A stretch of DNA of 64,000 bases from IMG/VR virus record IMGVR_UViG_3300045988_037736, positions 32,001 to 96,000 of that record. The stretch is one strand, 5' to 3'. The notes under the pieces were generated by a model. It was given only the letters and a program-made list of their open reading frames with translations. It did not search any database and was not told where the DNA came from. Both the position numbers and the translations under genes were made by a program. The stretch is from a virus. Of the stretch, positions 1 through 64,000 are shown piece by piece. The first letter of the stretch is position 1. Each line of letters begins with the position of its first letter.

Positions 1-3000
1 GAAAGTGTTACTGCAAACCTTGCAGAAGAAGCGGGTCACTTTGTTATAGGTGCACTAGGAGAATCTCCCTTAGTAAAAAGACTTATGGAACTTCTTACCC
101 CAGAGGTACAAAGGGAAGCATTAGGTGATGAACTTGATGATAAGGTTCTTGGTCCTGATGGAAGGAGAGAAGTTGCAGGTGCCTTAGTAGGTAAGGCTCT
201 GATGGGAGGAGTTGATAATGAGAAGCCTTGGCAAAGAATGGTTCATAGAATTGTTAACTTAGCCAAGAGAGTCTTCTCCACTTTTAGTAAAGGAGATAAT
301 GCAGCTTACAGAGCTACACTTGAAGCAAAAGAAATAGCTGATAAACTTGTCAGTGACTTTATGTCAAGTAACTTTAGCGGTTCAATTGAGAATGCTCTTA
401 ACACAAGAGAAACTCTCTATAGTGCACATAGTTCTACTAATACAAAGCTATACAGAGAAACTGTCAATAGATTAAGTCTTGCTGTATCAGAACTCAGGAA
501 CATAGACAATAATGTTTTCACTGAAAGAATGATGGGCATTCTTGGTGTAACTGAGGCAGGAAGGACTAATCAAATCAATGCTAATACCTTCCTATCTGAT
601 AGCATTGCTCTTGATGGCATTACTGAGGCACTCAGTCTTATCTCTGACATGATGGGTCAAGGGAAAGAGATAGATACTCTTCTAAAATCTATTGACTTTC
701 AGAATGTTGGAGACTTCATGTCTAACATGGCTGAGAATGGAAAGAAGCTAAGGCAGATACACTCCTTTGTTACTCTCTCTTATACTCTACAGGGTATCAT
801 AGAAGAAGCTTGTGTTGAGGTAGGTGGTGAAAGGAAACTGAAAGGCAATATTGACCATGTTCAGTTGACAGATAGTCTTGGTAATGTAGTCACAGTAAAT
901 CTAAACCAAGTACTAGACAATCTTGCTAAAGCTAATAAGACTCTTATGGCAGAGTTGTTCTCTAAAGAGAGACAGTTCTTCTGTAGATTCTGTGAGGACA
1001 CTTTAGGAAGTAAATATGTGCAGACTTCTGCAAGAGTATTGTTTAGCAAAGATGGTAGATGGGGTTTGTCCTTTGAAGGAGAGGGAAAGATAAATGTTTC
1101 AGATGCCTTGGAGCACATGGAAAGTGATATTACTTTCTTTGAGAGGTATCTTGCTTCTATGTCTAATAATTCTGACCTTATAGGTCAAATAGTAGACAGA
1201 GCTACAAAGGCTGCAAACAAAGCAGCAGATGACCTTACAAACCAATGTCAGGATGAATTAAGAATCCTTGAGGCAAGACTAAAGAAACTTGGATTGAAAG
1301 ATACAAGTATTCTCTTTGAGAGAAGCTCAAGGGATGGTCAGCTTACAGGTAATATCATGTCTGATGTAAATTGGGGTGACTATGAGAATGATTGGAAAGA
1401 GTTTAAGGAACAGGAGCTTGAAAACTTCAAGCAATCAATACCTAACTTAGACCAATTGACAGAGTTCGAGAAAGCTCTTCAGTGGGATATGTATTTCAGA
1501 CCTCTATCAAAGGCTTGGCATAAAACTCATAGTGACTATGACCAGAACTTACAAAGGTATGTTCCTAATAGTAACTATGCTAACCCTGACTTTGCTGACC
1601 TTATGTCTAAACATCCTGGTCTTCAAGGATGGTATAATGACTTCATGCAATTAAAGACAGGTCTTGATGCAAGACTTCCTGAAGGAAGTACACTTGCAGT
1701 AAGGATGCCTCAGTTCAAAGGAAGGTTTATCAATAGGGTAAAGAATCAAAACAAAGGTCTAACAAAGGCTGTAGGTCATGCTTTAAGAGGTAGTATCATG
1801 GACACCTTCTGTGAGAGTAGTGAAGATACAGACTTTGGAAGTAACCAAACTTATAACTCTGAGGATGAAGAACTATTTGCTAATGCTCTTGCCCATGAGA
1901 AAGAGAAGTTACATAGACTGCCTCTCTTTGGTATAAACAAGTTGCAGGATATGACAGAATTGTCAACTGACTTGTTCCAATCTACACTTGCTTATGCTGG
2001 AATGGCTAATAGTCATCTTGCAATGAGTCAGATAGTAGATACTCTTGAAGTAGGAAGTAATGTTCTTGCTAAGAGAAGTGTTGCTGGTCAAAGTACTGAG
2101 GAACAAAGGCAAGGTAATAAGTCTAAGGCTTACAATAGATACCTCAAGTTCCTTGATAAGCAGGTATATGGCATTGGTAACACAAAGCATAAGATAGGCA
2201 AGAAAGTAGTACTTGAGAAAGTGCTAGCAGCTCTATCAGGATTTGCAAGTAAGTATTTCCTAGGAGGTAATGTTGCTGGTGGTATGGTTAACACCATGAC
2301 TGGTTTCAATGAAATATTCAAAGAAGCCTTATCTGGGGAATACTATTCTCTGAAAGATTTCCAAAAGGCTAACAGACTTTACTTTGGGTCATTTGTCAAC
2401 AACTGGATGGACTATGGTAAAGATGTAAAGAGTGATAAGGTATCTCTACTTATAAGGCACTTTAACATTCTTGGAGACAGTAGACAGAGGCAAAGAGATT
2501 GGGAGAATGACAGAAATGGCTGGACCAGAATCTATAATAGGTTCAGTGAAAGCCTATTCCTTCCATATAAGTCTGGTGACCATTATATGTCAACTATATC
2601 CTATCTTGCACTTGCAAGTAAGACTATGCTATATGATGAGTATGGCACTAGAATATCTCTGTTTGATGCTTATAAAGTGGTTGACAATGAAGATACCTAT
2701 GGTAACAAGGCAGGAAAGACTTTATCTCTCGAAGGGACATTCTTCAAATCAGCAGATGGTAAGCAGGAATATGACATGGTAAATTCTATCATATCTCAGA
2801 TAGAAGCTGCTATGTCTAGTCCATTTGGAGCCTCAATCAATCTTACACAGGATGAGCAGGATTATCTTGCAAACAAGGGCTACAACCTCGCAGATACTGA
2901 AAATACTCTTGCTAATCTAAGGCAGGATGCTGAGAACCTTACTTGGAATGCTACTGATGAGACAGAGTTCATGGATAAAGCCAGGGAGATTAACATCAGA

Positions 3001-3768
3001 CTTCATGGTATTTATAATAACCAAGACAAGGTAGCTTTCTCTCAGAGCTGGTATGGTAATGCTGTGCTTGCTATGAGGGGTTATGCCCTTGGTATGATGG
3101 AAAGGAGATTTGGTGCTAATAAGTATAGTGTAGTTCTTGGACAAAATGTTGAAGGTTCACTCAATACTGTTGCTAAGGTGCTATTAAGCACATTTACTGA
3201 TAGAGGTGGCTTCAAACTTACAGCAAGAGCATTGTTACTTCCCTTTGGAAAGAACACAGCAAATGCTCTATATCAAGCTGGTTTCTCCTCAAATCAGGTA
3301 AGAAACCTTAAAAGAAATTGGGGTGACAACTTGTTGATTGGACTTTTATATCTGCTAAGATGTCTATCAAGTCTTGGAGATGATGACGATGATGATGAAA
3401 CCAATATAGCAATGGGTCTTACATATTACTTCTCAAATAGATTGTTCAGGGAGCAGGCAGCTTTCAACAATCCTATGGGTTGGTACTATGAGGCAAACAC
3501 TGTACTTGATATGATGCCTTCAGGGTTCAGTGCCCTGATGGATATTGGCAAGACAGGTTATCAACTTGCTGGTCAATCATTTGCTGATGAAGCTAATTCA
3601 ACTTTCTTCTATCAGTCAAGTAAAGAAGGATTCTATGAAGAGGGAGACTCAAAAGGATGGAATCATATGAAGAGAATGACTCCTTATTTAAGGAGTGTAT
3701 ATACATTCCAACATCCTTATGAAGCTGCTAAATCCTATGAGTATGGTAGAAATGTAAAGGCTAGATAA
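1..3768 (+). CDS. large hypothetical protein, 5'-partial (frame open from nt 1; tracked ORF 85-3768, >=1255 aa); acidic D6 tract
   Basis: No stop in frame 1 from nt 1 to the TAA at 3766-3768. Protein-like composition. No TAG in frame. No motif recognised. Confidence 0.6.
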   Translation, partial: ESVTANLAEEAGHFVIGALGESPLVKRLMELLTPEVQREALGDELDDKVLGPDGRREVAGALVGKALMGGVDNEKPWQRMVHRIVNLAKRVFSTFSKGDNAAYRATLEAKEIADKLVSDFMSSNFSGSIENALNTRETLYSAHSSTNTKLYRETVNRLSLAVSELRNIDNNVFTERMMGILGVTEAGRTNQINANTFLSDSIALDGITEALSLISDMMGQGKEIDTLLKSIDFQNVGDFMSNMAENGKKLRQIHSFVTLSYTLQGIIEEACVEVGGERKLKGNIDHVQLTDSLGNVVTVNLNQVLDNLAKANKTLMAELFSKERQFFCRFCEDTLGSKYVQTSARVLFSKDGRWGLSFEGEGKINVSDALEHMESDITFFERYLASMSNNSDLIGQIVDRATKAANKAADDLTNQCQDELRILEARLKKLGLKDTSILFERSSRDGQLTGNIMSDVNWGDYENDWKEFKEQELENFKQSIPNLDQLTEFEKALQWDMYFRPLSKAWHKTHSDYDQNLQRYVPNSNYANPDFADLMSKHPGLQGWYNDFMQLKTGLDARLPEGSTLAVRMPQFKGRFINRVKNQNKGLTKAVGHALRGSIMDTFCESSEDTDFGSNQTYNSEDEELFANALAHEKEKLHRLPLFGINKLQDMTELSTDLFQSTLAYAGMANSHLAMSQIVDTLEVGSNVLAKRSVAGQSTEEQRQGNKSKAYNRYLKFLDKQVYGIGNTKHKIGKKVVLEKVLAALSGFASKYFLGGNVAGGMVNTMTGFNEIFKEALSGEYYSLKDFQKANRLYFGSFVNNWMDYGKDVKSDKVSLLIRHFNILGDSRQRQRDWENDRNGWTRIYNRFSESLFLPYKSGDHYMSTISYLALASKTMLYDEYGTRISLFDAYKVVDNEDTYGNKAGKTLSLEGTFFKSADGKQEYDMVNSIISQIEAAMSSPFGASINLTQDEQDYLANKGYNLADTENTLANLRQDAENLTWNATDETEFMDKAREINIRLHGIYNNQDKVAFSQSWYGNAVLAMRGYALGMMERRFGANKYSVVLGQNVEGSLNTVAKVLLSTFTDRGGFKLTARALLLPFGKNTANALYQAGFSSNQVRNLKRNWGDNLLIGLLYLLRCLSSLGDDDDDDETNIAMGLTYYFSNRLFREQAAFNNPMGWYYEANTVLDMMPSGFSALMDIGKTGYQLAGQSFADEANSTFFYQSSKEGFYEEGDSKGWNHMKRMTPYLRSVYTFQHPYEAAKSYEYGRNVKAR

Positions 3769-3772
3769 ATAA

Positions 3773-3818
3773 AAAGGGTAGTGAGAATTAACTCACTACC
3801 CTATTTTTTTTTTTTTCA
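3773..3818. terminator. bidirectional intrinsic-terminator-like hairpin between convergent genes
   Basis: GGGTAGTGAG-aattaa-CTCACTACCC stem-loop followed by a 13-nt T run. It lies between the + gene ending 3768 and the - gene ending 3826. Confidence 0.6.
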
Positions 3819-3825
3819 ATTAGTT

Positions 3826-6800
3826 TTATAGACAACCAAGCTCTTGTTCCATCTCTTGGTCTTCCATCTGTGACCAAGACACTTCATCTATATGCTTGGC
3901 AGCAAGTCCATCTCTTTGCTCCTGTGTTAGATTATTCCACTGTAGATGGTGTGGAATAGGAGTTAATCTTCCTCCTAAATCCCAACCCATTCCTCCAGTG
4001 AAGTCATCTTCAAATAGACCCTCTCCTATGCTCATATCAACTGCTATTCCTAGAGTAGGGTCAACAGTCATATCAACAGAGTCTGCTACCTGAGCTTCTA
4101 TAGGAGTTACAGGTTCTACAGGAGCCTCTACAACACCAGTTCCTTCATTAAGAGTCTCTTCAATTCCTGAAACCATTGCCTTCTCAGCATCAGTAAGTCT
4201 ATCATAGACTATCCTTAATGGCTTGTAAGGAACTGCAATAGTCTCTTGGAGTACAGGATTTGCCTCTGTATATTCTCTACCATCTATAAGAAGTTGATTA
4301 TCCTTCTCAGGTGATACTGAATAGTCAGCAGTTCCATTTCTCCAACCTGCTGGTGCAGGATAGGAAACTCCAATAGGAATAATGTTGAGAGCCTTCACTT
4401 GTACACCATATTTTCTCTCAAGGAAATCTTTATAAAGAGACAACTGTCTAGCATACTTCTCCCTCTTATGTTGGTCAATCCCACTTCTATTAGTCTTCAT
4501 ATCGAAGATATAGAAGTTTCCCTTTCCATCATAGGCAAGAATGTCAAGTGTTCCTGCTACATTTATAGTATGGACTTTACCATTGCTGTCAGCAACTTCA
4601 ACCTGCCCTGTAACAGTTACATCCCTTGGAACAACTGTCAAACCATTTACCTCAAGGTTATTCTTGAGTACAGTGAGTTGTTCTGCAAACTTCTGTAAAG
4701 CTTCAGGAGTAGCATTAGGATACTTGCTAAAGTCAGTTGCCACACCTGCAAAGAAGTCTCTTACAAACTCATCAATACCAGTACCTATATTAGTAGAGGG
4801 TGTTACCCAAGGACTGTTAGGGTCAAACCTTTCTCCAGCCTCTTCATCAGCAGCTATTATTGAAGTAACTCTAGCATATCTAGTACCTTTACTATCAACA
4901 TAGCCTGAGCCATCATCAGCGAGAGTAATAGATTTAGAGTCATCTACAATCCTATCTACTATCTCCTTTGCTCTTTCAGCAGCAGGGTTAGCAGCAGGAG
5001 CAGACTCTCCCTGTACTACAGTTCCAGTGTCACTGTCTATTACTGTATCACCTCTTACAACCTGACCATTAGGTACTACTACTGGCTCATTAACAGGAGA
5101 TGCAGGTGAGGCATTAGTAGGGTTAGCTACTGTAGTATATACAGGACTTCCATCACTCTTGAAAGGACTCTGTAGTGCTATACCTTGGATGATATAATTG
5201 AATGATACATTAGTAGGACTTACCTCAAGGAAACCATCATCATATATATCTGATAGGTTCTTCTTGGCTGCATTGTCTCCTTCAGCAGCTCTCTCTACAT
5301 CAGAGAATGGAACTTGCCATTTGATAAATGAGTCTCTCTCATTAGCCATTCTAACTTCTCCACTTTCATCAGTAAGAAGATTCTTAAGGAACTCATGCTG
5401 AGCAGCCTTACTTGCCTCTTCTGTCATTCCCTGATATACAGTAGTAAGATGTATAGGGGTAATGGAGCCATCATCATTGACAAGGTCTATACTATATACC
5501 TTCTTACCATCTGCTACCTGGTCTGTAGCAGTGACAGAGTAATGCCATCCAGACTTTGAAGGAACATTCATGTAGTTACTTATTTGATTCTCAATAGTAT
5601 TAGCCATTGAGTTAAGTAACTTTTCAGTATCACCTAAAGGTACTACTTGACCACTAGAATCTCTTGTGAAACTCATCTCCTCATCTGAGAAAGTCTCAAT
5701 GAAGTTAGCTATAGTCTTGGCAGCTCTTCTGGTTCTACTGTTAAAGTTGATAAGTCCATCTACACTGTCTCTTACTTGGGAAACAGTCTGTCCTTCCTTG
5801 TTCTGAGTTCTTTGTACTGGAGCAATAAAGATGTCTATGGGCTGTGTTCCACCATTCAGTTTGTCTTGATGGAATACAATCTTCTTTCTATTGTCTCCCA
5901 CCTTAACTATACCAAGTCTCTTTAAGAAATTCCTCTTGGCTTTTTGATAGCCCATTGGAGTTCCCTTATCCTGTTCACTAAGGTCATTCTGTCCAACATC
6001 AAGTACATTATTATTCTCCTGTCCTCTTCTACTTGAGTCAAAGCTGGTTGCAGCTACAATAGGCTTAAGTAGTTTGGTTACAACAGGAGAACCATCAGTA
6101 TTCTTTACAAGGGATGTGCCAGTATTGCCTACTGCAAGGCTCCTTATAGGAGCCATGTTCTTGCTACCTGGACTATATTCAACTCCTGTAGCAGACATTA
6201 CACTAACTGGTTGGAAGTGCTTATCCTGACCATCAACATTGATAGTTATTGGACCATTAGAAGATTCAACAACTGCAATGATAGGTAGGTCATTTTCAGT
6301 ATATCCAAAGCCCTTAGATTCCATGTTGCTCTTAACCTCATCTGTAAGTGCATCATCTGTAATGAACATCACTTCAGAATCTCTAGTAAGAACTCCATCT
6401 CTTAGGGCATCCTCAATACCATACTTATCATAGTACCTTACTATAGGAGTATCAGGATGAGATTGCCTCAGATAAGCTATATTCATACTGGTAATCATAC
6501 CAGATTCTGGATTACCAACAATGAACTGATAGTTCATCTTCCTTGCTTGAGTTCTGATTGCTCTTCTTCTCTTATCAAAGAATGGAGATACAGGAGCATC
6601 TACCCTAGGAGAAGGAGTATCAATCTTCTTCTCATCTGACTGAGATTTAAGAACCTTAGCTACAACATGTCTTAGAAGGTCAGGTACTTGAGTTTCATTA
6701 GCTTCTGCTCTACCATCCATAGCATTTGCTCTTGCAGTAATAGCATCTGCAAACTCTTGTACAGTGTCAAAGCTATTGGCAGACAGTCCTTCTATAAGAG

Positions 6801-9800
6801 CCTTTACCTGCTCCTTTGCTTCAGCAGTAAATGAAGGTGCATTCTCTGCAACTCTTAAAGCTACTTCAGCGGCTTTACCAACCTCCTCATTGCTATTTTC
6901 AATGAATGTGTCTATAACAGAACTAGGTTGGGTTACTTCAATAGGAGTTTCTACAGGAGTAACAGGAGTTTCAACTTCACCCTGCTCAACCATATCAGAT
7001 ACTGTAGGACTTCCAACTCTTTCACCATCTTCAGTAATATGTCCTGCTTCAGGGGTACTACCTCCAATGTCAAATATAGTTGGACCAGATGGAGTAGGGT
7101 CAGGAATTGCAGCTGGCTCTGAGGCTTCAACAGGAGTTTCAGTTGGAACAACTTCCTCATTATTAAGGTCTCTTTGTTCTCTTTCTGAGTTATACCTGCC
7201 CATTATATCTCTATAGGTTTGAATGGTCTCTTCTATAGAGTTATAGCCTGTAATCTGCCCTTCAATAGGAGCCTTCTCATTTGCTCTTGCAAGATGCTGT
7301 TCAAAGTAAAGATTAACTTCTCCATCCTCAGCAGCATCCCTATCATAGTCAAGTAGCATTTCAGCACCTGCTTCAACATCAGTTACATCAACTCCACTAT
7401 TACTTAGATAGTCAAGAGTAGCTGCAAAAACATCAGCTCTTGGGTCATTCTCTTCAAAGACTCCATTCCTTTCAGCCCAATCATAAATCTCTGACTTTCT
7501 TTCATTCTCTCTAGAGTATCTTTCAAACATATCTCTAGCTTCCTGAGGGAAATCATACCATTTACCCTTGTAAGACTGATTGGTAAGCATATCTTCTACA
7601 GCAGCTATTTCAGCTTCATCCCCTCTATTATAAATATCATCAAGTCTTTCTGAGAATTGCCAATAGTTACCATTAGTTGCTATATCAAGGAGTTCCTCAT
7701 TTTTCTTCTGTAGCATTCTCTGTTGTGCTTGATGTTTAACCTTTGCCACATACCTATTGAGGGCTTTAGGGCTATACATAAGAGCAAACTGAGAGTTCAT
7801 AGCAGCTCTATAGTCTCTTTCAACTCTATTCCTATCTGCAATCTTCTTGGTAAAGTCTTGATGTATAGAAGTACCTACACTATTAACTTTATCAATTTCA
7901 GCTTGCTGTTCCTGACTATATCTATCTCTATGCTTTGGGTCAAGCATAAAGGCTCTATCACTTGCAGACAGAGACATAATCTCAGAAGCAGAAAGAACTG
8001 TAGTATCTACAGGGTCATTATATGTAACACCATCCCTCTCTACTGCCTGATGCTGAGCATTGAAACTGTAGTCTTCCTGAGCAGACTTTATAGACTTGAT
8101 GTTTCTATCAAGTTCTCTAGCATAGCTTTCAGCCATAGCAAGAGTAGCTTGGTCTTCCTGTGAAAGAGAACCTCTCTTCTGCTCTCTCTTCATCTCTCTT
8201 ACAACTTGGTCAAGTTCAGACTTCTGTTCTTCAAGTTTAGAGAGTTCAGTTACAGCATTACTTAGTGAGCCAAACCTTGCTATAAGTCTCCTTCCTTTAT
8301 TATTGAGAGCTGAGCTTGGAGTAGCATCTTCCTGTGAGTTAAGTTCAGTTGTTACCTCAGCTATTTCTTCATCAAGTTGACCTATCCTCTTCTTATAGTC
8401 CTCAATAACTACCTTATTAAATACCATACTTGCCTTAACATCCTGGTCAATATTCTCTCCAAATATCTTCTCAATAGACCTGGTTTCTTTTGAAACCATA
8501 TCCATCATGTCAAGCATTTCATTGGCATTTCTCTGTATAGTCTGAAGGGCTTCCTCTCTACTTATGTTCTGAGTTCTGTTCTGAGCTGATGCCATGAACT
8601 GTTCAACAGCCTTTGATTCCTCTGACTCAGGGTCTTGCAGATTCTGAGCATCAAAGTTTGCCCTTGCCTGTAGGTTAGCCATAACAGCTTCATGATAACC
8701 AGTACCTTCAAGGTCATTAAGAGTTATAATGTTACTAAACATTTGACCAACTCTTGCATCTCTTGCAGCCTTTTCATCATTACTTTCTATAGCCTCTTGA
8801 TATTGAGTAAGCCATTCAGCAGTACCTCCTGCATTAAATAATGCTCTCTGCATACTTTCATCAGAGAAGTAGGTATTAAAGTGTTCAGCCATCTTCTCCC
8901 TCTGCTGATTGACAGCATTGATTTCAGTATTTGAGAATAAAGGAGTAAAGGCACTTCTCCAAGTAATACCCTTTGCAGTCATATTACCATTAGCACCTTG
9001 TTTCATACCAATGTTAGGTCCACCCATTGCAGTGGATAAAGCACCATAGACACCACTCTTTATAGCATCAAAGGATATAGCTGTATTACCTGCTGCTTGT
9101 AGACCTGCTGCAAAGGATTGCCAGAAGTCATTCTGAGCTGCTGTAGCTCCAGGGTTTGCACCATATTTATTGTCAATATACTGTTGCATTTTGTCTTCAG
9201 CATATGCCTGACCAAATGCACTAGATATATCCTGTGTGTACTCTTCAAAGCCTTCACCTAAAGCCTCCTTAAGCCTACCCTTAAAGGCTTGACCCTTAGT
9301 CATCTGTCTTGCTTGAGCTACCCATCTATCTCCCTGTCTTGCTATATTAACTGCATCTCCTACAGAGTTATTTCCTCCTATACCAATCTTCCTAAGAGCA
9401 TTCTGAACTCTTGGAGCTTGCTGACCTGCCTGCCATGTAGCATTGACCATACCATTTATAACAGAGTTAGTCCAAAAGTCATAGTACATAGCTGTGTTGG
9501 CACTTTCCTCGGCAGCTTGTCTATCTGCTGCCATATCAGCAGCATACTTTCCTTCAAACTGTGCTCTAGCTTCAGGGTTGGACTTTAAGTAGTCTGCTTG
9601 TTCCTGAGACATATTATGCTCTCTAGCATAGGCATCAATATCAGCATCTACCTTAGAAGCATATCTATTCTGAATATCTGTTTCAAGACCTTTCAGAGTT
9701 TCCTGTTTGGTCATAGCAGCATTCATGCCACCTTCAACTGTGCCTACTGCACCTGGAACAAGAAGATTTCCTATGTTCCTTGCCTTAGTCACTCCTCTTA

Positions 9801-10998
9801 GGAAGGATACTCCTTTTGCTGAAGCATTAAGAGTCTTTCCTCCCATAGCTACTTTTCCTAGCCAAGCAGCTCCTTTAGTAGCTGCATTAACAGCAGCAGA
9901 GCTACCAAATGAGAGGATAGTAGAGGCAGCAGTAAAACCATACTGACCAAATAACTCAAAGGGTGTATTAGCTGAAAATAAGGAGTTCTGTTGCTCAACA
10001 GTATTAAAGATAGGATTGTCAGATAGTCCAAGACTCTCCAATCTCTCTTGCTCCGATGGTGACCATGAGTTAGTAGTTGCAACCCTGTCACCATATCTAG
10101 TTACAGCATTATCAATTACATTCTCAAGCCATGACTCATCATCTTCAAGACCTATACCTACAGCACCACCTATCATACCAGCAGCTCTGATAATCATACC
10201 AGCAGCACTGTCAATAAACTGAGCACCAGAGTTCCATGTTTTTTCAAGGAATGACTGATTGTTTGCTACTGTATTTTGATAGTAGTTACCAAGAGCCTTA
10301 GCAGCAAACTGACCTCCACCAACTGCTTCATTAGCAAGATAGGAGGCAAGAACCTGCTTTCTCTCCTCTGTAGACATTGATAGCTTATCTGTACCATTAT
10401 ACTCCTTATACATTGGAGAAATTTCTCCTGAGAAAGAATCAAGGTCAGTCAGGTACCTTTCTAGAGTCTCTGAGTCTAGGGCATTAAGCTGGTTATAGTA
10501 GGTATCATATAGTTGGGCAGACTTATTCTCAAGATAGGAAAAAGCCTGCTCCCTCATAGTATCTCCTCCTGTTAACTTAGCATCAATTAGGGCATACTTG
10601 TAATCAGGGTCAAACAGGAACTTCCACACAGAAGTGGAAGATTCCTGTAAATCACTCCTAGCATCAAGGTCAGATGCTAGAGCCTTCTTTGCTACATAGT
10701 CATCTCTCTGTCCTTTCGTAAGAGAGCTTCTGCTGTTGAATATCTGTTGGTCTTCTTCACTGTTACTATTGCCAAATATATCCATGAATACTGTGTTCCT
10801 AAAGTAGTTATCTTTTTGAACATCATCCATTCCTTGAATTTCTCTAGCATACTGCTTCTCCCATTCAGCCCTATCATCTGCACTAAGACCGGTCAGTCCC
10901 GAAAAGTAGGACTGATTATACCTTTGCTGTAGAGTCTGTTGTGACTTCTCTGAAGGAAGAGCAAACATTCCAGTGGGACCACCCGCTAATATAGGCAT
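3826..10998 (-). CDS. giant 2390-aa multidomain virion/ejected-type protein. Gly/Ala-rich N-terminal part, Pro/Thr/Val-rich linkers, C-terminal RecB-family PD-(D/E)xK-like motif set (D..FDMK..QLSLY).
   Basis: Single 7.2-kb ORF, TAA stop, no in-frame TAG. Motifs LDILAYDG / IFDMK / QLSLY lie near the C-terminus (nt ~4440-4560). Confidence 0.75.
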   Translation of the reverse strand: MPILAGGPTGMFALPSEKSQQTLQQRYNQSYFSGLTGLSADDRAEWEKQYAREIQGMDDVQKDNYFRNTVFMDIFGNSNSEEDQQIFNSRSSLTKGQRDDYVAKKALASDLDARSDLQESSTSVWKFLFDPDYKYALIDAKLTGGDTMREQAFSYLENKSAQLYDTYYNQLNALDSETLERYLTDLDSFSGEISPMYKEYNGTDKLSMSTEERKQVLASYLANEAVGGGQFAAKALGNYYQNTVANNQSFLEKTWNSGAQFIDSAAGMIIRAAGMIGGAVGIGLEDDESWLENVIDNAVTRYGDRVATTNSWSPSEQERLESLGLSDNPIFNTVEQQNSLFSANTPFELFGQYGFTAASTILSFGSSAAVNAATKGAAWLGKVAMGGKTLNASAKGVSFLRGVTKARNIGNLLVPGAVGTVEGGMNAAMTKQETLKGLETDIQNRYASKVDADIDAYAREHNMSQEQADYLKSNPEARAQFEGKYAADMAADRQAAEESANTAMYYDFWTNSVINGMVNATWQAGQQAPRVQNALRKIGIGGNNSVGDAVNIARQGDRWVAQARQMTKGQAFKGRLKEALGEGFEEYTQDISSAFGQAYAEDKMQQYIDNKYGANPGATAAQNDFWQSFAAGLQAAGNTAISFDAIKSGVYGALSTAMGGPNIGMKQGANGNMTAKGITWRSAFTPLFSNTEINAVNQQREKMAEHFNTYFSDESMQRALFNAGGTAEWLTQYQEAIESNDEKAARDARVGQMFSNIITLNDLEGTGYHEAVMANLQARANFDAQNLQDPESEESKAVEQFMASAQNRTQNISREEALQTIQRNANEMLDMMDMVSKETRSIEKIFGENIDQDVKASMVFNKVVIEDYKKRIGQLDEEIAEVTTELNSQEDATPSSALNNKGRRLIARFGSLSNAVTELSKLEEQKSELDQVVREMKREQKRGSLSQEDQATLAMAESYARELDRNIKSIKSAQEDYSFNAQHQAVERDGVTYNDPVDTTVLSASEIMSLSASDRAFMLDPKHRDRYSQEQQAEIDKVNSVGTSIHQDFTKKIADRNRVERDYRAAMNSQFALMYSPKALNRYVAKVKHQAQQRMLQKKNEELLDIATNGNYWQFSERLDDIYNRGDEAEIAAVEDMLTNQSYKGKWYDFPQEARDMFERYSRENERKSEIYDWAERNGVFEENDPRADVFAATLDYLSNSGVDVTDVEAGAEMLLDYDRDAAEDGEVNLYFEQHLARANEKAPIEGQITGYNSIEETIQTYRDIMGRYNSEREQRDLNNEEVVPTETPVEASEPAAIPDPTPSGPTIFDIGGSTPEAGHITEDGERVGSPTVSDMVEQGEVETPVTPVETPIEVTQPSSVIDTFIENSNEEVGKAAEVALRVAENAPSFTAEAKEQVKALIEGLSANSFDTVQEFADAITARANAMDGRAEANETQVPDLLRHVVAKVLKSQSDEKKIDTPSPRVDAPVSPFFDKRRRAIRTQARKMNYQFIVGNPESGMITSMNIAYLRQSHPDTPIVRYYDKYGIEDALRDGVLTRDSEVMFITDDALTDEVKSNMESKGFGYTENDLPIIAVVESSNGPITINVDGQDKHFQPVSVMSATGVEYSPGSKNMAPIRSLAVGNTGTSLVKNTDGSPVVTKLLKPIVAATSFDSSRRGQENNNVLDVGQNDLSEQDKGTPMGYQKAKRNFLKRLGIVKVGDNRKKIVFHQDKLNGGTQPIDIFIAPVQRTQNKEGQTVSQVRDSVDGLINFNSRTRRAAKTIANFIETFSDEEMSFTRDSSGQVVPLGDTEKLLNSMANTIENQISNYMNVPSKSGWHYSVTATDQVADGKKVYSIDLVNDDGSITPIHLTTVYQGMTEEASKAAQHEFLKNLLTDESGEVRMANERDSFIKWQVPFSDVERAAEGDNAAKKNLSDIYDDGFLEVSPTNVSFNYIIQGIALQSPFKSDGSPVYTTVANPTNASPASPVNEPVVVPNGQVVRGDTVIDSDTGTVVQGESAPAANPAAERAKEIVDRIVDDSKSITLADDGSGYVDSKGTRYARVTSIIAADEEAGERFDPNSPWVTPSTNIGTGIDEFVRDFFAGVATDFSKYPNATPEALQKFAEQLTVLKNNLEVNGLTVVPRDVTVTGQVEVADSNGKVHTINVAGTLDILAYDGKGNFYIFDMKTNRSGIDQHKREKYARQLSLYKDFLERKYGVQVKALNIIPIGVSYPAPAGWRNGTADYSVSPEKDNQLLIDGREYTEANPVLQETIAVPYKPLRIVYDRLTDAEKAMVSGIEETLNEGTGVVEAPVEPVTPIEAQVADSVDMTVDPTLGIAVDMSIGEGLFEDDFTGGMGWDLGGRLTPIPHHLQWNNLTQEQRDGLAAKHIDEVSWSQMEDQEMEQELGCL

Positions 10999-11021
10999 AA
11001 TTTATAAATATTTTTAAGTTA

Positions 11022-12410
11022 TTACATACCACTAGATGCATCATCATCTGCTACTGTAGCAGGGGTTGATGAGCTACTCACCTTAGGAACAAGCCAGAAG
11101 TGGTCATCTACAGTTGTCTGTGTCTTCACAGCAATCTCTATCTCATTTACATCATAGCCAGTTCCTGCCAATCTTCTCCTTACATACTGTTGTTGAGTAG
11201 GACTCAACTGACTAAATTGTATATATTGGACATCTCCTGGGATAACATAACCTTCTTTATCCTCCTTATCCCCTCTAGAGTCAGGATTAGAAGCTTGTGC
11301 ATTATCTGCTCTCCAGTGAATGTTACCTAATGGCTTTCTTTGCGCTTTAGCTTTTGCAACTTCAGCAGCTGTTGGAGTAGGTGTTGGAGTAGGTGTTGTA
11401 GATTTCCATGTTACTCCATCAGACTGTAAAATTTCAGTCCATTGCAGCTTACCATTACTATAGAATTTAGTCTTGCCATCAGCAGAAATATAATAAGGTT
11501 TAGCTCCTGAAGCAATACTATCCTTCTCCTTAGCATACTCAAACTGGTCTCTTTGTAGCTGTACTGAGGCTGCTTGATTAGCAAGAGACTGTCTTTGTGC
11601 AGCATTGATATACTCGCCATTCTCAGTAAACTGATAGGTAGGCTTAGCAAGACCTGCATACATACCAGTAGTAACACTACTTAGAACTTGCTGTCTTGCA
11701 GCATCTCCCCAATCAGCAACATTGGCAAGTTCATCATCCATTATCTGTCTGAACCCTTGTAGCTTTGTTCTAAGAGCTTCTGATATATTTGGATTATTAA
11801 GCTGGTCATTTACTACAGCATAGAACATCTCAGGACTCATGCCATTCTGCTGAGTTATCTGATATTTCTGACCACCAAGAACTGTCTTAAATTCAGGGTC
11901 ACTGAATAATGACTTACCTAATGCTTCTGCTTTTGCAGATGTTCTTGCAAGTATATCCTTACCACTTACATAATCCTCACTTACTGTCTTTCCATGTAAG
12001 AAATCATCAAGGGAGAGATTCTCAACCTTGAATATAGCTGAGTTATCTCTTGCCCTTGTATCTCTCCTATATTTTATAGCTTCCTGTCTGGCAGCATCTG
12101 CTCTTGCAATAGGAGTAATCTCCTTTGCATATCTTCTTTTGAGACCAAGGAGCTGCCTTCTGTTAGCCATTGTCATTCCTCTACTGAAGTCATCAGTAAC
12201 AGTTTCTAAATCCTTAGCATATCTACTAAACATTGCATAGGCTTCAGGACTATTCTCCTGTGTTGCAATATCTCTGAATGCCTCAGTCTGAGTTGCAAGA
12301 TTTGCATACTGCTCTTCAGCTTCATTATAAGCTTTGGTGTAATCCTCTAGAGGCTTTACCAGCTGCTCATATGTAAAAGGATTAAACCTACTATTTACAA
12401 CTATATTCAT
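11022..12410 (-). CDS. hypothetical protein 462 aa (PTPTPT linker; structural module)
   Basis: Clean ORF with TAA stop. The start overlaps the upstream gene's stop region. Confidence 0.7.
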   Translation of the reverse strand: MNIVVNSRFNPFTYEQLVKPLEDYTKAYNEAEEQYANLATQTEAFRDIATQENSPEAYAMFSRYAKDLETVTDDFSRGMTMANRRQLLGLKRRYAKEITPIARADAARQEAIKYRRDTRARDNSAIFKVENLSLDDFLHGKTVSEDYVSGKDILARTSAKAEALGKSLFSDPEFKTVLGGQKYQITQQNGMSPEMFYAVVNDQLNNPNISEALRTKLQGFRQIMDDELANVADWGDAARQQVLSSVTTGMYAGLAKPTYQFTENGEYINAAQRQSLANQAASVQLQRDQFEYAKEKDSIASGAKPYYISADGKTKFYSNGKLQWTEILQSDGVTWKSTTPTPTPTPTAAEVAKAKAQRKPLGNIHWRADNAQASNPDSRGDKEDKEGYVIPGDVQYIQFSQLSPTQQQYVRRRLAGTGYDVNEIEIAVKTQTTVDDHFWLVPKVSSSSTPATVADDDASSGM

Positions 12411-12413
12411 ATG

Positions 12414-15104
12414 TTAGAATGTTAAACCTCTTTTCTTTCTTTTAATCTTACCACCATAAGCTTCCTTTTGAACAGGAGCATAAACTCCATGTCTACTAGC
12501 CCATGTTCTCCATTTTCTATCAACTTTCTCCCTACCAATATCTCCAAGAGAACTGAAGATGTTTGATAAGTTATCAGAGATAGCTTGTTCTCTTGCAAGT
12601 CTAGCTCTTGACCTTATATCAGCAGCAGCCATTGTACCTCTTAATGAGAAGTCTCTAGCTCTTGATAATGCTTCTTGGTTGGCTATATCAGCTTGCAGGA
12701 ATCCTTGGGAGTTCTGAATATTTGTACCTCTATTGAACTCTTCAACTTGATTCCTTTGAGCAAGGTTATATTCTTCAGCCTGTCTTGCTAAAGCACCAAG
12801 CTGGTTTAGATAGTTATTATCAGCAGCAAGAATGCCTGCCATTGCAGTGGCTCTGTTACCTCCTGAAGTATTTAGTAGAGACCTTCTTGAGGCACCTGCC
12901 TCTGCATTCATCTTGTTAATGTAGTAATCCCTATCAAATGGTCTATAAGTTAGGTAGTTACCAATAGGTCTATACCTTACAGGTCTGTAAGCACCTTTAC
13001 CACTGCTTGCTTCAAGTATGGCTGAGACATCACCATCATCAGGCTTTGTAAACAATGAAGTTCCAAGACCTATGGCAGAGCCTAAGATAGGCATATACCT
13101 CATCCAATTATCATAGTTGGGGTATTCACCTCCATTATCAGTAAGGTCAGGGGCTTTCTCATCAGTAGGAGCTACAGCAGGTCTTTCCTTATAGAATAGG
13201 TCTGTATAATCTGTATCTCCTTCACTACTTGTTCCTGTCCTTACATACTGATATGTTCCAGTTGTTGGGTCATAGTCAGGAATAAGTAGGTCTTCCAAAG
13301 GAGTGCCACTAGCATCTGTTCTTCCTGTAAGATACATCCTCTTACCAGTCTTTCTTGGAGCTACTGGAACTGGACTACCTGCAAGGTCTATTCCTGCGTG
13401 CATACCACCCCAACTCTTGTCAGCTGTCCTTGAAGAGAAGATGTCTTTGGTAAGACCCTCTAGAGTAAGAGGCACATATCCTCTTCTTCCTTCATTATAC
13501 CTATTAACTGATTCAACATACCTAGGTAGCCATTGATTTACCTCATCACTTCCCCAGTTATTGATGACATAGTTCCTTCTTGTCATAAATGGAGAGTTAT
13601 CTCCATACATAATATCCCAGTCAATAGAGCCATTTGACTTATAGGGATTGAATCCTTCTTGACCAAAAGTAAGACCTGGAGTAGAGTTATTATAATTGAG
13701 AGTCTGCATCCAGCTACCTGTTTCATACAGGTGACCTCCTCTCGCAAACTTTCTCTCTTCTTTTCTTTCCCTTACCTGCTCCTGTACTTCCATCAACTTA
13801 GACATGCTGTCTATCATTCCTGCCCTACTTATAGGGTCATTAGGCCTCTCTTCAGATTCTTTGCTCATTTGAATAGCAGCATCTGCAAAGGTGAGAGGTT
13901 TTGTTCCTCTTAGTTTATATTTCTTTCTTACTGCTTTTGGAACTCTTAGTCTGTTACTAAATACATAATCATTGAAGATAACTTCTCCCTCTTCTACAAG
14001 GTTAGGAATGCCTTCAGCATCCATTCCCATAGGAACTCCTTCATTAGGGTTTTCTTCATGTGTACCTCCATTACCCACAAGAACAAGTCCTGTATCAAAG
14101 TCAGCTCCATGTGTCATAAGGTCTCCTCCAAAGGCATGATGCCACTTAGCAGCGTTCTAAGCAAATATAGCTCTCTTTCTAGTTAAAGGATTTTTACTAT
14201 GGGTTAATTCCTCTGTAGTCTTTCCTGTTCTCTTCTTAGTAGCATTGAACTTACCTCTATTCTCTGGGTTAATATGTATTCCTCCACCTTCTGCAAAGTA
14301 CAATGGACCTCCATATGAGGCTATGTTTCTAAGTATATCCCTCTTCCTAGTCTATCCTATATTATACTGTGCATTTTCTAAAGAAGAACTAACATATTGC
14401 CTAGCAGTATCAGCTCTTTTGCTCATATCCTAATATAAATCATCTATATCATGACTAAATGCACCCTAACTGCCTAAATCATCATGATTAAAGTATCCAA
14501 CTGTTGGAGCAGTAGCCATCTCCTAAGCTAAAGCATCATAATCAGTAGCACTTGATTTAAACTGTCCAGCCTGGGATATTTGATTATTTAAAGAACTTAT
14601 AAGTTTTTCATTTCTTTCAGAACCAAATAAGTTATTAGTAACTCCTCCAAGTAGCTAACTTGCTCCCATTACTATACCCCCAACCATTGGGTTTACAGAC
14701 ATTAAGGCTCCACCTACAGTTGAGCCTATACTACTAATTCCATTTCCTACTGCACTAGACCTTTTTCCTCCAATTACATTACCTACAATTGAACCAGTTA
14801 AGGCACTTCCTAGTCCTATACCCTGTTTGCCCAATTGAGTAAGTCCTAAGGATGGATTAGTAGTTCCAGATGGTGGAAGAGGAAGGGTTGCTGAAGCAGC
14901 AGTTGGTTGAGTAGTTTTAGTAAGAGCTTGCAGCCCTGTTGATATAGCTTCTCCAGGCATAGTTTCTCTAATACCAGGCATAGAAAAAGCATCATCCATA
15001 CCTGGTATTCCAGCTAGATAATCAGGAGTACCTCCCCATGCAAAATAATTATTCCTCCCAAAAAGGAGTTTATTTGTTCTTTTTTTAATAAGTTTCTTTG
15101 CCAT
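12414..15104 (-). CDS. hypothetical protein ~896 aa, read through 6 in-frame TAG codons (all in the N-terminal third). C-terminal 567 aa is the TAG-free ORF 12414-14117.
   Basis: ORFs 14655-15104 and 12414-14117 are in the same frame. The intervening 540 nt translate cleanly if TAG is sense (TAGs at 14655, 14523, 14466, 14430, 14352, 14157). TAA stop at 12414. Confidence 0.55.
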
Positions 15105-15170
15105 CTAAATGAATTTTGTATGCAAATGTAGCAAAAATATCCCACTAATACAATAGTATAATACAATTAA

Positions 15171-15204
15171 TTAAAAAGGTGTAAGGTTTTTCTTACACCT
15201 TTTT
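15171..15204 (-). terminator. hairpin (AAAAGGTGTAAG / CTTACACCTTTT) immediately downstream of the giant recoded gene
   Basis: Perfect 12-bp inverted repeat 3 nt after the TAA at 15207. Flanked by A/T runs. Confidence 0.45.
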
Positions 15205-15206
15205 AA

Positions 15207-18200
15207 TTACATAGAGTACTTAGTAGATACATTATATATTGTCACTCTCTAGTTTTTATGTGAGGCACTCCCTAGAGTTATTTCACTCCATGGATTTCTA
15301 ATCCTTGCCCTACCATAGTGCCTTATAACATCTTTACCATCTTGTGCTACATAAGGAGACCTAGGAATATTAATCCTCCATATATTAAACTTCTTCCTTA
15401 TATCTCTACTATTAGTGAGGTCAGTATAAGCTTTCTAATAGTCATTCTCTGCTTGGATAAAATCAAATGGCTTATCAGAATTATCCTTTTGGTCAAAGTT
15501 CCGTACTTCAGCATTAACTTCCACTGTGTCAAAAATTTTTGTGTAAGGAGAATTACCATTAGATATATAAGTGAAACTAAATGGTTTAAAGTTACCATAG
15601 AACTCATTATATACCCCAGTGAAGTTCTCCCATAGCCTAACTTTATCCTATTCCTATTTTATAGAGTAAAAACCACCTTCAAAGTCAAACATACCTTCAG
15701 TTTCACCATAACTTAAAAAGGAAGTGAACTAGTTAAGCTTAGTTGAGAAACATAAAGCTTCTTCGCCATGAGCTGGAGAGAAATATACATCCCCATTCAT
15801 ATTATCAACAAAGCTTCTTACTCCCATTCCTGTAGGAGTCCACTCTGATAAGTCAACATCATTCTTAACCCACTAACTCATTCCTGAAAGCTCACTTACA
15901 TTTACTAATTCCTAACCATATCTATAAATACTTTTGGACTCGTTATCTATGAAGAATAGACCTGTTGAGGTAGGAATAATAGACCATTTATTAGCACATC
16001 CAATAGTAGAGGATAGAATCCTGAACCCATCTACTCTGTTTGAATTTCCTATCTCAATAGGTACTCCGTCTGTAGGATTGAGCTATACTCTAGAATTAAA
16101 CATAATCTAGCTAATAGATTTTTCCTAGAAGCCAATAAGAGTATCATTGATGGAGGTTAGACATGTTACAGACCCTTTATCAGCAGGAAGGTCTAAGGTA
16201 CTAGCTAAAGTGACATTAGTCCATGGGTCAATTATAGACTAGGGATTTTTCTTTAAGGACCATGCTACCTAGTAAGGAAATGTATCTATTTTATAATAGT
16301 CCTTGTCTAGTGTTCTGTAGTTAAAGAAGTTATCTAACTAAGAGTATACTTCATTTATCTTATAAGAGTCAGGAGTAATGTCGAAGTTGGATAGCTGCCC
16401 TCTTTTAGTATCGTATCTTCCATCAAGATTAATATGTGACTCAAGCATAAATGAACCTATTTCTACTATCTAATTAGTATCATCATCTGCAAAAGGATAA
16501 GTCTTTACACAATCATATCTTGTACACCATGTATCCCCATAGGCATAAGGAATCGTAATTATCTTATGTGGAGTTGATACAAGAGGAACTGACTCACTAC
16601 TTGGAACCCATAAGTTATTTTTGATAGCTTCATCCGATTTACCTCCAAACCTAGTGTCTGGGTCAACCCACTATGTTAATTCAGCTATAGGTAATGTGGG
16701 GGAATAATCTTTATCCTCTTCAAGTAACTACAGAGTGCTATTCTGGATGGTAAACGTATTATCTGTATTATCTGTAGATGGCTCTGAATACATTTTATAA
16801 GATGTAATACCAACTATATTTCCGAGAGATACCTTTAAGTTTAATAATACCTAATCCCCAAGATACTAAAAGTTATCATGACCATCCTGTAAGTTTTCAA
16901 AAGGACCCCATTTTATTGGCCCCGCATTCTGAAGAACTCCTACCCACTCACCATTTACATAGTGATGATAGATTATACATCCTTTCTTCACTAAAACAGT
17001 CACTTTAGTTCCTGAGTTTTGTACCTGCCAATACCCTACTTCTCCTATCTTTACCCTTTTAACCAATACACGCTTAGCTATGGGTCCAATGTAAGCCATT
17101 ACAATCTGATAGGTTCCTAGAGCAGTCACACTTGTATCGTCAACATCTAGTACTAAGTTCCCCTCTTTGTTATAAGTCCCATAAAAGGTTTTTGAGCCTA
17201 TAAATGAAAGGATAGGATATGAAGTACTGGTAGAAGTATTATTCTCCCATCCAGAGGGGGTATACTATGAAGTTATAGTCTCACCAGTAACAGAAGTGTA
17301 TGGTAGTACTGGAATAACCTTAGGGTTATCCTCATCATATAAAGAGAATACTAAGTGAGGAGATGATTTATACTTCATTCTTACTGACTCCCCAGAAGTA
17401 GGTACATTAGTAGGGGATACTTGTGAAATACTATCATCAGTACCAGCATAAATAGGATAAGCTGATGTGGCTGATACAATATCATCTACATTTCCAAAGT
17501 ATAGTACATCCTAGTCTAAATGTGGAACACGAACAGTTAAGCCTGTAACCTCTTTAGAAGAGAATAACTTAGGAGTTGTAATTTTAATATTGTGGTTATT
17601 AGAGTTAAAAAAAGTTGACTTACTTTCAAAATACTTTAAATTGGAAATAATCTTCCATTTTAGTATAGCTGTTCTATTTCCGGATTTCTCTATAATCTCA
17701 GGAGACCTGACAATATCATTATTTAGTGAGCCTGTTCTATGCCAAGGATAAACTAAATATTTAACAATACCTGTCTTATCATCATCTAAAAAATCCCCTC
17801 TTAGTATTTTATCTTCAAAACAACATGATGATACAAATCCTCCATTAACAGTAGTATTAGGAGTAGTACAGTTCACTGGAAATCCTACAGGATGATGTAT
17901 AAATCCTCCAGCCTGAGAACTAGCTTTAGAGGTCACTGCTAAATCTATATCTCCATACAATCCATGTAGGCTAGCGGCTCCAACAATATTTAGCCTTGCT
18001 CCTTCTAATTGAGTAGTATTTATATAGGACCCATACTCAATTTCTGGGGAATGTAAAGTAACTAAGTTACTATCAACAGCAAAAGTTGAATAATGAGACT
18101 TTATACCATCAGAGGGAGAAATAATTTCCTATATTGACTTATTGGAATCTCCTGGCAGAGATGACTATATTTCAGCACTTCTATTACCTCCACTGAAAAG

Positions 18201-19955
18201 TGTATAATTATGTTTATACTAAATAGTCGACCCCTAATCTATCGAGGTAGAGGTTTCTTTTGGCTTTCCATCTACATATACAGGAGATGGCCTAAAGAAC
18301 CAAGATGACATTGCATATGGGTTATTCATGTGCCTTCCTCTCACACTGTAGACAGTAGGATTTAAAACTCCCTAACATATAATATTTCTCTCCGCTGGCT
18401 TAGGGAAAACAACACAAGTTCTAGCCCTTCTTACTCCAGCTTTTAATAATGAGGCAGTTGCATTAGGGAATAACTAAAGTTCCTTAGTATCCACCCCGTC
18501 AGTAGTGCCCCAAAAATATGAATTATTTAACTCTACATCAAGAAAACCATCACCATCACCATCACTATTCCTTATGACTTTGTTTAATGGAATAGGTTCT
18601 GACCATTCTCCAGTCTTAAACTAAAATTGAACTCCTAATCTATATGTTTCTCCTGCCTTAAAATGACCAGGCTTAAACTATGGTAGATAAGGATAGTATT
18701 TATTTATACCCTAATTATCATAAGTATCTTCGGCTAAAAAACAATCTGTTAACCCTAAAGAGTCCCCATTTTCAGCCTCTTCCTATTGAAGTAATGTAGT
18801 TAGTTCTTTAGTATTTTTCTGAACAGTAATGTTTCCATAAAACATCACTCCTTCTTTGCTAGTGATAGTTCCAGCTAATATTGTTTGTCCCCCAGTATAT
18901 AATAGTTTAGCAGGGTCTTCTATTGAACCAGTAAGACCAGTATCTGTATATTCAATTGTTTTTACCAGCTAATCCTCAGAACCAAACACATCATACCAGT
19001 ATTCTCCTTCAGCACTTTCCTCCTAGCAATCTTTTAAGTCTAAGTCAGCTACAATCTTAACTGTAGGCTATGCGTCTAGTGAAGTTCTATGTATAGAATA
19101 AACCCTTATATAATCAAAGTTATCAACATTTTCTACTTTAATTGTGAAAGAAGTTATAACCTTCTCTTCTGGATTACCAGCTCTATCATAATTCCTTATA
19201 TACTATATGGGAGATACATAGAATATGTTACTTTCTTGCCCATACTTATTAAAGTATGTAAGAGCATATTGAATTACTCCAGGAGAAAATTCTCCATGAC
19301 TGGAACTTCTACCTACCAGTACTCTTTCTTTTAACTATAGGTTCTATACAAAATCAAATGGAGACTCAGCTCTGTATATCCAATTTCCTTTTTCATACCA
19401 CTTTTCTAGATTTTCTATAACTTCCTAGGAAACTCCCTCACTTTTCTATGGATTTGAGAAATTAACTCCGTCTACTATAACTTTACTAGCTATATCTTCA
19501 GGAAGTTTCAACTCTGGGGCAGTTATATTAATAACTCTAGGCTGGTTAATTCCATCTGTCCAATACAACTTATTCACAAGAACTGACTCACTATCCCCTA
19601 ATATTTCTAGAGGGTGATTAGCATCAAGACCTAGCACTCCTTCAAATAGAGTAACTTTAATCCACTCCCCTTTATCTTCATGGAGTCTATATATTCTAGA
19701 TACTTCCTGAGTGTCATTCTAACTTACAGTAAATACTACTAAGTATCTATTAAGCACACAATGTCCTACGTACTACCCATCAAAAACAACACCAGTGTCC
19801 GTATTTCCCTTCTCATTAGTGATAGAAAACCCAGTATCACTATCCCTATTAGTAAGTCTCACATTTAAAGCATCCCATAAAAAAGACTCATCTTGTCTTG
19901 ATGGGTGAACATCTCTCCTTAGGCCTTTAAATATATGATTATCTGAATACATCAT
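15207..19955 (-). CDS. giant (~1582 codons) tail-fibre/tail-like protein encoded with dozens of in-frame TAG codons
   Basis: Five tracked minus ORFs in this span (ending at 16866, 17511, 19446 and 19773, plus the start MMYSD at 19955) share one frame. Each ends in CTA (=TAG on the minus strand). The first TAA in that frame is at 15207-15209. No other frame has ORFs >=60 aa across 5.7 kb. Confidence 0.55.
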
Positions 19956-19965
19956 GTTAATATAA

Positions 19966-20664
19966 TTAATGAAGTTTGATATACTCCTTAGAACCAAGAG
20001 TTTTAAACCCTTTGCTATGCTCATTAGTCCTGGAGATTAAAGTATTCCAAGAATTAGTGAAAGATTGGAGTTGGTCAATAGAGGGCCTAACAAGGTCAGA
20101 CTGAGCTTGACCCACTGCCCAAGCATATTGTTGTTCTGCGTGTTGCAGAACCTGTTGAGTTATCCTACCAAGCTCAAACTGAACTGTAAAATGTTTTACC
20201 TTTATAAATAGCTCAAGTGCTTCCTCAAAAGAACCATTCTCTGGTATGAGAGGGAATCCTTCTTCATCTGTCGAGAAAGCTCTATAAGCTACTTCTATAG
20301 TTCCTTCCTTCATAGAAGTAAAAATACAACTTCCCTGTAGTTTATAGGTAAGGTCATTATCTCTTGTCTTATCAGGACTCATATGAAATGAATCAGTAGA
20401 GTATCTGAATACTTCATGAAGTACTCCATTACAGTTATGACCAACTGCTCTTACCTGTATCATTTCATAGAAGTCACAAGGTAGCTTACCTCTATAATTC
20501 TCTATCTCAACCTTCTCTGTTTTCTCAAGGAATATTGAGGGCATACCTACCTTCTGTATGAACCTGACAGCATAATTGACTGCCCTTTCTAAAGATAAAT
20601 CTTGTAGCAAGGGATTATCCATCAGGTTATCAAGAACTTGTCTTATGCTTATATATTTTGTCAT
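19966..20664 (-). CDS. hypothetical protein 232 aa
   Basis: Clean ORF, TAA stop 10 nt upstream of the next gene's start. Confidence 0.65.
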   Translation of the reverse strand: MTKYISIRQVLDNLMDNPLLQDLSLERAVNYAVRFIQKVGMPSIFLEKTEKVEIENYRGKLPCDFYEMIQVRAVGHNCNGVLHEVFRYSTDSFHMSPDKTRDNDLTYKLQGSCIFTSMKEGTIEVAYRAFSTDEEGFPLIPENGSFEEALELFIKVKHFTVQFELGRITQQVLQHAEQQYAWAVGQAQSDLVRPSIDQLQSFTNSWNTLISRTNEHSKGFKTLGSKEYIKLH

Positions 20665-21185
20665 ATCTTAAAAGCATCAAAGTTACCACTTTTAATTCTT
20701 TGCTTCAATCTCCTTTTAAGGTCTCTGTTCACTACAAATTCATAGAGGGATTTATTGTTGTAGTCTGCATCAATCCTGTTATAGTAGACCTTGAAGATTT
20801 CTTTTTCCTCCATTTTAATGAGTGTTCTTTCCTTATAGGCTTCCTCATCTTCTGACCATAGTTTAAGTGTTCTATCCCAGTCAATAGGAAGATTAGTCTT
20901 TACCTTTCCCTTCTCAACTGAGATTCTTACATCATACTTCCTTATCTCTATAGTACCCATTCCACATGGTAACTTTATATCATGGCCATGTATAAGTGAC
21001 TCGGCAAGAAGATTATTTATCCTTCTTATAATAGAGTAGAACTGATGTTCTGTAATAGGCTGTCCTATATCAAACCATTTGTTCTTTCTGATATACTTGT
21101 AGGCATCATATACTCCATATGAGTTATTCACTCTATAGACTCTTGACTCACTTACTTTAAGTACCTTCTTTCTGAACTCCTCCAT
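20661..21185 (-). CDS. hypothetical protein 174 aa
   Basis: Clean ORF, TGA stop. Confidence 0.6.
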   Translation of the reverse strand: MEEFRKKVLKVSESRVYRVNNSYGVYDAYKYIRKNKWFDIGQPITEHQFYSIIRRINNLLAESLIHGHDIKLPCGMGTIEIRKYDVRISVEKGKVKTNLPIDWDRTLKLWSEDEEAYKERTLIKMEEKEIFKVYYNRIDADYNNKSLYEFVVNRDLKRRLKQRIKSGNFDAFKI

Positions 21186-21864
21186 ATTTGAACTTGTATC
21201 CTCTGCAAAGCTTACCAGTCCTGCAACACTTACTTAACCATGATTTATCTACTCCTAGAGCTAAGGCTGCTTCTGTAGCTGATTTGTACACAGCTAGTAC
21301 TTCTCCCTCCCTATCAAGCATTTGTACAATCTTAGACATTGGTGAGTTCTCAGATATTTTCAACCTTTCACACATAGGTCTTTTCCTACCAAGATTTACT
21401 TGTCTAAGACATTCCTTTTGTTTCTCACTCATTTTCCATCCAGAACCTCTAGATGATTTTCCTCTATGGGCTATACTCAACTTCTTCTTATGAGATTCTG
21501 TAAGAGTACATCCCCTTCTCTTATTGGATTTTTCATAAGGAATCTTAATTCCTTTATTCCATGGGACATTCCCTGTGCATCCCTCCCCTCCATCTGTAAT
21601 ATTGAGACTAATCCCTAAATTCTTGTAATAGGCTATATATTGTTTCTCTCTATTTATAGCGTCTTGTTCTGTCATTCCAGTATAAAGTATTTCATGAGTT
21701 ATATTGTCCCATCCATACTTTATTATACTATTCTTAAATGGAGAGTTCTTACAATTAAAATACCCTTTACCATTATTCCATCTATGAAGAGGATTTTGGC
21801 TAGTTATGCCTATATATACTTTGCCAGATGGAGTAGTATGTTTATACAAACAATATTCTTTCAT
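21157..21864 (-). CDS. GIY-YIG homing endonuclease
   Basis: N-terminal YxxxxPSGKVYIGIT...R...H motif with a basic C-terminal DNA-binding region. Confidence 0.75.
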   Translation of the reverse strand: MKEYCLYKHTTPSGKVYIGITSQNPLHRWNNGKGYFNCKNSPFKNSIIKYGWDNITHEILYTGMTEQDAINREKQYIAYYKNLGISLNITDGGEGCTGNVPWNKGIKIPYEKSNKRRGCTLTESHKKKLSIAHRGKSSRGSGWKMSEKQKECLRQVNLGRKRPMCERLKISENSPMSKIVQMLDREGEVLAVYKSATEAALALGVDKSWLSKCCRTGKLCRGYKFKYGGVQKEGT

Positions 21865-22592
21865 CAGTCCTCTAGCTGTTTTTGGAAATTACCCTTCATA
21901 TTTCTTTTAATAAAGGTTGCTATATCAGATAAATCATCTGACGCATTGTTGTCAGTGTCCTTTCCCCTATAGACTGCACCAGAGAGATACTTGACTACAA
22001 GTTCAATCAGTGTAGATGCAAGTCCTTCTTCAAGAGGGAACTCCCTGTCTAGTACATCACATTTCTTATCACCTGAGTCACACTCAAGTTCTGCTGCTTT
22101 GTCAGGGTCTTCAAAGATGCCTGTCATTCTTACCTTTTCAAGGTATAGGAACTGGGGGTTACTTGACTTGAAATATAGGTAATCATCTGGGCCTTTCGAT
22201 ACATAGATAATATTCTTAAGCCATTTATTTTCACCCACATATCTCATTCTTTCCCTACTTACATAAGTAATATGGGTACCTTGATAGAAGTCTACAGGAT
22301 ACACTGTGTTTGTACCTATAGACATAGTTGAAGGCACTTTCTTCTCACTCCTAAGATATGTACCACCCTCACAAGGTTCTCCTGCAATAGCAGGTACTTG
22401 TATAAGGTCTAAACAGATAGTTTGGTAGTTACTTTGGGGTATCTCTTTCTTTATATCAGAATATCTTTGCTTCAGTATTAAAGCTCTTAACTTTGATACA
22501 AGAAATAGGACATGCTCCAATGTTATGTATGAGTCATCAGATACTGCTTTCAAAGAATCTAGACACATATAACACACTTCTCTATACGTCAT
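21864..22592 (-). CDS. hypothetical protein 242 aa
   Basis: Clean ORF, TGA stop. Confidence 0.6.
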   Translation of the reverse strand: MTYREVCYMCLDSLKAVSDDSYITLEHVLFLVSKLRALILKQRYSDIKKEIPQSNYQTICLDLIQVPAIAGEPCEGGTYLRSEKKVPSTMSIGTNTVYPVDFYQGTHITYVSRERMRYVGENKWLKNIIYVSKGPDDYLYFKSSNPQFLYLEKVRMTGIFEDPDKAAELECDSGDKKCDVLDREFPLEEGLASTLIELVVKYLSGAVYRGKDTDNNASDDLSDIATFIKRNMKGNFQKQLED

Positions 22593-22617
22593 ATATTTAT
22601 GATATTTATAAGTTTAT

Positions 22618-23286
22618 TTAACTACTATATTTCCATATAAACCCGCCAGAGGTTTTGTGCTCCCCATTTAGGCATTTATACAAGGAAGCTTCAGCTATAC
22701 CAGTACATAAACTAGCTTCCTTAACTGAAGGAAAGGACTGTATCAACTCTTCTTCTAAAGAAAACTGTAGTACGCCCTTTATGGTTTTAGCCTTTATTAT
22801 CTTATCAGACCAAGTACAGGGTCTTCCTTTCAGAGACTTACTGATATTATTTCTCCATTCTTCTGTAAGCTTTACTCCCCTACGAACTAATGATAGCTTC
22901 TTTTTAACCTCATCAGTTCTCTTCTTTCCTCTGTTAGCTATAGAAATTCTATTTTTGGACTCTGTAGAAAATTTGTAGCCAACGGTGGAGTCCCCTCCTA
23001 TTGTGCAATTATATCCATGCACATAAGAGTTATATAGTCCTATGTAATATACTTCCAGCTTGTCAAGTTCTTCTTTAGCCTGCTTTTTAGAACTAAATAT
23101 TCTCTTTTCTAAAACTTCATATTTGAAGGACTCCAAACCATATTTAATTCTAGCCCTATTTATTTTAATTCCAGCATATGGCCCGACAGTGTTCCAATGC
23201 TCCCTTCGTATTTTCTCGTTAGTAGTCTGACCTATGTAAGATTTTCCACTTGGAGAAACATATCTATATATAACACCTTCAACCAT
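22618..23286 (-). CDS. GIY-YIG homing endonuclease (paralog)
   Basis: GVIYRYVSPSGKSYIGQT motif. Confidence 0.75.
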   Translation of the reverse strand: MVEGVIYRYVSPSGKSYIGQTTNEKIRREHWNTVGPYAGIKINRARIKYGLESFKYEVLEKRIFSSKKQAKEELDKLEVYYIGLYNSYVHGYNCTIGGDSTVGYKFSTESKNRISIANRGKKRTDEVKKKLSLVRRGVKLTEEWRNNISKSLKGRPCTWSDKIIKAKTIKGVLQFSLEEELIQSFPSVKEASLCTGIAEASLYKCLNGEHKTSGGFIWKYSS

Positions 23287-23363
23287 ATTCTGTATAATTA
23301 AAATGCTCCTGCAAAGGTAAGCATTTTTTACTTATCCTGCAAGAGCATAATAATTTTTATTTT

Positions 23364-23609
23364 TTACTGTATACAAGTTCCTTTACATGAATCATAAGGA
23401 ATGAGGCAGCTTCCTTGTAGGCAAGAAAGTGCTCTCTCTATAATATACTTCTGTTCAGAAGTTAAAGAGGTCTCCTTACTCAGCTCTGTAATATAAGTCA
23501 GTACTAGAACAGAGAATGTGTCACTATCAGGAATATAACCTACTTGAGACAATCTCTTAAAGTACCTGTTGAGAGTGTCATATAGTTTATTATCTTCCAT
23601 TGCATCCAC
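23364..23609 (-). CDS. hypothetical protein 81 aa
   Basis: ORF; overlaps the next gene's start. Confidence 0.45.
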   Translation of the reverse strand: MDAMEDNKLYDTLNRYFKRLSQVGYIPDSDTFSVLVLTYITELSKETSLTSEQKYIIERALSCLQGSCLIPYDSCKGTCIQ

Positions 23610-24105
23610 ATCCTTTTAGAGTTGTTCCTTTTACCATTGTGAGCATCTTCCAGTACTTAATAGCAGTACTATAGTTGCAAGTAGCTATAGCCATATCAAG
23701 AGCATATCTGTTAAGTATGAAATCAACAAAGCCCCTTGATATTTCACAGGTATCCCCAAGCTCTTTAAGGTATCCAAGCCCCTTATCTATCAAGATATTT
23801 CTATCATAAATAGCTGCCATATCAATGACATCAGCTCCACAAGGAGTATCAGGAGGAAGAGATATGTGGACTATAGGAGTGATGATAAGAAGTTCTTTCT
23901 TGGCATCTGGGATAAAGATTTCTGTCGTATACTGAGTTACATCGTCTCCATCACAGAGATGATATGGAGTATCAGTTCCATAGGTGAGAGGAGTGTCAAC
24001 CCTGACACCTTTTATACTTAGATTGCTATAGTAAGGCTTATCTTCTATCTCAAAGTCTATTATGAGCTTGTTACCATCTATCTGTAGCTTATTATACTTT
24101 ATCAT
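23590..24105 (-). CDS. hypothetical protein 171 aa
   Basis: ORF, TAA stop. Confidence 0.55.
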   Translation of the reverse strand: MIKYNKLQIDGNKLIIDFEIEDKPYYSNLSIKGVRVDTPLTYGTDTPYHLCDGDDVTQYTTEIFIPDAKKELLIITPIVHISLPPDTPCGADVIDMAAIYDRNILIDKGLGYLKELGDTCEISRGFVDFILNRYALDMAIATCNYSTAIKYWKMLTMVKGTTLKGCGCNGR

Positions 24106-24116
24106 AGTGTATAAAA

Positions 24117-24145
24117 TAAAAAAGGGAGGCTTTTGACCTCCCTTA
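24117..24145 (-). terminator. strong rho-independent terminator (GGGAGG-tcaaaag-CCTCCC + T7) after the 346-aa gene
   Basis: Read on the minus strand the hairpin is followed by TTTTTTTATTTT. This implies a highly expressed upstream gene. Confidence 0.6.
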
Positions 24146-24148
24146 TGA

Positions 24149-25189
24149 TTAGGCTAGTTCTGCAACCTGTACCTTAGAGGCTTCAGCAAACTGACCAATG
24201 AGCTTGTTTAGCTGTGCCTTGTCAGCACATACAATAGTGATGTCCTTCTCTGACCTTTGTGGTCCTTCATTGGGACCTACATAAGCATAGTGGATTTCAA
24301 GAACATTGTATGCAGTGTCAGGGTCAACAAGATACTTGGTTGGAATACTGTTAGGCCATCCAATATTTCTGTATTGGTCACCTCTTTCACCCATGCAGAA
24401 GTACTCAAGGTCTGCAATTATTCTACCATTGTTTCTTACAGTAGTGGAGTCACTTACTGTTACTGCACCCCACTTAACTTCTTCACCATCAAAGGTTACT
24501 GTAGTAGGAGTAACTGTGAAGTTAACTTTAGTCTGTTCCTTGATACCAAGAGTCCAGTCCTGCTCTACTTCTGTGATAGTAACACCATCAGCATAATCTT
24601 CAGCTACTGTGATAGCTGCACCAGTAGTGTCAATAAGAGTTTCCTCACCATTAACATCTGTCTTTACTCTACCTACAACCTTTCCAGCTATAGTGAACTC
24701 AAGCATCTTGCCAAGTTCTCTGCTGAAATTCTTGTAGAGAGAAGCTGCAAGCTTAGTATAGAACTGGGCAGGAGTCATAGTTCTTGTAGCATGAACAGCA
24801 CCATACTTGAAGTAGGGTTCCCCATCTGACATTCCTACATAAGGATTGATACAGATTCTAAGGATATAGTCCTGACCTCCAATAGGATTGCCTTCATTGA
24901 CACTAGCATCAAGCTTAACTACAGCCTGCTTAAGTGCATACTTCTGAGTAGCAGCCTCTGCACTTACAGCTTTGGCATAGAGAATATTGTCTATGTTGAT
25001 GAGGTCACTCCTCATAAGGTTATCAGCCCCCTTATACTGGAAGTATAAGTTCTTACCTTCAGCATCAGCCTTGAGAGCAATGGTACCAGCAGCATCTGAC
25101 TCACTCACCTTACCATCTGTCTTCTTTGCAGTACCTTGAACTGCTGTGACTACATAAAGTTGTCTTACTTGGTTAGTTGAAAATACCAT
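24149..25189 (-). CDS. 346-aa virion structural protein candidate (tail tube/sheath or capsid-associated)
   Basis: Clean ORF followed by a strong terminator. Beta-rich composition. No TAG. Confidence 0.5.
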   Translation of the reverse strand: MVFSTNQVRQLYVVTAVQGTAKKTDGKVSESDAAGTIALKADAEGKNLYFQYKGADNLMRSDLINIDNILYAKAVSAEAATQKYALKQAVVKLDASVNEGNPIGGQDYILRICINPYVGMSDGEPYFKYGAVHATRTMTPAQFYTKLAASLYKNFSRELGKMLEFTIAGKVVGRVKTDVNGEETLIDTTGAAITVAEDYADGVTITEVEQDWTLGIKEQTKVNFTVTPTTVTFDGEEVKWGAVTVSDSTTVRNNGRIIADLEYFCMGERGDQYRNIGWPNSIPTKYLVDPDTAYNVLEIHYAYVGPNEGPQRSEKDITIVCADKAQLNKLIGQFAEASKVQVAELA

Positions 25190-25208
25190 AATTTATTTTA
25201 TTAAGTTT

Positions 25209-25904
25209 TTACTTACCTGCACTGGCTCTACTCTTCAAGGCAAGGCTAACTGCCATTTCTAGTATCACTCTATGTATTGCAGGGTTTAATTTACATTCAG
25301 TTGCTTTTGTTAATCCATTGATAGAAAGACCTTCAGGTAAATCAATAAGGATGATAGGTTCTGGCTTTGACAGGTATCTAATCTGGTACTCATCTATGTT
25401 GAATGCTGAGATAAGTTCAACTGTATATCCTTCAATATCAAGCCTTAATACTCTCCTCTTGTTGGGCATTCTGAATGGATTCCTTTTGGTTTTATAGAGT
25501 TCATCTTGAGTGACAGGAACTACTTCCATTATAGAACCTTTAGCACAACCTAACTTAACATCTTGAGATGTTACAGCCTCATAGGTTATAAACCAGGTAT
25601 CTTCAGGAATATTGAAGAAGTATGAGTCTCTTGTAAGACCTTCCCCTTCCACCTTGTCAGTGGTGGAGTAGGTCTTTACAAGACTGCTCAAATATCTTCT
25701 GAGTTCCTCTGTCTTCTCGAATGAATCTCCTGTAAGGTTTCCATTGTAGAGTGATATGACTATACTCTCTTGTGCCTTTGTAAGGAACATTGACTTTTCA
25801 TATTCATCAAACTCCAATGGCATAGAGTCTACACCAAATGGCTTGATGATGGAGTTGCTGTTGACTAGATTGTCAAATTCATTTGAGAACTCTTCGTTTG
25901 TCAT
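25209..25904 (-). CDS. hypothetical protein 231 aa
   Basis: ORF, TAA stop. Confidence 0.6.
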   Translation of the reverse strand: MTNEEFSNEFDNLVNSNSIIKPFGVDSMPLEFDEYEKSMFLTKAQESIVISLYNGNLTGDSFEKTEELRRYLSSLVKTYSTTDKVEGEGLTRDSYFFNIPEDTWFITYEAVTSQDVKLGCAKGSIMEVVPVTQDELYKTKRNPFRMPNKRRVLRLDIEGYTVELISAFNIDEYQIRYLSKPEPIILIDLPEGLSINGLTKATECKLNPAIHRVILEMAVSLALKSRASAGK

Positions 25905-25906
25905 AA

Positions 25907-26700
25907 TTATCTACTTTGAGTTACAATACCCATATTAGTCTGTGATGTCTGACCAAGAGCAACCTGTGAAGTAAGGTCTCCAATATAAGCAGCCTTAGCT
26001 AGCTCACAAGCTCTTTGAATAATCTCTGGAAATAGTATTGGGTCAAGCTCACAACATTCCTCACTACTCTCACCTCCTATAGTAAGACCGTCAAATGTAC
26101 TTAGTCTAATAGCTTTAGGACGTCTAACAAATCTATAGGTATAACTAATTAAGGAATCCTAATATCCTAAAATTAATTCAACTTTCTTTCTATTACTGTC
26201 AGAAATAAGCAATCTCCAAGCTTGGTTTTTTAGAGGATATTTGTAAGGTTTGCTAGTGAGTCTATTATACTCCAAGTAACTAATAGGGATAACAGTTAAT
26301 CCAGTTTCGTTATTACCTCTCTAAACTGTAACATACTCGTTGATAAACATGAATATATCATCTTGAAGGATGATACTTTTACTGCTTTTTCTATTGTCAA
26401 AGTGTGCATCTAAAAAAGAGTCTGCATCTGCTATTGTACGGTCTCTCATGAGCATAGAGAAATCAATCTACCTTATCTCACTTCCGTCAAAACCTTCTTG
26501 AGACTTATTAGTTTTTGGACTAAAATAAGCTTTTACTACTTCATCTTGAGCCTTAGTTAGAAATACAGACTTCTCATATTCATCCAAACCAGGAGCCTGA
26601 TTACTTGTAATGCTGTTGTAAATTATATCAAACTCATTACTAAATTCCTAATTTCTTATTCTTCTTTCTTCCGCAGTCATAAGGTTTTCAATTTGCGACA
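25907..26700 (-). CDS. hypothetical protein ~263 aa encoded with 4 in-frame TAG codons
   Basis: No tracked ORF here. Manual translation from the ATG at 26700 (MSQIENLMTAEERRIRN...) runs cleanly to the TAA at 25907 if TAG is read as sense. Confidence 0.5.
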
Positions 26701-26719
26701 TGTAACTTAAAGATTAAAG

Positions 26720-27715
26720 TTACTGCCTTAACTTAGCCTCAAGAGAAAATTTAATTTCTTGATGCTTGGGATTATTAAGATACTTGGCTGCTATGTTGAG
26801 TGTAGGTTCTTCATTAGCTTCACATAATGGGGCATTATCACTCCTTAGATATAGATAATTTCCTCTATTAGAGATAAGACCTGCTTCAATAGCTTTCCTA
26901 ATAAGGACTTTGGTAGGAAGCATTGGGTCTGTAATAGCTCTAAGGAAGATTTTACTATCTGCTTGGATAAGGTCATTAGCCTTGGTCTGTAAGAACTCAA
27001 GCTTAGATGTAGAAGCAAGGGGTCTACCATCAATAGTTTCAATGATGACTCTCAGTGTATCTGCATCTTCCTCTATCTTACCAAACTCCTTATAGCACTT
27101 CATTGTAGTACTCATGTTAACCTTAGCATTCTTAGTTTCATCACCTTCAGAAATGATTACAAACTGATAGCTTGCCTTGGGAGCATCCTATAGTGCCTCA
27201 AGTGAGGGAGCAATATAGTTCTTATTAGCTAGAAGAATCTTATATCTGATATAATCTTCTGGGTCTGCCAGATTAAAATAATTATCTTGCTTGGTAAGTC
27301 TTACCCTTGAGATACCCTTATCATTTGTGTCATCCCAGAAGTTATCTGTTTTTCTATAGATAGATAGAGCATTTACCTCAAGTCTCATGATATGTTCAAG
27401 GAAAGCCTTTTCATCATCTGTCAGTACATTCACGTACATACCTGAGCTTAACCTAGGTACTGTAAATGTCTTGGTAGCATTCTCGGCCATACCTCCATAG
27501 AGTATATGTTTGGGATTAGTAATCATACCACCAAGCTTGGGTATATGTCTCACAATGATTCTTTCATTTCTTAAGCAGTTTATTAGCTGCTTTGGTGCTC
27601 TTCTTGCGGGCTGTTCCTCAACTATAGGAACAACTTTTGGCACCTCTTGTAGAGGCAACTCATCAGATAGGTCAATCTGAGCTACATCTATTTCTTCCAT
27701 ATTTTTCTTTGCCAT
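26720..27715 (-). CDS. hypothetical protein ~331 aa (ORFs 27188-27715 + 26720-27115 joined through one TAG)
   Basis: Same frame. ORF 27188-27715 ends in TAG (CTA at 27188-27190). The 72-nt linker contains no TAA/TGA. Confidence 0.55.
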
Positions 27716-27740
27716 ATCTTCTCCTTATGAAGTTAAAGAA

Positions 27741-27770
27741 AGGGGAAGAGAGAATTGCTCTCTCCCCCTT
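27741..27770 (-). terminator. hairpin (GGGGGAGAGAG/CTCTCTTCCCC) just after the capsid-like gene
   Basis: Inverted repeat directly downstream of the TAA at 27778. Confidence 0.4.
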
Positions 27771-27777
27771 ATTTTGT

Positions 27778-29292
27778 TTAGCCCTGTAGTATAGCAGGGA
27801 TAAGTGACATTGTTCTAGTTGGGTCAAGAACACAAATACCAAGAGTAGCCATCCTATGGAAGGTAGCTGAATCTTCATCATATGACATGAATTGATTACC
27901 AAGCTGACCTGTGAAAGGATTTCTCAATCCCCATTGATAACCTCTGAACTCCTCTTGTCCCTTAATCTTACACTTGAAGATATTGGGCTGGTCCATAGTA
28001 CCAATGTACATGATGTCATACCTGTAAGAGAAGGCAGGTCCACCATCAGGGTGTTGTACCTTGTTTCTTATTGGGTCATCATAGTATGGGTCAACATCAA
28101 GCTTCACTCTTACACCATTAGGTGCCCTGTACTCTACAAACTGGAAGCCAGCTGCAAGAGCATTAGTATGAAGATTGCTTTGTGTCTTCTCAACAACATT
28201 CAGAGCATCACCATTAAGTGTGAACTGAGTCCATCCACTTACAGTCTGAAGTACAGCCTTATGGAATTGTATAGCACCTCTTTCACCTGTCTTAATGACG
28301 AAGTACCTATCACCAAAGTCAAGCTTGGATGCAGACAGTTCATATAGGGCATCTTCAAGAAGTTTCAGGCTGAACTTGTTGTAGTACTGAGTATTAGCTA
28401 CCTCCATCTGTTCAAACAGACCAGCACCCATCTTAATAACTTCACCTGACTTACCAAAGTTCAGATACTCTCCATTGTTGTTTCTGTTGCTTCTACCAAA
28501 GGCAAGAATGTTATTCTTGTATTCAGAGAATGTCTGTTCAACTTCCCAGTCAACATAGTGCATCCACATGTTAACTACAGACTTAGTGTAACCTGTAGGA
28601 GTTTCCTTTGTTACAGGAATACCACATGCAAGTTTCTTGTTGAGCATATTGCCAGGCACCTTATGTTGGATTCTGATGGTAGACCATTCATTTCTCATAG
28701 ATACAGGAGAAGTGAATCTAACATCACCAACTTTCCTTGAAAGTGCTCTTTCTACAGGAGCATATTCATAGCTGAATCTTTCTCCTGGAAGGAGTCTTTC
28801 AGCAGGAATACCTTGGGTAATACCACCCATTAGCTCTACCTTGTAAACTGCATTAGTACCTTCCATTCTCGGATTACCAAGAATCCTCATGGGATATACT
28901 TCATTCAGATTACCTACAATTACTTCACCATCAGCAAACCAGTCCTCAGGGAAGACAAGCTCAAACACAGCTGTACCAACACCTACATTGGCAGTAGTTG
29001 CTGCGGTTACTACATTGCCATTCTCATCTCTTGCCTCAAGCAGAGGAATATTCCTTCTGGTAGAGCCAATTACATCCCAGTAATATTCTGAGTCATCTTC
29101 AAACTCTTTTGTAGGGAACTGGCTTAGGAAGGTATCAAGAGTCTTACCTCTGTACCAAGCTAATAGCTGTACCATTAGGTTAGTTGCCTTCTGTGGAGCA
29201 AGCTGGAAGATTTGACCAAGGTGGTTGTCCTTTGTCAGACCTTTCCAGTGAGAAAAGCCAATCATTTGGAACTTATTCAGTTTTCCAGCCAT
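27778..29292 (-). CDS. major capsid protein candidate (504 aa, HK97-fold-like by size and position)
   Basis: Follows the acidic scaffold-like gene and is followed by a terminator. No TAG. The assignment is positional and compositional inference. Confidence 0.5.
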   Translation of the reverse strand: MAGKLNKFQMIGFSHWKGLTKDNHLGQIFQLAPQKATNLMVQLLAWYRGKTLDTFLSQFPTKEFEDDSEYYWDVIGSTRRNIPLLEARDENGNVVTAATTANVGVGTAVFELVFPEDWFADGEVIVGNLNEVYPMRILGNPRMEGTNAVYKVELMGGITQGIPAERLLPGERFSYEYAPVERALSRKVGDVRFTSPVSMRNEWSTIRIQHKVPGNMLNKKLACGIPVTKETPTGYTKSVVNMWMHYVDWEVEQTFSEYKNNILAFGRSNRNNNGEYLNFGKSGEVIKMGAGLFEQMEVANTQYYNKFSLKLLEDALYELSASKLDFGDRYFVIKTGERGAIQFHKAVLQTVSGWTQFTLNGDALNVVEKTQSNLHTNALAAGFQFVEYRAPNGVRVKLDVDPYYDDPIRNKVQHPDGGPAFSYRYDIMYIGTMDQPNIFKCKIKGQEEFRGYQWGLRNPFTGQLGNQFMSYDEDSATFHRMATLGICVLDPTRTMSLIPAILQG

Positions 29293-29320
29293 AAATAAAT
29301 TGATTATTGGTTATATTTTA

Positions 29321-30475
29321 TTAAGCATCAATGGTCCAGCCCTTACCTATGAAGGATTCTGAATCAACTCCACTTGCATAGTTAAGATTACCATCTGAGG
29401 TTCTAGCAGTATTGTTTAGAGTATTTTCCAGTTCTCTGAACCCTCTCTTTACTTCTTTTCTTACTTTACCTTTTACAAGTCCATCAAGATTCTTGAAGCC
29501 ATCTGTAAGTGTGAATATAAGACCAAGGTTCTTTAAGAACTCTGTCCTATGTTCCATTTCATATCTCTAAATGGCAGTAAGCATTTCTCCTGTCTCAGGG
29601 TCTTTATATACAGGCTTGGCAAGATTGTCATATATTCTTTGTCTTGTTGCCTTGTCAACTTCTACATCACCAAAGACTTTCTTCTCAGTGAGAATAGATG
29701 TTCTCAGCTTCTCAGCCTGTTCCTTCCTCTTTGCTACTTCTGCCTCTTCCTCTTTCTTGGCATCTTCAATTACTTCCTCATATTTGGACTTGAAGTATTC
29801 CTTGTTGCTTTTCAAAGCCTCTCTTGCATCATCTACATCAGTACCTCCATTAAGGGATTTCTGAACTTCTCTTGAAGCTCTTTCCTTACTGTAACCCCTA
29901 TTAATGAAGTCCTGATATATTAGCTGTTTCCTCAGCTTCTCTCCTTCATCAGTCTCAGCTGCAATAGAGTCATCCTTGATACTGTCAAGATAGTTGATGG
30001 CACCTTCATACTGCCTGATAGTATCAGGTTCCACTCCAACATTGAGAGCCTCATCAATCCTCTTCTGTCTTTCATCAAGACCAGCTTTAATCTGTTGCTC
30101 TACAAGCTCTCTTAAGTCTTCAGGAGTTTCTACTTTAGAAATGGCTTCTTCATCAAGGTCTGGGAAGATACCTTCCTCTGCAAAGGCTTTGGCAATGGAA
30201 GAGTAAATTTTGGGAGAAGTACTGCCTTTGTCAGGGTCAGTATCTTCCTTTTCCTCTGTATCTCCACTACCTACGCTCTCTGGTTTGTCTGTAAACAAGG
30301 AGTCTACATTAACCTCAGTAGTTTCTTTTTCTTTCTTTTCTTTGCCCTCTACGAGCTCATCTTCTTTTTCTTTACCTGTATCATCAGGTGCAGGCTCCTG
30401 TGATGTGTCATCATCTATGAACAGGTTCTCTACCTCAGAGCCTGTCAGAATGTTATCTAGTGATAGTTCTTCCAT
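29321..30475 (-). CDS. acidic coiled-coil scaffold-like protein ~384 aa (ORFs 29567-30475 + 29321-29557 joined through one TAG)
   Basis: ORF 29567-30475 ends in TAG (CTA at 29567-29569). The next ORF is in the same frame. D/E/K-rich sequence. Confidence 0.5.
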
Positions 30476-30610
30476 ATTAACTTCTCATTATTAAACTTCG
30501 CTGCAAAGGTAGAAAAAGTTCCTGTATTGTACAATAGTCTAAATAAAAATATTAAGGAAGTATAAATGAAAATGTAAAAATAAAGGGAGACAGTAGTGTC
30601 TCCCTTCGTA

Positions 30611-31012
30611 TTATAGCTCAGCTATATTATAGAGTGCTTCATTGAGTATCTGCATAGCTGTTTCACCACTAAGTATTGCAGCTTCCTCAGAGTAAGGATT
30701 AATGTCAAGAGCCTCACATATGTGCATTTCAAGATGATTCTTTTCATGCTCAAAGGTGTTAACAAATTCTCCTACACTCGAAGCCTTATGTATGACTATA
30801 AGTGAGAACTTCTTATAGAAGCTTGAGTATATGAAACCTGTATCAAGTTCCGAGTTCATCAAGTTCCTTTCCAGTTTCTCAAAGGTTTCTTTGTCAGGCT
30901 GAAGCTCTTTAAGTTCAGTGACTATCTCAGTCTTCTATTTCTCATCTACAGTGTAATATATTACTACATCCCAGTCATACTTCCTTATCTTGAACTGCTG
31001 CCTGAGACCCAT
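30611..31012 (-). CDS. hypothetical protein ~133 aa with one in-frame TAG
   Basis: Upstream extension of ORF 30611-30862 (MGLRQQFKIRKYDWDVVIYYTVDEK-TAG-KTEIV...). Its start overlaps the TGA of the upstream gene. Confidence 0.4.
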
Positions 31013-31013
31013 A

Positions 31014-31244
31014 TCATCTATATTTTTCTTTGAGTTTTTCAATCTTTTCCTCAAAGCCTTCTCTATAGCTTCCTCTATAAAGACCACCTCTCCTTTCATC
31101 AAAGCCTGCTTCTCTCATAGCTTTCTTATAGCCATGTTCACAACCTTCCTTGAAAGCCTTTTCAAGCATATAGTCTTCATCCTCCCTCCTAGAGCCTCTG
31201 CCACCTCTTTCATCTTCATCCATTATTTGATAAATTCTTCCCAT
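31014..31244 (-). CDS. small R/E/G-rich protein 76 aa
   Basis: ORF, TGA stop. Confidence 0.4.
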   Translation of the reverse strand: MGRIYQIMDEDERGGRGSRREDEDYMLEKAFKEGCEHGYKKAMREAGFDERRGGLYRGSYREGFEEKIEKLKEKYR

Positions 31245-31249
31245 AGTTT

Positions 31250-31762
31250 TTATGATTTAGTTGTGCTTTCCTTTGACTTAAGCTGAGCCATTAATTCTTT
31301 CATATCTGTCATCATTTCAGACATCTGAGACTTCAGCATATCTATCTCTTGCTTTTGTTGTTTCTGTTCTGCAAACTCTGGATTTAATCTTTGAAGTAAT
31401 ACTTCACAATCTTGAACTATTTTCTTATGATAATCTACACTATTAAGGATGCCAAGACTCTTCTGTCTGAGTGAATCTACCTCTGCATTCATAGCTTCTC
31501 TTGATGTAGTTATAACCAAAGCTCCGTTAGAAGTTCCTTGGTCTGCAACATCAAGGTTTGCAGGAAGCTTCTGCAATGTAACATCATTACCATTTATCCT
31601 CACTACAACATCTACTACGAGTTCTTGAGGGTTCATGAAGTTAGCCACTGGGAATCTAGGCTGAGGTTGTGAAACACTCAGTACTTGACCCACTTCAACA
31701 TAGGGGGTAGATTCTTTGTGCAGTATGTATATTTGACTGTTAGTTCTTAAGTTGGAAAACAT
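31250..31762 (-). CDS. hypothetical protein 170 aa
   Basis: ORF, TAA stop. Confidence 0.55.
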   Translation of the reverse strand: MFSNLRTNSQIYILHKESTPYVEVGQVLSVSQPQPRFPVANFMNPQELVVDVVVRINGNDVTLQKLPANLDVADQGTSNGALVITTSREAMNAEVDSLRQKSLGILNSVDYHKKIVQDCEVLLQRLNPEFAEQKQQKQEIDMLKSQMSEMMTDMKELMAQLKSKESTTKS

Positions 31763-31788
31763 ATTGTTTATAATTTAGTTGGTTAAAT

Positions 31789-32220
31789 TTATGCCGCTGA
31801 TGCAGCAGGTGGTGTTATAGCAAGAGTCAGAGAGTCATTTATTGTGTATGAGAAAGCACATCCACAATTTATATTAGACCCAAACTGGTCTCTTCCCACA
31901 TTGGTAAGTGTTACTGTTGTAGGTAGAGCAGTCTGACCCTGGAATGCAACTACAAAGTTTTCAGTAAATAGCTGAGTATGTGCATTGCAACCACACTGAC
32001 TATTCTGAGTTACAACTGTTATCACTGCCTTGACAGGGATAAAGACAGTTGTCTCAACCAACCTTGGGGTACCTGTAGTATAAACTACAGATACCTGAGG
32101 TTGTATAGTTGAATCTACACAGAACGGACGGCATAGCTTTTCCTTGTAAGTAGCCATGAAGGCTAACTCATTAGCCACTGGAGCAGTGGCTAATCCTACT
32201 GGTGAAACTGTTACTGCCAT
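31789..32220 (-). CDS. hypothetical protein 143 aa
   Basis: ORF, TAA stop. Confidence 0.55.
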   Translation of the reverse strand: MAVTVSPVGLATAPVANELAFMATYKEKLCRPFCVDSTIQPQVSVVYTTGTPRLVETTVFIPVKAVITVVTQNSQCGCNAHTQLFTENFVVAFQGQTALPTTVTLTNVGRDQFGSNINCGCAFSYTINDSLTLAITPPAASAA

Positions 32221-32238
32221 AATTGTATACTTTAGAAA

Positions 32239-33138
32239 TTAACAATTGCATCCATTAGTATAAGGGCTACCACAGTTACAATAAGGATTTGCAACTACAT
32301 AAGCAGGAGTTGGGGTAGGTCTTACTTGACTAATGATATTAGCAGTTTGTGCTTGCTGAGAAGCAGCTAGAGCTAATTGGCTGTTCTCCTGTCTTAGAGC
32401 ATCAATCTTATTCTGCATTTCTCTCATTTCTAGCTGACAGAACTTATCATTAATAAGTGTGGTCTGTTGTGCAATAGCATTCTTTAGGTCACAAGTCTGC
32501 TGTGCAGTAGCATAGGCTGTAGATGAGAACCCTCTCTCCACTGAACTATTAACAAAGTTAATAGCATTCTGTAGAGTGTTGGTTTGATTTACATTAGAAA
32601 GTTGGCTCTCATAGTTAGTCCTAGTGATGGCATCTTGAATATTGCAGCAGCACTGGGCCATTTGATTACCTAACTGACAGTTACCTTGCTGAATAGAGTT
32701 GATAACTTGCTGACCTGTCATACCAAGCTGACTAGCTACAGATTGTACAGAGTTCTGTACATTGCCTATAGCACCTTGTAGGGCATTAACATCACAATTA
32801 AGAGTTGTGGCAAGTTGTGAAACTGCCTGACCATTACCATTGATAGCTTGAAGAAGTACTTCTCTACCCCAATCATTATTAAGCTGATTAGGAATACCAT
32901 CAGCAGCACCATTACCAAACATACCATTTCTACCATTTCCACCCCATAGCCAGAACATAATGATTACCCAAATCCACCACATTCCTCCACCTCCCCAAGC
33001 ATCTTGGTTCTTGGAGCCATTAGTGAGCATAGCCATTAGATTAGGGTCTACACCTCTGTTACCCATTAGACTTGCTAAGAGTGCAGTAGAATCAAATCCA
33101 CCTCTGTCGGCAGTGTCAAAAACATAAGTTTTTTCCAT
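32239..33138 (-). CDS. Gln/Asn-rich coiled-coil protein 299 aa with Cys-rich C-terminus (fibre/needle-like)
   Basis: Clean ORF with low-complexity Q/N repeats. C-terminus ...CNCGSPYTNGCNC. Confidence 0.55.
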   Translation of the reverse strand: MEKTYVFDTADRGGFDSTALLASLMGNRGVDPNLMAMLTNGSKNQDAWGGGGMWWIWVIIMFWLWGGNGRNGMFGNGAADGIPNQLNNDWGREVLLQAINGNGQAVSQLATTLNCDVNALQGAIGNVQNSVQSVASQLGMTGQQVINSIQQGNCQLGNQMAQCCCNIQDAITRTNYESQLSNVNQTNTLQNAINFVNSSVERGFSSTAYATAQQTCDLKNAIAQQTTLINDKFCQLEMREMQNKIDALRQENSQLALAASQQAQTANIISQVRPTPTPAYVVANPYCNCGSPYTNGCNC

Positions 33139-33211
33139 AATTGTTAGATTATTTGATTGGTTAACTTTGTTGTTATTGTAAGCTTACAGAGGATAAAATT
33201 ATAAATAAAAA

Positions 33212-33240
33212 GTGGTAACACCTAACAGTGCTACCACTCA
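33212..33240 (-). terminator. hairpin AGTGGTA..TACCACT followed (minus strand) by a U-rich tract
   Basis: 7-bp inverted repeat ~130 nt downstream of the HTH gene. Confidence 0.45.
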
Positions 33241-33368
33241 CATAATTTACTGAAAACCAGCCAACATCTTTAGCATTATTATGCTAAGTATATCCAAATA
33301 AATCCATCATATATTCTACTAGTAGGAGAATTTACCACTTTTATCTAGTCTTCCCCTACAATACCCAA

Positions 33369-33665
33369 TTATTTTCTATTCTCCCTTATAATAGAATCAA
33401 GTTCTTTCTTAGACCATGATAATTCTTTGAAACCTGCCTGATGTTTACCTCTAGGCAATCTGCCTGCTCTGACATAATTATCAAATGTAGCTCTACTTAT
33501 ATTAAGGTATCTACAGGCTTCATACTTACTGAGTCTCTGTTTCTTATCAACAAATCCTTGAATAGCCTCCACAACCTGCATAGTCTCTTCATGGTTAGAA
33601 CTAATGGAACCTTCATCAATTCTATCGGCTATACGTCTTAATAGATTGCTTATTATGTTTAACAT
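33369..33665 (-). CDS. small helix-turn-helix DNA-binding protein 98 aa
   Basis: LSKYEACRYLNISRATFDNYVRAGRLP resembles an Xis/MerR-type HTH. Confidence 0.5.
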   Translation of the reverse strand: MLNIISNLLRRIADRIDEGSISSNHEETMQVVEAIQGFVDKKQRLSKYEACRYLNISRATFDNYVRAGRLPRGKHQAGFKELSWSKKELDSIIRENRK

Positions 33666-34029
33666 ATAGATATAATATTGTGAATAATGTCAGTCCTGTT
33701 ATGACACTGTGAATCATCATTAAATTAAAGTCTGATATAGGTATTCCTACATAATAATCAACTATATTCAGTATGTCTATGACAAGTATATAGTACAGAA
33801 ACATTCTATGATATGCACAAAATCTGAATACTATAGAGGCTAAGTAAATGAATACCCATGTAAACAAAGACATCCCAGCGAGGTTACTCAACACTGGAAT
33901 GTCAATATCTATATATGCAAGTGCTGTGTTTAACATATAGCACATTGCTATCAGCATTGGTATAATCTTTAAGGAGCCTAAAAGTACCTTATACAGGACT
34001 TCACTTCTTAAGACATCCTCCTTTGCCAT
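33616..34029 (-). CDS. multi-pass membrane protein ~136 aa (holin-like candidate)
   Basis: Three to four hydrophobic segments. The tracked ORF ends in TAG, followed by one codon and then TGA. Confidence 0.45.
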
Positions 34030-34086
34030 ATCTTTTCTTTTTAAGTCCAGCTTTAGGGGACATAGGTTTTGCTCTTCTAGCCATAG

Positions 34087-34341
34087 TTATTCTTCTTTAG
34101 AGTTAGTTACTTCTTCTTTCTTGGGTTCCTCACTGATTACTTGAGTGGTCTCAGATTCAGGAGGAGTAGGTTGCATATAATCCACTGATACTAGATAAGG
34201 TTCCCAAGTCTTGGTCTTAACATTGTACCTGTGGATTGCCCTAATGTCCCCAGTTGATTCATCCCTATCTACCCATAAAATCTTGATGTCTGTAGGGGGA
34301 TAAGGGGACTCATATAGGTTATTCAGATTTACTTTCTTCAC
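34087..34341 (-). CDS. hypothetical protein 84 aa
   Basis: ORF, TAA stop. Confidence 0.45.
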   Translation of the reverse strand: MKKVNLNNLYESPYPPTDIKILWVDRDESTGDIRAIHRYNVKTKTWEPYLVSVDYMQPTPPESETTQVISEEPKKEEVTNSKEE

Positions 34342-34678
34342 GTTTGAATGTATCTAAGTTTGTAAGTTCCCTTCTTCTTATTTGACAAGAGAGGTCAGTA
34401 CAGATAGAACTCATAAGGCTGAATAGCTGTGCCCTTAGTTCTCTAACCTCATCTTCCAAGTCTTCATTTCTCTTCAGAACCTCTTCCAGCCTTGCCCTAT
34501 TATCATCGGACAACTTCTTGTAAAAGTCTAGAGATTCTTGCATATTTTGTATTAGGTTATTATCTACCTCACTGTTATATTTCTTCCTGGCAAATACCCA
34601 AGAAGCCCAAGCACTAACAACAGTAGTCAGTAACCCTATACCTCCAGTTATGAGTGTTTCCATTCCAATCATTTCCAT
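34319..34678 (-). CDS. N-terminal TM + coiled-coil protein 119 aa (i-spanin-like architecture)
   Basis: A TM helix is followed by an EEVLKRNEDLEDEVRELRAQL coiled coil. Confidence 0.4.
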   Translation of the reverse strand: MEMIGMETLITGGIGLLTTVVSAWASWVFARKKYNSEVDNNLIQNMQESLDFYKKLSDDNRARLEEVLKRNEDLEDEVRELRAQLFSLMSSICTDLSCQIRRRELTNLDTFKREESKSE

Positions 34679-34858
34679 ATGTTGATTTTCAATTTGAGTT
34701 CTGTTCTTTCAAGCAAACAACACTTGAAAGATTTGAGCAAGCCTAAATTAGCATTCGAGTTACTGTACTCATACCTAGAGTTGAAGTTACTGAGACTATC
34801 GTAGTACCTGTAGTCATTGAAACTACTGACTAAGAGGTTTATTTAGGCTAACAACTAG

Positions 34859-35284
34859 TTAGTTGCTCTTATTAAAAATGGTTCTCCCAAAGTTAATAGC
34901 CTTATAAAGTAGGATAAGGATAAAGCCAAATCCAAAGCACATAAGAAATGATTGATAGCCCTTTAACTTATTGACTTCCTTTATTTCAGTTGTCTTTACT
35001 TCAACAGGGACTTCTATACTATCAGTCTTAACTATAGTGTCTGTTCTGTTCAGATACTTATATATGTACTTGTATTTATACTGATACACAGTATCTCCTG
35101 AAATATATCTATCAATACTATCATGTATAAATATGCTATCTTTATAAAGCTAGTTGATATATTCAGTCTTTGTAGTCTCGATGTAAACAGGAACTTCAAC
35201 CTCTCTTGTAGTTGTGCAGGATATTAAGCTTGATGAAAGTATACTTGCTATTACTATTATCCAACAAATTATATATTTTTTCAT
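34859..35284 (-). CDS. lipoprotein-like protein ~141 aa with internal repeats, C-terminal TM and one in-frame TAG
   Basis: MKKYIICWIIVIASILSSSLISC signal/lipobox. EVPVY/EVPVE repeats. Joins ORF 34859-35089 through a TAG. Confidence 0.45.
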
Positions 35285-35357
35285 CGCACAAAGTTAAAAC
35301 AATAAATCTACTTACACAATAGAATAAGTAGATTTATTGTGATTAGAAAAATTATAT

Positions 35358-36311
35358 TTACGTACCACTCAGCTAATCTTCTAAGGCTGTAATTCTCTTG
35401 TCTAAAGTAGATATCATATCTATAATCTATATATAATAAGGGGACATCTAATAAAGTGAAACACCTATTGGTGTATTTCCGTGAGAAGACCTAGTTATAA
35501 TCAGCTCTGAATTCTGGTTTTGAGCATTAGGTAATGCTGGTATAATAAGATTAAAATATTGGCTATACCTAGTTGTATACTGAATGTTGTCCACTAGAAG
35601 TTTTAATTCGCCAGTTGTGCCATTATTATATGTAACGCTTACACCGTACCTCATATTACTATTTTGATTGGCATATTCCAGTCTAAGTACAAGAGGAAAA
35701 GAAGTATAAGTCTGGGGTGATGTAGGAATTCTAATCTCCGTTTTGTCTCCAAATGAATGACTGCTTAATTTAGTTAGTACCACCCCCTCAGGCATATCGT
35801 TCCGTATTTCTTGTATCTATGGCAGATAGGCAGGGATTTTGGCCTCCACCATGTACTTAGTCCCAGCTGTTCTAGAGAAAGAAATTACTAATGTAGAAGA
35901 AGTACTATCGTCAGTGGTATACTGTTGTCCCTCTTCCCAGGAACTGTTAGTGCTGTAGCCCCCTACAAATCCCGTTTCTAAAAATTCACTAGCTGTTACG
36001 TCCTATGTGGACTCTTCAAAGTGCCAGCCATCATTGTCATTGCCAACAGCTCTCTGTACGAATAATTTTCCAACGAAATTCTTATTTAAGAGCTGTAAAG
36101 AAATTTTGCTTGGTGTTACCCCGCCAACATCATTTTCAGGTCTAACCCTTATGTTAATGCTGCCTTTTATTGGAAACGCCCCTCCGGCCGATGCTAGTAG
36201 TTCAATAACATCAGTTGGTAGTATCGTAATACTATTCTCATCTTCTATAAGAACGTCCTCTCCATCTAGAGATTGAGCCTGTGGATTAAGTTTCATTCCC
36301 TCAACTAGCAT
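35358..36311 (-). CDS. hypothetical protein ~317 aa with ~5 in-frame TAG (ORFs 36003-36311 + 35448-35795 joined)
   Basis: Both ORFs share a frame. Each ends in CTA (=TAG). Hand translation of the linkers shows no TAA/TGA before 35358. Confidence 0.4.
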
Positions 36312-36412
36312 AGTTGAAGTAATGTCATAGAATGTACTCTGTGAATTAAGGTACAGGAGCTAGTTCTATACTTCATCAAAAAACTTTTCACCTAAATATT
36401 TGAGATTCATAT

Positions 36413-37516
36413 TCAAAATTCATTTATCTTTTTAACTATTTCAGTTGCTTCAATCTCCTGCAAGTTAGTATAATGGCCGTCTCCCTCACCTTCAGTAAGT
36501 GTAATGGTTACTTGTTTAATAGGATACTTTACTATAAGCATCCTACCACCTACCCCAAAAGTTGGCTTATAACATTTAATACAAAGGTAATAAATGTTTA
36601 TTGCATCCTCACCAACATCAATATATTTACCTGTAAGAATAGACCAGTCATAGCCATCCTTATGAAGAGAACATAAGAATCTGAAACCAGTATAAGGACT
36701 TCCTACCTAAGTTTTAGATGGGACAATAGTACATAGCACAGTCCTATTATCCCTCTATTCTAGTATCTCTATAAATTTGAAATAATTTTTATTAGAAGGC
36801 TATAAAGTTTCCTGTTTGAAAGTTGTTTCTCCTTGACTTACTAAATCTAGTTCTATTATTCCTGCATCATAAGGAACCCTACTGTCAAGAGTATCTATTC
36901 TCTCATGAAGTCCACTTAAGTCATAGTCAATGAAGTTCTAATTACCCCTGAGAATCTAGTCATAAACAATCTTCCTATACTTAGGTACACCATTATTCTG
37001 TAGAACTGTAAATATTATTGGTCTATGGTCATAACCATCAGCATAGTCATACTCTTCTTCCAGAAGCTATTCAAAAGTTCTATAATCATTTTCTGATACA
37101 GTTATTTCTAATTCAAGTGCATTAGAAGAAGGTCTACTTGTATAGAAATTAATAATTCTAGAATTTACATTAGACTGTGCACTAGTAGAATTATTAACCA
37201 GTGTTTCTACCTAACTAGGCAAAGAATTCAAGGTCTAGTTGACTCTCTATACAGCACTGTTAGCATTAGCTCCAGCAATCATACATTGCTAAGATGCACT
37301 AAGTGCAGACTGAGCAGCTGCATTAGCTTCATCTGAGGCTTCTTTAAGAGCACTGGAAGGAATGGTTACTAGCTCCTTAGAGTCTTTCTTATATGCAGGA
37401 AAACTATTCACATCATCTAAGCTGTTGGCCTCTGGAAGGTCTTCAACACTTACTGAAGACTTAGAGAGAAAAGCTAGCAACTCATTAAATAGTTCATCCT
37501 TTTCCTATTTAGTCAT
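36413..37516 (-). CDS. hypothetical protein ~367 aa with ~10 in-frame TAG
   Basis: Manual translation from the ATG at 37516 (MTK-TAG-EKDELFNELLAFLSKSS...) is protein-like down to the TGA at 36413. It contains tracked ORF 37289-37480. Confidence 0.4.
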
Positions 37517-37523
37517 ATCTACA

Positions 37524-38318
37524 TTATTTATTAATTAAACTTTCTGGCTTGAGATGAAGGGTCCTAGCCTCATTCATTCTCATATTTAACCCCTTTATCC
37601 TTACATCAGCATTTAAATTAAACCTTATTCCTTTATACCTATCAAGTAAAAAAGTAGTTTTATATATGTGCCATTTATTATCAGGTTCTATTCTCAAAGT
37701 ATCTTTTATTTCAATAGACTCACCATCCTAATCTACGGTAGCTATTTCTATATTACCAAATGAAGTTCCTTTAAATTTGAATGTTAAAGTAACATAGAAT
37801 GGGAATTTATAATCAGGGTCTATTGCTTCTAGATTTAAAAATGGGAAGGGCTAAGTAAGAGTACAAGGGATAGTGGAACCATTTACAGCTAATACAGGAA
37901 CTCCGTCTTCTCTGATTACAGCAGCTTTAGCTCTCTATTTGGATAAGAACCCTCTTCCTACCTTAATAAACTTAGGTCCTACTGTAAAAGGTTGGAGAAT
38001 TTCAGATAACCAATATTTAGTGCTGTCAATAAAAAATGAATTAGTGAGAATATTATCAGCTTCAATTACTGTAAAAGCATTCTCTATTTTCCATTGATTA
38101 CTTATAACTATTTCAAGTAATGCCCTTAGTACCTCATCTACATTATCTTTATTATCAAAAAAGATAGACTCAAATTTTATATCTGAAGCTTTAATATTGG
38201 TATGAAATGGTTCCCAACCTCCATTATTCCAGTATAGTAGATTACCCTTCCAATACCATAAGACTTCATGGTCCTATGGTTCTTTTGGAGTTTGTACTAT
38301 TGCTCTAAACTTTCTCAT
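37524..38318 (-). CDS. hypothetical protein ~264 aa with 4 in-frame TAG
   Basis: Start MRKFRAIVQTPKEP overlaps the preceding TGA (ATGA). Manual translation runs to the TAA at 37524. Confidence 0.45.
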
Positions 38319-39274
38319 TGCATTGCCTCAATAGTGATTAATACTTTGCTTGGGTCAGTTTGGATGTTAGCTATTATCTTAAGATAATTCCAACTATCTT
38401 CATTACCAGCTACAATGCTAGGACTATTAAATGTCTTTTGAATAGGACCCATTGAAACCTGAGGGCAATTAACTTCAAAATCTCCATTTGAAGTGTGAAC
38501 AGTCAGAACTACATTCGAAGCTTTTTTGAACTGAGCCACCCCTACAGAGTCAGTTATCTCTTTATTTATTATAGTTGTAGAAGTTATTTCAGCTAAGTTA
38601 ATAACCCCTAAATCATAAAATAATTCAGAATGGTCAAAGTGGTCAGCATCCCTTCTACAAGCTCCATCCGCAGTTAATATGTAATGCACTCTGTTACCTG
38701 ATGCTGTAGTGATGGTAGCTTCTCCACCTGCATTAGGATGCCAAGAACCTACTCCAATGCCATAGTCAGCATGAACAAGGAACTATGTTCCTGCCACCCT
38801 AGACAGCTGTTCTCTATTATATGCTTCAATCTCAGGAGAGTCACCTAGTTCAAGGTCAACATAGGTAGGAAGTAGAGTAAGGTCAATAACTCTAGTCTAC
38901 TTTACAAGCCAATTCTCATTGTAGTCTACATTGAAAATAATAGCCTTGCCATCGGCAATTGCTGTTACTTGACCATTATAAAACGTTGCTAAAATTTTGA
39001 GTGGCGCGTCGCGGTCTCTATTTACAAGTATAACAGGTACATAGTCATGTAGGGGACTCAGTTCTCTCTCTTCAAACTTTAACTTAGCCTCTGGATTGTC
39101 TTCTCCTATCGTTAATATTATATCAGTTATCTCCTCCTAGCCATCTTGTATCACCGAACTTACTATATCAGTCCATTTGCCATTGTTATGGTATTGAAGT
39201 TTGTCATTATGGAGCCACAGACTATTGGTAGGAGGGGCTGAATTTGAATGTATTATATTATCAAATTTTCTCAT
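38315..39274 (-). CDS. hypothetical protein ~319 aa with 3 in-frame TAG (C-terminal part = ORF 38315-38689)
   Basis: Start MRKFDNIIHSN overlaps the portal TAA (TAATG). Frame is continuous if TAG is sense. Confidence 0.5.
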
Positions 39275-41673
39275 TACTTACTAGTATTTGGTTTCTTATT
39301 AATCTATTTTCTTTTGAGTTCAGCATCAGTTTGAGCTTTCTTCTTATCAAAGGCTAACCTTTCTCTGTCAAGTTTGAGCCTCTCATCAAACTCTCTCATC
39401 TTTTCAAACAGATTAGCTCTTGCCTCTTCAGAAAACTCCTGCTCTTGGATGCCATCTTCCTGACTTTGAGAACCTATACCTGCTATAAGTATCTTAGTCT
39501 CATTATCTCTCTGATTCATTGTATCTTTGAGCTGCATTTCAGCTTCCCTTATCTGAGCTTCCATCTGAGCCTATTGTTGCTGAGCCTGTAATTGCTGCTG
39601 TTGAGCTTCCTGCTGTCTTTGCATAAGCTCCTGTTCATTCTTCTCAACCATTCTCTGTTTTTCAGCAAGAGAAGAGCTATTATAGAGCTTCATGATAGTG
39701 GAGAAGGTAAGAGTCTGATTCTGCAAAGCTGCCTGAGCAAGCATATCCATCTTCTGCTGTAACTCCTGTAGTCCATTACTATTATCTACAACAAGGCCAT
39801 AATCATTTTCAGAGAACTCATCTCCATCTATGTCCATAACCTTACTTGAATTATCAGAAAGAATATACTGGAACTTCTTACTTCTGCCTCTTAAAGCTAT
39901 CTTAGCTGTTTCAAGGAATGCCTCAAGAACCCTCTTCTTTACATCATCATGTATGATAAAGAGCCATTCAGTTATATGAGAAGATTGTAAGGTAGCTCTT
40001 TCGACACCACCAACAGTCTCTCTATTACTTATCTGACCTTCTCTTTGCCTAGAAATACCAGCCACATCAGACATTTCCATCTTGATAAACTCAAGAAGAT
40101 TGGTATATTGCTGTATAGTATTACCAAGTTCAGCATTGACAACTCCAGAACTTGCATTGTTAAGAGCACCTGCAAGCTTACCTGTAGCAGCACCAATATT
40201 GCCTTCCTTAAAACTATCTGTAACTACAATACCATTAGTCTTAGCAAAGTACATCCATTTCTCTATCTCCCATCCTTTAGGAACCTTAGCAAGGTCAAGG
40301 TTAATAAGCATACCCCAGTTTCTTGAGATTAGCTTGTTGAGCCTATCATGAATTGTATCATAGAGATAGTTATAGGGCTTCATCATATCAACAAGAGAGA
40401 AAGGCTTGTTGTCATTAAGGTTATAGATAGAACCTATAATACCAAAATGGCACCTTGAAGGATTGGATAGTCTGTTATACTGAACTACTCTAGGTCTCAT
40501 GTTGACATAGATGTCATTACCTATCTTTGTCCCTTCCCAGGCTTCATTGATATATAATATCTTTTCCTCCTCACCTTTGTCCTTATCTATAACGTAAGTT
40601 TCTGGGTAGAGATTAAATACCTCTTCACCTGTCTGAGGGTCGTAAGACTTAACTTTCTTAATTCTCCTTCTTGATTTCCAGTAAACTCTAAGTACCCTTA
40701 TATTTCCTGCAACATCAAAAGGAAGAAGTGAAGTGCCTACACCATCTGTCATTCCTATGGGGTCCCAGAAGAAACCTTCCTGAGAAGTAAATTCTTCCCC
40801 TATCATGTGCCCATTTACAAACCCCATTCTATCATCTATGTTATCCATAGAGTCAGTTACTTGGTCTGTGTTATTGGGCATCTTTTCTATGTACTCCATG
40901 TCCTTTTTGGTAAGGACATCATAATAAGTGTCTATGATTTTACCAGGACTCCAATAGTCCTCAAGTACAATCATATCAGCATCCTCAATCCTGTTACTAT
41001 ATCCTGACTTGAATACTCTGACTTTAAGAGGATTTAGTCTTTCTATGATAGGTTCACCACCTACAATATCACATTGGTAAATCTCTTCACCTACTGCCAT
41101 TGCATCAGTGAAACCTTGATTAAAGAGGAAGGGGAAGTTGAGTTCCTTGGAATAGTGGTTAAGGAGAGCATTAGCTCTCACTTCTCTCATATCTTGCCAC
41201 TCAAATGTAAAGAAGTCATTGAGCTTCTCTAGCTCTGCATTGAACTCTTCCTCTGACTGAGTCTCTTCAGATAACAGTTGCTGTACTCTTGCAAGTAGTT
41301 CCTGCTTCTTGTTGTTCTCTATTTCAGAGATAGCATTTGGATTAGTTACAACTACCCTATAGTCAAATACTCTCTTGGACTCTTCTCCCCTAAGAACATT
41401 TAATTTACTATTCATTATAGGGTAATGCTGAATCCTTTCAGGTATGTAACCTGCCTTTATATTATCAGGGTTCAATACCATTGCAAGGTCACTCATGTGA
41501 AGCCTACCATTAAGTAAATCATAGTTGATTTTCTTATGTATCACACTCTTCCTTACCAAAGAATAGTTGAAAAATGTCTTAGAGTCAGCCCAGTCAAGGT
41601 GCTTCTTTCTCCAAGCCTTATTCTTTCTGGAGAATGGCAGTTGTTGTGGGGGTAAATTTGTGAAATCACTCAT
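39274..41673 (-). CDS. portal protein candidate (~799 aa; ORFs 39571-41673 + 39304-39564 + tail joined through 2 TAG)
   Basis: 700-aa ORF immediately downstream of the terminase. First TAG sits inside a poly-Gln run (QQQQLQAQQQ-TAG-AQMEAQ). True TAA at 39274-39276. Confidence 0.5.
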
Positions 41674-41773
41674 ATATTCTTCAACTTAAATGTGCTGCAA
41701 AGGTAAGCAAAACCTTTAACTTGTGCAAGCCCATAAGTAAAATATTAAGTCTTAGTACTCTTTTTTGCTAAAT

Positions 41774-44700
41774 TTACTGTATATACCCTTGGGAGTAATT
41801 CCTTTGGAAGAAAGAATCATTGCCTAAGTATGAACTACTGACTTCCTCCTGTGCCTTAGCATTAAGATTATCTCTATACAGTATAATCTTCTCTTGTCTA
41901 TACAGCATAACCATACCTAATGCCCTGATTCTATCCACATTAAGTTCAGGAGTGTAGGAAATTAACTCTTCAAGTAATGCTCTATTTCTTAGAGAATAGA
42001 GCCTTGGAATATTGACCTCTTTCTCTTCTCCATCCTCCTTTATTATAGTTGGAACTGGCTGAAGTAGCCAATCCCTTATCAGGTTATTAGCATAATTGTT
42101 GATAGTAGCATTCGCATTGATACCTTTTGCATTTGAGCCAAAGGCAGAATACTTAATCATCTGTTTGTCTCTTAAATATTCAGGAGTATCTGCCAGTAGG
42201 TGTGTGCATTCCATTCTGCTAAAGTAACCATACAGGCCCTTCTTATTGGATTCATACATGCACTTGGCATTATAGAATAGACACAGCATTCTTACTATCT
42301 CAAAGTTATCATCTGCAAATGCCTGCCTACCAGTGTATTCTGCTACAATTCTGTCAGTAAACAGGTCAAGTACAAAGGTTGAAGAAAGAGAAGAAGACTC
42401 TGCCTAATCATTATCCACAGGGTCATGGCCTATAATATATCTCATATTGAAATCATCCCCATTTGCTTGTTTCTCAGGCATTTCAAATATCTCAATAGCA
42501 CCTACTGTTGAATTGTCAACTCCATACTTTCTGATAGGCACATCATTACCTATTCTAAACTCTACCTTATTACCACTTGCTAGGGCAAGATTACCTATGT
42601 AAACATCATCAAAAGCATGAGGGTCTGAGTCAAGTTGAGCCAATCTCTCAGTAAGAGCTACTGTAGGAAAGTAGGCAGCCTTCACTTTAATGATAGCTTC
42701 AGCTGGTGTAATTGGGTCCTCGGCAATAACTCTTAATACTGACTTAGGGTCAGCAGAATATTTAGCTTTGTGTCTTGCCAACAGAATTTCTATGAGAGCC
42801 TTTGTTACATCAGAAACACCATCCTTGTTGTAACATCCTGCCCTATTTACATAAGAAGGAAAGAAAAATCCAAAGGTAGGCTTTCCTTGCTTAGGTCTGT
42901 CATAGACATTCTCAATAGCCAGAATATTGTAACCATCTGGATTGTAAAGAAGAGTTTTTGCCGAACTGAAGTCTGACTCATCCTCAGCAGCAGTATTATG
43001 AGTTACTATATTGTTAGCCAAGTAGGTATGACTTAATCCAGCAGTTAAATTATATACTTCTTGTTCACCTATCTCTTCTACAGAAGTAACTTTGTGAACT
43101 ATTATATCCTCTGGATATTTTTGAGCCTTCATACTCGGATTGCTATTATAATAGTCCATTATCCTTTTAAGGCAATCTCTCTTGTGCGGAACAAGAAGTT
43201 GAAGCACACCACACACTCTTGTACAATTATGTCTCCCTGATATAGATAGAGTAAACCAAGAATTTCTATCTTTCCTATCAGAACATAGTTTTGGCTTAGT
43301 CTCCACAATAGTGCCAACTACTCCAAATTTTCTCCACAGTACTTTAACTTGCTCTAATATTTTCCTATTGCTTTGAGTTAAAGATATATATCCGTCTCTA
43401 TTAAAGCTTATACTACCATCAGTATCATATAATCCAGATAGCAATAGTGAGGTATCATCTCTTGTAAGAGTCTAATAGTTGATAGGAAGCCTTTTATTGG
43501 ATTTTACTTGCCCCTAAATACCTAATTCTCTTAATTTATTACAAATACCTTTAATTCTTATATCCTCGTATATTTTTCCTTTCTTGGTAATATGAGTAGC
43601 AGATAATGACCATTCATATCTATGCTTTACATAGTCTAAAAGCTCTTTATCCTCAGAACTATACTTGGGGGATTGCCTTAATCCATAAGAACCATCTCCA
43701 ATAAGCATACCTACTAATCTAGGGTCAAACATGGTATCTGTCCCAAATATTGGAACTTCCCTACTCTCTATAATTCTATCTCCTACACTTAAAGCTCCAG
43801 CATTTTTGAATACTTCTTCATAATACCTTATAGACCCATTATGATTCATTCTTTGTTTCTGAGTAAGAATTGGATGGTCTGTAGAGCATCTAAGTTCATT
43901 TCCATTACTCAGTTTAATAAGTACACATGGTTTTTTAGCAATACTTATAGAACTCATTATAGGTTCTTTGGTAATCCCTCTTGTGAGGTGAATATTAGGT
44001 TCAGTACCTGACTCAAAGGAGTCTGTAAATCCTATGATACCATCCTCTCTCTTTAAATCCTCTATATTGATATTCCTGCCATCTAATGTCCATACCTTAG
44101 TACCAGCACATACACAACCTACAAGGTACATTGTAGCAAATGTATAGTCACCATCTTCTACAGACTTTCTTGTGATGTCATACAGGGATAGAAGTCCCTT
44201 AAATGAACCCATCTCCTCGAATAGAATCCAACCTCTCTTACCTCTTAACTTCTCTGAGTCATCCTTTGCAGAAACAGCAAGCACCTGATTCAATGACCCA
44301 CTTTCAATACCAAACTCATCCTTGTAGCCCATCTGCCATGCCATCTCATTAGGAGAGTTCTTTAACATGAGCCTAGGGAATGGAGTATTTTTGAAGGAGA
44401 AGTTAATTCCAGGTTTGAACTTAGAGAGTGTGCCATCCTTACTGTCACTAAGATACTCTTTCTGATAAGCAGTAAGTACAGTAATAACCCTCCTCTTTAC
44501 TTCAGTAGATTCACCAAGTATAAGGTTGTGAGACATTATACTTGCAAGACTATATGACTTTGCACAATTATGAGTAGTTATAAAGTCCCCTACTAAATAA
44601 CAGGAGTCTTTAGAGTCTACAGTAACACATTTACAAGGAGATACCCCAGCATACTCAATATTGACTATGGCAGTTTTGTTCTTTCTTGATAAAGCATTGG

Positions 44701-46180
44701 TGCTACTATAATGTACACCACTCTTCTTCCTTGGCAAATTAAACAGTTCTTCTCCACCATATACTGCTATTTCATAGCAATCAGAGCATTGTATGTAACC
44801 ATTAAAAGCTTTATACCTTGCTCTGCTCTTAGATATCTTGGTGTTATATCCAAGACTTCTAGCTATAAAATCCACATCTTCGATTAGTCTTTTTGAAATA
44901 GAATTTAGTGTAGGTACTCCTCCATGTATAGAGCCATCTGTATCAAATAGCCCTTTTAGGACTTTTAATCTTACATCCCTTGAGTTGTACTTGTATTCTT
45001 CAGGAATAAACTTATCTATAGATTTTGCATTATTCAGTCCATAAGACTGCAGGATACTATTCCAATTAGGAATATGTACTCTATAAGAATATTTACCTGC
45101 CCACTTAGTATATTTGTAGGGAATATAGTTCTTTTCTATATCAAAGTCCTTATCTATTTGGGTAAAATAGCAAGAACCATGCCTAAAGCACCCATCCCCT
45201 AATAGAAGTCCAAATGTATAAGGTTCTACCAGAGTATCTTTATATGGCAAGTTTATTCCTTCATTCCCAGGAATGAAACAGTTATATTCAATACCAGAAG
45301 GAATCCTATAAGAGGGAGTTCTATTAGTCTTGTAATTAGACAATAGCCAAGCTGTATTGACTGTCATATTCTTCCCCTTCCTCTCTATATTCCATAAGTG
45401 GTCATCAGTAGCAAACACCGTTCTGCCATCCCTAAGAGTTATCTTGTAGTAAGGAGAGACTTGGTCGTAAGGTATATCTATAACAGTACAGACAGAATTA
45501 TCTGTAGCATATAATTTATCTCCTATCTTAATATCCTTCCACAGCTTCCATCCTTCTGGGGTAAACACCTTCTGGAAATAGGGGTGAGCACCCCTCTTTG
45601 CAAGTTCTATGGCATGTTTACCAGCCTCTCTTGCTTGATGAAGATAGTGAAATCTCCAATAGATTCCTTCAAAGAAGAAGGGGAAAGACTCAACTCTGAC
45701 AGCTTTCCTTGTGCCAGAAATTACCTTATTTACCATCATGGGACAGTAATTAAGAAACCAATAAAGGAATCCTGTGACCCATTCTCCATCACTCTCCCTT
45801 ACATAACCCTCTCTACATCTCCTCATCTCCTCATCCCAGTGCTTTCTGTATTCACTGTTAGGATTAGAATTTGGTCTTAGAAAAGTATAGCAGCCATGCT
45901 TCATAAAGTGTAAGGCTGGTTGTCTGAAATAATCCATATCCTCAAGTATATGAGGATTGGCAAGGTCTACTATAATCCTTCCTTGCTCATCTCTTGGTCT
46001 ATCCTTAGCATATACCCTATTAGGAGAGATAAGTCTTTTTATAAGTTCTACACTATTTATAGTGTCCAATAACTCCTCCTTGACCTCCTCAGGTAAAGAC
46101 CCAAGGAGTTCATCAGTCAAGGGGGTCTGGTACTCATTCATTTCAATAGCCGAGGTATTCTCCATAGATAATATCTTCAA
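41774..46180 (-). CDS. terL: terminase large subunit interrupted by two inteins, each carrying a LAGLIDADG homing endonuclease. 3 in-frame TAG (two inside intein 2, one in the C-terminal extein).
   Basis: Three same-frame ORFs (43514-46180, 42404-43444, 41774-42289) are separated only by CTA (=TAG). Intein 1 runs ...AHPYFQKVFTPEGW...ATDDHLW...LLLGDGCF...LKGLFDTDGSI...VGDFITTHN|C. Intein 2 runs CVCAGTKVWTLDG...STDHPILT...LVGMLIGDGSY...LSGLYDTDGSI...NNIVTHN|T. C-terminal nuclease motif YIIGHDPVDND. Walker-B-like ILFEEMG. Confidence 0.65.
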
Positions 46181-46556
46181 GTATTGTTCTGTCTTTGTTG
46201 TTAAATGACTTGCCGTCTATAATAAGACTGAATAGTCCTGTAACAAATTCAGACTCTATATCCTTAATAAAACTTTCCTGTACATTAGGAGGAATGTTAC
46301 TTATATTGACCTGCTTGGTCAAAGTGAGAAGTCTATGCTTCGAGTTATTACCAACTACCCATAGTATATATTCATATCTCCTATATGACTTAAAGGTAGG
46401 ATGAGGTTCTATAACTCTCTGTAGAACAAGATGTTCTTGATTACTTGGAATAACCTGAAGGTCTCTCCTCTTATTGAATATATGCACATTAAGTGACTCA
46501 ATTACATCTTCAAGTGTCATATTACAAATCTTCATACATTGCTTTTTCCTGAGCAC
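46143..46556 (-). CDS. hypothetical protein 137 aa (possible small terminase by position)
   Basis: ORF directly upstream of terL. Function is positional guess only. Confidence 0.35.
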   Translation of the reverse strand: MLRKKQCMKICNMTLEDVIESLNVHIFNKRRDLQVIPSNQEHLVLQRVIEPHPTFKSYRRYEYILWVVGNNSKHRLLTLTKQVNISNIPPNVQESFIKDIESEFVTGLFSLIIDGKSFNNKDRTILEDIIYGEYLGY

Positions 46557-47064
46557 CTCTTACCTTATTGCTCTGAGCAATTTCCTTGGCAATAGCTGCT
46601 TCAGCTTCATTCAAATCTTTCACAAGAGTAGGAATCTGCTTGATAGTTGCAGTGATAGTATTGAGAGTATAGATAGGTTTACCCTTATCATCAAGGGCAC
46701 CAAGGTCTATTTCCCTCAATAGAGTCCTCAGCTTATCAACTGCCACTCTGGTATCTTCAAGAAGTAATGCAGATGCTGGCTTGAAAGTCTTATAGAACTC
46801 CATTGCCTCAAGTACAAGGTTATCAGGCTCCCAGTCATTAGGTAAGCCTTCACCTTCCTTAATAGAAGCCTTCCTACTTTCCTCATCTATAATGTACTGA
46901 TAGTCACTTCTTGGGTCAGCCATAAAATATATGTAGGAAATCTCGGCTATTGCTCTATTTTTGTTTGCAGACCTGTCCCTGTTCCATATCTTCTTAAAAG
47001 GAGTTAATGCTAAAGCTTCAGGAGATATGATTACCTTATAACCTTCAAATTTAAGTAGTTTCAT
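46522..47064 (-). CDS. hypothetical protein ~180 aa (internal start MKLLKFEG preferred over the tracked start at 47160)
   Basis: The tracked N-terminus overlaps the GIY-YIG gene by 110 nt. The internal ATG removes the overlap. Confidence 0.5.
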   Translation of the reverse strand: MKLLKFEGYKVIISPEALALTPFKKIWNRDRSANKNRAIAEISYIYFMADPRSDYQYIIDEESRKASIKEGEGLPNDWEPDNLVLEAMEFYKTFKPASALLLEDTRVAVDKLRTLLREIDLGALDDKGKPIYTLNTITATIKQIPTLVKDLNEAEAAIAKEIAQSNKVRGAQEKAMYEDL

Positions 47065-47716
47065 TTTTATATTTCCATTTATAACCTCCAGCTGATGGTC
47101 TTTTACCTCTAGCACATCTTGATATGTGAGTCTCCAAAACTCCAGTATCTCTAGCTGCATCAGCTATTGATGGGTATGTACAAATTATATTTCCTTCTTT
47201 ATCACATTTAACTATTTCAATTAAGTCATGATAACTGTGATTAAGTCTCATCTTAAGCTTAGCCTCTTCAGACTTAGGCTTTCCTTGTAAGGATAAACTT
47301 ATCTTTAATTTATGCTCTATTGTGAGAGGAACACCTTTGAATCTGGAACTTACTAAGAGCTTAACATGCTCAGGTATCTTTTTACCTTTGCCTTTAACAC
47401 TCATTTTTCTTCTAGTCTCTTCAGAATGCCTATATCCAAGAGACCCTTCCCCGCCATCAGTTATATTATAAGATATGCCTAGCTCCTTATATTCTTTAAT
47501 TAAGGTTATCTCTAACAGATTAGCTTCCTCTTTAGTTAGTCCTTCTTTTATTATATCATGCTTAAAGTTATCCCACCCATACTTTTCTATGGCTCTCTTA
47601 AAGATACCTGTTTTGTATCCTCTCCCCTCTTTCCATCTCTTTCCCACATTAAAAGAGGTCTGACCTATGTAGACCTTGCCATTAACTTTATTGGTGTGTT
47701 TATATACTGTGTACAT
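47051..47716 (-). CDS. GIY-YIG homing endonuclease (third copy)
   Basis: MYTVYKHTNKVNGKVYIGQT motif. Confidence 0.75.
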   Translation of the reverse strand: MYTVYKHTNKVNGKVYIGQTSFNVGKRWKEGRGYKTGIFKRAIEKYGWDNFKHDIIKEGLTKEEANLLEITLIKEYKELGISYNITDGGEGSLGYRHSEETRRKMSVKGKGKKIPEHVKLLVSSRFKGVPLTIEHKLKISLSLQGKPKSEEAKLKMRLNHSYHDLIEIVKCDKEGNIICTYPSIADAARDTGVLETHISRCARGKRPSAGGYKWKYKNETT

Positions 47717-47766
47717 ATCAAAAAAAAATAGCCTGTACAGAACTTAATCTATACAGGCTTAGATTA

Positions 47767-48189
47767 TTAGATTATGATGTCAGGAGGAGCTGTTACCAGA
47801 TTGGATTTCTTAGGTTCCTCAATCTCATCATACTCTTCAATAATGAATTGAATATCTCTATCTTGAAGAAGCATGTAACTCTTACCATCCATCTCTACAA
47901 TATCAAACCTGTATTCAAGGATTGGATTGCCTCCTTCAATGTCAGTCTTTATTGAGTTATCTTTATGCTTCTTTACGGCAAATCTTGTAGCATCTATGCA
48001 AACCAAGTCACCTGCCTTGATACCTCTGACTGAGTCACCAACTGCAACTACCTTCTGATACTCCTTTACAGTACCTTTCTGCTTTGTAGAGTCAATGATA
48101 CCTCCAGAAGTGAGAGAGTCTGTCTCATACAAGTCCATTGTTGTAATGAGAGCAGTGAACATTGGCTTTATTTTCTTTACTTTAATCAT
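47767..48189 (-). CDS. GroES/Cpn10-like co-chaperonin (phage gp31-like)
   Basis: SGGIIDSTKQKGTVKEYQKVVAVGDSVRGIKAGDLV matches the GroES mobile-loop/core pattern. Confidence 0.5.
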   Translation of the reverse strand: MIKVKKIKPMFTALITTMDLYETDSLTSGGIIDSTKQKGTVKEYQKVVAVGDSVRGIKAGDLVCIDATRFAVKKHKDNSIKTDIEGGNPILEYRFDIVEMDGKSYMLLQDRDIQFIIEEYDEIEEPKKSNLVTAPPDIII

Positions 48190-48454
48190 TCTTCTCCCTT
48201 AAATTTCTTATGTATTTATATCTTTCTTTTACCCTTTTAACTCTATCATAAGTACATGATAACTTACCAAGAGAGGGTATATTGAAGTTTGTCCTTAGTT
48301 TCTGAAACTCCTCTTCAGAAATATCCTCTTTAAGAGGTAGTCCTTGAATAGAATCCCTTATAAACTTCCAATAAGACTTGTATACTTTATCCACTACTCT
48401 AGGTGGTAAGTTAAGTTCTTTAGATAATTGAGTTACAAGGTCATTGTAGTTCAT
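48182..48454 (-). CDS. hypothetical protein 90 aa
   Basis: ORF. Confidence 0.5.
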   Translation of the reverse strand: MNYNDLVTQLSKELNLPPRVVDKVYKSYWKFIRDSIQGLPLKEDISEEEFQKLRTNFNIPSLGKLSCTYDRVKRVKERYKYIRNLREKND

Positions 48455-48837
48455 CAGCTGAGTTCAAAATTAAGAAGTAACCTGAAAGAACCTTGTTCTT
48501 CTGTGAGGTTTGGAATGAACTTTGGATTGATTCTGCCCTCAAGGATGACCTTGTTCTTTCTGAGTTTCCCCATTATTACTTGAAAGTGGGGGAGAGAGAT
48601 GTTACACCCCTCTCTCACCACTTTCTTTGTATCTTCACTCATCACAACCTTATCAAGGATGTCTTCATCATGGATGACTTTACTAAGCTCATATCTCCTC
48701 TTAAGTAAGGAGGAAGCTACCTGCATCTCTCTGTCAGTAAGATTGTGAAAAGGTCTAAGGAACTCAAACCAAAATCTAAAGAAACCTGTGCTTAATGAAG
48801 TGGGGATTCTAATAACATTGTTCATTTTCCCCATCAT
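48454..48837 (-). CDS. hypothetical protein 127 aa
   Basis: ORF. Confidence 0.5.
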   Translation of the reverse strand: MMGKMNNVIRIPTSLSTGFFRFWFEFLRPFHNLTDREMQVASSLLKRRYELSKVIHDEDILDKVVMSEDTKKVVREGCNISLPHFQVIMGKLRKNKVILEGRINPKFIPNLTEEQGSFRLLLNFELS

Positions 48838-48842
48838 AGCTT

Positions 48843-49142
48843 TTACTCCTTTTCAAGTTCTTCCTCTGTAGGTGTGGGAGTAGGAGGAGTCATAAGTTCC
48901 TCAATTTCCTTGGCACATCTTTCTACAAAATCAGGGCTAAACATAGCAGCAGACAGAGTAGGAGCAACTTCAAGTACCTTGAAGCAGTAGTCCAGTCTCT
49001 TGAACATATTGAACATATTAGCTTCCTGGAGCCTTGCTCCGAGCTGTTGTACCTGAGTGCTTAGATTACTTGCAATCTGCTCAAGTTGTTCATAAGTAAA
49101 TCCCGTAGGCTGTTCAGCCATTTTTTCATTCTTCTCTTCCAT
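48843..49142 (-). CDS. hypothetical protein 99 aa
   Basis: ORF. Confidence 0.5.
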   Translation of the reverse strand: MEEKNEKMAEQPTGFTYEQLEQIASNLSTQVQQLGARLQEANMFNMFKRLDYCFKVLEVAPTLSAAMFSPDFVERCAKEIEELMTPPTPTPTEEELEKE

Positions 49143-49154
49143 TTTTATTTTGTA

Positions 49155-49584
49155 TTATAAACCCTTATCTAAAAACTTAAATCCATATTTCTCTTTGTAC
49201 ATCTTCTCCCATTCTTCTATACTTGTTGAAAGGACATCAGCTGAGCCACAGTCATCACAGTAAAGTAGGTCAGGAAGACCAGCATCTCTTATTTTAAGAG
49301 ATAGGCAATGTTTGCAATAGAATACTGGTTCATTATTATATTTAGACTGCAAGTCTGCCTTTATCTCTGAGTTGCCCATATATCTCCTTTCTAAGTTCAT
49401 TAAAGGGCCTGCTGTTCTTTCTTGATGTCCTGTTATTGAAAGGTCTCTTTGGGTAAATGAACCCATAAATTGAAACATGACCTCTTCTCCAAGCCCTCTT
49501 TACAGATTTGAACTTTGACACTGCCTCAAACCTAAGTAGTGTGAGTTCCTTTACATTCTCTTTGTTCTCTTCCATGTTGTTCAA
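49155..49584 (-). CDS. Two ORFs in different frames overlap by 137 nt (49342-49584, 80 aa; 49155-49478, 107 aa with a CxxC...CxxC zinc ribbon). Possible single frameshifted gene.
   Basis: Both frames stay open across the overlap. The downstream frame carries CKHC...CDDC. Confidence 0.4.
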
Positions 49585-49742
49585 TAGTAGTAAACCATTA
49601 CATATCCTTCTCTTGAAGGAAGGATTGAAACCACATCCTCCCTAGGTATCTTATAATCATTGGCAAAATCTGCTAGCTCCCTGATAGTCTGAGCTTCAAC
49701 AGCATTCATTATCTTTCCGTTCTTATACATATCTTCTCCCAT
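49575..49742 (-). CDS. small protein ~55 aa (MGEDMYKNGKIMNAVEAQTIRELADF...)
   Basis: Short ORF below the 60-aa cut-off between the Zn-ribbon gene and the first tRNA. Confidence 0.3.
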
Positions 49743-49757
49743 AATATTTCGATTTAG

Positions 49758-49830
49758 TTGCGGGAGGAGGACTCGAACCTCCGACCTTCAGGTTATGAGC
49801 CTGACTAGCTACCACTGCTAACACCCCACA
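49758..49830 (-). tRNA. tRNA-Met/Ile2 (anticodon CAT)
   Basis: Cloverleaf by hand: T-arm GGAGG-TTCGAGT-CCTCC, anticodon loop CTCATAA. Confidence 0.6.
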
Positions 49831-49836
49831 ATATAG

Positions 49837-49907
49837 AGCAGGATAGGAGAATCGAACCCCCAAATCCACTTTGGAAGAGTGGCATTTTACCATTAAACTA
49901 ATCCTGC
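49837..49907 (-). tRNA. tRNA-Gly (TCC)
   Basis: Perfect 7-bp acceptor GCAGGAT/ATCCTGC. Anticodon loop CTTCCAA. Confidence 0.7.
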
Positions 49908-49916
49908 ACTTACTTG

Positions 49917-49989
49917 AGCTTCCTAGAGGACTCGAACCCCTGACATACTGAGTACAAAACAGTAGTTCTACCAGCTGAACTAAGGAAGC
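49917..49989 (-). tRNA. tRNA-Thr (TGT)
   Basis: Acceptor GCTTCCT/AGGAAGC. T-arm AGGGG-TTCGAGT-CCCCT. Anticodon loop TTTGTAC. Confidence 0.65.
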
Positions 49990-50313
49990 TTTCCTAAAGA
50001 TTACTCAGGATTAATAAGTTTATTAAGTTCTTCTTTAAAAGTTTTGAGCCACTCTTTGTCTTGGTTGTTGGGGCTATTAAGAATAATTTTAGTCTGTGTT
50101 AGCACCATCCTAGCAATAGGGTGTGGTATCTTTACCTGTTCCATAATTATATTTTTTTTTATTTTCTAACACTTATTTCATTTAATTTATCATAAAAATC
50201 AAGAACAAACTGTTCATCCTGCAACAGTGAGTTACTTACCTCTTTGTCAATCTGCTCTAGCTAGAGCATTACATTGGACATAAACCATTTTAAAGCTTCC
50301 TTATTCATTGTGA

Positions 50314-50385
50314 TTAAAGTTAGTCGCCCCACTCTGGCTCGAACAGAGACCAAAGGATTTAGAGTCCTCTGTGCTAACCATTACA
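50314..50385 (-). tRNA. amber suppressor tRNA-Sup (anticodon CTA), built on the tRNA-Gln scaffold
   Basis: TGCCTCA-TG-GTGT-AATGGTTA-GCAC-A-GAGGA-CTCTAAA-TCCTT-TGGT-CTCTG-TTCGAGC-CAGAG-TGGGGCG-A. Anticodon 34-36 = CTA with U33/A37. Positions 8-26 are 18/19 identical to tRNA-Gln(TTG) at 54395-54466. Confidence 0.75.
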
Positions 50386-50890
50386 CCATGAGGCAATATT
50401 TTATTAACAATGCAAAGGTATGAAAAATAATTTAAATTACCAAATAAATTGATAATAAATTTTTAATAAAAGTGTAAATAAAATGGAGATAATATAGCAT
50501 AAGCTACGGTCATATACCAAGATTGATTAGACTCCAGGTCTACACTAGCAGTTCTTTCTTTTTGAACACCAAGAGAATATAATAAATTGTGAGTTCTCCA
50601 TTCATTAAGTAAGCTAAACATAGTTCTGTTATTAATAGAACTGTATGGGTAAAATCTAGCTTTTAAATGAATGAGAAACTACTTCATATCAGATAATGAA
50701 GTGATTTTATAGGAATCATAAATAGCTATATTATTATCAGATATGTCTACTTGATATTTCTGTTTATTATACTAAACTGTGTATTTCATACTTTTACAAA
50801 TAGTAAAGGGGTTATGATAACATGAATTACGCCACCTGAATATTTACAGTAAAACTCAATGTTATATAAATACTTAATTTCTTATTTCAG

Positions 50891-50977
50891 TACCCCCTGA
50901 GAGACTCGAACCCTCACACTACTATTACTTCATACTGGTTCCTAAGACCAGCGTGTCTACCATTCCACCAAGGGGGC
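50891..50977 (-). tRNA. tRNA-Leu (TAG), type II
   Basis: Anticodon arm CTGGT-CTTAGGA-ACCAG with a long variable arm. Confidence 0.6.
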
Positions 50978-50981
50978 ATTG

Positions 50982-51063
50982 TACCTCTGGAGGGATTTGA
51001 ACCCTCAAGGATTAAATCCGAGGGATTTTAAGTCCCTTGTGTTTACCATTTCACCACAGAGGC
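50982..51063 (-). tRNA. tRNA-Leu (TAA), type II
   Basis: Anticodon arm AGGGA-CTTAAAA-TCCCT. Variable arm GGATT/AATCC. Confidence 0.65.
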
Positions 51064-51078
51064 TTATTGTCTCTCTTT

Positions 51079-51678
51079 TTAGAGAGAAGTATATTCTGCT
51101 TTAGCATCAAAACTTGGACATGCTTTATTTGCAAACTCCCTATGGCCATGTATTGTAGCATTAGGGTACTTTGCTTTAAGCTGTTTAAGAAGCTGTACTA
51201 GAGCAGCTTTTTGAGCTTCAGTTCTAGTATCTTTTGGAGTTTTTCCATCCTTGGCACATCCTCCGATATAGCATACTCCAATAGACATTGTATTGTGCCC
51301 AGTACAGTGTGCTCCAGATATAGCCTCTGGTCTACCAGCATGTATTGACCCATCTCTATAGATTACATAATGATAACCTATATCAGAGAAACCTCTTTGA
51401 AGGTGCCATTGCTTAATCTGCGCAGTAGTAAAGTCCTCACCTTCAGGAGTAGCAGAACAATGAACTATAATTTCCTTTATATTCCTCTTGTTCTGAGTTA
51501 CATTCAGCTTAGACCATGTGTTATTTCCCACTATGCCATCTACAACAAGACCATTAGCCTTCTGAAATTCTTTGACTGCTTCTTCTGTGAGAGGTCCAAA
51601 TATTCCATCATCTTTCAGATTAAGCTTCCTCTGAAGGAGCTTTACATTAGGACCTTTATCCCCTCTTTTTATTACCAT
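51079..51678 (-). CDS. endolysin: N-acetylmuramoyl-L-alanine amidase (Amidase_2/PGRP) with an N-terminal peptidoglycan-binding repeat
   Basis: GDKGPNVKLLQRKLNL..DGIFGPLTEEAV..ANGL is a PG_binding_1-like domain. HCSAT...AHCTGHN...IGVCYIG is the amidase core. It is embedded in the tRNA array. Confidence 0.7.
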   Translation of the reverse strand: MVIKRGDKGPNVKLLQRKLNLKDDGIFGPLTEEAVKEFQKANGLVVDGIVGNNTWSKLNVTQNKRNIKEIIVHCSATPEGEDFTTAQIKQWHLQRGFSDIGYHYVIYRDGSIHAGRPEAISGAHCTGHNTMSIGVCYIGGCAKDGKTPKDTRTEAQKAALVQLLKQLKAKYPNATIHGHREFANKACPSFDAKAEYTSL

Positions 51679-51701
51679 ATCTTTCTCTTTTTACTATGTA
51701 G

Positions 51702-51775
51702 TGGAACCTCAGGGAGTCGAACCCCAGCCCTCAGAGCTTCAATCTGATGTGACAAACCATCTACACCAAAGTTCC
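51702..51775 (-). tRNA. tRNA-Phe (GAA)
   Basis: Acceptor GGAACTT/AGGTTCC. Anticodon arm TCAGA-TTGAAGC-TCTGA. Confidence 0.65.
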
Positions 51776-51840
51776 AATATTATCTATTCAGGTCTCTACC
51801 CCTGTCAGGCTTATAGATAAAAGCCAAAGTTCTATTGAAG

Positions 51841-51921
51841 TGGGAGCAAAAGGACTCGAACCTATGAACTCTTAGAGGGTTGATTTACAGTCAACTGCGA
51901 TTGCCGCTACGCGATACTCCC
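51841..51921 (-). tRNA. tRNA-Tyr (GTA), type II
   Basis: Anticodon arm GTTGA-CTGTAAA-TCAAC with a long variable arm. Confidence 0.65.
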
Positions 51922-52104
51922 ATATTTATTATCAAATAACTTGTCAGAGAGGAAGGAGGAACTATCCTTAAGGGACAGGTATAAATACATCACCTGTACA
52001 CCTTATAGAATAGTTCTCAGCAGTCATTCTAAAATAAGCTTTGACTGCTTTCTTAATAAATCTAAGTACTCTCATAACACTGTTATTTAATTAAAATGTT
52101 ATGT

Positions 52105-52176
52105 CTTCCTACAAGGATTTGAACCTTGAACCTTCTGATTAAGAGTCAGTAGCTCTACCATTGAGCTATAGGAAGT
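52105..52176 (-). tRNA. tRNA-Lys (CTT)
   Basis: Acceptor TAGGAAG/CTTCCTA. T-arm CAAGG-TTCAAAT-CCTTG. Anticodon loop CTCTTAA. Confidence 0.6.
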
Positions 52177-52288
52177 GGTAGAAGGGTATTTGTTAAGGAG
52201 TTATTTATCCCTTCCTTCTCCTTAGTAGTCAATTGTAGCTGTTTTTACGGAGGTTTTTCCATGGATAGACTACCTGCTCCTCCAAGGA

Positions 52289-52360
52289 CTCTAGGGTGGG
52301 AATTGAACCCACAAATACTGGTTTTGCAGACCAGCTCCTAACCATTCGGAATCCTAGAGA
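52289..52360 (-). tRNA. tRNA-Cys (GCA)
   Basis: Acceptor CTCTAGG/CCTAGAG. T-arm GTGGG-TTCAATT-CCCAC. Anticodon arm CTGGT-CTGCAAA-ACCAG. Confidence 0.7.
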
Positions 52361-52426
52361 TATAGACATAGCAGTTTGAAACCACCCCAGGGACTACTAT
52401 GCCACTCATGAGTATTGTATGGATGG

Positions 52427-52496
52427 CAGGGCTTGAACCTGCGTGTGACCAACTACCCTTTCTAGTGTGTATAAGACACAGGGGATACATCCATAT
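52427..52496 (-). other. atypical tRNA-like element/pseudogene. Good acceptor and T-arm plus a perfect TGTGT-CTTATAC-ACACA hairpin (anticodon TAT would be Ile/AUA), but no D-arm.
   Basis: Acceptor ATGGATG/CATCCAT and T-arm GCAGG-TTCAAGC-CCTGC are present. The core cannot be folded into a canonical cloverleaf. Confidence 0.3.
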
Positions 52497-52502
52497 GTTG
52501 GG

Positions 52503-52573
52503 GTGCTAGGTGAGAATTGAACTCACATCTTCCACATTCACAGTGTGGTGCTTTACCATTAAGCTACTAGTAC
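52503..52573 (-). tRNA. tRNA-His (GTG)
   Basis: T-arm GTGAG-TTCAATT-CTCAC. Anticodon arm CCACA-CTGTGAA-TGTGG. Discriminator C. Confidence 0.7.
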
Positions 52574-52576
52574 AGT

Positions 52577-52650
52577 TGGGATAGTAGGACTTGAACCTAC
52601 GGTCTTCTGAATATCAGTCAGATGCTTTAACCATCTAAGCTATATCCCAA
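52577..52650 (-). tRNA. tRNA-Ile (GAT)
   Basis: Acceptor TGGGATA/TATCCCA. Anticodon arm TCTGA-CTGATAT-TCAGA. Confidence 0.7.
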
Positions 52651-52653
52651 TGT

Positions 52654-52729
52654 GGCAAAGGTGGAAGGAATCGAACCCTCACTTGTGAATTTGGAGTTCA
52701 CTGTGCTACCATTAACACTACACCAATGA
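52654..52729 (-). tRNA. tRNA-Trp (CCA) with two U-U mismatches in the acceptor stem and a genomically encoded 3' CCA
   Basis: Anticodon arm GTGAA-CTCCAAA-TTCAC. T-arm GAGGG-TTCGATT-CCTTC. 3' ...CACCTTTG-CCA. Confidence 0.5.
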
Positions 52730-52736
52730 GTAATGA

Positions 52737-53213
52737 TTATTTTCTTTTGTTTTTACCTGCGTATGTACTTGTCTGTGAATGACAGTTAGGGCATAAGAAT
52801 CTTAAATTCTCTAATCTATGGTCATTATTTATACCATTTATGTGGTCTAGATGTAGAGATAGTGGCTGACCATTCCACGAGGATATACCACATTTACTGC
52901 ATTCATATTTTAGCAACTTATTGTCTATAAGCCTTCTTTTAAGTGAAGCTATATTAGCATAGCTACTATTCTTTACTAGTATGTTCTCAATGGGATATAC
53001 TTGCGTTGGAGATTTTATGCTTACATCTCCAAAGTGAGATGTTGAACATCCTAGTTCTTGGATTCTTCTTTTCAAGACATCTTGTGAAGAATCCCCTTTA
53101 GTAGTTAGTCCTAATGCTCTCAGGGTATCAGAGTAACTATTAACTCTATTTATTAAATTTATAAACTCCTTATCAGAGATACTATATACTTTACTTGTAC
53201 CTTTTCTTCTCAT
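52737..53213 (-). CDS. HNH homing endonuclease
   Basis: C-terminal HLDHINGINNDHRLENLRFLCPNCHSQ motif. Paralog of the plus-strand HNH at 61700-62116. Confidence 0.8.
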   Translation of the reverse strand: MRRKGTSKVYSISDKEFINLINRVNSYSDTLRALGLTTKGDSSQDVLKRRIQELGCSTSHFGDVSIKSPTQVYPIENILVKNSSYANIASLKRRLIDNKLLKYECSKCGISSWNGQPLSLHLDHINGINNDHRLENLRFLCPNCHSQTSTYAGKNKRK

Positions 53214-53215
53214 AG

Positions 53216-53258
53216 TGGTAGGTAAAAGAATCGAACTTTTACTAGTACCATACCTACC
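53216..53258 (-). other. tRNA minihelix-like element (acceptor stem + T-arm only, 43 nt) directly upstream of the HNH gene
   Basis: GGTAGGT-ATGGTACTAGT-AAAAG-TTCGATT-CTTTT-ACCTACC-A. Perfect 7-bp acceptor and 5-bp T-stem with a canonical T-loop. No D-arm or anticodon arm. Confidence 0.45.
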
Positions 53259-53374
53259 AGTTGCTACCTTTAACCACCCCCTGTAGCTAGGTTGAGTTAT
53301 ACGACACTCAGAACAGAGCTAATATCTGAACATGTTACGTTGAGTCTTACACTAGTACTATTCTCTTTATTAGG

Positions 53375-53444
53375 CTGGGATAGAGAGAATCGAACTCTCA
53401 CCAAGAGATTAACAGTCTCACGCTCGACCTTCGAGCTATATCCC
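53375..53444 (-). tRNA. tRNA-Asn (GTT)
   Basis: Acceptor TGGGATA/TATCCCA. T-arm GAGAG-TTCGATT-CTCTC. Anticodon loop CTGTTAA. Confidence 0.65.
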
Positions 53445-53530
53445 AAAGTGGGCAGTTTCTTTATCCTCTAACTGCCGAAAAGAGGGACTAACAACAGTCC
53501 TACAATTTTATGAAAACATGAAAAACAAAG

Positions 53531-53604
53531 TGGACAATGAGGGACTTGAACCCTGAACTTCTCCTTGCAAAGGAGATGTGTTAGCCAATTACACCACAAC
53601 GCCC
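53531..53604 (-). tRNA. tRNA-Ala (TGC) with an imperfect acceptor
   Basis: Anticodon arm TCTCC-TTTGCAA-GGAGA. T-loop TTCAAGT. Acceptor has one U-U mismatch and two G-U pairs. Confidence 0.5.
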
Positions 53605-53610
53605 ATTAAG

Positions 53611-53683
53611 TAGAGTAGACAAGACTCGAACTTGCAGTATCACTTCATCCCAAATGAAGGGGGTTACCTATTACCCTACTACT
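53611..53683 (-). tRNA. tRNA-Pro (TGG)
   Basis: Acceptor AGAGTAG/CTACTCT. T-arm GCAAG-TTCGAGT-CTTGT. Anticodon arm CTTCA-TTTGGGA-TGAAG. Confidence 0.6.
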
Positions 53684-53691
53684 CTATGTTG

Positions 53692-53777
53692 AGGAGAGCA
53701 TTGGACTCGAACCAAAGCCAAATTAATGACCACACTATTTAGCAGATAGGTTTATCACCTTGATAAATTACTCTCCA
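53692..53777 (-). tRNA. tRNA-Ser (GCT), type II, unusual D/variable arms
   Basis: Perfect acceptor GGAGAGT/GCTCTCC. T-loop TTCGAGT. Anticodon loop CTGCTAA. Its 5' end overlaps the last 10 nt of the FTR-like CDS. Confidence 0.45.
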
Positions 53778-53965
53778 AGTTTCTTATATAAACCGCAGCA
53801 ACAGTGGTCTAGTACTCTGTAGTTTGAGCAAGGACAGTGCTTATCTTCAGAGTTATTCTGACAAGGACACAGTCCATTGTTCTGTTCAACTCTTTTAAGT
53901 ATTGAGTTGACTACTTTATCATTAGGGTTGAGCACCCACCCTTCTTTTCTCAGAATTGTTATCAT
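53768..53965 (-). CDS. ferredoxin-thioredoxin-reductase catalytic-subunit-like Cys-rich protein (65 aa from the internal ATG; the tracked ORF starts at a TTG inside tRNA-Ser)
   Basis: CPC-x11-CPC-x10-HCCC spacing (LCPCQNNSEDKHCPCSNYRVLDHCCCG) resembles the FTR catalytic-chain CPC...CPC...CHC signature. Confidence 0.45.
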   Translation of the reverse strand: MITILRKEGWVLNPNDKVVNSILKRVEQNNGLCPCQNNSEDKHCPCSNYRVLDHCCCGLYKKLGE

Positions 53966-53967
53966 AG

Positions 53968-54054
53968 AGGAAGCCTGAGGACTCGAACCCCACCCACTTT
54001 CACATGAGCATTCAGTTTTCAAGACTGCTTCTATCCCTGATAGATTAGACTTCC
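53968..54054 (-). tRNA. tRNA-Ser (TGA), type II
   Basis: Acceptor GGAAGTC/GGCTTCC. T-arm TGGGG-TTCGAGT-CCTCA. Anticodon arm CAGT-CTTGAAA-ACTG. Confidence 0.5.
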
Positions 54055-54088
54055 ATTTGGCTCCTCTGAGCCTTTGTTACATAGCCAG

Positions 54089-54162
54089 CAGCCCATGGGG
54101 GAATTGAACCCCATCCCTCACATTGACAGTGTGATATGCAAAACCATTACACTTCATGAGCT
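54089..54162 (-). tRNA. tRNA-Asp (GTC)
   Basis: Acceptor AGCTCAT/ATGGGCT. Anticodon arm TCACA-CTGTCAA-TGTGA. Confidence 0.6.
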
Positions 54163-54170
54163 ATATATTG

Positions 54171-54243
54171 TAGTGCCACTGGGGTTTGAACCCAGATTAC
54201 TGCCTTGAAAGGGCAGTTTCCTGACCATTTAGAAGATGGCACC
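54171..54243 (-). tRNA. tRNA-Glu (TTC)
   Basis: Good cloverleaf: D-arm TTCT/GGAA, anticodon arm CTGCC-CTTTCAA-GGCAG, T-arm CTGGG-TTCAAAC-CCCAG. Confidence 0.7.
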
Positions 54244-54318
54244 ATGCACCCTACTTGCACCTTCACAGGCTAGGTAGGTAATGATTCTCACTTCTTTGCC
54301 ATTTACATTCTTTTCACG

Positions 54319-54390
54319 AACAAGTTTGTACTCCCTGTAAGACTCGAACTTACAACTTAGGGCTTAGAAGACCCTTGTTCTTCCATTGAA
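54319..54390 (-). tRNA. tRNA-Arg (TCT)
   Basis: T-arm GTAAG-TTCGAGT-CTTAC. Anticodon arm AGGGT-CTTCTAA-GCCCT. Confidence 0.7.
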
Positions 54391-54394
54391 CTAA

Positions 54395-54466
54395 GGGAGC
54401 ATAGTTGCCACTAAAGGACTTGAACCCTTACACTCAGAACCAAAATCTGATGTGCTGACCATTACA
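54395..54466 (-). tRNA. tRNA-Gln (TTG)
   Basis: TGCCACT-TG-GTGT-AATGGTCA-GCAC-A-TCAGA-TTTTGGT-TCTGA-GTGT-AAGGG-TTCAAGT-CCTTT-AGTGGCA-A. Same architecture as the CTA suppressor. Confidence 0.75.
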
Positions 54467-54701
54467 CCAAGTGGCAATGTTCTCTTGAATTACAGTGCAA
54501 AGTTAGGTAAAATTTTTGATATATGCAAATTTTTAGACAGAAAAAAAAGGAGAATCACCACACTCGACGCGTCGGGTACAGGTGGCACGTTCTCCTTCTC
54601 TTTTTTTTTTATTTTGTTAAAATTTTGTGTTGGCTTATGTTTTTTATAAAATACCTGCGAAAATCCTCCTGAGAGACAGGAGTCTATCTGCTTTTATAGG
54701 C

Positions 54702-55283
54702 CTAGTTAACAACATAGGTATTTCTAGTAAATAGATACTTAGCATGTTGTATTACCCCATTATCTACTTCATAACGGCCTCCATTAGCTGGGACCTCTCC
54801 AACATAGACTTCTTTATTCTTAATAATTGCCTGGCGAATGCTTTGAAGATAAGTAGGTCCTATAGAACCTGCTATCACAGTTCCATCTACATAACACATT
54901 TCTTCAGCTAGGAAGGTTCTAACCTAATTATCTATATTTTTTATTTTAAAGTTAGCTTTCCACCTCCATTCTCTGAATGACCCATCTAATAAAGATTTCT
55001 ACTCCTCAAGTTCCTCTTTCTGTGTAAACGCAGGAAGAAATTCTAAGTTTGCATCTAGAATATGATAATCGTCTGTATTAGCAGTTAATTTAATTAAACC
55101 AAGAATTCCTCTAGATTTTTGGCGTATTATAGATGGAATATAATTGGCTGTATATAGGTCCTCGACAAACGCATCCTTAGTTATTATATTAAGGACGTCT
55201 TGTATATTATGTATTTTATTTAATTCTTGCAACTCCAGCAAATGGGAGTTGTCGACTGTTCTTAATCTCGTAAGAACAGCCAC
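54702..55283 (-). CDS. hypothetical protein ~193 aa (ORFs 54999-55283 + 54702-54899 joined through 2 TAG)
   Basis: Same frame. CTA at 54999-55001 and 54924-54926. No TAA/TGA in the 100-nt linker. Confidence 0.5.
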
Positions 55284-55337
55284 TTCTTCCTCATCGAGGG
55301 AGTAGTCTCCCCAAAAAGGAAATGAAAATAAAAAATA

Positions 55338-55643
55338 CTATATATTTTTTCCATTTCTTTTTAATGGTGGAGCGTCTATAACTATGGTATACGCAGTGTC
55401 AGTAGGTACCATGTTTCCTGGGTTCATATGACATGAGAAATTAGCCCAATAAACCTCTAAATAATCTTTAGGTGCAGGTTTATTACTTTCAGGAGTTAAT
55501 AACACAAGTTTACCATTATCACTTCTCTCATATAACTCAACTTCATTCCCAACTTCTTTTACAAGTATTTCATCTTTGGTAACTAGATTAGGGTCTCCCG
55601 ACACTAATCTCTTACCTAGTATAGTCTCTTTTCTAGTTTTCAT
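55338..55643 (-). CDS. hypothetical protein 101 aa
   Basis: ORF. Confidence 0.5.
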   Translation of the reverse strand: MKTRKETILGKRLVSGDPNLVTKDEILVKEVGNEVELYERSDNGKLVLLTPESNKPAPKDYLEVYWANFSCHMNPGNMVPTDTAYTIVIDAPPLKRNGKNI

Positions 55644-55774
55644 TTATTCTTATATATAATGCAAAGTTACATAATAGCCATGATGTATCCAATAGGCTAA
55701 GTGTTTTTTTTTAGCTTATATAATAAAATAATTTATCTATGGCTTTTATATTACCATAGATAAATTATCACACT

Positions 55775-56353
55775 TTATACCATTCCAATAAAATCAATCA
55801 ACATCCAATCCTTACTATCTCTATGCTTTTCTAGATTCTTCTTATTGAAGAACCTTGCATATAGCCAAGGCCACCAATCATCTAGTACTGTACCAGTCAT
55901 GGAGGAGATTTTCTGAACAAGCTCTATATCATCTAGTTCAAACTTATATAACTGAACCCAATCAAATTTTCTTCTTCCGCAGAAAAATTTAATATGGGTA
56001 TATGTCTCAGCCCATCTCTTACAATCATTAATAAACAGTCTTTCTTTATCTTCCCTGTTCTTAGTATTCTTTGACACTTCTAGAATTAATCTTACATAGA
56101 TAGCTCTATTACGACTATTCAAATATTTAAATACTCCTTCTACATCTCCTTCAAATGCCATAGAGCCATGTCTAAATTCAGCTTCTCCATACTTATTATA
56201 AGAGACTCTTATATCAAACATTCTAGCACCTAGCTTGTACTAATGGTCTATATGTCTACTTTGACATTTAGCTATGAAGTGAAAAGGTCTCATCCACCAT
56301 CTTTTAGGTTTGAGATAAGACATTGAATTATGCGTGCCCAGTTTCATATTATA
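55775..56353 (-). CDS. hypothetical protein ~192 aa with one in-frame TAG (N-terminal MKLGTHNSMSYLKPKRWW... extension of ORF 55775-56221)
   Basis: In-frame continuous translation from the ATG at 56353 through one TAG. Confidence 0.45.
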
Positions 56354-56701
56354 TTATTTTTTCTTTATATCCTTAACTTGCTCTATGTCAAGTACTTTTT
56401 GGTCGAGCAAATGCTTGGTACATCTTGCTAACCATTCAACAAAAGGCTCATCATCTGTTGAATGTAGGTACTGACCCTCTGCTAATATTGCATGAAATAG
56501 TTCATGCAATAGGTATAGTTCCATCTCCTGTCTTGATGCAGGTTTACCTTCTCTATTGAGATACCTTATCTTTATTGTCTTTAGATTGAAGTCAGTCTCT
56601 CCCATAGTAGTTCTATCAGGGTTATCTGTCTCAATGTTATCAACATAAAGTATCTTATAGGTAGAGTTGAATATCTTTATTGTTCTGTTCTTATATTTCA
56701 T
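56354..56701 (-). CDS. small HExxH zinc-metallopeptidase-like protein 115 aa
   Basis: LLHELFHAIL motif. Confidence 0.45.
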   Translation of the reverse strand: MKYKNRTIKIFNSTYKILYVDNIETDNPDRTTMGETDFNLKTIKIRYLNREGKPASRQEMELYLLHELFHAILAEGQYLHSTDDEPFVEWLARCTKHLLDQKVLDIEQVKDIKKK

Positions 56702-58263
56702 TCTGGAAGTTGTTGTACTGTATTTAGTAGAGCATCTGTACCAAACACAGTATAGGGATTAACCAAATTAGTCATGTCCATAGGAATACTATATGATTCT
56801 GTTGCAACTCTTCTAACTCCTCTTCCCCTCTTTAGAGGAGCTAAAGTTCTTTGTTCCCTAAGGGCATCTTGTAAATCATTATAGGTTCTTCTTGCTATTC
56901 TTCTAGTACCTTTAGTAGGATTTATAGTTGCAGCATGTCTTGCCCTTTGATAAGATTTTTCAGCTAACTCTACGCTATTAACTGCCTTAGTTGCTTTTGC
57001 AGCTAACTTTCCTGTCTTTGTGGCTCCCTTGATGAGGGAGCCTCCAAATAAATCAGCTCCTAAACTTAAAGCAGCCCATCCTATATTTCCCCAGGAAGGA
57101 TTTCTAATAGCTTCCTCTATATCCATGGCGGACCCTACAAATGGTACAAAGGATAGAGCCACATCTCCATACTCATTTCCTGTAGATATTAGTCTATCAG
57201 TATCACCACCATCTCCATACTTATTTTTTTTTGACTTTCCAGTATACCTATAATATCTGTGCACTCCTGAAAAGTCCCCTCCTGACCTATTAGGGTCATC
57301 AAATCTAGGTAGAGGGCCTTGAAGTCTGTAGTCCCCCTTATTTCTTCCTCCATTAGAGTAGTTTACTAAGGTATCTCCCATTTCAATTGGGTAATCATTA
57401 TGTATACCTTCTCCTTCAGCTACACTGTCAAACATTACAGCATGAGTTGGATGATTATCACTATTTGAAAGTATAATAATATCTCCAGGAACTGCCTCAG
57501 GTTGTGGTACCTCCTTATACCCAAAATCTTCAGGTCTAGCTGCCATATTGGCATTGGATGCCACGGTATTAGTAGGGTCATAGAATCCTGTTACTGTATT
57601 GAGGCAAGTGTGAGCGTTAGTGCCTATAATAGGCACTCCTACCAGCCAATTAGCTCCAAACTGCTGTGTTCCAGTCATGTCTTGAGCACTGCTAAAGTCA
57701 GCATTTGGACTTGTTGCTCTCCTACTCCTATTTAATGCAGAAGATTGAGGTGTGACTTCTACACTTCTCAGTACTTTAGAACCATCTGGTCCATATAATA
57801 CAGGTGGTCTACTTTCTTGACCAAAGTAGTCCAGAGTCCTATCTGTATCCCAGTCTGTATTGAGTTGGTCTTCTGACATTTGGTAAGCATAATCATCGTG
57901 CCAGTGTCCTCCTCTTATACCTGTAGGGTTGTACTTATTTACAGTACCAGAGTACTGTGACTCATCTGAAAATGATGGGTGTAAGACAGTCTTGAACCTA
58001 TCAGTAAAGTGTGCATTACTGTCCTTATCAAGCATACTCCATGCAACATCAGGGTTTTCATCATAAAAACCTCTATAATCATAGGTAGGGTCATTATCTA
58101 TGTCAATACCCTTATGTGCTTTTATCCTTTCCTTCCACTTTGTATAGCCACCCCTAGCAAAGCTATTATAAGCTTTATGAATCCTGTTAAGGTCCATTAT
58201 ACCTGATTTAACAGCCAGCTGTATTACTTTGGCTCTATCAGCCATTGATAAGTCTTTCCACAT
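56698..58263 (-). CDS. hypothetical protein 521 aa (possibly virion-associated; no motif recognised)
   Basis: Clean ORF. First gene of the minus-strand block after the divergent region. Confidence 0.6.
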   Translation of the reverse strand: MWKDLSMADRAKVIQLAVKSGIMDLNRIHKAYNSFARGGYTKWKERIKAHKGIDIDNDPTYDYRGFYDENPDVAWSMLDKDSNAHFTDRFKTVLHPSFSDESQYSGTVNKYNPTGIRGGHWHDDYAYQMSEDQLNTDWDTDRTLDYFGQESRPPVLYGPDGSKVLRSVEVTPQSSALNRSRRATSPNADFSSAQDMTGTQQFGANWLVGVPIIGTNAHTCLNTVTGFYDPTNTVASNANMAARPEDFGYKEVPQPEAVPGDIIILSNSDNHPTHAVMFDSVAEGEGIHNDYPIEMGDTLVNYSNGGRNKGDYRLQGPLPRFDDPNRSGGDFSGVHRYYRYTGKSKKNKYGDGGDTDRLISTGNEYGDVALSFVPFVGSAMDIEEAIRNPSWGNIGWAALSLGADLFGGSLIKGATKTGKLAAKATKAVNSVELAEKSYQRARHAATINPTKGTRRIARRTYNDLQDALREQRTLAPLKRGRGVRRVATESYSIPMDMTNLVNPYTVFGTDALLNTVQQLPE

Positions 58264-58660
58264 AATATATTAATCCTAATTCCTAGCTACCATAATCAAC
58301 CTATTCACTTAAAGATATAAAGAGACCTAGAGCAATTCACCAATTAAGCTCTCTGGTATAGTATTAAGATAGCATTGAAGGCGTTTATATACTATTAGTT
58401 CTTCTCTTCTTATCTCTAGCTCCAATTACCTCTGCCCTACTTATGGTATCCTTTACTTTCCCATGTTGGCTTGGAGACTTCTCAACTATCTTAACCTCTT
58501 CAACCTTAGTAGGTTGGCTATGTAGCCTAGTACTTGTTCTGTCCTAGTGGGTGCAAAGTTAGTAAAAATATCTGACATATGCAAGAGGATAAGGAAAATT
58601 TTTAATTTTTTTTTTGAAAAATTTTTGTAGATTGTCGTGAGTGTGGTATAATATACCAAA

Positions 58661-58688
58661 TACTCCTCCCTTGCCTTTGACATTGGGA
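58661..58688 (+). repeat. repeated ~28-bp motif copy 1 (TACTCCTCCCTTGCCTTTGACAT)
   Basis: One of five related copies upstream of plus-strand small genes. Contains a TTGAC(A) core. Confidence 0.5.
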
Positions 58689-58713
58689 TGGTACCCCCTG
58701 GCTTCGCCAGGTG

Positions 58714-58743
58714 TTGCTAATTATTCATCCCTTGCATTTGATA
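58714..58743 (+). repeat. repeated motif copy 1b (GCTAATTATTCATCCCTTGCATTTGATAAC)
   Basis: Degenerate copy ~50 nt downstream of copy 1. Confidence 0.4.
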
Positions 58744-58763
58744 ACACAAATTCATAGAATCAC

Positions 58764-59027
58764 ATGAAGAAGACAACCCTTCTTGCTGCACTCACTGCCA
58801 TAGCAGCCTTTGCAGCAGGCTACTTCACTTGCCTCAAAGTGAACACAGACTCTGTCGAAGCTCACAGCTTCAAACTCCAACTCATTGATGCACAGAATGC
58901 TGCACTTGAGAAGGCAGAGATTGTCATGGACAATAATGACCTATGGGATGCTGATGGGTCTGATGACATGGCAGACTATCTTGAACTCTGCTGTGAGGTA
59001 GACAGCCTCTGGAAAACTCAGCTCTAA
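58764..59027 (+). CDS. small secreted/lipoprotein-like protein 87 aa (GC-richer codon usage)
   Basis: MKKTTLLAALTAIAAFAAGYFTC signal peptide. GC ~46% versus ~33% for the phage core. Confidence 0.55.
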   Translation: MKKTTLLAALTAIAAFAAGYFTCLKVNTDSVEAHSFKLQLIDAQNAALEKAEIVMDNNDLWDADGSDDMADYLELCCEVDSLWKTQL

Positions 59028-59034
59028 GAGCTAA

Positions 59035-59060
59035 TCACTCCTCCTCTCCTCTTGACAAAC
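59035..59060 (+). repeat. repeated motif copy 2 (CACTCCTCCTCTCCTCTTGACAAAC)
   Basis: Upstream of paralog 1. Confidence 0.45.
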
Positions 59061-59107
59061 TAAACTAACCAGTCAGCTAAAGACTAAGGAACCCCTGCTG
59101 ACTTTTA

Positions 59108-59404
59108 ATGGGGCTTGAGAGTATGAATATTTTCGCAAATCTCCGTGTGTATGCAGGTAAGTGGCAGATAAAGGAAAGCAGAGCTTTCCTCCCTGAGGAG
59201 AAATCTGCTGTCATTCAGGCAGTAGTAGTTCCCTCACAGTATGGGAACTCTGTTCAGTTCACCATGCAGGGTGGTGGGCTGACCTACATACCTCTGTCTC
59301 AGAACTCTACACTTGGTGTAGGTGAAGTTGTGGACCTTGATAAGGCACAGCTTGTCACACTCTGTAAGAGTGGTGAGGCAGACATCTACAGAGTAGAACT
59401 CTAA
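59108..59404 (+). CDS. small protein 98 aa, paralog 1 of a tandem pair (MNIFANLRVYAGKW...)
   Basis: ~55% identical to 59772-60071 over its whole length. The upstream region is also duplicated. Confidence 0.6.
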   Translation: MGLESMNIFANLRVYAGKWQIKESRAFLPEEKSAVIQAVVVPSQYGNSVQFTMQGGGLTYIPLSQNSTLGVGEVVDLDKAQLVTLCKSGEADIYRVEL

Positions 59405-59590
59405 CTCATTGGCAGGTAAGAGAGGACTTTGTCCTTTCTTCCTGCCTTTTCTTTTTCTCTCTACTAGTAGAAGCAATAGGTCATGTGTTGAAGCAAGGTC
59501 TCATGTGTAGAAGCAACAGTACTAGAGTTATAAAGTATGGTGAGATGTAGAATCAACTGTCATAATATACTTGCTATAAGTTTGGCTAAT

Positions 59591-59616
59591 TACTCCTCCT
59601 TCGCTCTTGGCAATGG
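59591..59616 (+). repeat. repeated motif copy 3 (TACTCCTCCTTCGCTCTTGGCAATGG)
   Basis: Preceded by GCTAAT, as is copy 4. Confidence 0.45.
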
Positions 59617-59668
59617 TCGGGTGATGATTGTTATAAGCTATTAGACTTGTCTTATCAGCTTTGCTAAT

Positions 59669-59694
59669 TACTCCTCCTTTGCCTTTGACTACAC
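59669..59694 (+). repeat. repeated motif copy 4 (TACTCCTCCTTTGCCTTTGACTACAC)
   Basis: Best match to copy 1. Upstream of paralog 2. Confidence 0.5.
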
Positions 59695-59771
59695 TCAACA
59701 GTCATAATTCAACAATCAACATTCATCAAACAACAGTTGGCATAAAGACTCAGGAACCCCTTGCCAACTTA

Positions 59772-60071
59772 ATGTGGGGATATGGAGATATGAATATCTT
59801 TAATTCACTCCGTAAGTATGCTGGTAAATGGGCAGTTATTGCCTCTCGTGCATTTTCTGCTGAAGAGCAGAGTGCAGTCACCTCTGCAACTGTGGTTGCC
59901 TCTCAGTATGGCAACTCTGTCTGCTTCATGATGGTAGGAGGAGGTCAGACCTTCATTCCTCTGTCACAGAACAGCAGCAAGGCAGTGGGTGATACCATTG
60001 ACCTCAGCAAGGCACAGCTTCTCACTCTTGCGAAAGATGGAGAAGACAACATCTACAGAGTAGAGGCATAA
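59772..60071 (+). CDS. small protein 99 aa, paralog 2 (MWGYGDMNIFNSLRKYAGKW...)
   Basis: The tracked ORF starts at 59661. The start is re-set to the ATG aligned with paralog 1, because the upstream part overlaps the repeat motif. Confidence 0.55.
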   Translation: MWGYGDMNIFNSLRKYAGKWAVIASRAFSAEEQSAVTSATVVASQYGNSVCFMMVGGGQTFIPLSQNSSKAVGDTIDLSKAQLLTLAKDGEDNIYRVEA

Positions 60072-60288
60072 GTCTCTGACTGTAAGAGAAATAGGAAGAG
60101 AGTGTAGGGCTATCATTAACCCTACCTCTTTTCCTCTCTTTTATATGTCTCATGCAGAAGCCACATCTGTAATGTATAACTGTTCTTACTGAAGAAGCAA
60201 TGGAGAACTTAGACCTAATTATAGGCACAGCCATACTATTTTTCATCTTTTTCCTACTGATAAAATACTCAGAATACAAGCACAAACA

Positions 60289-60582
60289 ATGAAAAAGCTC
60301 ATAATCTGCTTACTCCTGTCCATATTTGCAGTAACAGGATATGCAGAAGTCAAAAGAGAAGGTGACACCTTCAAGGTTGAACAAACCAAATCTACTGCAA
60401 ATGATACTCAGACCAAGTATATTTGGGAAGACAAACAAGGTAACAAGTATCCTATCTTTATCACTAAGAAAGGTGCTTGTTATGTCAAGAGAGTATCAAA
60501 GAAGACAGGCAAGGAATATAAGTATTATCTGCCTAAAGAAGTACAGACCCAAATCAAACAAGAGTTAGGTATCAATGAATAA
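60289..60582 (+). CDS. small Lys-rich secreted protein 97 aa
   Basis: MKKLIICLLLSIFAVTGYA signal peptide. Confidence 0.55.
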   Translation: MKKLIICLLLSIFAVTGYAEVKREGDTFKVEQTKSTANDTQTKYIWEDKQGNKYPIFITKKGACYVKRVSKKTGKEYKYYLPKEVQTQIKQELGINE

Positions 60583-60587
60583 ATCAA

Positions 60588-60953
60588 ATGACACAGCAAG
60601 AACAAGTTGTTGAAAGATTATCCTGGTTCAATAACTTAAGCTTCACCAAGAAGCAATGGGATATAATCCTCAAAGGGTGTGGCTGTCCAAAGTCACCCCA
60701 TTTCTGGGCTGCTCTTAAAAGGAACAATCTTGTCAAATACTCAAAGATATTTACCTTAGTAGATATGGATATACACAGTTATGCTATAATATTTGAGGAG
60801 TATAGCACAGCTAATAGAACTGCTGTGAAAAAGGCTTATGACAAAGCTAAGGCAATGAAACAGGCAAGAGAGAGAAGGAAATCATTTAAAGGCATTACCT
60901 TCTATATGGTAGGTGGTGCACTCACAACAGAAAAACCAGAAAGAGACATATGA
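60588..60953 (+). CDS. hypothetical protein 121 aa
   Basis: ORF, TGA stop overlapping the next start. Confidence 0.5.
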   Translation: MTQQEQVVERLSWFNNLSFTKKQWDIILKGCGCPKSPHFWAALKRNNLVKYSKIFTLVDMDIHSYAIIFEEYSTANRTAVKKAYDKAKAMKQARERRKSFKGITFYMVGGALTTEKPERDI

Positions 60954-61177
60954 AGACAATAAAACTCACCCTTAAAGGAATAATGCTCTATGCCACAATG
61001 CTGACAACTATGGTATATATAGCAGGCATAGACAGTATCTATGACAATGGACACTTCCTTCTTGCAACAAGTATTGTGGCATTACCTATATATATATGCT
61101 ACAAGACCATCACAGGGGAGGAATTCAACATACTATCAGGTAACAAACTATGGGGAATACCTGATGATGAATCGTGA
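60950..61177 (+). CDS. small two-TM membrane protein 75 aa
   Basis: Two hydrophobic segments. Confidence 0.5.
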   Translation: MKTIKLTLKGIMLYATMLTTMVYIAGIDSIYDNGHFLLATSIVALPIYICYKTITGEEFNILSGNKLWGIPDDES

Positions 61178-61269
61178 TTTTGTGTTTTTTTAAGGTAAGG
61201 ATGATTAATTTTAGGATGACGTCGGTAACACTTCACATAGTCTGTGAAGATAATGTGGAGTTTTTACTT

Positions 61270-61343
61270 GCCCTCATAGCTCATCAGGATAGAGCAACAG
61301 TTTCCTAAACTGTAGGTGGAAGGTTCGAGTCCTTCTGGGGGTA
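61270..61343 (+). tRNA. tRNA-Arg (CCT)
   Basis: GCCCTCA-TA-GCTC-ATCAGGATA-GAGC-A-ACAGT-TTCCTAA-ACTGT-AGGTG-GAAGG-TTCGAGT-CCTTC-TGGGGGT-A. Confidence 0.7.
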
Positions 61344-61368
61344 CTAAACAATTAAAGTAAGAAGGAAA

Positions 61369-61506
61369 ATGAAAACAGAAACAATGGAGAAAGCAATACT
61401 GATTTTTCAGTGCATAGCAATTACTGTAGCCAGCCTATTCTATTTGATAGGTATGACACTTGATGCCATATATCTAGTAGCATTAGCAATATACGTAAAG
61501 AAGTGA
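61369..61506 (+). CDS. small hydrophobic protein ~45 aa (MKTETMEKAILIFQCIAITVASLFYLIGM...)
   Basis: Short ORF between tRNAs. Below the tracking cut-off. Confidence 0.3.
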   Translation: MKTETMEKAILIFQCIAITVASLFYLIGMTLDAIYLVALAIYVKK

Positions 61507-61513
61507 TGCAAAT

Positions 61514-61552
61514 GGTTCCATAGCTCAAATGGATAGAGCAACAGACTTAAGA
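61514..61552 (+). other. 5' half of a split or disrupted tRNA (acceptor GGTTCCA, D-arm, anticodon stem ACAGA + loop CTTAAGA; anticodon TAA)
   Basis: D-arm TAGCTCAAATGGATAGAGC is near-identical to tRNA-Arg(CCT). The acceptor pairs perfectly with the 3' half at 62118-62152. Confidence 0.4.
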
Positions 61553-61606
61553 TACTTTAACTCTAAGGATTTCATAGTATAGAAATTTATTACTAACTTT
61601 GCATAA

Positions 61607-61679
61607 CTCCCCTTAGTTCAGCGGATAGTAACAATGGTCTTCTAAACCATAAACCCCAGTTCGAGTCTGGGAGGGGAGA
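61607..61679 (+). tRNA. tRNA-Arg (TCT), second copy, on the plus strand
   Basis: Acceptor CTCCCCT/AGGGGAG. Anticodon arm ATGGT-CTTCTAA-ACCAT. T-arm CCCAG-TTCGAGT-CTGGG. Confidence 0.65.
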
Positions 61680-61699
61680 CTAAAATAAATTTATATATT

Positions 61700-62116
61700 A
61701 TGAATCCAAAGAGAAGAAGTAATTGTATCTGCGTAAATTGTGGTGATGAATTTTATCCAGCATATAATATGTCTGGAAAGTATTGTTCAAATAAATGCCA
61801 GATGGAATACCAATCCAAGCAAAAATACCAAAGATATTTACAACATCCCGAAGAGTATGAAGGACAGAGTAATATGTTTTGGGTAAAGAAACATATCCTA
61901 AAAGAACAAGAACATAAATGTTCTATTTGTGGATGTGTTGATACTTGGAATAATAAACCATTAGTATTTATACTTGACCACATTGATGGTCATGCTAACA
62001 ACAATATTAGAACTAATCTTAGACTTGTTTGCCCTAATTGTGACTCACAGTTAGACACATACAAAAGCAAGAATAAGAATAGTGATAGAATTTATCATCA
62101 TAATCATCACAGATAA
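61700..62116 (+). CDS. HNH homing endonuclease (paralog of 52737-53213)
   Basis: ILDHIDGHANNNIRTNLRLVCPNCDSQ with N-terminal CxxC pairs. Confidence 0.8.
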   Translation: MNPKRRSNCICVNCGDEFYPAYNMSGKYCSNKCQMEYQSKQKYQRYLQHPEEYEGQSNMFWVKKHILKEQEHKCSICGCVDTWNNKPLVFILDHIDGHANNNIRTNLRLVCPNCDSQLDTYKSKNKNSDRIYHHNHHR

Positions 62117-62117
62117 A

Positions 62118-62152
62118 TCTGTAGGTTGTGAGTTCGAGTCTCACTGGAATCA
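62118..62152 (+). other. 3' half of the split/disrupted tRNA (anticodon stem TCTGT, variable AGGTT, T-arm GTGAG-TTCGAGT-CTCAC, acceptor TGGAATC-A)
   Basis: Pairs with the 5' half at 61514-61552. Together they give a canonical 72-nt cloverleaf. Confidence 0.4.
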
Positions 62153-62297
62153 CTATTATTATTAGATGGTCATGACCTTCGACCGAAAAAAGGCAGTACC
62201 CTGCATACTCTAATGTAGGCTTCTGAATAGGATAAGTTGTGCCGAGTTGAAACCATAAAGAAGAGAAACTAAAGGTTGGACAAATGAATGAGGCTAA

Positions 62298-62332
62298 AAA
62301 CAAAACTTGCTTCGGAGTTTTGTTATAAATAC
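62298..62332 (+). terminator. terminator-like hairpin (ACAAAACT-tgcttcgg-AGTTTTGT) followed by a T-rich tract
   Basis: 8-bp inverted repeat followed by TATAAATACATTTTTG. Confidence 0.4.
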
Positions 62333-62353
62333 ATTTTTGAAGAAGCAACATCT

Positions 62354-62748
62354 GGGGCATATCTGGTATTTGATTGCAAATTATTAGGTAAGAGAACATG
62401 CAAGAGGGCATACTCTATAAATAGCAAGTAAACTTAGATGCAGAAGTTGATGAAACTCCTGTGAGAATGGCTGCATAAGCTTGACTCTGAGCAGCACTTG
62501 CTTGGAAACAGAAAGGTGCAAAAGTCTGAAAGGAAACTAAGACTGGCAGTCCGAGGTCCTAGTGCTTAATTAGCTCTGATATGCACGGAGAAGGTAAGCC
62601 AACTTTTTCTCTGTTTATGGACAATAAAACAGAGTGGTGGAAAGACAACTAGTCAACCCTGTGAAGAAAACACTCCAAATTGAAAAGCATGTACAATTCT
62701 CTTATGTGAAGTTTGTAAGACGAGGGTTCGACTCCCTCATGCTCCACT
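62354..62748 (+). ncRNA. ssrA: tmRNA (ssrA-like) candidate, ~395 nt, 3' CCA not encoded
   Basis: 5' GGGGCATATCTGGTATTTGATTGC and 3' GACGAGGGTTCGACTCCCTCATGCTCCA-A resemble tmRNA ends (GGGGCUGAUUCUGGAUUCGAC... / ...GGGUUCAACUCCCGCCAGCUCCA). Perfect 7-bp acceptor pairing between the two ends. Candidate tag frame ...AEVDETPVRMAA-stop at ~62435-62473. Confidence 0.55.
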
Positions 62749-62770
62749 AATTAAAACCCAAGATTAACAA

Positions 62771-63385
62771 ATGGAAACAAGAAATGTAACACTGACTCTT
62801 GACAAGGCTAAAGAGTTCTATAACAGTGGCAATGATGCTCTCAGAGAGGTAGCATTGCAAGCCTTCACAGAGAATGAACTCAAGGAAGTACACTACACTG
62901 ACATCAAGACCTTTGAGGATGCTTGCAAGGCTCTTGGTCTTAGTGAAGGCAATGTAAACTATGACATAGAGAGAATAGAAGAGGCAGAGTGTGGACTTGG
63001 CAAGCACCTTATAGCCATCTACAAACTGGACATCATCCGCAAGGCTCTTAATGGAGGTTGGGAGCCTAAACTCACCAAGGGAGACATCTACTATAGCTGG
63101 GTAAGGTTCTATCTTCCTAACAAGAAACCTTCTGACAAGAAGACCATTGCAACACTCAAAGCTGATGGTCAGAAGTACCTTCTGGTTTGCAGTTGTGGTG
63201 GCTACGGGTCCTGCGCTGGTCTCGGTTTCTTCGACTCTGGGTGTGGGTGTGGTAACTCGTATGCTTTTTTGGGCTTGCTCTGTTGCAAAAGCAGAGAGAT
63301 AGCTCAGTATATGAGTACACAGTTCGGTGAATACATCTTTGATGCTTGCTATGCTCAGCATCTAGGTGCATATGAGTGGGTATGA
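62771..63385 (+). CDS. hypothetical protein 204 aa with a Cys/Gly-rich C-terminus (CSCGGYGSCAGLGFFDSGCGCG...LLCC)
   Basis: Clean ORF, GC-richer, TGA stop. Confidence 0.55.
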   Translation: METRNVTLTLDKAKEFYNSGNDALREVALQAFTENELKEVHYTDIKTFEDACKALGLSEGNVNYDIERIEEAECGLGKHLIAIYKLDIIRKALNGGWEPKLTKGDIYYSWVRFYLPNKKPSDKKTIATLKADGQKYLLVCSCGGYGSCAGLGFFDSGCGCGNSYAFLGLLCCKSREIAQYMSTQFGEYIFDACYAQHLGAYEWV

Positions 63386-63517
63386 AGCCTAAGACAAAAG
63401 GTAAAAATCATTATGGCAGTGGCTGCACTTTGTTGTAGTCATTGTCATTAATTCTCTCAATCCTGCTCAGAGTATGGCTTAACAAATTATACTTTAACTG
63501 GCTAATAAAGTAGACAA

Positions 63518-63958
63518 ATGGCAAAAATAAACTTTACACAAGAACATTTTGCTCAGATGCAGCATCTCCTCCTTGGAATGCTCATGAGCAATACAACTAT
63601 CACTACCAAATTGGGTGGTGAACTTAATGTGGTAGAACTCCTTCACACTACCACAATCAACACTCTCAACTCTATCAGGCTGAGCTTGGCTAAGCACATA
63701 GAAAACCTTGAGAGCAAGGATGAATGGATTGCAGACAATGCAAGCCAGGAAGCCCTTGACAAAGCAAAAGCTCAGAAGGAGCTTGTAAACCTTATCATAG
63801 GTTACAAGAGGTATGTGCTGGAAAAGGAAGAGACCAAGAGGAAGAAGCTTGCACTTGAGGCAAAGCTTGCTGAACTCAAAGAGTCTCAGAAGACTCCTGA
63901 AGACAAGATTAAGGAGCTTGAAGCTGAGCTTGCTGGTCTTGACAGCACAGAGTTTTAA
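63518..63958 (+). CDS. coiled-coil protein 146 aa
   Basis: ORF with K/E-rich heptad-like C-terminal half. Confidence 0.5.
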   Translation: MAKINFTQEHFAQMQHLLLGMLMSNTTITTKLGGELNVVELLHTTTINTLNSIRLSLAKHIENLESKDEWIADNASQEALDKAKAQKELVNLIIGYKRYVLEKEETKRKKLALEAKLAELKESQKTPEDKIKELEAELAGLDSTEF

Positions 63959-64000
63959 GGAAATGTAGGAGACCAAGGTAATATAGTTCAAAGTACAAGA

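Follow-up and report, generated by a model that had tools for sequence, protein, structure and literature searches.

The window analysed here is a stretch of 64,000 nucleotides (positions 32,001 to 96,000 of the IMG/VR virus record IMGVR_UViG_3300045988_037736), and it derives from a crAss001-like gut phage (Steigviridae) in which TAG is read as glutamine. Its two named best database relatives are crAss001 and IAS virus, and we take its group to be the "beta" group, for which Yutin et al. describe recoding as common (PMC7886860). Gene models were made by synteny to crAss001, and the TAG fraction of each gene was computed as TAG/(CAA+CAG+TAG). The main features are the following, with TAG counts given over all glutamine codons.

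1-3768, plus strand: gp49-like virion RNA-polymerase-associated cargo gene, at least 1255 aa, 5′ end cut by the window; TAG 0/51
3775-3802: hairpin resembling a bidirectional terminator, flanked by the convergent gp49-like and gp47-like genes, 11-bp stem, T runs on both strands
3826-10998, minus strand: gp47-like giant cargo protein, 2390 aa, PD-(D/E)XK nuclease-like domain near the C-terminus; TAG 0/133
11022-12410, minus strand: gp46-like cargo protein 2, Pfam crAss_CARGO2 (E = 2.6e-69); TAG 0/33
12414-15104, minus strand: gp45-like cargo protein 1, chimeric, Pfam crAss_CARG1 at aa 323-452
13734-14275, minus strand: recombination junction zone within the gp45-like gene, overlapping the conserved portal-binding CARG1 domain (13749-14138)
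15168-15209, minus strand: long hairpin, 18-bp stem, across the muzzle stop codon, in the 102-nt gap before the gp45-like gene
15207-19955, minus strand: gp44-like muzzle gene, 1582 codons; TAG 40/62 (64.5%)
19966-20664, minus strand: gp43-like tail ring 1, backbone, directly upstream of the muzzle gene, Pfam CrAss_Ring_1; TAG 0/15
25907-26701, minus strand: gp34-like ring R4/R5, Pfam CrAss_Ring_3_4; TAG 4/15
27778-29292, minus strand: major capsid protein, backbone, Pfam Crass_capsid (E = 2.5e-220); TAG 0/23
35358-36410, 36413-37516, 37524-38318 and 38315-39274, minus strand: four tail-fibre-region genes; TAG 7/21, 11/19, 4/7 and 3/12
39274-41673, minus strand: portal gene, backbone; TAG 2/50, at 39571-39573 and 39304-39306, both CAG or CAA in TAG-free relatives
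41774-46165, minus strand: terminase large subunit with two in-frame inteins (~44567-45586 and ~42995-44065)
50323-50395, minus strand: Gln-like suppressor tRNA, anticodon CUA (CTA in DNA), between tRNA-Thr and tRNA-Leu

Several observations establish the genetic code. Long-ORF coverage of the window rises from 60.6% to 80.2% once TAG is read through, and none of its gene models uses TAG as a terminator. The 5′ half of the suppressor tRNA is identical at 22 of 26 positions to the tRNA-Gln(UUG) of the window. It sits in a segment of ~0.9 kb (49990-50889), with the late genes downstream on the same strand, that is almost exclusive to a 95-98% identical twin and finds a weak partial match in one TAG-free relative. 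In an alignment of 12 muzzle sequences, Gln accounts for 30.6% of the homologue residues at the 40 TAG columns against a background of 3.4%, matching the 33% found at CAA/CAG columns, and four TAGs occupy invariant-Gln columns. For crAss-like phages, TAG-to-Gln decoding has been demonstrated by metaproteomics (PMC9523058).

The use of this codon is very uneven. Pooled over 41 genes, TAG takes 87 of 696 Gln codons (12.5%), and a uniform fraction is rejected (chi2 = 284, df 40, P = 1e-38); at 12.5%, the probability of finding 0/133 in the gp47-like gene is 2e-8, and that of at least 40/62 in the muzzle is 1e-21. Genes with at least 10 Gln codons are strongly two-sided (a TAG fraction of 0-0.09 in 12 and of 0.19-0.65 in 6), and the original prediction was correct in its premise that neutral drift under a single code does not account for such bimodality. 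It had also rightly described the gene of at least 1255 aa, the capsid gene and the 2390-aa gene as free of TAG, the last with 133 Gln codons (54 CAA, 79 CAG) instead of about 150. Two details have to be amended, since the 2390-aa gene does not directly border the TAG-saturated one (the gp46-like and gp45-like genes intervene), and the longest TAG-free run in the latter is 205 codons, not about 150.

The comparison with close relatives is what gives this contrast a meaning. The nearest TAG-free relatives (contigs ..._031323, ..._042591, ..._049815 and ..._025205) carry 19-22 tRNAs, no suppressor and no in-frame TAG, and show no read-through gain. The backbone of the window is 80-91% identical to them at the nucleotide level, and along the window this identity is sharply interrupted at 14.0-20.0, 26.0-26.5, 31.5-39.5, 43-44 and 50-51 kb. 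The TAG-dense segments that cannot be aligned to these relatives are the muzzle, the N-terminal third of gp45, gp34, the tail fibres, one terminase intein and the suppressor-tRNA segment. Where the window is at least 75% identical to the TAG-free relatives, TAG occupies 11 of 472 Gln codons (2.3%), versus 76 of 224 (34%) elsewhere (Fisher P = 2e-30). Some unalignable sequence is also free of TAG, namely orf32239-33138 (0/32) and three homing-endonuclease genes (none).

At the protein level, identity to the same relatives is 98-99% for the capsid, 92-94% for gp33 and 89-92% for gp43, but 38-39% for the muzzle, 57-67% for gp34 and 52-69% for gp45. The window muzzle, whose 99% identical counterpart P0001 carries the Pfam domains crAss_MUZ and crAss_MUZ_C, is closer to those of fully recoded phages (50-56% aa; 53-56% for L242 and L243) than to those of the TAG-free relatives, and its best match outside the twin in the databases searched reaches 53% identity by BLASTP and 56% in a global alignment. 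The module ends upstream at ~19960, next to the gp43-like gene. The gp34-like gene is partly replaced, 26001-26500 being unalignable, and borders on the well-conserved gp33. The four tail-fibre-region genes, assigned by position only to crAss001 gp21-gp26, are unalignable to the TAG-free relatives and 96% identical to the twin at the nucleotide level; both terminase inteins are missing from the TAG-free relatives as well. Ring R4/R5 is the ring that docks the muzzle (PMC10172136), and in the crAss001 virion the muzzle, ring R5 and the gp45 N-terminus (located in barrel and muzzle) are in mutual contact (PMC10172136), which suggests that the three may have been transferred, or kept, as a co-adapted unit.

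The sharpest transition lies within a single gene. All six TAGs of the gp45-like gene fall in codons 149-315, in its N-terminal third (~14160-15104), and the C-terminal two thirds have none. The N-terminal part is 98% identical to the twin in nucleotides and unalignable to the TAG-free relatives, whereas the C-terminal part is 87% identical to the TAG-free relative L004 and diverged from the twin; twin identity of 98% ends at 13734, and identity of the L004 type (87%) fades at ~14.0-14.5 kb. The TAG boundary within gp45 is thus a recombination junction, and its position in the portal-binding domain explains why TAG ends suddenly in mid-gene and is followed by 9.5 kb without any. Downstream, the gp46-like protein is 84% identical to that of L004, and the gp47-like gene is 87% identical to L004 and L007 in both amino acids and nucleotides, with only 28% aa identity to gp47 of the twin.

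In our reading, the late-gene strand is probably a patchwork of three ancestry layers that set its TAG density. An old recoded layer (A) would comprise the muzzle gp44, the N-terminal third of gp45, part of gp34, the tail-fibre genes and one terminase intein, with TAG at 25-65% of Gln codons, levels that appear only in long-term code-15 phages. Since this layer has no counterpart in the nearest relatives and shows the TAG level of a long-recoded genome, it would have been imported by recombination from such a lineage, presumably one as yet unsampled. A search of IMG/VR, JGI metagenomes and a set of 5.8 billion proteins gave no donor with a close muzzle, gp34 or fibre module, so the import is deduced from the incongruent identity together with TAG density. 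The opposite direction could also apply, with a recoded ancestor overwritten stepwise by pieces of a standard-code backbone.

The backbone (layer B) comprises the capsid, scaffold, portal, terminase, rings R1-R3, tail hubs and small upstream genes, with TAG at ~2-3% of Gln codons. Its in-situ TAGs that were compared with the TAG-free relatives are those at 27188-27190 (gp33-like gene, minus strand), 14157, 29567, 30935, 39304, 39571 and 42404; at every one of these sites the relatives have CAG or CAA, as recent C-to-T changes would produce. The terminase has one TAG in conserved sequence (42404-42406, CAG in relatives) and two within intein 2. The cargo module (layer C), made up of gp46, gp47 and the C-terminal two thirds of gp45, matches one TAG-free relative at 87% identity and has no relationship at the nucleotide level to the cargo module of the twin. 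Its lack of TAG most likely reflects a short stay in a recoded genome, and the deficit with respect to the remaining backbone is only modest (0/186 versus 7/235, P = 0.02). Synonymous usage without Gln also differs by layer (GC3 of 0.256, 0.350 and 0.277), a codon-usage contrast that is confounded with expression level.

Part of the TAG distribution does follow expression time. The gp49-like protein is 25% identical to crAss001 gp49 over 1123 aa and 94% identical to that of L004, and its gene converges on the gp47-like one, the hairpin at 3775-3802 being the mark of a boundary between strand and time blocks. In recoded relatives, gp49 and gp50 carry 0/93 and 1/114 TAG next to a convergent gp47 with ~21%; in crAss001, gp49 and gp50 are middle genes, whereas gp47 and the capsid gene are late (PMC8375218). 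The TAG-free condition of opposite-strand gp49 and gp50 is the known timing partition, a conserved filter. A second conserved selective filter keeps abundantly made late capsid proteins poor in TAG (3/119, or 2.5%, pooled over six recoded relatives), presumably because competition between suppression and release factor 1 is costly. The capsid protein of the window is 79% identical to crAss001 gp32.

Extended to the whole window, expression time would mean that selection alone keeps free of TAG those genes translated while TAG still terminates, the genes needed last filling up with it. For blocks of genes, the timing rule has been described in crAss-like phages and in others (PMC7886860; bioRxiv 10.1101/2021.08.26.457843; 10.1101/2022.06.29.495998), it is valid for the gp49-like gene, and the late strand carries the suppressor tRNA at its 5′ end. 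As a full account it nonetheless seems unlikely to us, given that gp47 and the capsid gene are themselves late in crAss001, and that little space separates the genes of the gp47-like to gp43-like stretch, all on one strand, where the hairpin at 15168-15209 is the sole terminator-like signal among these co-directional late genes. The TAG boundary inside gp45 coincides with a recombination junction and not with the edge of a transcription unit, and the TAG-free state goes together with 80-91% identity to relatives that use the standard code. TAG makes up 20-36% in gp47, gp46 and gp45 of four mature recoded relatives. For gp47, the homologues already contradict a timing constraint, with TAG at 27/131 in L179, 26/128 in L227, 26/100 in L242 and 33/117 in L243 (20-28%), and at 4/108 in the near-twin; at 23.5% TAG, the probability of 0/133 is 3e-16. 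The absence of TAG from the gp47-like gene therefore reflects ancestry, not necessity.

We hold it improbable, too, that, once the suppressor had been acquired, a translational brake of the kind suggested for lysis and tail genes was selected for and rapidly turned CAG and CAA into TAG in the muzzle, ring and fibre genes without any import. A few gene families, including a tail gene, do prefer TAG over CAA/CAG in code-15 crAss-like phages (Borges et al., 10.1101/2021.08.26.457843), no large gene of the six recoded relatives is richer in TAG than the muzzle (39-65%; 142/293 pooled over the mature ones), and the 65% of the window exceeds the ~40% estimated for simple AT-biased drift. However, the same genes show 38-67% aa identity between flanks of 89-99%, with sharp boundaries, and TAG enrichment cannot cause such divergence in amino acids. 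Over the same divergence, the backbone in the window lineage gained only 2 CAG-to-TAG changes versus 18 CAG-to-CAA, and the lysis genes of the brake model are TAG-free in the window (amidase 0/9, holin-like 0/4).

A chimeric contig, in which a recoded strain was fused at conserved sequence with a standard-code strain occurring alongside it, is a very unlikely source of the mosaic. Recoded and standard-code relatives both come from IMG/VR dataset 3300045988, and the cargo junction lies within a conserved domain; identity in the junction zone is only ~80%, however, too low for graph collapse, and the independently assembled IMG/VR twin repeats the mosaic of backbone and modules. On eight Logan contigs of 50-200 kb the gp46-like protein recurs unchanged and in the same gene neighbourhood (TAG-broken muzzle, CARG1, CARGO2, the 2390-aa gene and the convergent gene), and one from ERR636403 is 99.995% identical to positions 1021-22410 of the window (21.4 kb). 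Lastly, almost no weight can be given to TAG as a true stop, with the TAG-saturated gene as a decayed pseudogene or a row of small genes: although 15.2-20.0 kb falls apart into short ORFs under the standard code, the muzzle region runs for 1609 codons without TAA or TGA, its product is homologous over the full length to crAss001 gp44 and to 11 further muzzle proteins, TAG facing Gln in the alignment, the four invariant columns included, the muzzle is an essential virion part (PMC10172136), and both the suppressor tRNA and the metaproteomic evidence of TAG-to-Gln decoding (PMC9523058) speak against it.

The patchwork of TAG-rich and TAG-free genes is therefore mostly a record of recombination more than a switch in expression timing. 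Both alternatives had been foreseen in the original prediction, and its acquisition hypothesis is largely right. Acquisition from a fully recoded donor agrees with the finding that the TAG-dense genes are those unalignable to TAG-free relatives and have their nearest homologues in fully recoded phages; that it was recent, and in this direction, is an inference only, and with a backbone 9-20% diverged in nucleotides from the TAG-free relatives, "recent" is a relative term. The idea that TAG-free genes are translated before the suppressor is active applies to the gp49-like gene but fails for the gp47-like and capsid genes.

The system is of a known kind (code 15, late-gene recoding), found here as a recombinant. 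As in other code-15 crAss-like phages with late-strand recoding (Ivanova 2014; PMC7886860; 10.1101/2021.08.26.457843; Mgcod, 10.1101/2022.06.29.495998), the tRNA(CUA) is encoded where the late strand has its 5′ end, TAG aligns to Gln and is never a stop, and the opposite-strand gp49 is TAG-free. The partition described for those phages follows strand and time blocks, whereas the late block of the window is itself split into multi-kb pieces that track ancestry, with one boundary intragenic; lysis genes, preferentially recoded in the literature, are TAG-free here. The beta-group genome OFRY01000050 (Yutin et al.), whose lineage the window may represent, likewise has standard-code closest relatives, a gained suppressor tRNA and sparse TAGs in conserved genes (one in the terminase of the window), but its TAGs were described as a gradual accumulation in situ, while 76 of the 87 in the window lie in segments unalignable to its closest relatives. 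The Agate phage pair (>90% ANI, different codes; Borges et al., Fig. 3) also combines very close recoded and standard-code relatives; unlike the window, it involves TGA->Trp and was interpreted as rapid accumulation in situ, and the word "recombination" has 0 occurrences in the text of Borges et al.

With crAss001 (PMC10172136; PMC8375218) the window shares gene-for-gene synteny from gp49 to gp11 and the Pfam crassvirus families of the capsid, auxiliary capsid, rings 1-4, tail hubs, muzzle and cargo proteins 1 and 2. However, crAss001 is a standard-code phage that lacks a suppressor tRNA, and the window differs in its muzzle allele (31-43% aa), its fibres, its two terminase inteins and its homing endonucleases. 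According to the modular theory of phage evolution, tailed phages swap tail-tip and host-range modules. The window resembles such phages in the replacement of distal tail and fibre genes, the sharp boundaries at conserved sequence and the domain-level crossover within a gene, but departs from the usual modular exchange in that the swapped modules differ from their recipient in genetic code, so that the exchange would be viable only in a genome encoding the suppressor tRNA, and imported DNA can be recognised by its TAG density.

The window phage belongs to the Crassvirales, and more precisely to the crAss001-like viruses (Steigviridae/Asinivirinae-type). Its capsid gene shares 76-78% nucleotide identity with those of crAss001-like Bacteroides phages (no relative above 80% was found in INPHARED), and the capsid protein matches the Pfam family Crass_capsid with E = 2.5e-220. 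The families crAss_AuxCP, CrAss_Ring_1, CrAss_Ring_2, CrAss_Ring_3_4 (twice), crAss_THA, crAss_THB, crAss_CARG1 and crAss_CARGO2 are also present, and crAss_MUZ and crAss_MUZ_C were assigned via P0001, a database muzzle protein 99% identical to that of the window. When crAss001 proteins were compared with the window ORFs (blastp), a collinear order was found: gp49, gp47 through gp31, portal, TerL and gp16 through gp10, followed by a tRNA array (window genes are named here after their crAss001 match, as in gp47-like or, for short, gp47). The gp49-like gene is convergent with gp47, which is the crAss001-like arrangement, and the tRNA array lies upstream of the late genes, as expected of such a phage; ARAGORN predicts 23 tRNAs in the window, 21 of them on the late strand. 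The window may represent the lineage of OFRY01000050. Near the C-terminus of the gp47-like protein there is a PD-(D/E)XK nuclease-like domain (aa 2097-2213; PDDEXK_1, E = 2e-5; PHROG 298 exonuclease), the sole part of this protein that can be aligned with crAss001 gp47.

Several features of the sequence indicate that this phage uses genetic code 15, where TAG is read as glutamine. With TAG read through, ORFs of 150 codons or longer cover 80.2% of the window instead of 60.6%, and the gain is far smaller for TGA or TAA, while all gene models terminate in TAA or TGA and none in TAG. In a 12-sequence alignment of the muzzle protein (gp44-like), glutamine makes up 30.6% of the homologue residues at the 40 TAG columns versus 3.4% in the background, so that these columns are indistinguishable from those of CAA/CAG (33% Gln), and four of the invariant-Gln columns coincide with window TAGs. 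ARAGORN also predicts a suppressor tRNA with anticodon CTA and a Gln-like 5′ half at 50323-50395, on the late strand. For other crAss-like phages, Gln peptides at TAG positions have been detected by metaproteomics (PMC9523058).

The suppressor tRNA sits in a 0.9-kb AT-rich insert (49990-50889) between tRNA-Thr and tRNA-Leu, which are 5 nt apart in crAss001, and the same insert holds a 108-codon ORF (50463-50789; GC 27%, 2 TAG). An exact pattern of its anticodon arm matched in IMG/VR only the contig ..._064014 (hereafter the twin), and a pattern with a free anticodon gave 0 matches in 185,579 genomes. The suppressor of L081, a recoded relative, occupies almost the same position of the array with an unrelated sequence, suggesting that suppressors were gained independently at a hot spot. 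The tRNA array also contains a gene for an amidase-type endolysin (PHROG 822, E = 4e-62), a long way from the holin-like gene. Downstream of the array, two minus-strand ORFs need read-through, 54609-55643 (344 codons, 5 TAG) and 55775-56347 (190 codons, 1 TAG), with no match in Pfam or PHROG. The GC skew flips sign near 59 kb (region about 59000-64000), two tRNA-Arg genes occur on the plus strand (61270-61344 and 61607-61680), and beyond 60 kb the coding strand is ambiguous, with overlapping ORFs on either strand, those of the minus strand requiring TAG read-through.

The original prediction described a patchwork of TAG-free and TAG-saturated genes, and the per-gene ratios bear it out, since one common TAG fraction over 41 genes is rejected (chi2 = 284, df 40, P = 1e-38).

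TAG over all Gln-like codons in homology-anchored gene models
1-3768, plus strand, gp49-like: 0/51
3829-10998, minus strand, gp47-like (2390 aa): 0/133
gp46-like (cargo 2): 0/33
gp45-like (cargo 1): 6/32, every TAG within the first 316 codons
gp44-like muzzle gene (1582 codons): 40/62
gp34-like (ring R4/5): 4/15
gp33-like: 1/11
27778-29292, minus strand, capsid: 0/23
gp31-like: 1/11
four genes of the tail-fibre region: 7/21, 11/19, 4/7 and 3/12
34319-34678, holin-like: 0/4
portal: 2/50
41774-46165, minus strand, terminase including inteins: 3/35
51079-51678, minus strand, amidase: 0/9

The giant 2390-aa gene is indeed TAG-free, with 133 Gln codons instead of the about 150 first estimated. The TAG-rich muzzle gene, which had been placed immediately adjacent to it, is separated from it by two genes, and its longest TAG-free run reaches 205 codons rather than about 150.

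Much of this pattern can be explained when the window is compared, up to 52 kb, with its relatives. The twin is 95-98% identical in nucleotides over window 13734-29955 and onward to at least 51.5 kb, and it carries the same 40 muzzle TAGs and the same suppressor tRNA. The next closest genomes are four contigs with the standard code (..._031323, ..._025205, ..._042591 and ..._049815), which have no in-frame TAG among the genes examined, gain nothing from TAG read-through, and carry arrays of 19-22 tRNAs with no suppressor. Protein identities of the window to these TAG-free relatives are high (capsid 98-99%, gp33 92-94%, gp43 89-92%, portal 95-97%). At the nucleotide level, a backbone of 80-91% identity is broken by the following segments.

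Segments of the window that cannot be aligned to the TAG-free relatives
14.0-20.0 kb: N-terminal third of gp45 and the muzzle gene
21-22 and 22.5-23.5 kb: two homing-endonuclease genes
26.0-26.5 kb: part of gp34
31.5-39.5 kb: small genes and tail-fibre genes
43-44 and 44.5-45.5 kb: two terminase inteins
47-47.5 kb: third homing endonuclease
50-51 kb: suppressor tRNA segment

TAG follows these breaks closely. Where identity to the TAG-free relatives is at least 75%, it accounts for 11/472 Gln codons (2.3%), and elsewhere for 76/224 (34%; Fisher P = 2e-30). The muzzle protein is 38-39% identical to relatives whose adjoining ring-1 protein is at 89-92%, and gp34 is at 57-67% beside a gp33 at 92-94%; such contrasts between neighbours, with sharp edges, argue for module replacements and against divergence in place. 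We therefore read the genome as a recombinant mosaic, on the basis of sharp, reproducible changes of nearest relative and incongruent identities. The lower overall GC of the TAG-rich genes sat, gene by gene, at codon positions 1 and 2 (amino-acid composition), and the differences in GC3 and synonymous usage between pooled layers are supporting evidence only for a foreign origin, because expression level confounds them. Not all of the non-backbone DNA comes from a recoded source, as illustrated by a 299-aa gene (32239-33138, minus strand; PHROG 16490) that lies in an unalignable segment and is TAG-free (0/32).

Between structural genes lie three free-standing homing-endonuclease genes of the GIY-YIG type (PHROG 314), at 21157-21864, 22618-23286 and 47051-47716, all on the minus strand, TAG-free and unalignable in the TAG-free relatives; the second is 38% identical in amino acids to that of the twin. 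The terminase gene contains two in-frame intein-like insertions with LAGLIDADG endonuclease domains, each with a terminal His-Asn that precedes Cys or Thr: one at ~44567-45586 (~340 codons; Pfam LAGLIDADG_3 and Hom_end), and another at ~42995-44065 (~357 codons; Pfam Intein_splicing and LAGLIDADG_3; two in-frame TAG). Neither occurs in the TAG-free relatives, and in the twin the first is likewise either missing or different.

The mosaic extends to the cargo genes, where the boundary falls within a gene. The C-terminal part of gp45, together with gp46, gp47 and gp49, is 87% identical in nucleotides (84-94% in amino acids) to the TAG-free ..._031323. The twin diverges abruptly below window position 13734, inside gp45, and its gp46 and gp47 are only ~28-30% identical in amino acids to those of the window; its cargo module is akin to that of the TAG-free ..._042591 (72-83% nucleotide identity). 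The junction, from 13734 to ~14275, coincides with the conserved CARG1 domain of gp45, which binds the portal (aa 323-452; window 13749-14138). In crAss001, gp45 has its N-terminal part in the tail barrel and at the muzzle; inside the capsid, its residues 425-552 bind the portal, and gp46 and gp47 are stored there as well (PMC10172136). With such a layout, the crossover site implies that the tail-resident part of gp45 would be inherited with the muzzle, and the capsid-resident part with the other cargo. The mosaic arrangement recurs in independent assemblies: the exact gp46 protein occurs in the same context on eight Logan contigs (50-200 kb), and window 1021-22410 is matched by one of these at 99.995% identity. 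A misassembly of the window was rejected, since these eight contigs repeat the arrangement.

An import of TAG-rich modules from a fully recoded donor, one of the two explanations offered in the original prediction, is thus largely right in that TAG density tracks non-alignment; the donor itself did not appear. Outside the twin lineage, the closest muzzle alleles are 50-53% identical by BLASTP (53-56% in global alignment of two), and belong to phages recoded throughout their late genes. IMG/VR was searched with the protein by itself and then with a profile built from 12 sequences, and the JGI metagenomes (no confirmed match) and a 5.8-billion protein set were searched too; together they yielded nothing beyond the twin lineage (99%) and recoded phages at 50-53% identity. 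As no donor came out of these searches, we can only infer the direction and date of the exchanges. The muzzle TAGs shared with recoded homologues are close to chance given the high TAG fractions (e.g. 10/27 conserved-Gln columns versus ~10 expected), so nothing is learned from them on the common descent of individual TAGs. Among four TAG-free loci (L004, L009, L011 and L012), the muzzle CAA:CAG ratio is 19:31 in one and 39-40:9-11 in the others, a contrast in codon choice which suggests that the muzzle gene has been exchanged often within the clade, independently of recoding.

The few TAGs of the backbone appear to be new and local. Seven are unambiguous, in gp45 (14157), gp33, gp31, orf30611, portal (two) and terminase, and each of them is CAG in the TAG-free relatives, except that one of the portal sites is CAA in some of these; the gp31 site is CAA in the twin. 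At sites with CAG in all three TAG-free relatives compared, the window has 52 CAG, 18 CAA and 2 TAG, indicating either that the lineage has been TAG-permissive for a fraction of its divergence only, or a mild selection against TAG. Under either reading, a gene with 65% TAG cannot arise in place over an equal time. In mature recoded relatives, TAG follows a graded, gene-specific spectrum (0 to ~0.9) and not two classes; the near-bimodality of the window results from the combination of fully recoded imports and a backbone with hardly any recoding.

The other explanation was a partition by expression time, whereby TAG-free genes would be translated before the suppressor is active. With the expression timing of crAss001 (PMC8375218) applied to the window phage, it holds only for the opposite-strand gp49-like gene, the non-late strand lacking in-frame TAG within the window (0/51). 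In mature relatives, the convergent gp49/gp50, which are middle genes in crAss001 (PMC8375218), carry 0/93 and 1/114 TAG versus ~21% in gp47 across the terminator (P = 1.5e-18). It corresponds to the strand/time partition already published, which accounts for the gene of at least 1255 aa noted in the original prediction. Timing fails for the late capsid gene and for gp47, a late gene in crAss001 (PMC8375218) that is not TAG-free by necessity: four mature recoded relatives have 27/131, 26/128, 26/100 and 33/117 TAG in gp47 (gp46 averages 31% and gp45 22%), and the twin 4/108. The probability of 0/133 is 3e-16 at the mature rate and 0.007 at that of the twin. In the window, gp47 is packed head-to-tail with gp46, gp45 and gp44, with a single hairpin among them, just past the muzzle gene. 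This hairpin (15168-15209, minus strand) has an unusually long 18-bp AT-rich stem, overlaps the muzzle stop codon and lies in the 102-nt gap before gp45; placed between the cargo genes and the imported muzzle gene, it could be an attenuator or a processing site. A scan for sigma-70-type promoters gave no signal (58 sites versus 61.8 +/- 8.2 expected), Bacteroidota promoters being outside its scope.

Recoding does not extend over the whole late block, as TAG is absent from ~9.5 kb of cargo genes on the late strand and from most head genes, nor does the TAG switch coincide with the strand switch: one change of TAG use lies in gp45, at 13.7-14.3 kb, whereas the strand switch is at 3.8 kb, ~10 kb away. 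Lysis genes, preferentially recoded according to Borges et al. (10.1101/2021.08.26.457843), show no such bias in the window (amidase 0/9, holin-like 0/4), where no spanin was identified. In six out of six recoded relatives the capsid-shell genes are TAG-poor (capsid 3/119, auxiliary capsid 3/61, gp33 6/66), and the muzzle is always the TAG-richest large gene (142/293). Because the capsid gene is late, timing is ruled out for it, and we infer that imperfect suppression is costly in the genes that are translated most. The absence of TAG from middle genes and its scarcity in capsid genes are conserved, and probably selective, signals. In one recoded relative, L243 (Logan SRR17244096_355; locus positions 1246-3594), an HNH/NUMOD4 endonuclease ORF splits the major capsid gene and has the appearance of an intron or of a free-standing insertion.

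The window phage is a code-15 crassvirus that exposes how recombination shapes partial recoding. None of the late-gene orthologues of the TAG-free relatives terminates in TAG, so an incoming suppressor would do little harm. Somewhat short of an even bet, in our judgement, is the idea that the suppressor tRNA acts as an adapter opening a one-way gene flow between code domains. If true, a standard-code crassvirus bearing a suppressor could capture whole host-interaction assemblies from code-15 phages (here the muzzle, the docking ring, the fibres and the end of cargo protein 1 that resides in the tail), and the reverse transfer into suppressor-less phages would be lethal. Recoding would then spread in crassviruses mainly by recombining co-adapted, physically interacting modules, and less by gradual codon drift, with per-gene TAG density as a clock of module residence under code 15. 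In practice, TAG density offers a cheap marker of imported modules, gene finders and code callers that work block by block will segment genomes of this kind wrongly, and a per-gene TAG bias should not be read as regulation without a check of ancestry.

Our knowledge of how code 15 works is unchanged by these observations. Late-gene-confined recoding, short-distance code switches and suppressor pre-emergence are all established (PMC7886860; 10.1101/2021.08.26.457843; 10.1101/2022.06.29.495998), and these same works do not describe a genome with most of its recoded codons in recombined-in modules, or an intragenic code boundary. The current view holds that partial recoding in gut phages is a regulatory device, by which late or lysis genes are held until the suppressor appears, and that recoding arises through a gradual accumulation of the recoded codon. 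In this genome, a large part of the gene-by-gene TAG pattern can instead be the footprint of recombination between phages with different codes, and the boundary between codes can fall within a single gene.

Follow-up and report, generated by a model that had tools for sequence, protein, structure and literature searches.

The stretch of DNA analysed here, 64,000 nucleotides (positions 32,001 to 96,000) of the IMG/VR virus record IMGVR_UViG_3300045988_037736, which we refer to as the window, very probably derives from a Steigviridae-like (beta-group) crAss-like phage, of which it covers the structural/late half, and which has a code-15-type genetic code, in which UAG would be read as glutamine and the patchy use of TAG would mainly follow the ancestry of genome modules. 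The gene set and order typical of Crassvirales are present (terL, portal, Crass-type major capsid protein (MCP), ring proteins, muzzle, cargo and a giant RNAP-like virion protein), and the window proteins share 40–78% amino acid identity with crAss001 across syntenic genes; the Steigviridae-like family call is one from best hits rather than from a phylogeny. crAss001 (Kehishuvirus primarius, a Bacteroides phage, MH675552) is syntenic with the window over the tRNA array, terL, portal, fibres, lysis genes, MCP, ring proteins, muzzle, cargo and RNAP, with identities of 78% in the MCP, 70% in the portal and 74–80% in the terL exteins. It differs in using the standard code, with TAG stops in 13 of 96 annotated genes, in having no suppressor tRNA in its annotation, whilst the window encodes a tRNA(CUA), and in a terL without inteins, of which the window terL has two.

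The lineage consists of the window and a sibling, IMG/VR UViG_3300045988_064014, which is 97–100% identical to the window over 14.0–51.7 kb, with similarity then lost and a crossover at 13.8–13.9 kb; no high-identity counterpart was found among INPHARED records. The nearest standard-code relative (L040) has a portal 96% identical to that of the window, and the recoded pair is nested among standard-code relatives with portals 90–96% identical, in which both TAG and the suppressor were absent over loci of ~22 kb. Among 80 portal relatives, examined over loci of the same size, the sibling alone carried this suppressor.

The original prediction held that at least 16 minus-strand genes are open only if TAG is translated; we found 18 such genes with 95 in-frame TAGs, one of them (58453–58791) just beyond the predicted range of 12414–56353. 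Within this range, minus-strand coverage by open-reading frames of at least 100 aa rose from 0.591 under code 11, the baseline, to 0.873 when TAG was read through, compared with 0.604 for readthrough of TGA and 0.703 for TAA, and on the plus (non-coding) strand TAG readthrough gave the smallest gain among the three stop codons. The further claim that TGA is not read through also held (coverage 0.60 with TGA read, 0.59 under code 11), and the 49 listed genes end in TAA (41) or TGA (8), which would be the terminators of every gene, TAA for the most part. Depletion of terminator TAGs was rejected as a signal in its own right: late-gene orthologs in standard-code relatives end in TAG in only 38 of 838 cases, so 0 of 49 in the window is not significant. 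Reading frames were open for up to 1,582 codons and interrupted by TAG alone. The TAG counts given earlier for 12414–15104, 15207–19955, 25907–26701, the three genes within 36413–39274, the portal and terL agreed with ours, as did the lack of TAG in three genes ending in TAA or TGA, namely the 2390-aa gene at 3826–10998, a plus-strand gene at 85–3768 and the capsid gene. The features on which the analysis rests are as follows.

3826–12410, minus strand: RNAP-like 2390-aa gene and cargo-2 gene; TAG at 0 of 166 glutamine codons.
12414–15104, minus strand: cargo-1 (gp45-like) gene; 6 TAGs, confined to codons 160–326 of the open-reading frame (numbered from 15134; window positions of at least 14157).
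15207–19955, minus strand: muzzle gene, homolog of crAss001 gp44 (Pfam crAss_MUZ); 40 TAGs, 65% of glutamine codons.
25907–26701, minus strand: ring protein paralog (gp34-like); 4 TAGs among 15 glutamine codons.
26720–27715, minus strand: gp33-like gene; 1 TAG, at codon 176, where homologs have glutamine (11) or glutamate (2).
27778–29292, minus strand: MCP gene; TAG at 0 of 23 glutamine codons.
29321–30475, minus strand: gp31-like gene; 1 TAG, at codon 303, which is glutamine in 33 of 33 homologs and CAA in the sibling.
34859–35284: putative lipoprotein/TM spanin-like gene; 1 TAG.
35358–39274, minus strand: tail-fibre/head-fibre region of four genes (35358–36416, 36413–37516, 37524–38318 and 38315–39274, with 7, 11, 4 and 3 TAGs); 25–58% of glutamine codons are TAG.
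39274–41673, minus strand: portal gene, 799 aa; TAG at codons 701 and 790.
41774–46165, minus strand: terL with two inteins; 3 TAGs.
50323–50395, minus strand: amber suppressor tRNA, anticodon CUA (ARAGORN; Rfam tRNA model, 55 bits).
50463–50789, minus strand: small open-reading frame adjoining the suppressor tRNA; low GC (27%), 2 TAGs.
51079–51678: amidase endolysin; TAG at 0 of 9 glutamine codons.
54404–54476, minus strand: resident tRNA-Gln(UUG); no other tRNA in the window is closer to the suppressor (67% overall identity).
54609–55643, minus strand: gene upstream of the tRNA array; 5 TAGs among 14 glutamine codons.

The muzzle protein matches PF25731/PF25729 and is 99% identical to protein P0001. 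Several TAG-rich genes, including 54609–55643 and 35358–36416, had no Pfam or PHROG matches, and no close standard-code homologs were found for the fibre-region genes. Plus-strand genes at both ends of the window are without TAG.

Homology ran on across the TAGs, tblastn alignments to crAss001 and bajarodcaudo virus 1 crossing ~49 TAG positions uninterrupted, and the TAG-bridged frames of the portal (799 aa, against 806 aa in crAss001), terL, muzzle and others each matched a single full-length homolog rather than separate ones. A rival reading, in which each TAG does end translation and what is left are pseudogene fragments of a decaying or misassembled phage, as the splitting of genes under code 11 would have it, is effectively refuted by this continuity, by frames broken only at TAG, by the presence of a cognate suppressor tRNA and by the independently assembled sibling, in which TAG is retained at 40 of 40 sites of the muzzle gene, at both sites of the portal and at 4 of 5 along the terL reading frame.

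Group I introns were rejected as a cause of split genes, as Rfam gave no intron hits at the gathering threshold and the interruptions of terL are inteins. Two in-frame LAGLIDADG inteins, at 44567–45589 (intein 1) and 42995–44116 (intein 2), form precise insertions relative to crAss001 terL, with ends THN/C and THN/T, and Pfam hits to Intein_splicing (7.5e-13), LAGLIDADG_3 (1e-24) and Hom_end (4.8e-8); splicing (Hint) domain, endonuclease and C-terminal His-Asn are thus all found, and the first residue of intein 1 is Ala rather than Cys/Ser. The length of the terL reading frame is due to these two in-frame inteins and not to TAG alone. Two of the terL TAGs lie inside intein 2, the third in the C-extein motif DPVDND-TAG-AESS, where crAss001 has Q and three relatives (L040, L041 and L043) have CAG; two more TAGs 5′ of the terL start (codons 10 and 23 of the open-reading frame from 46285) are probably non-coding. 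Every refutation test proposed for code-15-like recoding came out in its favour, and the claim is supported.

A tRNA with a CUA anticodon had been placed at 50314–50385; the tRNA is real, being recovered by both ARAGORN and Rfam, but its position was ~10 nt off. It folds as a standard cloverleaf with a canonical anticodon loop of 7 nt (C-U-CUA-A-A), and the 5′ half of its acceptor stem and its D-arm are of tRNA-Gln type. With the resident tRNA-Gln(UUG) it has in common the U1-G2-C3-C4 start, the D-arm TGGTGTAATGGTYAGCACA and A73; positions 1–26 nearly equal this phage tRNA-Gln and match a tRNA-Gln from another locus (L109) at 24 of 26. Identity to tRNA-Gln over the whole molecule is only 67–70%, the T-arm being different, and some Lys, Arg and Leu tRNAs are similarly close, so whole-tRNA identity was not a decisive guide to isotype. 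The suppressor of the sibling is 100% identical, and, compared with L040, the gene belongs to an insertion of ~0.5 kb that separates tRNA-Leu(UAG) from tRNA-Thr. As to its origin, blastn against 118 loci matched the sibling only, and a pattern scan of IMG/VR (anticodon arm plus T-loop) returned nine further CUA tRNAs, the closest of them reaching at most 77% identity. A phage tmRNA is also present in the window (62354–62749). The phage tRNA(CUA), whose scaffold may be that of a tRNA-Gln and which host GlnRS would presumably charge, would compete with host RF1 at UAG, which would thus be read as glutamine.

Both the alignments and this tRNA resemblance point to glutamine. Homologs carry Gln at 27 of 88 aligned TAG positions (31%, against a background of 3.6%, ~8.5-fold) and no other residue is enriched; among relatives of at least 50% identity, Q is the majority residue at 9 of 20 TAG positions and Glu at 3 of 20. 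Relatives of 90–96% identity have CAG at the portal and terL TAG sites, both portal TAGs (codons 701 and 790) being CAG in L040, and the glutamine content of the muzzle rises from 1.4% to 3.9% once TAG is counted as Gln. It is very improbable that UAG specifies another residue such as pyrrolysine, Glu, Ser or Tyr. ARAGORN labelled the tRNA ‘Pyl’, a label given to any CUA tRNA, and besides the three Glu-majority positions, Ser, Thr or Gly is conserved at a few muzzle positions; against this, Gln alone is enriched, the closest relatives have CAG/CAA at the same codons, and a standard cloverleaf whose acceptor and D-arm are of Gln type, and which reaches 55 bits against the general tRNA model, is unlike tRNA-Pyl. 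No pyl genes (pylS, pylBCD) or aminoacyl-tRNA synthetase domains were detected in the proteins scanned, a set that includes some but not all of the small open-reading frames. Metaproteomics has moreover validated TAG as glutamine in other crAss-like phages (Peters et al. 2022, PMC9523058); the reassignment is the same, measured there and predicted from sequence in the window.

TAG behaves as a third, ordinary synonymous glutamine codon whose positions turn over freely with CAA and CAG. TAG/CAA and TAG/CAG swaps occur between the window and its 97–100% identical sibling, and the base following TAG (+4) did not differ from that following CAA/CAG (chi-square p = 0.64). Muzzle TAG positions held in common with two deeply recoded phages (L130 and L131) were considered as ancient shared recoding, and rejected, as the overlap equals the random expectation among glutamine sites.

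Why only some genes carry TAG would mainly be a matter of module ancestry, and it is with this included that we rate the overall reading as very probable. In genes common to standard-code relatives, TAG makes up 3.7% of glutamine codons (16 of 431), but 40% (77 of 192) in the divergent muzzle and tail-fibre cassettes (Fisher p ~ 1e-29), and genes with higher identity to their best standard-code relative have a lower share of TAG (Spearman rho −0.76, p = 1.5e-6). Backbone genes, 80–96% identical to those of standard-code relatives, would be only beginning to gain TAG. For the hypervariable cassettes (muzzle, cargo-1 N-terminus and tail fibres) there is no close standard-code counterpart, and their nearest kin are in deeply recoded phages. 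The closest other muzzle alleles, retrieved from a large protein database, are 50–53% identical and belong to L130 and L131, in which TAG makes up 28–30% of glutamine codons genome-wide and 26–28% in the RNAP-like genes; these relatives suggest that the cassettes may have been imported from a long-recoded pool. The two phages are deeply recoded, but we reject them as the donors. A scan of IMG/VR for the TAG-rich muzzle allele gave the sibling contig only, and the actual donor of the TAG-rich cassettes or suppressor was not found in IMG/VR. Fast in-situ evolution of host-interaction genes could contribute to the correlation between TAG share and identity. Gene-specific selection would act on top of ancestry, keeping the MCP free of TAG: the MCP has none at 23 glutamine codons in the window, nor at 20 and 18 in the two deeply recoded relatives, despite their genome-wide share.

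Left of ~13.8 kb, the RNAP/cargo block without TAG would be a module swapped with a standard-code lineage. It begins at a recombination crossover inside the cargo-1 gene (~13800–13900), shares 82–92% nucleotide identity with a standard-code contig (031323), and has no DNA match to the recoded sibling. As the sibling's own RNAP-like gene has TAG at just 4 of 108 glutamine codons, the exchanged block, in having no TAG at all, differs only modestly from what it replaced. We consider it unlikely that this mosaic is an assembly chimera of two co-occurring phages. The switch does fall in a conserved stretch, where both lineages are 85–90% similar and assemblers can cross over; however, the left block is just 82–92% identical to the nearest known contig, and so is not simply the phage of that contig, the junction is in frame within one gene, and modular exchange is common in these phages. 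A chimera would leave the recoding conclusion untouched.

A competitor to module ancestry is adaptive timing, proposed by Yutin 2021 (PMC7886860) and in the Borges preprint (bioRxiv 10.1101/2021.08.26.457843), whereby in-frame TAGs block translation of late and lysis genes until the suppressor builds up and TAG-free genes are those needed earlier; for the window we regard it as possible but rather doubtful. It accords with the position of all TAG genes inside the co-directional structural/late module and the TAG-free plus-strand genes at both ends, with a suppressor encoded in the tRNA array upstream of terL, and with the single TAG of the putative spanin-like gene, and the published model was built on many genomes. 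Within the one late module, however, TAG-free and TAG-rich genes are interleaved: the MCP, ring proteins, cargo-2 and the virion RNAP-like gene include late virion components with zero TAG, and the amidase (0 of 9 glutamine codons) and the holin-like gp28 homolog (0 of 4) are unlike the lysis bias of the preprint. Module ancestry, on the other hand, predicts TAG density very well, and the density shifts exactly at the crossover.

The recoding reading is right, and the phenomenon is not novel: beta-group crAss-like phages have already been described in which late genes are recoded from TAG to Gln and suppressor tRNAs are encoded (PMC7886860, bioRxiv 10.1101/2021.08.26.457843, PMC9523058). The phages of Yutin 2021 (PMC7886860) apparently belong to the same group (beta/Steigviridae-like) and the same order, recode late genes, carry the suppressor in a large tRNA array and differ in code between close relatives, all as in the window, and a Delta-group genome in that study (OBYQ01000140) resembles the window in its terL, which two inteins interrupt and in which TAG occurs in exteins as well as inteins. 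The window differs from them in that TAG density is tied to identifiable recombination modules and the suppressor has no close IMG/VR homolog save in the sibling. In the Borges preprint (bioRxiv 10.1101/2021.08.26.457843), as here, TAG is sense in the structural and lysis region, a suppressor tRNA is encoded and the remaining genes fit the standard code, but the amidase and spanin are preferentially TAG-rich there, whereas the window amidase has no TAG, its lysis-region genes have 0–1, and the TAG-rich genes are the muzzle and tail fibres. What the present analysis adds is the explanation of recoding in many but not all genes by module ancestry, and the window allows it to be weighed against the published lysis-timing explanation of patchy TAG.

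For annotation, TAG must be called as glutamine, otherwise about a third of the late region is lost, the muzzle, fibres, portal C-terminus and terL being fragmented under code 11. More widely, and as a tentative suggestion, the genetic code may act as a one-way recombination filter in crAss-like phages, with module capture, and not selection for lysis timing, as the route by which recoding spreads. A long-recoded, TAG-rich pool would keep the cassettes for host range (muzzle, tail fibres, cargo-1 N-terminus) in circulation, and a standard-code backbone would adopt them only after gaining a suppressor tRNA, whilst TAG-free modules could still enter from standard-code phages, as at the 13.8 kb crossover. 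The present lineage would be a freshly “licensed” recombinant, its portal still 96% identical to that of a standard-code phage and its CAG-to-TAG changes just starting. A recoded pair among standard-code kin, in a family with cultured members on Bacteroides, is a clean natural comparison, and it opens the early steps of a code change to study: suppressor gain, import of TAG-rich cassettes, the first CAG-to-TAG changes within conserved genes and the avoidance of TAG by the capsid gene.

Portal and terL in the 36-56 kb region matched GenBank crAss-like phages at 75-77% nucleotide identity by megablast (bajarodcaudo virus 1, cr116_1, cr128_1 and Bacteroides phage crAss001), and in tblastn against crAss001 and bajarodcaudo virus 1 the window ORFs were syntenic, gene for gene, with crAss001 gp1-gp49, the major capsid protein (MCP) sharing 78% amino acid identity. 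Matches and synteny identify the window, at the sequence level, as the structural/late half of a Steigviridae-like (beta-group) crAss-like phage. Minus-strand order starts at ~58 kb and runs downwards through small genes, a tRNA array and more small genes to terL, portal, fibre genes and lysis-region genes, then a gp31-like gene, MCP, ring and tail-hub proteins and the muzzle protein (gp44), ending with cargo proteins (gp45, gp46) and a 2390-aa RNAP-like protein (gp47).

Features of the window
85-3768, plus: gp49-like gene
54476-49757, minus: tRNA array, 21 tRNA genes
50323-50395, minus: suppressor tRNA, anticodon CUA (ARAGORN; Rfam tRNA model, 55 bits)
51079-51678, minus: N-acetylmuramoyl-L-alanine amidase, likely endolysin, inside the tRNA array (Pfam Amidase_2 and PG_binding_1)
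44567-45589, minus: in-frame LAGLIDADG intein inside terL (41774-46165)
42995-44116, minus: second in-frame LAGLIDADG intein inside terL
62354-62749, plus: tmRNA gene (full-length match to the Rfam RF00023 model at 70.2 bits; gathering score 47)
21157-21864, 22618-23286, 47051-47716 and 52737-53213, minus: free-standing homing-endonuclease-like genes

Stop-to-stop ORFs were called under four rules, coverage being that of minus-strand ORFs of at least 100 aa within 12414-56353. Coverage rose from 0.591 under code 11 to 0.873 with TAG read through, the comparison of coding density proposed in the original prediction, and was 0.703 with TAA and only 0.604 with TGA read through. Of the three stop codons, TAG gained least from readthrough on the non-coding plus strand; the effect is therefore codon- and strand-specific. 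The claim that many genes are continuous only if TAG is translated was borne out, its examples being correct, with 95 in-frame TAGs spread over 18 minus-strand genes (one, 58453-58791, lies just beyond 12414-56353). TAG was also absent, as predicted, from the 2390-aa gene, MCP, the plus-strand gene and most small genes, and TGA is not read through: every one of the 49 listed genes terminates with TAA (41) or TGA (8). Alignments to standard-code homologues continue across ~49 TAG positions, again as anticipated; the read-through portal is 799 aa vs. 806 aa in crAss001, and the terL C-extein TAG is the x of the motif DPVDND-x-AESS, which is Q in crAss001.

Across the two reference phages (crAss001 and bajarodcaudo virus 1), Q occupied 27 of 88 aligned cells at TAG positions (31%, background 3.6%), with no enrichment of any other residue, and in the full set of standard-code relatives aligning at ≥50% identity it was the majority residue at 9/20 coding TAG positions. 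Both portal TAG sites are CAG in L040, the closest relative with the standard code (portal identity 96%), and the terL extein site is CAG in L040 and two other portal relatives (L041, L043). TAG is swapped with CAA and CAG between the window and a sibling contig of 97-100% identity (UViG_3300045988_064014); in its +4 context TAG did not differ from CAA/CAG, and the TAG positions shared with recoded relatives of 50% identity were no more numerous than expected from random placement among Gln sites. Counting TAG as Gln raises the muzzle protein's Gln content from 1.4% to 3.9%. The Q correspondence, codon swaps, lack of context bias and random positions together indicate that TAG acts like any other Gln codon, as a third one, the suppressor presumably being charged by the GlnRS of the putative host.

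The predicted CUA tRNA was found by both ARAGORN and Rfam, ~10 nt from its originally proposed position (50314-50385, minus). Like the phage tRNA-Gln(UUG) it begins U1-G2-C3-C4 and has the D-arm TGGTGTAATGGTYAGCACA and A73, a likeness which is supportive rather than decisive as overall identity is only 67-70%. ARAGORN gives the label 'Pyl' to CUA anticodons by default. Compared with L040, the window carries a ~0.5 kb insertion (50323-50789, minus) between tRNA-Leu(UAG) and tRNA-Thr(UGU), made up of the suppressor and an adjoining 108-aa ORF of 27% GC with 2 TAGs; at this site L040 has a 46%-identical ORF, without a tRNA.

The terL inteins are inserted at the P-loop (…AKRG / CAKS…) and after …TMYLVG, and end THN/C and THN/T; the first residue of intein 1 is Ala, and intein 2 has two TAG codons. 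Both are absent from crAss001 and L040, and the relatives L041 and L042 appear to have one. Three of the four homing-endonuclease-like genes, scattered among structural and tRNA genes and all without TAG, are homologues of the crAss001 'group I intron endonuclease' gp18/gp37, the fourth has an HNH domain; Rfam detected no group I intron RNA in the window at gathering threshold. The tmRNA, missed by ARAGORN, follows two plus-strand tRNA-Arg genes (61270-61344 and 61607-61680), its inferred tag frame (62440-62478) reads AEVDETPVRMAA, then TAA, and tmRNA is annotated in the related GenBank records cr106_1 and cr125_1. Because of this gene, the minus-strand TAG-bearing 'ORFs' at 62019-63460 are probably spurious. 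That the tmRNA is tied to amber suppression, rescuing read-through ribosomes, is speculative.

The TAG share of Gln codons differed widely among genes: 40/62 in the muzzle gene, 25-58% in four fibre genes, 2/50 in portal, 3/35 in terL, 0/23 in MCP, 0/133 in the RNAP-like gene and 0/33 in cargo-2. It fell as identity to the best standard-code relative rose (Spearman −0.76, p=1.5e-6, over the 29 genes that have 5 or more Gln codons), and pooled TAG/Gln codons were 16/431 in genes with ≥60% identity vs. 77/192 in more divergent genes (Fisher p~1e-29).

IMG/VR relatives were fetched around the cargo-1 gene and around portal, as loci of ~22 kb. The sibling, matching over 14.0-51.7 kb, carries an identical suppressor tRNA and keeps 40/40 muzzle, 2/2 portal and 4/5 terL reading-frame TAGs, the fifth being CAG. 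Among the 80 nearest portal relatives (~22 kb loci) the suppressor occurred elsewhere only in this sibling; relatives with 90-96% identical portals had 19-22 ordinary tRNAs and zero TAG in portal/terL, and two more distant lineages (L082/L083 and L106) were recoded. A sharp crossover lies at ~13800-13900, inside the cargo-1 gene (12414-15104): to its right window and sibling are 100% identical, to its left there is no DNA similarity to the sibling and 82-92% identity to a standard-code contig (UViG_3300045988_031323), with GC content changing from 0.40 to 0.36. As all six cargo-1 TAGs fall on the sibling-like side of this switch, the TAG-free RNAP/cargo block is, on nucleotide comparison, a module of different ancestry.

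TAG in late/lysis genes has been proposed to delay translation until the suppressor is available (Yutin et al., PMC7886860; Borges preprint, bioRxiv 10.1101/2021.08.26.457843), and every TAG gene of the window does lie in the late module. However, late genes with and without TAG are interleaved, the amidase endolysin (0/9) and holin-like gp28 homologue (0/4) lack TAG, and the pattern changes at the recombination junction; we therefore regard timing as a secondary, non-exclusive factor. The amidase family is reported to be TAG-rich in other recoded crAss-like phages, unlike here. Also in the lysis region, a four-TM membrane protein gene (33616-34029, minus) has TAG as penultimate codon, with a single further codon before TGA, and may be read with a TAG stop or a one-residue extension; its orthologues end in TGA or TAA. 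That the 13.8 kb junction is an assembly chimera seems improbable.

For the differing ancestry of modules, the closest other muzzle alleles (50-53% identity) are informative, being found in two deeply TAG-recoded Logan contigs, L130 (ERR11478026_3444) and L131 (SRR17244096_355). There TAG makes up 28-30% of Gln codons overall, cargo and RNAP-like genes included (muzzle gene 46-56%, RNAP-like gene 26-28%), and 0/20 and 0/18 in MCP. Their Ring-2 and tail-hub A genes, like MCP, lack TAG, and the L131 MCP is split by an HNH endonuclease insertion. No actual donor of the TAG-rich cassettes or of the suppressor was found in IMG/VR.

[quoted passage not shown] The recoding itself is thus known, and linking TAG density to module ancestry adds modestly to it. 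The comparative data suggest that the backbone came under code 15 only recently, that the TAG-rich cassettes may belong to a long-recoded gene pool, and that the left block was probably exchanged with a standard-code lineage; we conclude that the capsid gene is additionally held TAG-free by selection.

Follow-up and report, generated by a model that had tools for sequence, protein, structure and literature searches.

A crAss-like phage muzzle protein gene with 40 in-frame TAG codons predicted to be read as glutamine

Introduction

Genetic code 15, in which TAG encodes Gln, was described in crAss-like phages by Yutin et al. (2021; PMC7886860), who found it mostly in late genes and accompanied by suppressor tRNAs, with the beta group among those groups that have the most alternative coding. 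For two crAss-like phages, proteomics showed glutamine at TAG (Peters et al., 2022; PMC9523058), and a late-gene gating model was put forward by Borges et al. (2021; bioRxiv 10.1101/2021.08.26.457843), in whose crAss-like clade the families with a TAG preference included an amidase.

Among the conserved hallmark virion proteins of the crassviruses is the muzzle protein, which serves as the gate at the tail tip. The muzzle of Bacteroides phage phiCrAss001, gp44, is known from structures (PDB 7QOK, 7QOL, and 8CKB; Bayfield et al., 2023, PMC10172136) as a hexameric gatekeeper of ~1 MDa that keeps cargo proteins and DNA inside the virion and that probably contacts the cell surface. Variation in muzzle length stems from insertions in the regions of the crass and IG2 domains (PMC10172136). 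[quoted passage not shown]

Here, a stretch of 64,000 nucleotides of viral DNA (the window; positions 32,001 to 96,000 of IMG/VR record IMGVR_UViG_3300045988_037736) was examined. The window constitutes about two thirds of a ~99-kb genome of a crAss-like phage of the beta group (Steigviridae-like). We consider it very probable that a single explanation accounts for the locus at 15207-19955, namely that this is a crAss-like gut phage that uses code 15 in its virion-gene block and in which the muzzle gene has 40 TAG codons that are read as Gln.

Results

Exact translation of the minus strand from 19955 to 15207 yielded 1582 codons followed by a terminal TAA at 15207-15209, as anticipated by an earlier, sequence-only reading of the window that had predicted a product of ~1582 aa closed by the first in-frame TAA. 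That reading had also stated that no open reading frame (ORF) longer than 150 codons is present at 15.2 to 19.9 kb, which agrees with the 149 aa of the longest standard-code ORF in this interval, and that fragments in one frame each end in TAG, which were located at 16866-16868, 17511-17513, 19446-19448, and 19773-19775. The very high TAG density that it described was apparent on counting: the frame was found to contain 40 TAG (the first at codon 61 and the last at codon 1569), no TGA, and a single TAA, which is its last codon. By comparison, 64 to 183 TAA plus TGA codons were detected in each of the five remaining reading frames of this 4.7-kb DNA, and ~90 would be expected per 1582 codons from the base composition, with a probability of ~1e-40 of finding none in the muzzle frame. 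The start at 19955 (ATGATG) coincides with the N-termini of homologues, 117 of 120 of which begin at exactly this column; the alternative ATG upstream, at 20024, would generate a 59-nt overlap with the Ring-1 gene. At the opposite end, a conserved C-terminal motif of the protein is positioned downstream of the last TAG.

The predicted product was identified by its relationship to known protein families. The Pfam families crAss_MUZ (PF25731; 796.5 bits, E-value 7.8e-239) and crAss_MUZ_C (PF25729; 57.7 bits, E-value 1.6e-15) were both matched well above their cut-off of 27, and phiCrAss001 gp44 (PDB 7QOK, 7qok_A; E-value 2e-214) was aligned from residue 4 to 1573 in stretches of 4-150, 196-782, 839-885, and 1101-1573 of the query. 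Amino acid identity to gp44 was 34.5%, and a separate global alignment gave 511 identities over 1292 aligned residues; hundreds of residue positions were invariant across the closest muzzle homologues, which aligned end to end. The nearest phage record by protein was IAS virus (36% identity), and no match to the muzzle gene was found by megablast against 50,697 phage records. Together with the frame and stop counts and the homologue N-termini, the Pfam and PDB matches define 15207-19955 on the minus strand as the gene of a Crassvirales muzzle protein homologous to gp44, an identity that is assigned from sequence. The sequence-only reading had suggested a tail-fibre-like protein; a virion tail protein it is, though by PF25731, PF25729, and PDB 7QOK a muzzle and not a tail fibre. 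In searches of Pfam and PHROGs, the sole matches were to crAss_MUZ and to families that PHROGs terms 'virion structural protein', fibre structures were absent among the PDB matches, and a tail-fibre, tail-spike, or receptor-binding identity was dropped for want of such a family match in Pfam or PHROGs. The description of the protein as Gly/Asn/Thr-rich was also overstated, as Ser topped the composition (S 8.8%, T 7.6%, V 7.5%, G 7.3%, and N 6.8%).

From homology to gp44, a five-domain plan is predicted for the protein, with a ring-joining domain, a seven-bladed beta-propeller, two Ig-like domains (IG1 and IG2), and a crass fold. Residues ~882-1100, encoded at 16656-17312 (minus strand), correspond to a variable inserted region that was delimited by the alignment to gp44. 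This region is ~170 aa longer than its equivalent in gp44 and is located inside the part matching the gp44 'crass domain', where residues 849-905 of gp44 are interrupted by insertions at 882-898, 933-993, 1002-1067, and 1088-1100. Homologue identity fell to 14-38% across it, and the AlphaFold model of residues 898-1029 (a TAG-free stretch with a 12-row alignment) was beta-rich and too poor to use (pLDDT 51.7, pTM 0.47).

The genes surrounding the muzzle gene were found in the order Ring3/4, AuxCP, Ring2, Ring1, MUZ, Cargo1, Cargo2, and giant ORF, which is identical in phiCrAss001 gp34-gp47 and in two relatives (L001 and L002); within it, the order of Ring1, muzzle, Cargo1, Cargo2, and giant cargo/RNAP is shared with phiCrAss001 gp43-gp47 and relatives. 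Directly upstream of the muzzle gene is the gene of tail ring protein 1 (19966-20664, minus strand; PF24228 CrAss_Ring_1, E-value 4.4e-71), which is devoid of TAG, and directly downstream is that of cargo protein 1 (12414-15134, minus strand; PF25725 crAss_CARG1, E-value 3.9e-57), which has 7 TAG, all within its first 326 codons. Four TAG-rich ORFs at 35.4-39.3 kb, a 1227-aa plus-strand ORF, and several others had no match in PHROGs or Pfam. A tmRNA was detected at 62.35 kb of the window; its interpretation as host DNA or the mark of an integration site is unlikely, as the crAss-like phage records cr106_1 and cr125_1 have annotated SsrA genes in which short segments of this tmRNA recur.

Downstream of the coding sequence, the sequence-only reading had described a 12-bp perfect hairpin 3 nt past the TAA. 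The hairpin is real, and it proved to be larger and to include the TAA: the terminator-like structure at 15168-15209 (minus strand), delineated by fold energy and a scan of 14.9-20.3 kb, reads from 15209 to 15168 as an 18-bp perfect stem that begins at the TAA itself, a 6-nt loop, and then a T-rich tail. Its fold energy was -21.7 kcal/mol (z -7.0, with 0 of 200 shuffles folding as well), and no second site resembling a terminator was found in 14.9-20.3 kb. Sigma-70-like promoter matches were no more frequent in this interval than expected (21 versus 21.8) and are thus uninformative, in a scan for the sigma-70-like as distinct from the Bacteroidetes type of promoter.

The decoding of TAG was examined by comparison with homologues. 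In six DNA-verified homologues free of in-frame TAG (L004, L006, L007, L009, L010, and L011), Gln accounted for 32.6% of the residues at the TAG columns against a background of 2.7%, a 12-fold enrichment, while no other residue exceeded 1.3-fold; of the columns with Gln in at least five of these six, 7 are TAG and 4 are CAA/CAG in the window. Among 116 database homologues, Gln was enriched 13.7-fold at the TAG columns, 8 of which are invariant Gln. Values for other residues at TAG columns were 1.8-fold for W, 1.1-fold for K, and 0.6-fold for Y. With TAG counted, the Gln content of the muzzle protein is 3.9%, compared with 1.4% when TAG is left out and 3.3-3.4% in standard-code homologues. The 25 of 40 TAG at positions that are not Gln in homologues, such as 1095 (R), 1348 (G), and 1361 (W), are uninformative on decoding. 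The proposal of the sequence-only reading that TAG equals Gln is borne out by these enrichments, which indicate that TAG is decoded as Gln in the muzzle gene. In-frame TAG in the absence of TAA or TGA was found in other conserved genes as well (TerL 5, portal 2, Cargo1 7, and Ring3/4 4). Across 31 confident genes, the stops were TAA (26) and TGA (5) and never TAG, a count that is partly circular as the ORFs were defined as ending at TAA or TGA, with the muzzle stop backed by homologue C-termini. The +4 base showed no difference between TAG and CAA/CAG codons (p 0.55), and a weak-termination context was not found by this comparison.

An array of 21 tRNAs was detected by ARAGORN and Rfam at 49757-54476 (minus strand), upstream of the structural gene block in the minus-strand gene direction. 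It includes (i) an amber suppressor tRNA with anticodon CUA at 50323-50395 (minus strand; Rfam tRNA 55 bits), which ARAGORN labeled 'Pyl' from the anticodon only; and (ii) a tRNA-Gln with anticodon UUG at 54404-54476 (minus strand), the standard Gln decoder, assigned by ARAGORN, Rfam, and its similarity to the tRNA-CUA. Among the tRNAs of the window, this tRNA-Gln was the closest to the tRNA-CUA, and the D-arms of the two differ at a single position. Counting against charging with Gln, the two tRNAs are only 67% identical overall and, by our reading, the acceptor stem of the tRNA-CUA is best taken as G1-C72, whereas that of the tRNA-Gln is U1-A72. We propose that the tRNA-CUA may be the decoder of the 40 TAG and would be charged with Gln. 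No match to release factor, GlnRS, or other aminoacyl-tRNA-synthetase families was found among ORFs of at least 300 aa in the window, outside which ~35 kb of the genome lie, and no Pyl-synthesis or PylS-like proteins were present among the scanned ORFs.

The frame and all 40 TAG were also kept in two strain assemblies (L003, 99.7% nt identity; L005, 99.4% nt identity) that are independent and non-identical, such that three assemblies including the window share the 40 TAG and assembly error is excluded; among these near-identical sequences (99.4-99.7% nt), the contig IMGVR_UViG_3300045988_064014 (98,782 bp) has the same 40 TAG. The strains differ in their downstream cargo genes, which are not alike between them. 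In public data, the near-identical cluster P0001 (46 members, Logan; 99% protein identity) is stored as a single full-length 1606-aa protein, from which it follows that its caller had already read through TAG; unlike our assignment, its start was placed 23 codons too far upstream, at the position equivalent to 20024, and the resulting protein runs into Ring 1. A 99%-identical protein is already in public data at full length, and TAG coding of this kind, being documented in phages, is not a new phenomenon.

TAG was found to be distributed unevenly among the genes of the window. TAG made up 65% of the Gln codons of the muzzle gene, while the share was 9-13% for the remaining confident genes on the minus strand; the enrichment over neighboring genes had a Fisher p of 1e-17 to 1e-22, and in lineages only 42-53% identical the muzzle TAG share was 46-56% of Gln codons. 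In contrast, the late virion genes MCP, AuxCP, Ring1, Ring2, Cargo2, and the 2390-aa giant ORF (0 TAG in 133 Gln codons) were free of TAG. In the relatives in which genes were counted (L001 and L002), MCP, THA, and Ring2 were TAG-free, with AuxCP having none in L001 and 2 in L002. Plus-strand genes at 59-61 kb and 85-3768 were TAG-free, as were many late genes, in a window that is almost all virion block. A simple model in which late genes carry TAG fits poorly, as the other late virion genes listed above are TAG-free.

Discussion

The timing of muzzle production, like any role that so many TAG codons might have in regulation, is inferred. While the host standard code applies, RF1 would end muzzle translation at codon 61, and full-length muzzle would appear only after the phage tRNA-CUA was expressed and charged with Gln. 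With p as the read-through at each TAG, the full-length yield would equal p^40, or 1.5% at 0.90, 45% at 0.98, and 67% at 0.99; near-complete suppression would thus be needed, and the muzzle gene would be a tight, late-only, and low-output gene. Whether the load was selected as a translational throttle is doubtful, and we regard it as unlikely. Under such a throttle, output would scale with the read-through to the power of 40, the gatekeeper, with its six copies per virion, would be produced sparingly and after the other parts, and timing and stoichiometry would be set by the level of the suppressor tRNA and not by promoters; if true, the model of Borges et al. would be extended from lysis genes to assembly order. 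A TAG load that is not regulatory at all, which would leave the identity and decoding unchanged, is a real possibility, though somewhat less likely than not. Here, CAG to TAG and other one-step changes would be near-neutral in an AT-rich genome once TAG encodes Gln, and TAG would accumulate in genes that are long, evolve fast, and have low-copy products, whereas selection would remove it from proteins that are abundant or strongly conserved, in which imperfect suppression is costly. The muzzle gene has a GC content of 0.35 and evolves fast (34.5% identity to phiCrAss001 versus 78% for MCP), 25 of its 40 TAG are at non-conserved or non-Gln columns, TAG and CAA/CAG swap freely at homologous Gln columns of relatives (QQXX, QXXX, XXQQ, and XQXX), and no TAG is present in MCP, AuxCP, or Ring2 of the window or in MCP, THA, or Ring2 of the two relatives. 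However, TAG (40) far outnumbers CAA (12) in the gene, and as each has one G/C, AT pressure alone is insufficient for this excess; moreover, the excess over neighbors recurs in lineages only 50% identical, and the low-copy giant ORF has no TAG among its Gln codons.

The reading of TAG as Gln was weighed against decoding that is not, or not only, as Gln (pyrrolysine, Trp, Tyr, Lys, or ambiguous), which we judge very improbable. The 'Pyl' label of the tRNA-CUA and the TAG on columns that are mostly W (1361), K (815), or Y (61 and 251) in homologues would favor it; yet clear enrichment at the TAG columns was seen for Gln alone, the label stems from the anticodon, the D-arm is one difference from that of the phage tRNA-Gln, and the proteomics of other crAss-like phages gave Gln (PMC9523058). 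Pyrrolysine decoding in particular was rejected on the 1.1-fold value for K versus at least 12-fold for Q and the absence of Pyl genes in the scanned ORFs. That the locus is a decayed pseudogene or a nonsense-laden assembly artefact with no full-length protein is hardly conceivable. A frame interrupted 40 times in the standard code is what such a view has to offer, but decay would also give TAA, TGA, and frameshifts, of which none occur in the 4.7 kb, and neither in-frame TAA or TGA nor frame-shifted homologues, the findings that the sequence-only reading named as contrary to its proposal, came to light. The end-to-end alignment with its invariant positions, the 40 TAG common to three non-identical assemblies, the 46 members of P0001, and the hallmark status of the muzzle in crassviruses (PMC10172136) likewise speak against this view.

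Read as a muzzle gene with TAG as Gln, the locus has practical consequences. Standard-code callers break this 1582-aa hallmark protein into pieces of at most 149 aa, and code 15 is needed for such phages. The extent of amber reassignment within one gene, at 40 sites and about two thirds of the Gln codons, sets a lower bound on suppression efficiency late in infection, and the muzzle gene is a natural reporter for read-through and for the effect of recoding on the timing and dosage of virion parts.

In relation to described systems, the muzzle of the window resembles phiCrAss001 gp44 in its homology over the full length, the presence of both Pfam domains, and its position between Ring 1 (gp43) and Cargo 1 (gp45), and by analogy with gp44 it would act as a hexameric gate for DNA and cargo at the tail tip. 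It differs in its length, which exceeds that of gp44 by 211 aa through insertions that include 149-193, 306-329, and ~882-1100, and in its 40 TAG, whereas the gp44 gene is in the standard code. The T7 nozzle gp12 is without a counterpart of the crass domain, which forms the bulk of the muzzle protein, and at the sequence level no match to T7-like families was found for the window muzzle in Pfam and PHROGs. As in other code-15 crAss-like phages, in-frame TAG is present in conserved virion genes, a suppressor tRNA is located in the array, and the stops are TAA and TGA. Earlier publications already describe the muzzle family, the change of code, and the suppressor tRNA, and nothing in the window differs in kind or constitutes a new mechanism; compared with these phages, the window stands apart in the extreme TAG share of its muzzle gene (65%) next to several virion genes with none, and, compared with the crAss-like clade of Borges et al., in an amidase gene that is TAG-free.

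A single TAG-interrupted frame encodes a crAss muzzle protein

The interval 15207-19955 (minus strand) had been flagged in a sequence-only reading as a hidden, TAG-interrupted gene for a tail-fibre-like protein, and this detection from the raw sequence was correct. Exact translation of the minus strand from 19955 to 15207 gave 1,583 codons with 40 TAG and no TGA, the sole TAA being the final codon (15207-15209); the proposed single long frame thus stands. The claim that no ORF exceeds 150 codons here also held, with the longest standard-code ORF within the interval at 149 aa, and the four fragment ends that had been listed were found to be TAG codons of this frame as well as standard-code ORF ends. 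The remaining five frames contain 64-183 TAA plus TGA; about 90 are predicted per 1,582 codons from base composition, and a clean frame would arise by chance at P ~1e-40. Upstream, the nearest in-frame stop is a TAA at 20037-20039, and between it and 19955 the frame has an alternative ATG at 20024. The start proposed at 19955 is the right one, because 117 of 120 homologues begin exactly at this methionine (MM..DNHIF) and a start at 20024 would generate a 59-nt overlap with the Ring-1 gene. The public call of P0001, a protein cluster (Logan) that is 99% identical to the muzzle, is 1,606 aa long and starts 23 codons earlier, at the equivalent of ATG 20024, overlapping Ring1; the homologue N termini show the ATG at 19955 to be the true start. 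The hairpin reported after the TAA is real and larger than the 12 bp described: this terminator-like element (15209-15168, minus strand) has 18 perfect pairs starting with the TAA itself, a 6-nt loop and a T-rich tail (−21.7 kcal/mol, z −7.0), and no other site of this type occurs in 14.9-20.3 kb.

Profile searches were performed with the translation in which TAG was written as Gln. Matches were found to Pfam crAss_MUZ (E 7.8e-239, 796 bits) and crAss_MUZ_C (E 1.6e-15), and to the muzzle protein gp44 of Bacteroides phage phiCrAss001, whose structure is solved (7qok_A, E 2e-214, residues 4-1573), while PHROGs returned 'virion structural protein' families only. No tail-fibre family was among the Pfam and PHROGs matches; the initial label was close, as this is a tail protein, but wrong as to its kind. 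By sequence, domain model and synteny, the gene is placed in the crAss muzzle family, at an identity of only 34-36% to any deposited phage. [quoted passage not shown] Its parts are a ring-joining domain, a propeller with seven blades, a pair of Ig-like domains and a novel fold, the 'crass fold'; gp44 gates the channel and probably touches the cell surface, and muzzle length variation across crassviruses has been traced to insertions within the crass and IG2 parts (PMC10172136). Compared with gp44, the window muzzle is 211 aa longer, with insertions at 149-193, 306-329 and ~882-1100 that are consistent with these sites of length variation. The ~882-1100 insertion is poorly conserved (14-38% identity among homologues), and the confidence of the AlphaFold model for its TAG-free core (898-1029) was too low for use (pLDDT 52).

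Glutamine is enriched at the TAG columns of the muzzle gene

The standard-code reference consisted of six homologues DNA-verified to be without in-frame TAG, namely phiCrAss001 gp44 and five IMG/VR loci. In these, Gln occupied 32.6% of positions at the window TAG columns versus 2.7% elsewhere (12-fold), with no other residue above 1.3-fold. Where Gln is present in five or six of these homologues, the corresponding window codon is TAG in seven cases and CAA/CAG in four. Relative to 116 database homologues, Gln was enriched 13.7-fold, with eight TAG columns being invariant Gln. Only 22 muzzle codons (1.4%) are CAA/CAG; counting TAG brings Gln to 3.9%, compared with 3.3-3.4% in the standard-code homologues. 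In three further recoded lineages, TAG and CAA/CAG were also found to swap at homologous columns. The base following TAG has a distribution like that following CAA/CAG, and conserved residues, including a C-terminal K-Y motif, are located past the last TAG (codon 1569). These several lines of evidence point to TAG standing for Gln in the predicted muzzle protein. The frame and all 40 TAGs are intact in two independent assemblies whose muzzle genes differ from that of the window by ~10 substitutions, and the 46 members of P0001 are stored as one full-length product. Readings of the gene as a pseudogene or an assembly artefact were rejected.

A tRNA with anticodon CUA (50323-50395, minus strand) belongs to an array of 21 tRNAs that shares the strand of the virion genes and lies upstream of them. 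It is closest to the phage's own tRNA-Gln(UUG), the D-arms being nearly identical (one difference). Pyrrolysine decoding was rejected, since Gln is enriched at the TAG columns and the ARAGORN label 'Pyl' reflects the anticodon alone. The ARAGORN boundaries (50323-50395) leave a mismatched acceptor stem; in our reading, a one-base shift (50394 onward) would give a fully paired 7-bp stem with G1-C72 and discriminator G, unlike the U1-A72 of tRNA-Gln(UUG). A search of the window's ORFs of at least 300 aa gave no release-factor or GlnRS gene; ~35 kb of the genome lies outside the window. All confident genes (31/31), called as ORFs bounded by TAA or TGA, stop at one of these two codons. The phage has one conserved muzzle frame, a suppressor tRNA of its own and no TAG terminators, and belongs with the code-15 phages (TAG read as Gln) on four of six criteria. 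Publications already cover both this recoding and the protein family, and public data contain near-identical sequences in which the gene call runs across the TAGs.

TAG is in excess in the muzzle gene

One unusual feature of the gene is its TAG share of Gln codons (40/62, 65%), compared with 54/573 (9%) in the other confident minus-strand genes (Fisher p 5e-22), or 54/407 (13%) without the TAG-free cargo genes (Fisher p 7e-17). More distant recoded relatives share this bias, their muzzle genes having TAG at 25 of 54 Gln codons (L001, 51% aa identity; p 0.002 versus neighbouring genes), 30 of 54 (L002, 53%; p 2e-5 versus neighbouring genes) and 13 of 27 (L008, partial gene, 42%).

According to the published model of code-15 late-gene expression (PMC7886860; bioRxiv 10.1101/2021.08.26.457843; PMC9523058), the host would read TAG as stop and muzzle translation would end at codon 61; full-length muzzle would be produced only after Gln-charged phage tRNA-CUA has built up, and this block would make the gene late-only. 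The full-length yield over 40 sites (p^40) is 1.5%, 13%, 45% and 67% at a per-codon read-through of 90%, 95%, 98% and 99%, respectively. Late in infection, suppression would have to be nearly complete, unless a low output of this gene is deliberate.

The excess may reflect either (i) a selected translational throttle or timer on the tail-tip gatekeeper, or (ii) near-neutral build-up in a gene that is long, evolves fast and is low in copy number, with TAG purged from abundant proteins. The window's MCP, AuxCP, Ring1, Ring2, Cargo2 and giant ORF have no TAG. The TAG-free giant ORF speaks against a simple copy-number rule, and TAG (40) being far above CAA (12) speaks against pure AT-driven drift. 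In the crAss-like clade that they studied, Borges et al. reported a significant TAG preference for four gene families only: one amidase, one spanin, one named 'tail tube' and one of unknown function (bioRxiv 10.1101/2021.08.26.457843). An endolysin-type amidase (PG_binding_1 plus Amidase_2; 51079-51678, minus strand) lies inside the tRNA array of the window and is TAG-free, whereas an amidase family prefers TAG in that clade.

A tmRNA is encoded on the plus strand

A complete tmRNA (Rfam RF00023) with a G3-U70 pair in its acceptor stem was detected at 62354-62749 on the plus strand (70.2 bits, cut-off 47, E 2.8e-25), where ARAGORN reported none. As we read it, the tag ORF from 62440 would encode AEVDETPVRMAA followed by TAA. 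Two tRNA-Arg genes (61270-61344 and 61607-61680, plus strand) lie just upstream, and the minus-strand 'ORFs' at 62019-63460 that overlap the tmRNA are probably spurious. Since the annotated SsrA genes of crAss-like records cr106_1 and cr125_1 share short segments with it, the tmRNA most likely belongs to the phage and is not a novelty.

Gene neighbourhood and placement of the phage

The cargo module (3826-14156, minus strand) looks mosaic in comparison with L001, L002 and the near-identical strain assemblies L003 and L005. The final 580 codons of Cargo1 are without TAG, as are the whole of Cargo2 and the 2,390-aa giant ORF (166 CAA/CAG in the latter two alone), and the L001 and L002 counterparts carry 9-33 TAGs each. 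Identity to L003 is 100% for Ring1 and 99% for the muzzle but drops to 92% for Cargo1, 66% for Cargo2 and 52% for the giant ORF, and the L005 nucleotide alignment ends at 13771. The giant ORF is only ~23% identical to its counterparts in L001 and L002, compared with 47-84% for other virion proteins, and GC is 0.40 in the module versus 0.35 in the muzzle. This pattern of TAG, identity and GC suggests that repeated recombination has exchanged cargo genes, possibly from standard-code phages.

Between portal and MCP, four consecutive ORFs (352, 367, 264 and 319 aa; 35358-39274, minus strand) are TAG-rich (7, 11, 4 and 3 TAGs; up to 58% of Gln codons) and have no Pfam or PHROGs match; by position they are candidate tail or head fibres. 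A 1,227-aa ORF (85-3768, plus strand) and a 521-aa ORF (56698-58263, minus strand), both TAG-free, likewise matched nothing in Pfam or PHROGs. Two free-standing homing endonuclease genes (22618-23286 and 47051-47716, both minus strand; one NUMOD1/NUMOD3, one GIY-YIG plus NUMOD) sit among the virion genes and are TAG-free. In L002 the MCP gene is split, intron-like, by an HNH endonuclease gene, whereas that of the window is intact. The TerL ORF (41774-46285, minus strand; 1,503 aa) contains Pfam Intein_splicing, two LAGLIDADG_3 stretches, Hom_end and five in-frame TAG, the same combination of intein and recoding as described for a delta-group TerL (Yutin et al. 2021, PMC7886860).

The window MCP matched Crass_capsid (E 2.5e-220) and is 78-81% identical to the MCPs of phiCrAss001 and cr85_1; the phage is therefore placed in the beta group (Steigviridae-like). 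In the giant ORF (3826-10998), only a PD-(D/E)XK nuclease-like stretch (residues 2097-2213) was detected, with no match to an RNA-polymerase family. On the minus strand, TerL (with LAGLIDADG and Hom_end intein-type inserts) is followed by portal, the four unknown ORFs, MCP, two Ring3/4 genes, AuxCP, a NUMOD endonuclease, Ring2, Ring1, muzzle, Cargo1, Cargo2 and the giant ORF. This virion gene order is common to relatives found via the protein database and corresponds to gp34-gp47 of phiCrAss001, with the giant ORF in the position of gp47, annotated there as a putative RNA polymerase subunit.

Follow-up and report, generated by a model that had tools for sequence, protein, structure and literature searches.

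The portal gene and its surroundings

The 64,000-nucleotide window, by which we mean the whole stretch of DNA that was analyzed, carries in order a tRNA array, the large terminase (TerL), the portal protein, fibers, the major capsid protein (MCP), the muzzle protein, cargo proteins, and a giant RNAP-like protein, which is the gene order of crAss001. This synteny of the virion module, together with homology to crAss001 and DAC15, points to membership of the Crassvirales and, within it, of the Steigviridae (Beta group). A PHROGs search with nine neighboring proteins returned almost no annotation, and synteny with crAss001 and the Pfam families of the crAss_ series were more informative. The features discussed below are collected in Table 1.

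Table 1. Features of the portal region and of other TAG-related loci in the window
Feature	Coordinates	Strand	Remarks
Muzzle-protein gene (crAss_MUZ, crAss001 gp44 homolog)	15207..20024	-	Pfam crAss_MUZ on homologs
Four abutting genes just downstream of portal, head-fiber / tail-fiber region	35358..39274	-	25 in-frame TAGs
Portal protein gene	39274..41673	-	ATG at 41673, stop TAA; 799 sense codons with TAG as sense
Portal true stop, TAA	39274..39276	-	overlaps ATG of next gene (39272-39274) as TAATG
98 codons past TAG1, second half of portal barrel and C-terminal tail	39277..39570	-	by homology to portal C-termini
In-frame TAG no. 2 (TAG2), codon 790	39304..39306	-	from sequence; 9 codons ahead of real stop
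In-frame TAG no. 1 (TAG1), codon 701, in Gln-rich helix	39571..39573	-	from sequence; CTA on + strand
Large terminase (TerL) gene with two inteins	41774..46165	-	three TAGs (43514-43516, 43472-43474, 42404-42406)
Suppressor tRNA, anticodon CUA (reads UAG), in phage tRNA array	50323..50395	-	ARAGORN cta; Rfam tRNA 55 bits
Phage tRNA-Gln(UUG), closest paralog of suppressor tRNA	54404..54476	-

The minus strand encodes the portal, a detail corrected here from the preliminary description of this DNA. In the gene map drawn with TAG as a sense codon, it abuts its downstream neighbor (38315-39274). Translation of the gene gives stop symbols at codons 701, 790, and 800, the first two being TAG1 and TAG2 and the last the true TAA. 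TAG1 is flanked by ELMQRQQEAQQQQLQAQQQ and AQMEAQIREAEMQ, a Gln-rich tract that reads exactly as the preliminary description had quoted it. Its codon counts, 89 between the two TAGs and 8 after the second, were each off by one: there are 88 (codons 702-789) and nine, and the latter encode INKKPNTSK. Since TAA and TGA together make up 8.5% of codons in the two off-frames of the gene, 98 further codons free of both after TAG1 go beyond what chance would provide (P ~1.6e-4).

The read-through product is a portal protein over its whole length. PHROG 6547 (portal) matches residues 5-794 (E=1e-143), and a phmmer alignment pairs residues 1-798 with residues 1-804 of ΦcrAss001 gp20 (PDB 7QOG, 7QOG_A) at ~70% identity and 1314 bits. 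At the nucleotide level, blastn finds 72-75% identity to Steigviridae (DAC15, the crAss001-like PhiCrAssBcn phages, and IAS virus). Similarity to the P22-like / crAss001 gp20 portal family is full-length and includes the segment of the C-terminal α-helical barrel, which in gp20 comprises residues 672-739 (Bayfield et al. 2023, PMC10172136). TAG1 aligns to ~residue 704 of crAss001 gp20, within this barrel. Termination at TAG1 would halve the portal barrel and lose the tail.

Homologs and codons at the two TAG columns

Does a TAG among glutamines have to mean glutamine? The Gln-rich context by itself is weak evidence, because the more distant cultured phages do not consistently have Q at the same alignment columns, which hold I and Q in DAC15 and I and A in crAss001 at TAG1 and TAG2, respectively. 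The preliminary description had proposed that TAG encodes Gln, had suggested reading the residue in the TAG column of homologs, and had noted that the proposal would fall if homologous portals ended at the first TAG. They do not end there: the best 120 homologs are 793-814 amino acids long, and 0/120 terminate at TAG1. The TAG1 column holds Q in 12/12 of the closest and in 33/36 of the closest homologs, and more distant portals vary at this position (E, I, K, R). At the TAG2 column, the 36 closest homologs comprise 18 with Q, 16 with S, and 2 with A. The C-terminal tail RKQINKKPNTSK recurs unchanged in homolog P0039 and near-identically in P0044 (EKQINKKPNTSK).

Counting residues straight from the large protein database is partly circular, since some of its entries were called with TAG as sense; entry P0121 has no code-11 translation and belongs to a gene with 40 TAGs. 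For this reason, codons were checked in DNA and cultured phages were used, the comparison being made with relatives that have a portal gene translatable under code 11. Both columns are CAG in L010 and L011 (94% and 93% amino acid identity) and CAA in L002 and L003 (90%), and L001 (93%) has CAA at TAG1 and TCT at TAG2. Among cultured phages, DAC15 (72%) has ATA (I) followed by CAA (Q), and the crAss001-like PhiCrAssBcn4 (70%) has ATA followed by GCT; the codons of crAss001 were read from this near-identical phage. The bajarodcaudo virus has CAA in the TAG2 column. One C-to-T transition separates each portal TAG from the CAG of its nearest sisters. Codons compared across the close relatives give strong evidence that these TAGs are read as Gln, and with full-length homology across both TAGs the proposal of the preliminary description is upheld.

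The stretch downstream of TAG1 shows the substitution pattern of coding sequence in this reading frame. Compared with L001, L002, L010, and L011, third positions account for 41-52 of the 68-80 nucleotide differences past TAG1, and 32-35 of the 98 codons differ synonymously versus 19-23 that change the amino acid. The IMG/VR near-twin L012 was dropped from the dN/dS comparison, its sequence being identical beyond codon 188. Both TAGs are kept in UViG_3300045988_064014, an IMG/VR genome that was assembled independently and whose portal gene has 35 nucleotide differences (98.5% identity), and sequencing error is therefore excluded.

TAG usage across the window

The 40 credible minus-strand genes contain 96 in-frame TAGs, or 14% of their Gln codons. 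None of these 40 genes ends in TAG, nor does any credible plus-strand ORF in the 64-kb window; in the homologous halves of the standard-code relatives, 5/44 genes of crAss001 and 12/43 of DAC15 do. These statistics leave out minus-strand ORFs at 62-64 kb that were judged spurious, together with an ORF that crosses tRNA genes at 52245-52559. G is the next base after 32/96 in-frame TAGs versus 1/40 real stops, a pattern that fits TAG outside a terminator context.

Coding density rises most when TAG is the codon made sense. In a greedy non-overlapping gene set, genes cover 74% of the window under code 11; making TAG sense raises this to 92%, compared with 78% and 82% when TGA or TAA, respectively, is made sense. 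In the blocks at 34.8-39.3 kb and 15.2-20.1 kb, the figure climbs from 23% under code 11 to 96-98% with TAG as sense, and for the four-gene fiber region the corresponding values are 23% and 96%. Annotation under code 11 yields a truncated portal, at least 20 fragmented genes, and the two blocks at 23% coding density. Because code 11 truncates the portal and fragments genes in this way, annotation of the window should treat TAG as a Gln codon.

The strongest independent test of TAG meaning is the muzzle-protein (MUZ) gene, in which 40 in-frame TAGs stand against 22 CAA or CAG codons across 1605 codons, making TAG 65% of its Gln codons. Over 119 homologs, Q occupies 34% of the positions opposite these TAGs versus a background of 3.3%, a 10-fold enrichment, and no other residue exceeds 1.3-fold. 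Four of the TAG columns are Q in 120/120. A likelihood test with empirical substitution, confined to the cultured standard-code phages crAss001 and DAC15, likewise puts Gln first, 33.5 nats over Ser. In these two phages, Q is found in 24/85 aligned TAG columns, encoded by CAG or CAA. The relative L007 has the same 40-TAG pattern. In TerL, the TAG at 42404 falls in the conserved C-terminal extein, and the aligned residue is Q in L001, L002, L003, PhiCrAssBcn4, and crAss001. For the portal, the C-extein of TerL, and MUZ, among other conserved essential genes, homology is full-length only with TAG as sense.

A suppressor tRNA in the phage tRNA array

The tRNA array comprises 21 minus-strand genes, and the window as a whole has 23 tRNAs. 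One of them has a CUA anticodon and would read UAG. ARAGORN labels it "Pyl", a name that derives from the anticodon only. Its relationship to the phage tRNA-Gln(UUG) is seen in particular parts of the molecule: among the 23 tRNAs, these two are the sole pair that has in common a UGCC acceptor start, an A73 discriminator context, and a D arm matching at 19/20 positions. Identity over the whole molecule was tried as an indicator and is unconvincing, at 64% to tRNA-Gln versus 61% to the next-best tRNA; the acceptor stem and D arm discriminate. The alignments and this likeness to tRNA-Gln indicate that tRNA(CUA) probably carries Gln. No tRNA-CUA was found in the homologous tRNA arrays of crAss001, DAC15, and L001.

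In the 64-kb window, beyond which lies about a third of the genome, no gene for a release factor or for GlnRS was seen, and a six-frame search of the window for the release-factor GGQ motif gave no match.

Amber suppression with glutamine has a classical counterpart in E. coli supE (glnV), an amber suppressor tRNA-Gln(CUA) that inserts Gln at UAG. U35 is a major GlnRS identity element and is retained in a CUA anticodon. The phage tRNA resembles supE in its derivation from tRNA-Gln, its CUA anticodon, and its kept U35. The two differ in that supE suppresses partially and leaves TAG a stop, whereas TAG in the window is a routine sense codon and never a terminator. With 40 TAGs in one essential gene, read-through would have to be ~94% or more per codon for even 10% of ribosomes to finish, a demand that makes reassignment more plausible than leaky suppression.

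How are the portal TAGs read?

We are highly confident that the source of the window is a Steigviridae-like (Beta-group) crAss-like phage using TAG as a Gln codon (genetic code 15), with both portal TAGs read as sense and a full-length product. Code 15 would operate in much of the virion-gene block, and TAG1 and TAG2 would be sense codons, each probably born from CAG by a single C-to-T transition. The phage tRNA(CUA), as a paralog of the phage tRNA-Gln, would decode them to give a 799-amino acid portal whose C-terminal α-helical barrel spans TAG1. The host GlnRS would charge this tRNA with Gln, as the kept U35 suggests by analogy with supE, and the charged tRNA would presumably out-compete host RF1. 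Expression of TAG-containing genes may in consequence be delayed until the tRNA accumulates, as a published hypothesis holds.

Why does the phage use TAG so unevenly? TAG is concentrated in the muzzle and fiber genes and reaches 25-58% of the Gln codons in the four fiber genes after the portal. It is absent from the MCP gene, from nine genes at 19966-25904, from the virion RNAP-like gene, from the lysis amidase gene (51079-51678), and from the plus-strand module at 58.7-64 kb. The last 10.3 kb in the transcription direction of the virion genes, consisting of the C-terminal part of a gp45-like gene, a gp46-like gene, and a gene for a 2390-amino acid RNAP-like protein, has zero TAG among ~190 Gln codons. 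The same block-wise TAG pattern is seen in a relative with a different RNAP allele.

The uneven distribution bears on the possibility that TAG1 has a dual role. At early stages of infection, or at any time when tRNA(CUA) is in short supply, TAG1 would stop translation and yield a portal of 700 amino acids that has only half of its barrel; at late stages the codon would be read as Gln, and it would serve as a timing or dosage device and not just as a synonymous Gln codon. Recoding has been proposed to time the expression of late and lysis genes in recoded crAss-like phages (Borges et al. 2021, bioRxiv 10.1101/2021.08.26.457843), and proteomics detected, in the cell fraction, proteins from code-11-predicted regions without recoding (Peters et al. 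2022, PMC9523058). The TAG-free plus-strand module agrees with such a scheme, as does a host that is presumably a standard-code member of the Bacteroidota with RF1, cultured relatives growing on Bacteroides. The genes of the window, however, show no simple early/late split, given the TAG-free MCP gene, the nine genes, and the virion RNAP-like gene, and the portal TAGs stand at the CAG sites of sister genomes, as neutral synonymous drift predicts. We regard a dual role as a tentative proposal, somewhat doubtful as it stands, which would refine code 15 with Gln at TAG and not replace it.

A further reading of the distribution is that TAG use is block-wise within the virion genes and not simply a property of "late genes". 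The TAG-rich blocks might be expressed as a third class of genes, or translation might be gated so as to part host-recognition proteins from capsid and cargo proteins, with the two young CAG-to-TAG changes of the portal marking the spread of TAG into core genes. We think this unlikely.

Could TAG be translated as an amino acid other than Gln, such as pyrrolysine, Lys, Glu, Ser, Tyr, Trp, or Leu? One MUZ TAG column is W in 107/120 homologs, several others are K, R, or G, and the margin by which tRNA(CUA) resembles tRNA-Gln over its whole length is slim. ARAGORN, for its part, prints "tRNA-Pyl" for any CUA anticodon. Set against these points, Q alone is enriched opposite TAG, the nearest relatives use CAG or CAA, only the phage tRNA-Gln matches tRNA(CUA) in acceptor stem and D arm, and Gln was found at TAG by proteomics in related phages (PMC9523058). 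Relative to Gln, the likelihood test gives -33 nats for Ser, -37 for Thr, -41 for Asn, and -52 for Lys. Pyrrolysine decoding of UAG is disfavored by the last of these values and by the paralogy of the tRNA with tRNA-Gln. A non-Gln meaning is very improbable.

That TAG1 is a genuine stop is scarcely credible. The portal would then be 700 amino acids long, and the 86-codon ATG ORF that follows (39304-39564) would be a separate small gene or non-coding spacer. The code-11 ORF does end at TAG1, with an ATG three codons further, but no homolog among the best 120 ends there, and the codons downstream have their homologous counterpart in the barrel and tail of gp20 and show coding-type evolution in the same frame. 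The true TAA overlaps the start codon of the next gene, and the same logic would fragment at least 20 other genes, the 1605-codon gene included. There is next to no chance that the TAGs reflect a defective genome with nonsense mutations, or mistakes of sequencing or assembly: each is indeed a single transition from the CAG of sister genomes, but the same two TAGs recur in the independently assembled genome, 96 in-frame TAGs extend over 40 genes with the 40-TAG pattern repeated in L007, and the genome has a dedicated tRNA(CUA).

Relation to known recoded phages

TAG-to-Gln recoding is well documented for crAss-like phages of the Beta group (Steigviridae), and its occurrence in the portal gene is already known. 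Standard stop codons within the TerL, MCP, and portal genes have been treated as diagnostic of recoding (Yutin 2021, PMC7886860), and suppressor tRNAs and the combination of inteins with recoding were noted by the same authors (Yutin et al., PMC7886860). Published code-15 crAss-like phages resemble the window in having in-frame TAGs in portal, TerL, and tail genes, a suppressor tRNA(CUA), recoding limited to parts of the genome, and an intein and recoding in one gene. In the crAss-like set of Borges et al., the amidase is preferentially recoded, whereas the amidase and MCP genes of the window lack TAG. Nothing essential sets the window apart from these phages.

Of the cultured phages, crAss001 is alike in its gp20 (Bayfield et al. 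2023, PMC10172136), 70% identical over the full length, and in the order of TerL, portal, and head fiber; it differs in its standard code, in an array devoid of tRNA(CUA), and in having TAG as the stop of 5/44 genes. The Lak megaphages and the Agate, Jade, and Garnet phages (Borges et al. 2021) belong to other lineages and also combine a recoded stop in structural or lysis genes with suppressor tRNAs and standard-code hosts. Some of them encode RF1 or RF2 together with an aminoacyl-tRNA synthetase, a "code change module" of which none was seen in the window.

The window adds one more clear-cut case of an amber codon reassigned in a Steigviridae-like crassvirus, and the portal TAG recoding opens no new question. 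In sister genomes, CAG and TAG swap at the same portal codons, which illustrates that a recoded stop acts as an ordinary synonymous codon once the suppressor tRNA is fixed. For two other crAss-like phages, MS/MS has identified Gln at TAG positions, structural proteins included (Peters et al. 2022, PMC9523058). With Gln at TAG1, the predicted tryptic peptide of the portal that spans this codon is QQEAQQQQLQAQQQQAQMEAQIR.

TAG usage across the window

The use of TAG, which is almost certainly read as glutamine in this Steigviridae-like crAss-like phage, follows a strong block-wise pattern across the window, and the same block pattern is seen in a relative, contig L007. In the gene for the muzzle protein, a homologue of crAss001 gp44, 65% of the glutamine codons are TAG, and the share is 25-58% in the four post-portal genes. 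The gp46-like gene, the RNAP-like gene (2390 aa) and the C-terminal portion of the gp45-like gene together hold ~190 glutamine codons, none of them TAG, and TAG is also absent from the major capsid protein (MCP) gene and from the nine genes at 20-26 kb. On the plus strand, every credible ORF of the small-gene module terminates in TAA or TGA and carries zero in-frame TAGs, while the 1255-codon ORF has no in-frame TAG among its 51 glutamine codons and no PHROG match. Minus-strand ORFs placed at 62019-63448 by a greedy gene picker look spurious because they are rich in Cys, Leu and Phe. Among the crAss-like phages of Borges et al. (2021, 10.1101/2021.08.26.457843), the amidase family was preferentially TAG-recoded, whereas the lysis amidase gene of the window has no in-frame TAG.

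Several genes have a TAG just 1-10 codons upstream of a TAA or TGA stop; examples are codon 136 of 137 in gene 33616-34029 and codon 346 of 350 in gene 35358-36410. Where might such TAGs come from? They could be former TAG terminators, now read through up to the next stop. This origin is ruled out for the second in-frame TAG of the portal gene (39304-39306), because relatives carry CAG or CAA at that position.

Coordinates of features in the window, except where another locus is named
Feature	Position	Strand	Remark
TAGs close to gene ends	33622-33624; 35373-35375 region; 62034-62036; 39304-39306
C-terminal part of gp45-like, gp46-like and RNAP-like genes	3826-14156	-
Muzzle gene	15207-20024	-
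Nine genes at 20-26 kb	19966-25904	-
MCP gene	27778-29292	-
Four post-portal genes	35358-39274	-
1255-codon ORF	1-3768	+	extends past window start; convergent with RNAP-like gene
Small-gene module	58764-64000	+	opposite orientation
Two extra tRNA-Arg genes	61270-61344; 61607-61680	+	within small-gene module
Lysis amidase gene	51079-51678	-	Amidase_2 plus PG_binding_1; embedded in tRNA array
Identity break with L007	~11608, inside 11022-12410	-	L007 8826-10402
TerL gene	41774-46165	-	two in-frame inteins
TerL inteins 1 and 2	ORF residues 233-568 and 740-1097		Pfam Hom_end, Intein_splicing, LAGLIDADG_3
Loci for TerL intein comparison	L012 7529-8539; L003 8428-9422
Homing-endonuclease genes	47051-47716; 52737-53333	-	free-standing

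Probable mosaicism and mobile elements

The window and L007 share 96% nucleotide identity, which stops abruptly within the gp46-like (crAss_CARGO2) gene. This break indicates a boundary of recombination or mosaicism, downstream of which the RNAP-like allele differs. For the muzzle protein, P0121 is the sole relative at 97% identity, and the matches after it fall to 52% and then ~40%, whereas the relatives of the portal form a continuum downwards from 94%. This contrast suggests that the muzzle and fibre cassette is swapped as a module.

Intein 2 of the large terminase (TerL) contains two TAG codons. Intein 1 is missing from TerL of L012, a 98-99% identical IMG/VR genome, which has a different intein of ~1 kb at a third site (window ~42250); an intein is present at this site in the relative L003 as well, and TerL of the close relatives L001 and L002 is intein-free (744-746 aa). 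Gain and loss of TerL inteins is therefore rapid, at three or more sites. Free-standing homing-endonuclease genes, GIY-YIG/NUMOD and HNH, lie upstream of TerL and within the tRNA array, and in the relatives L010 and L011 a GIY-YIG gene immediately precedes the portal gene.
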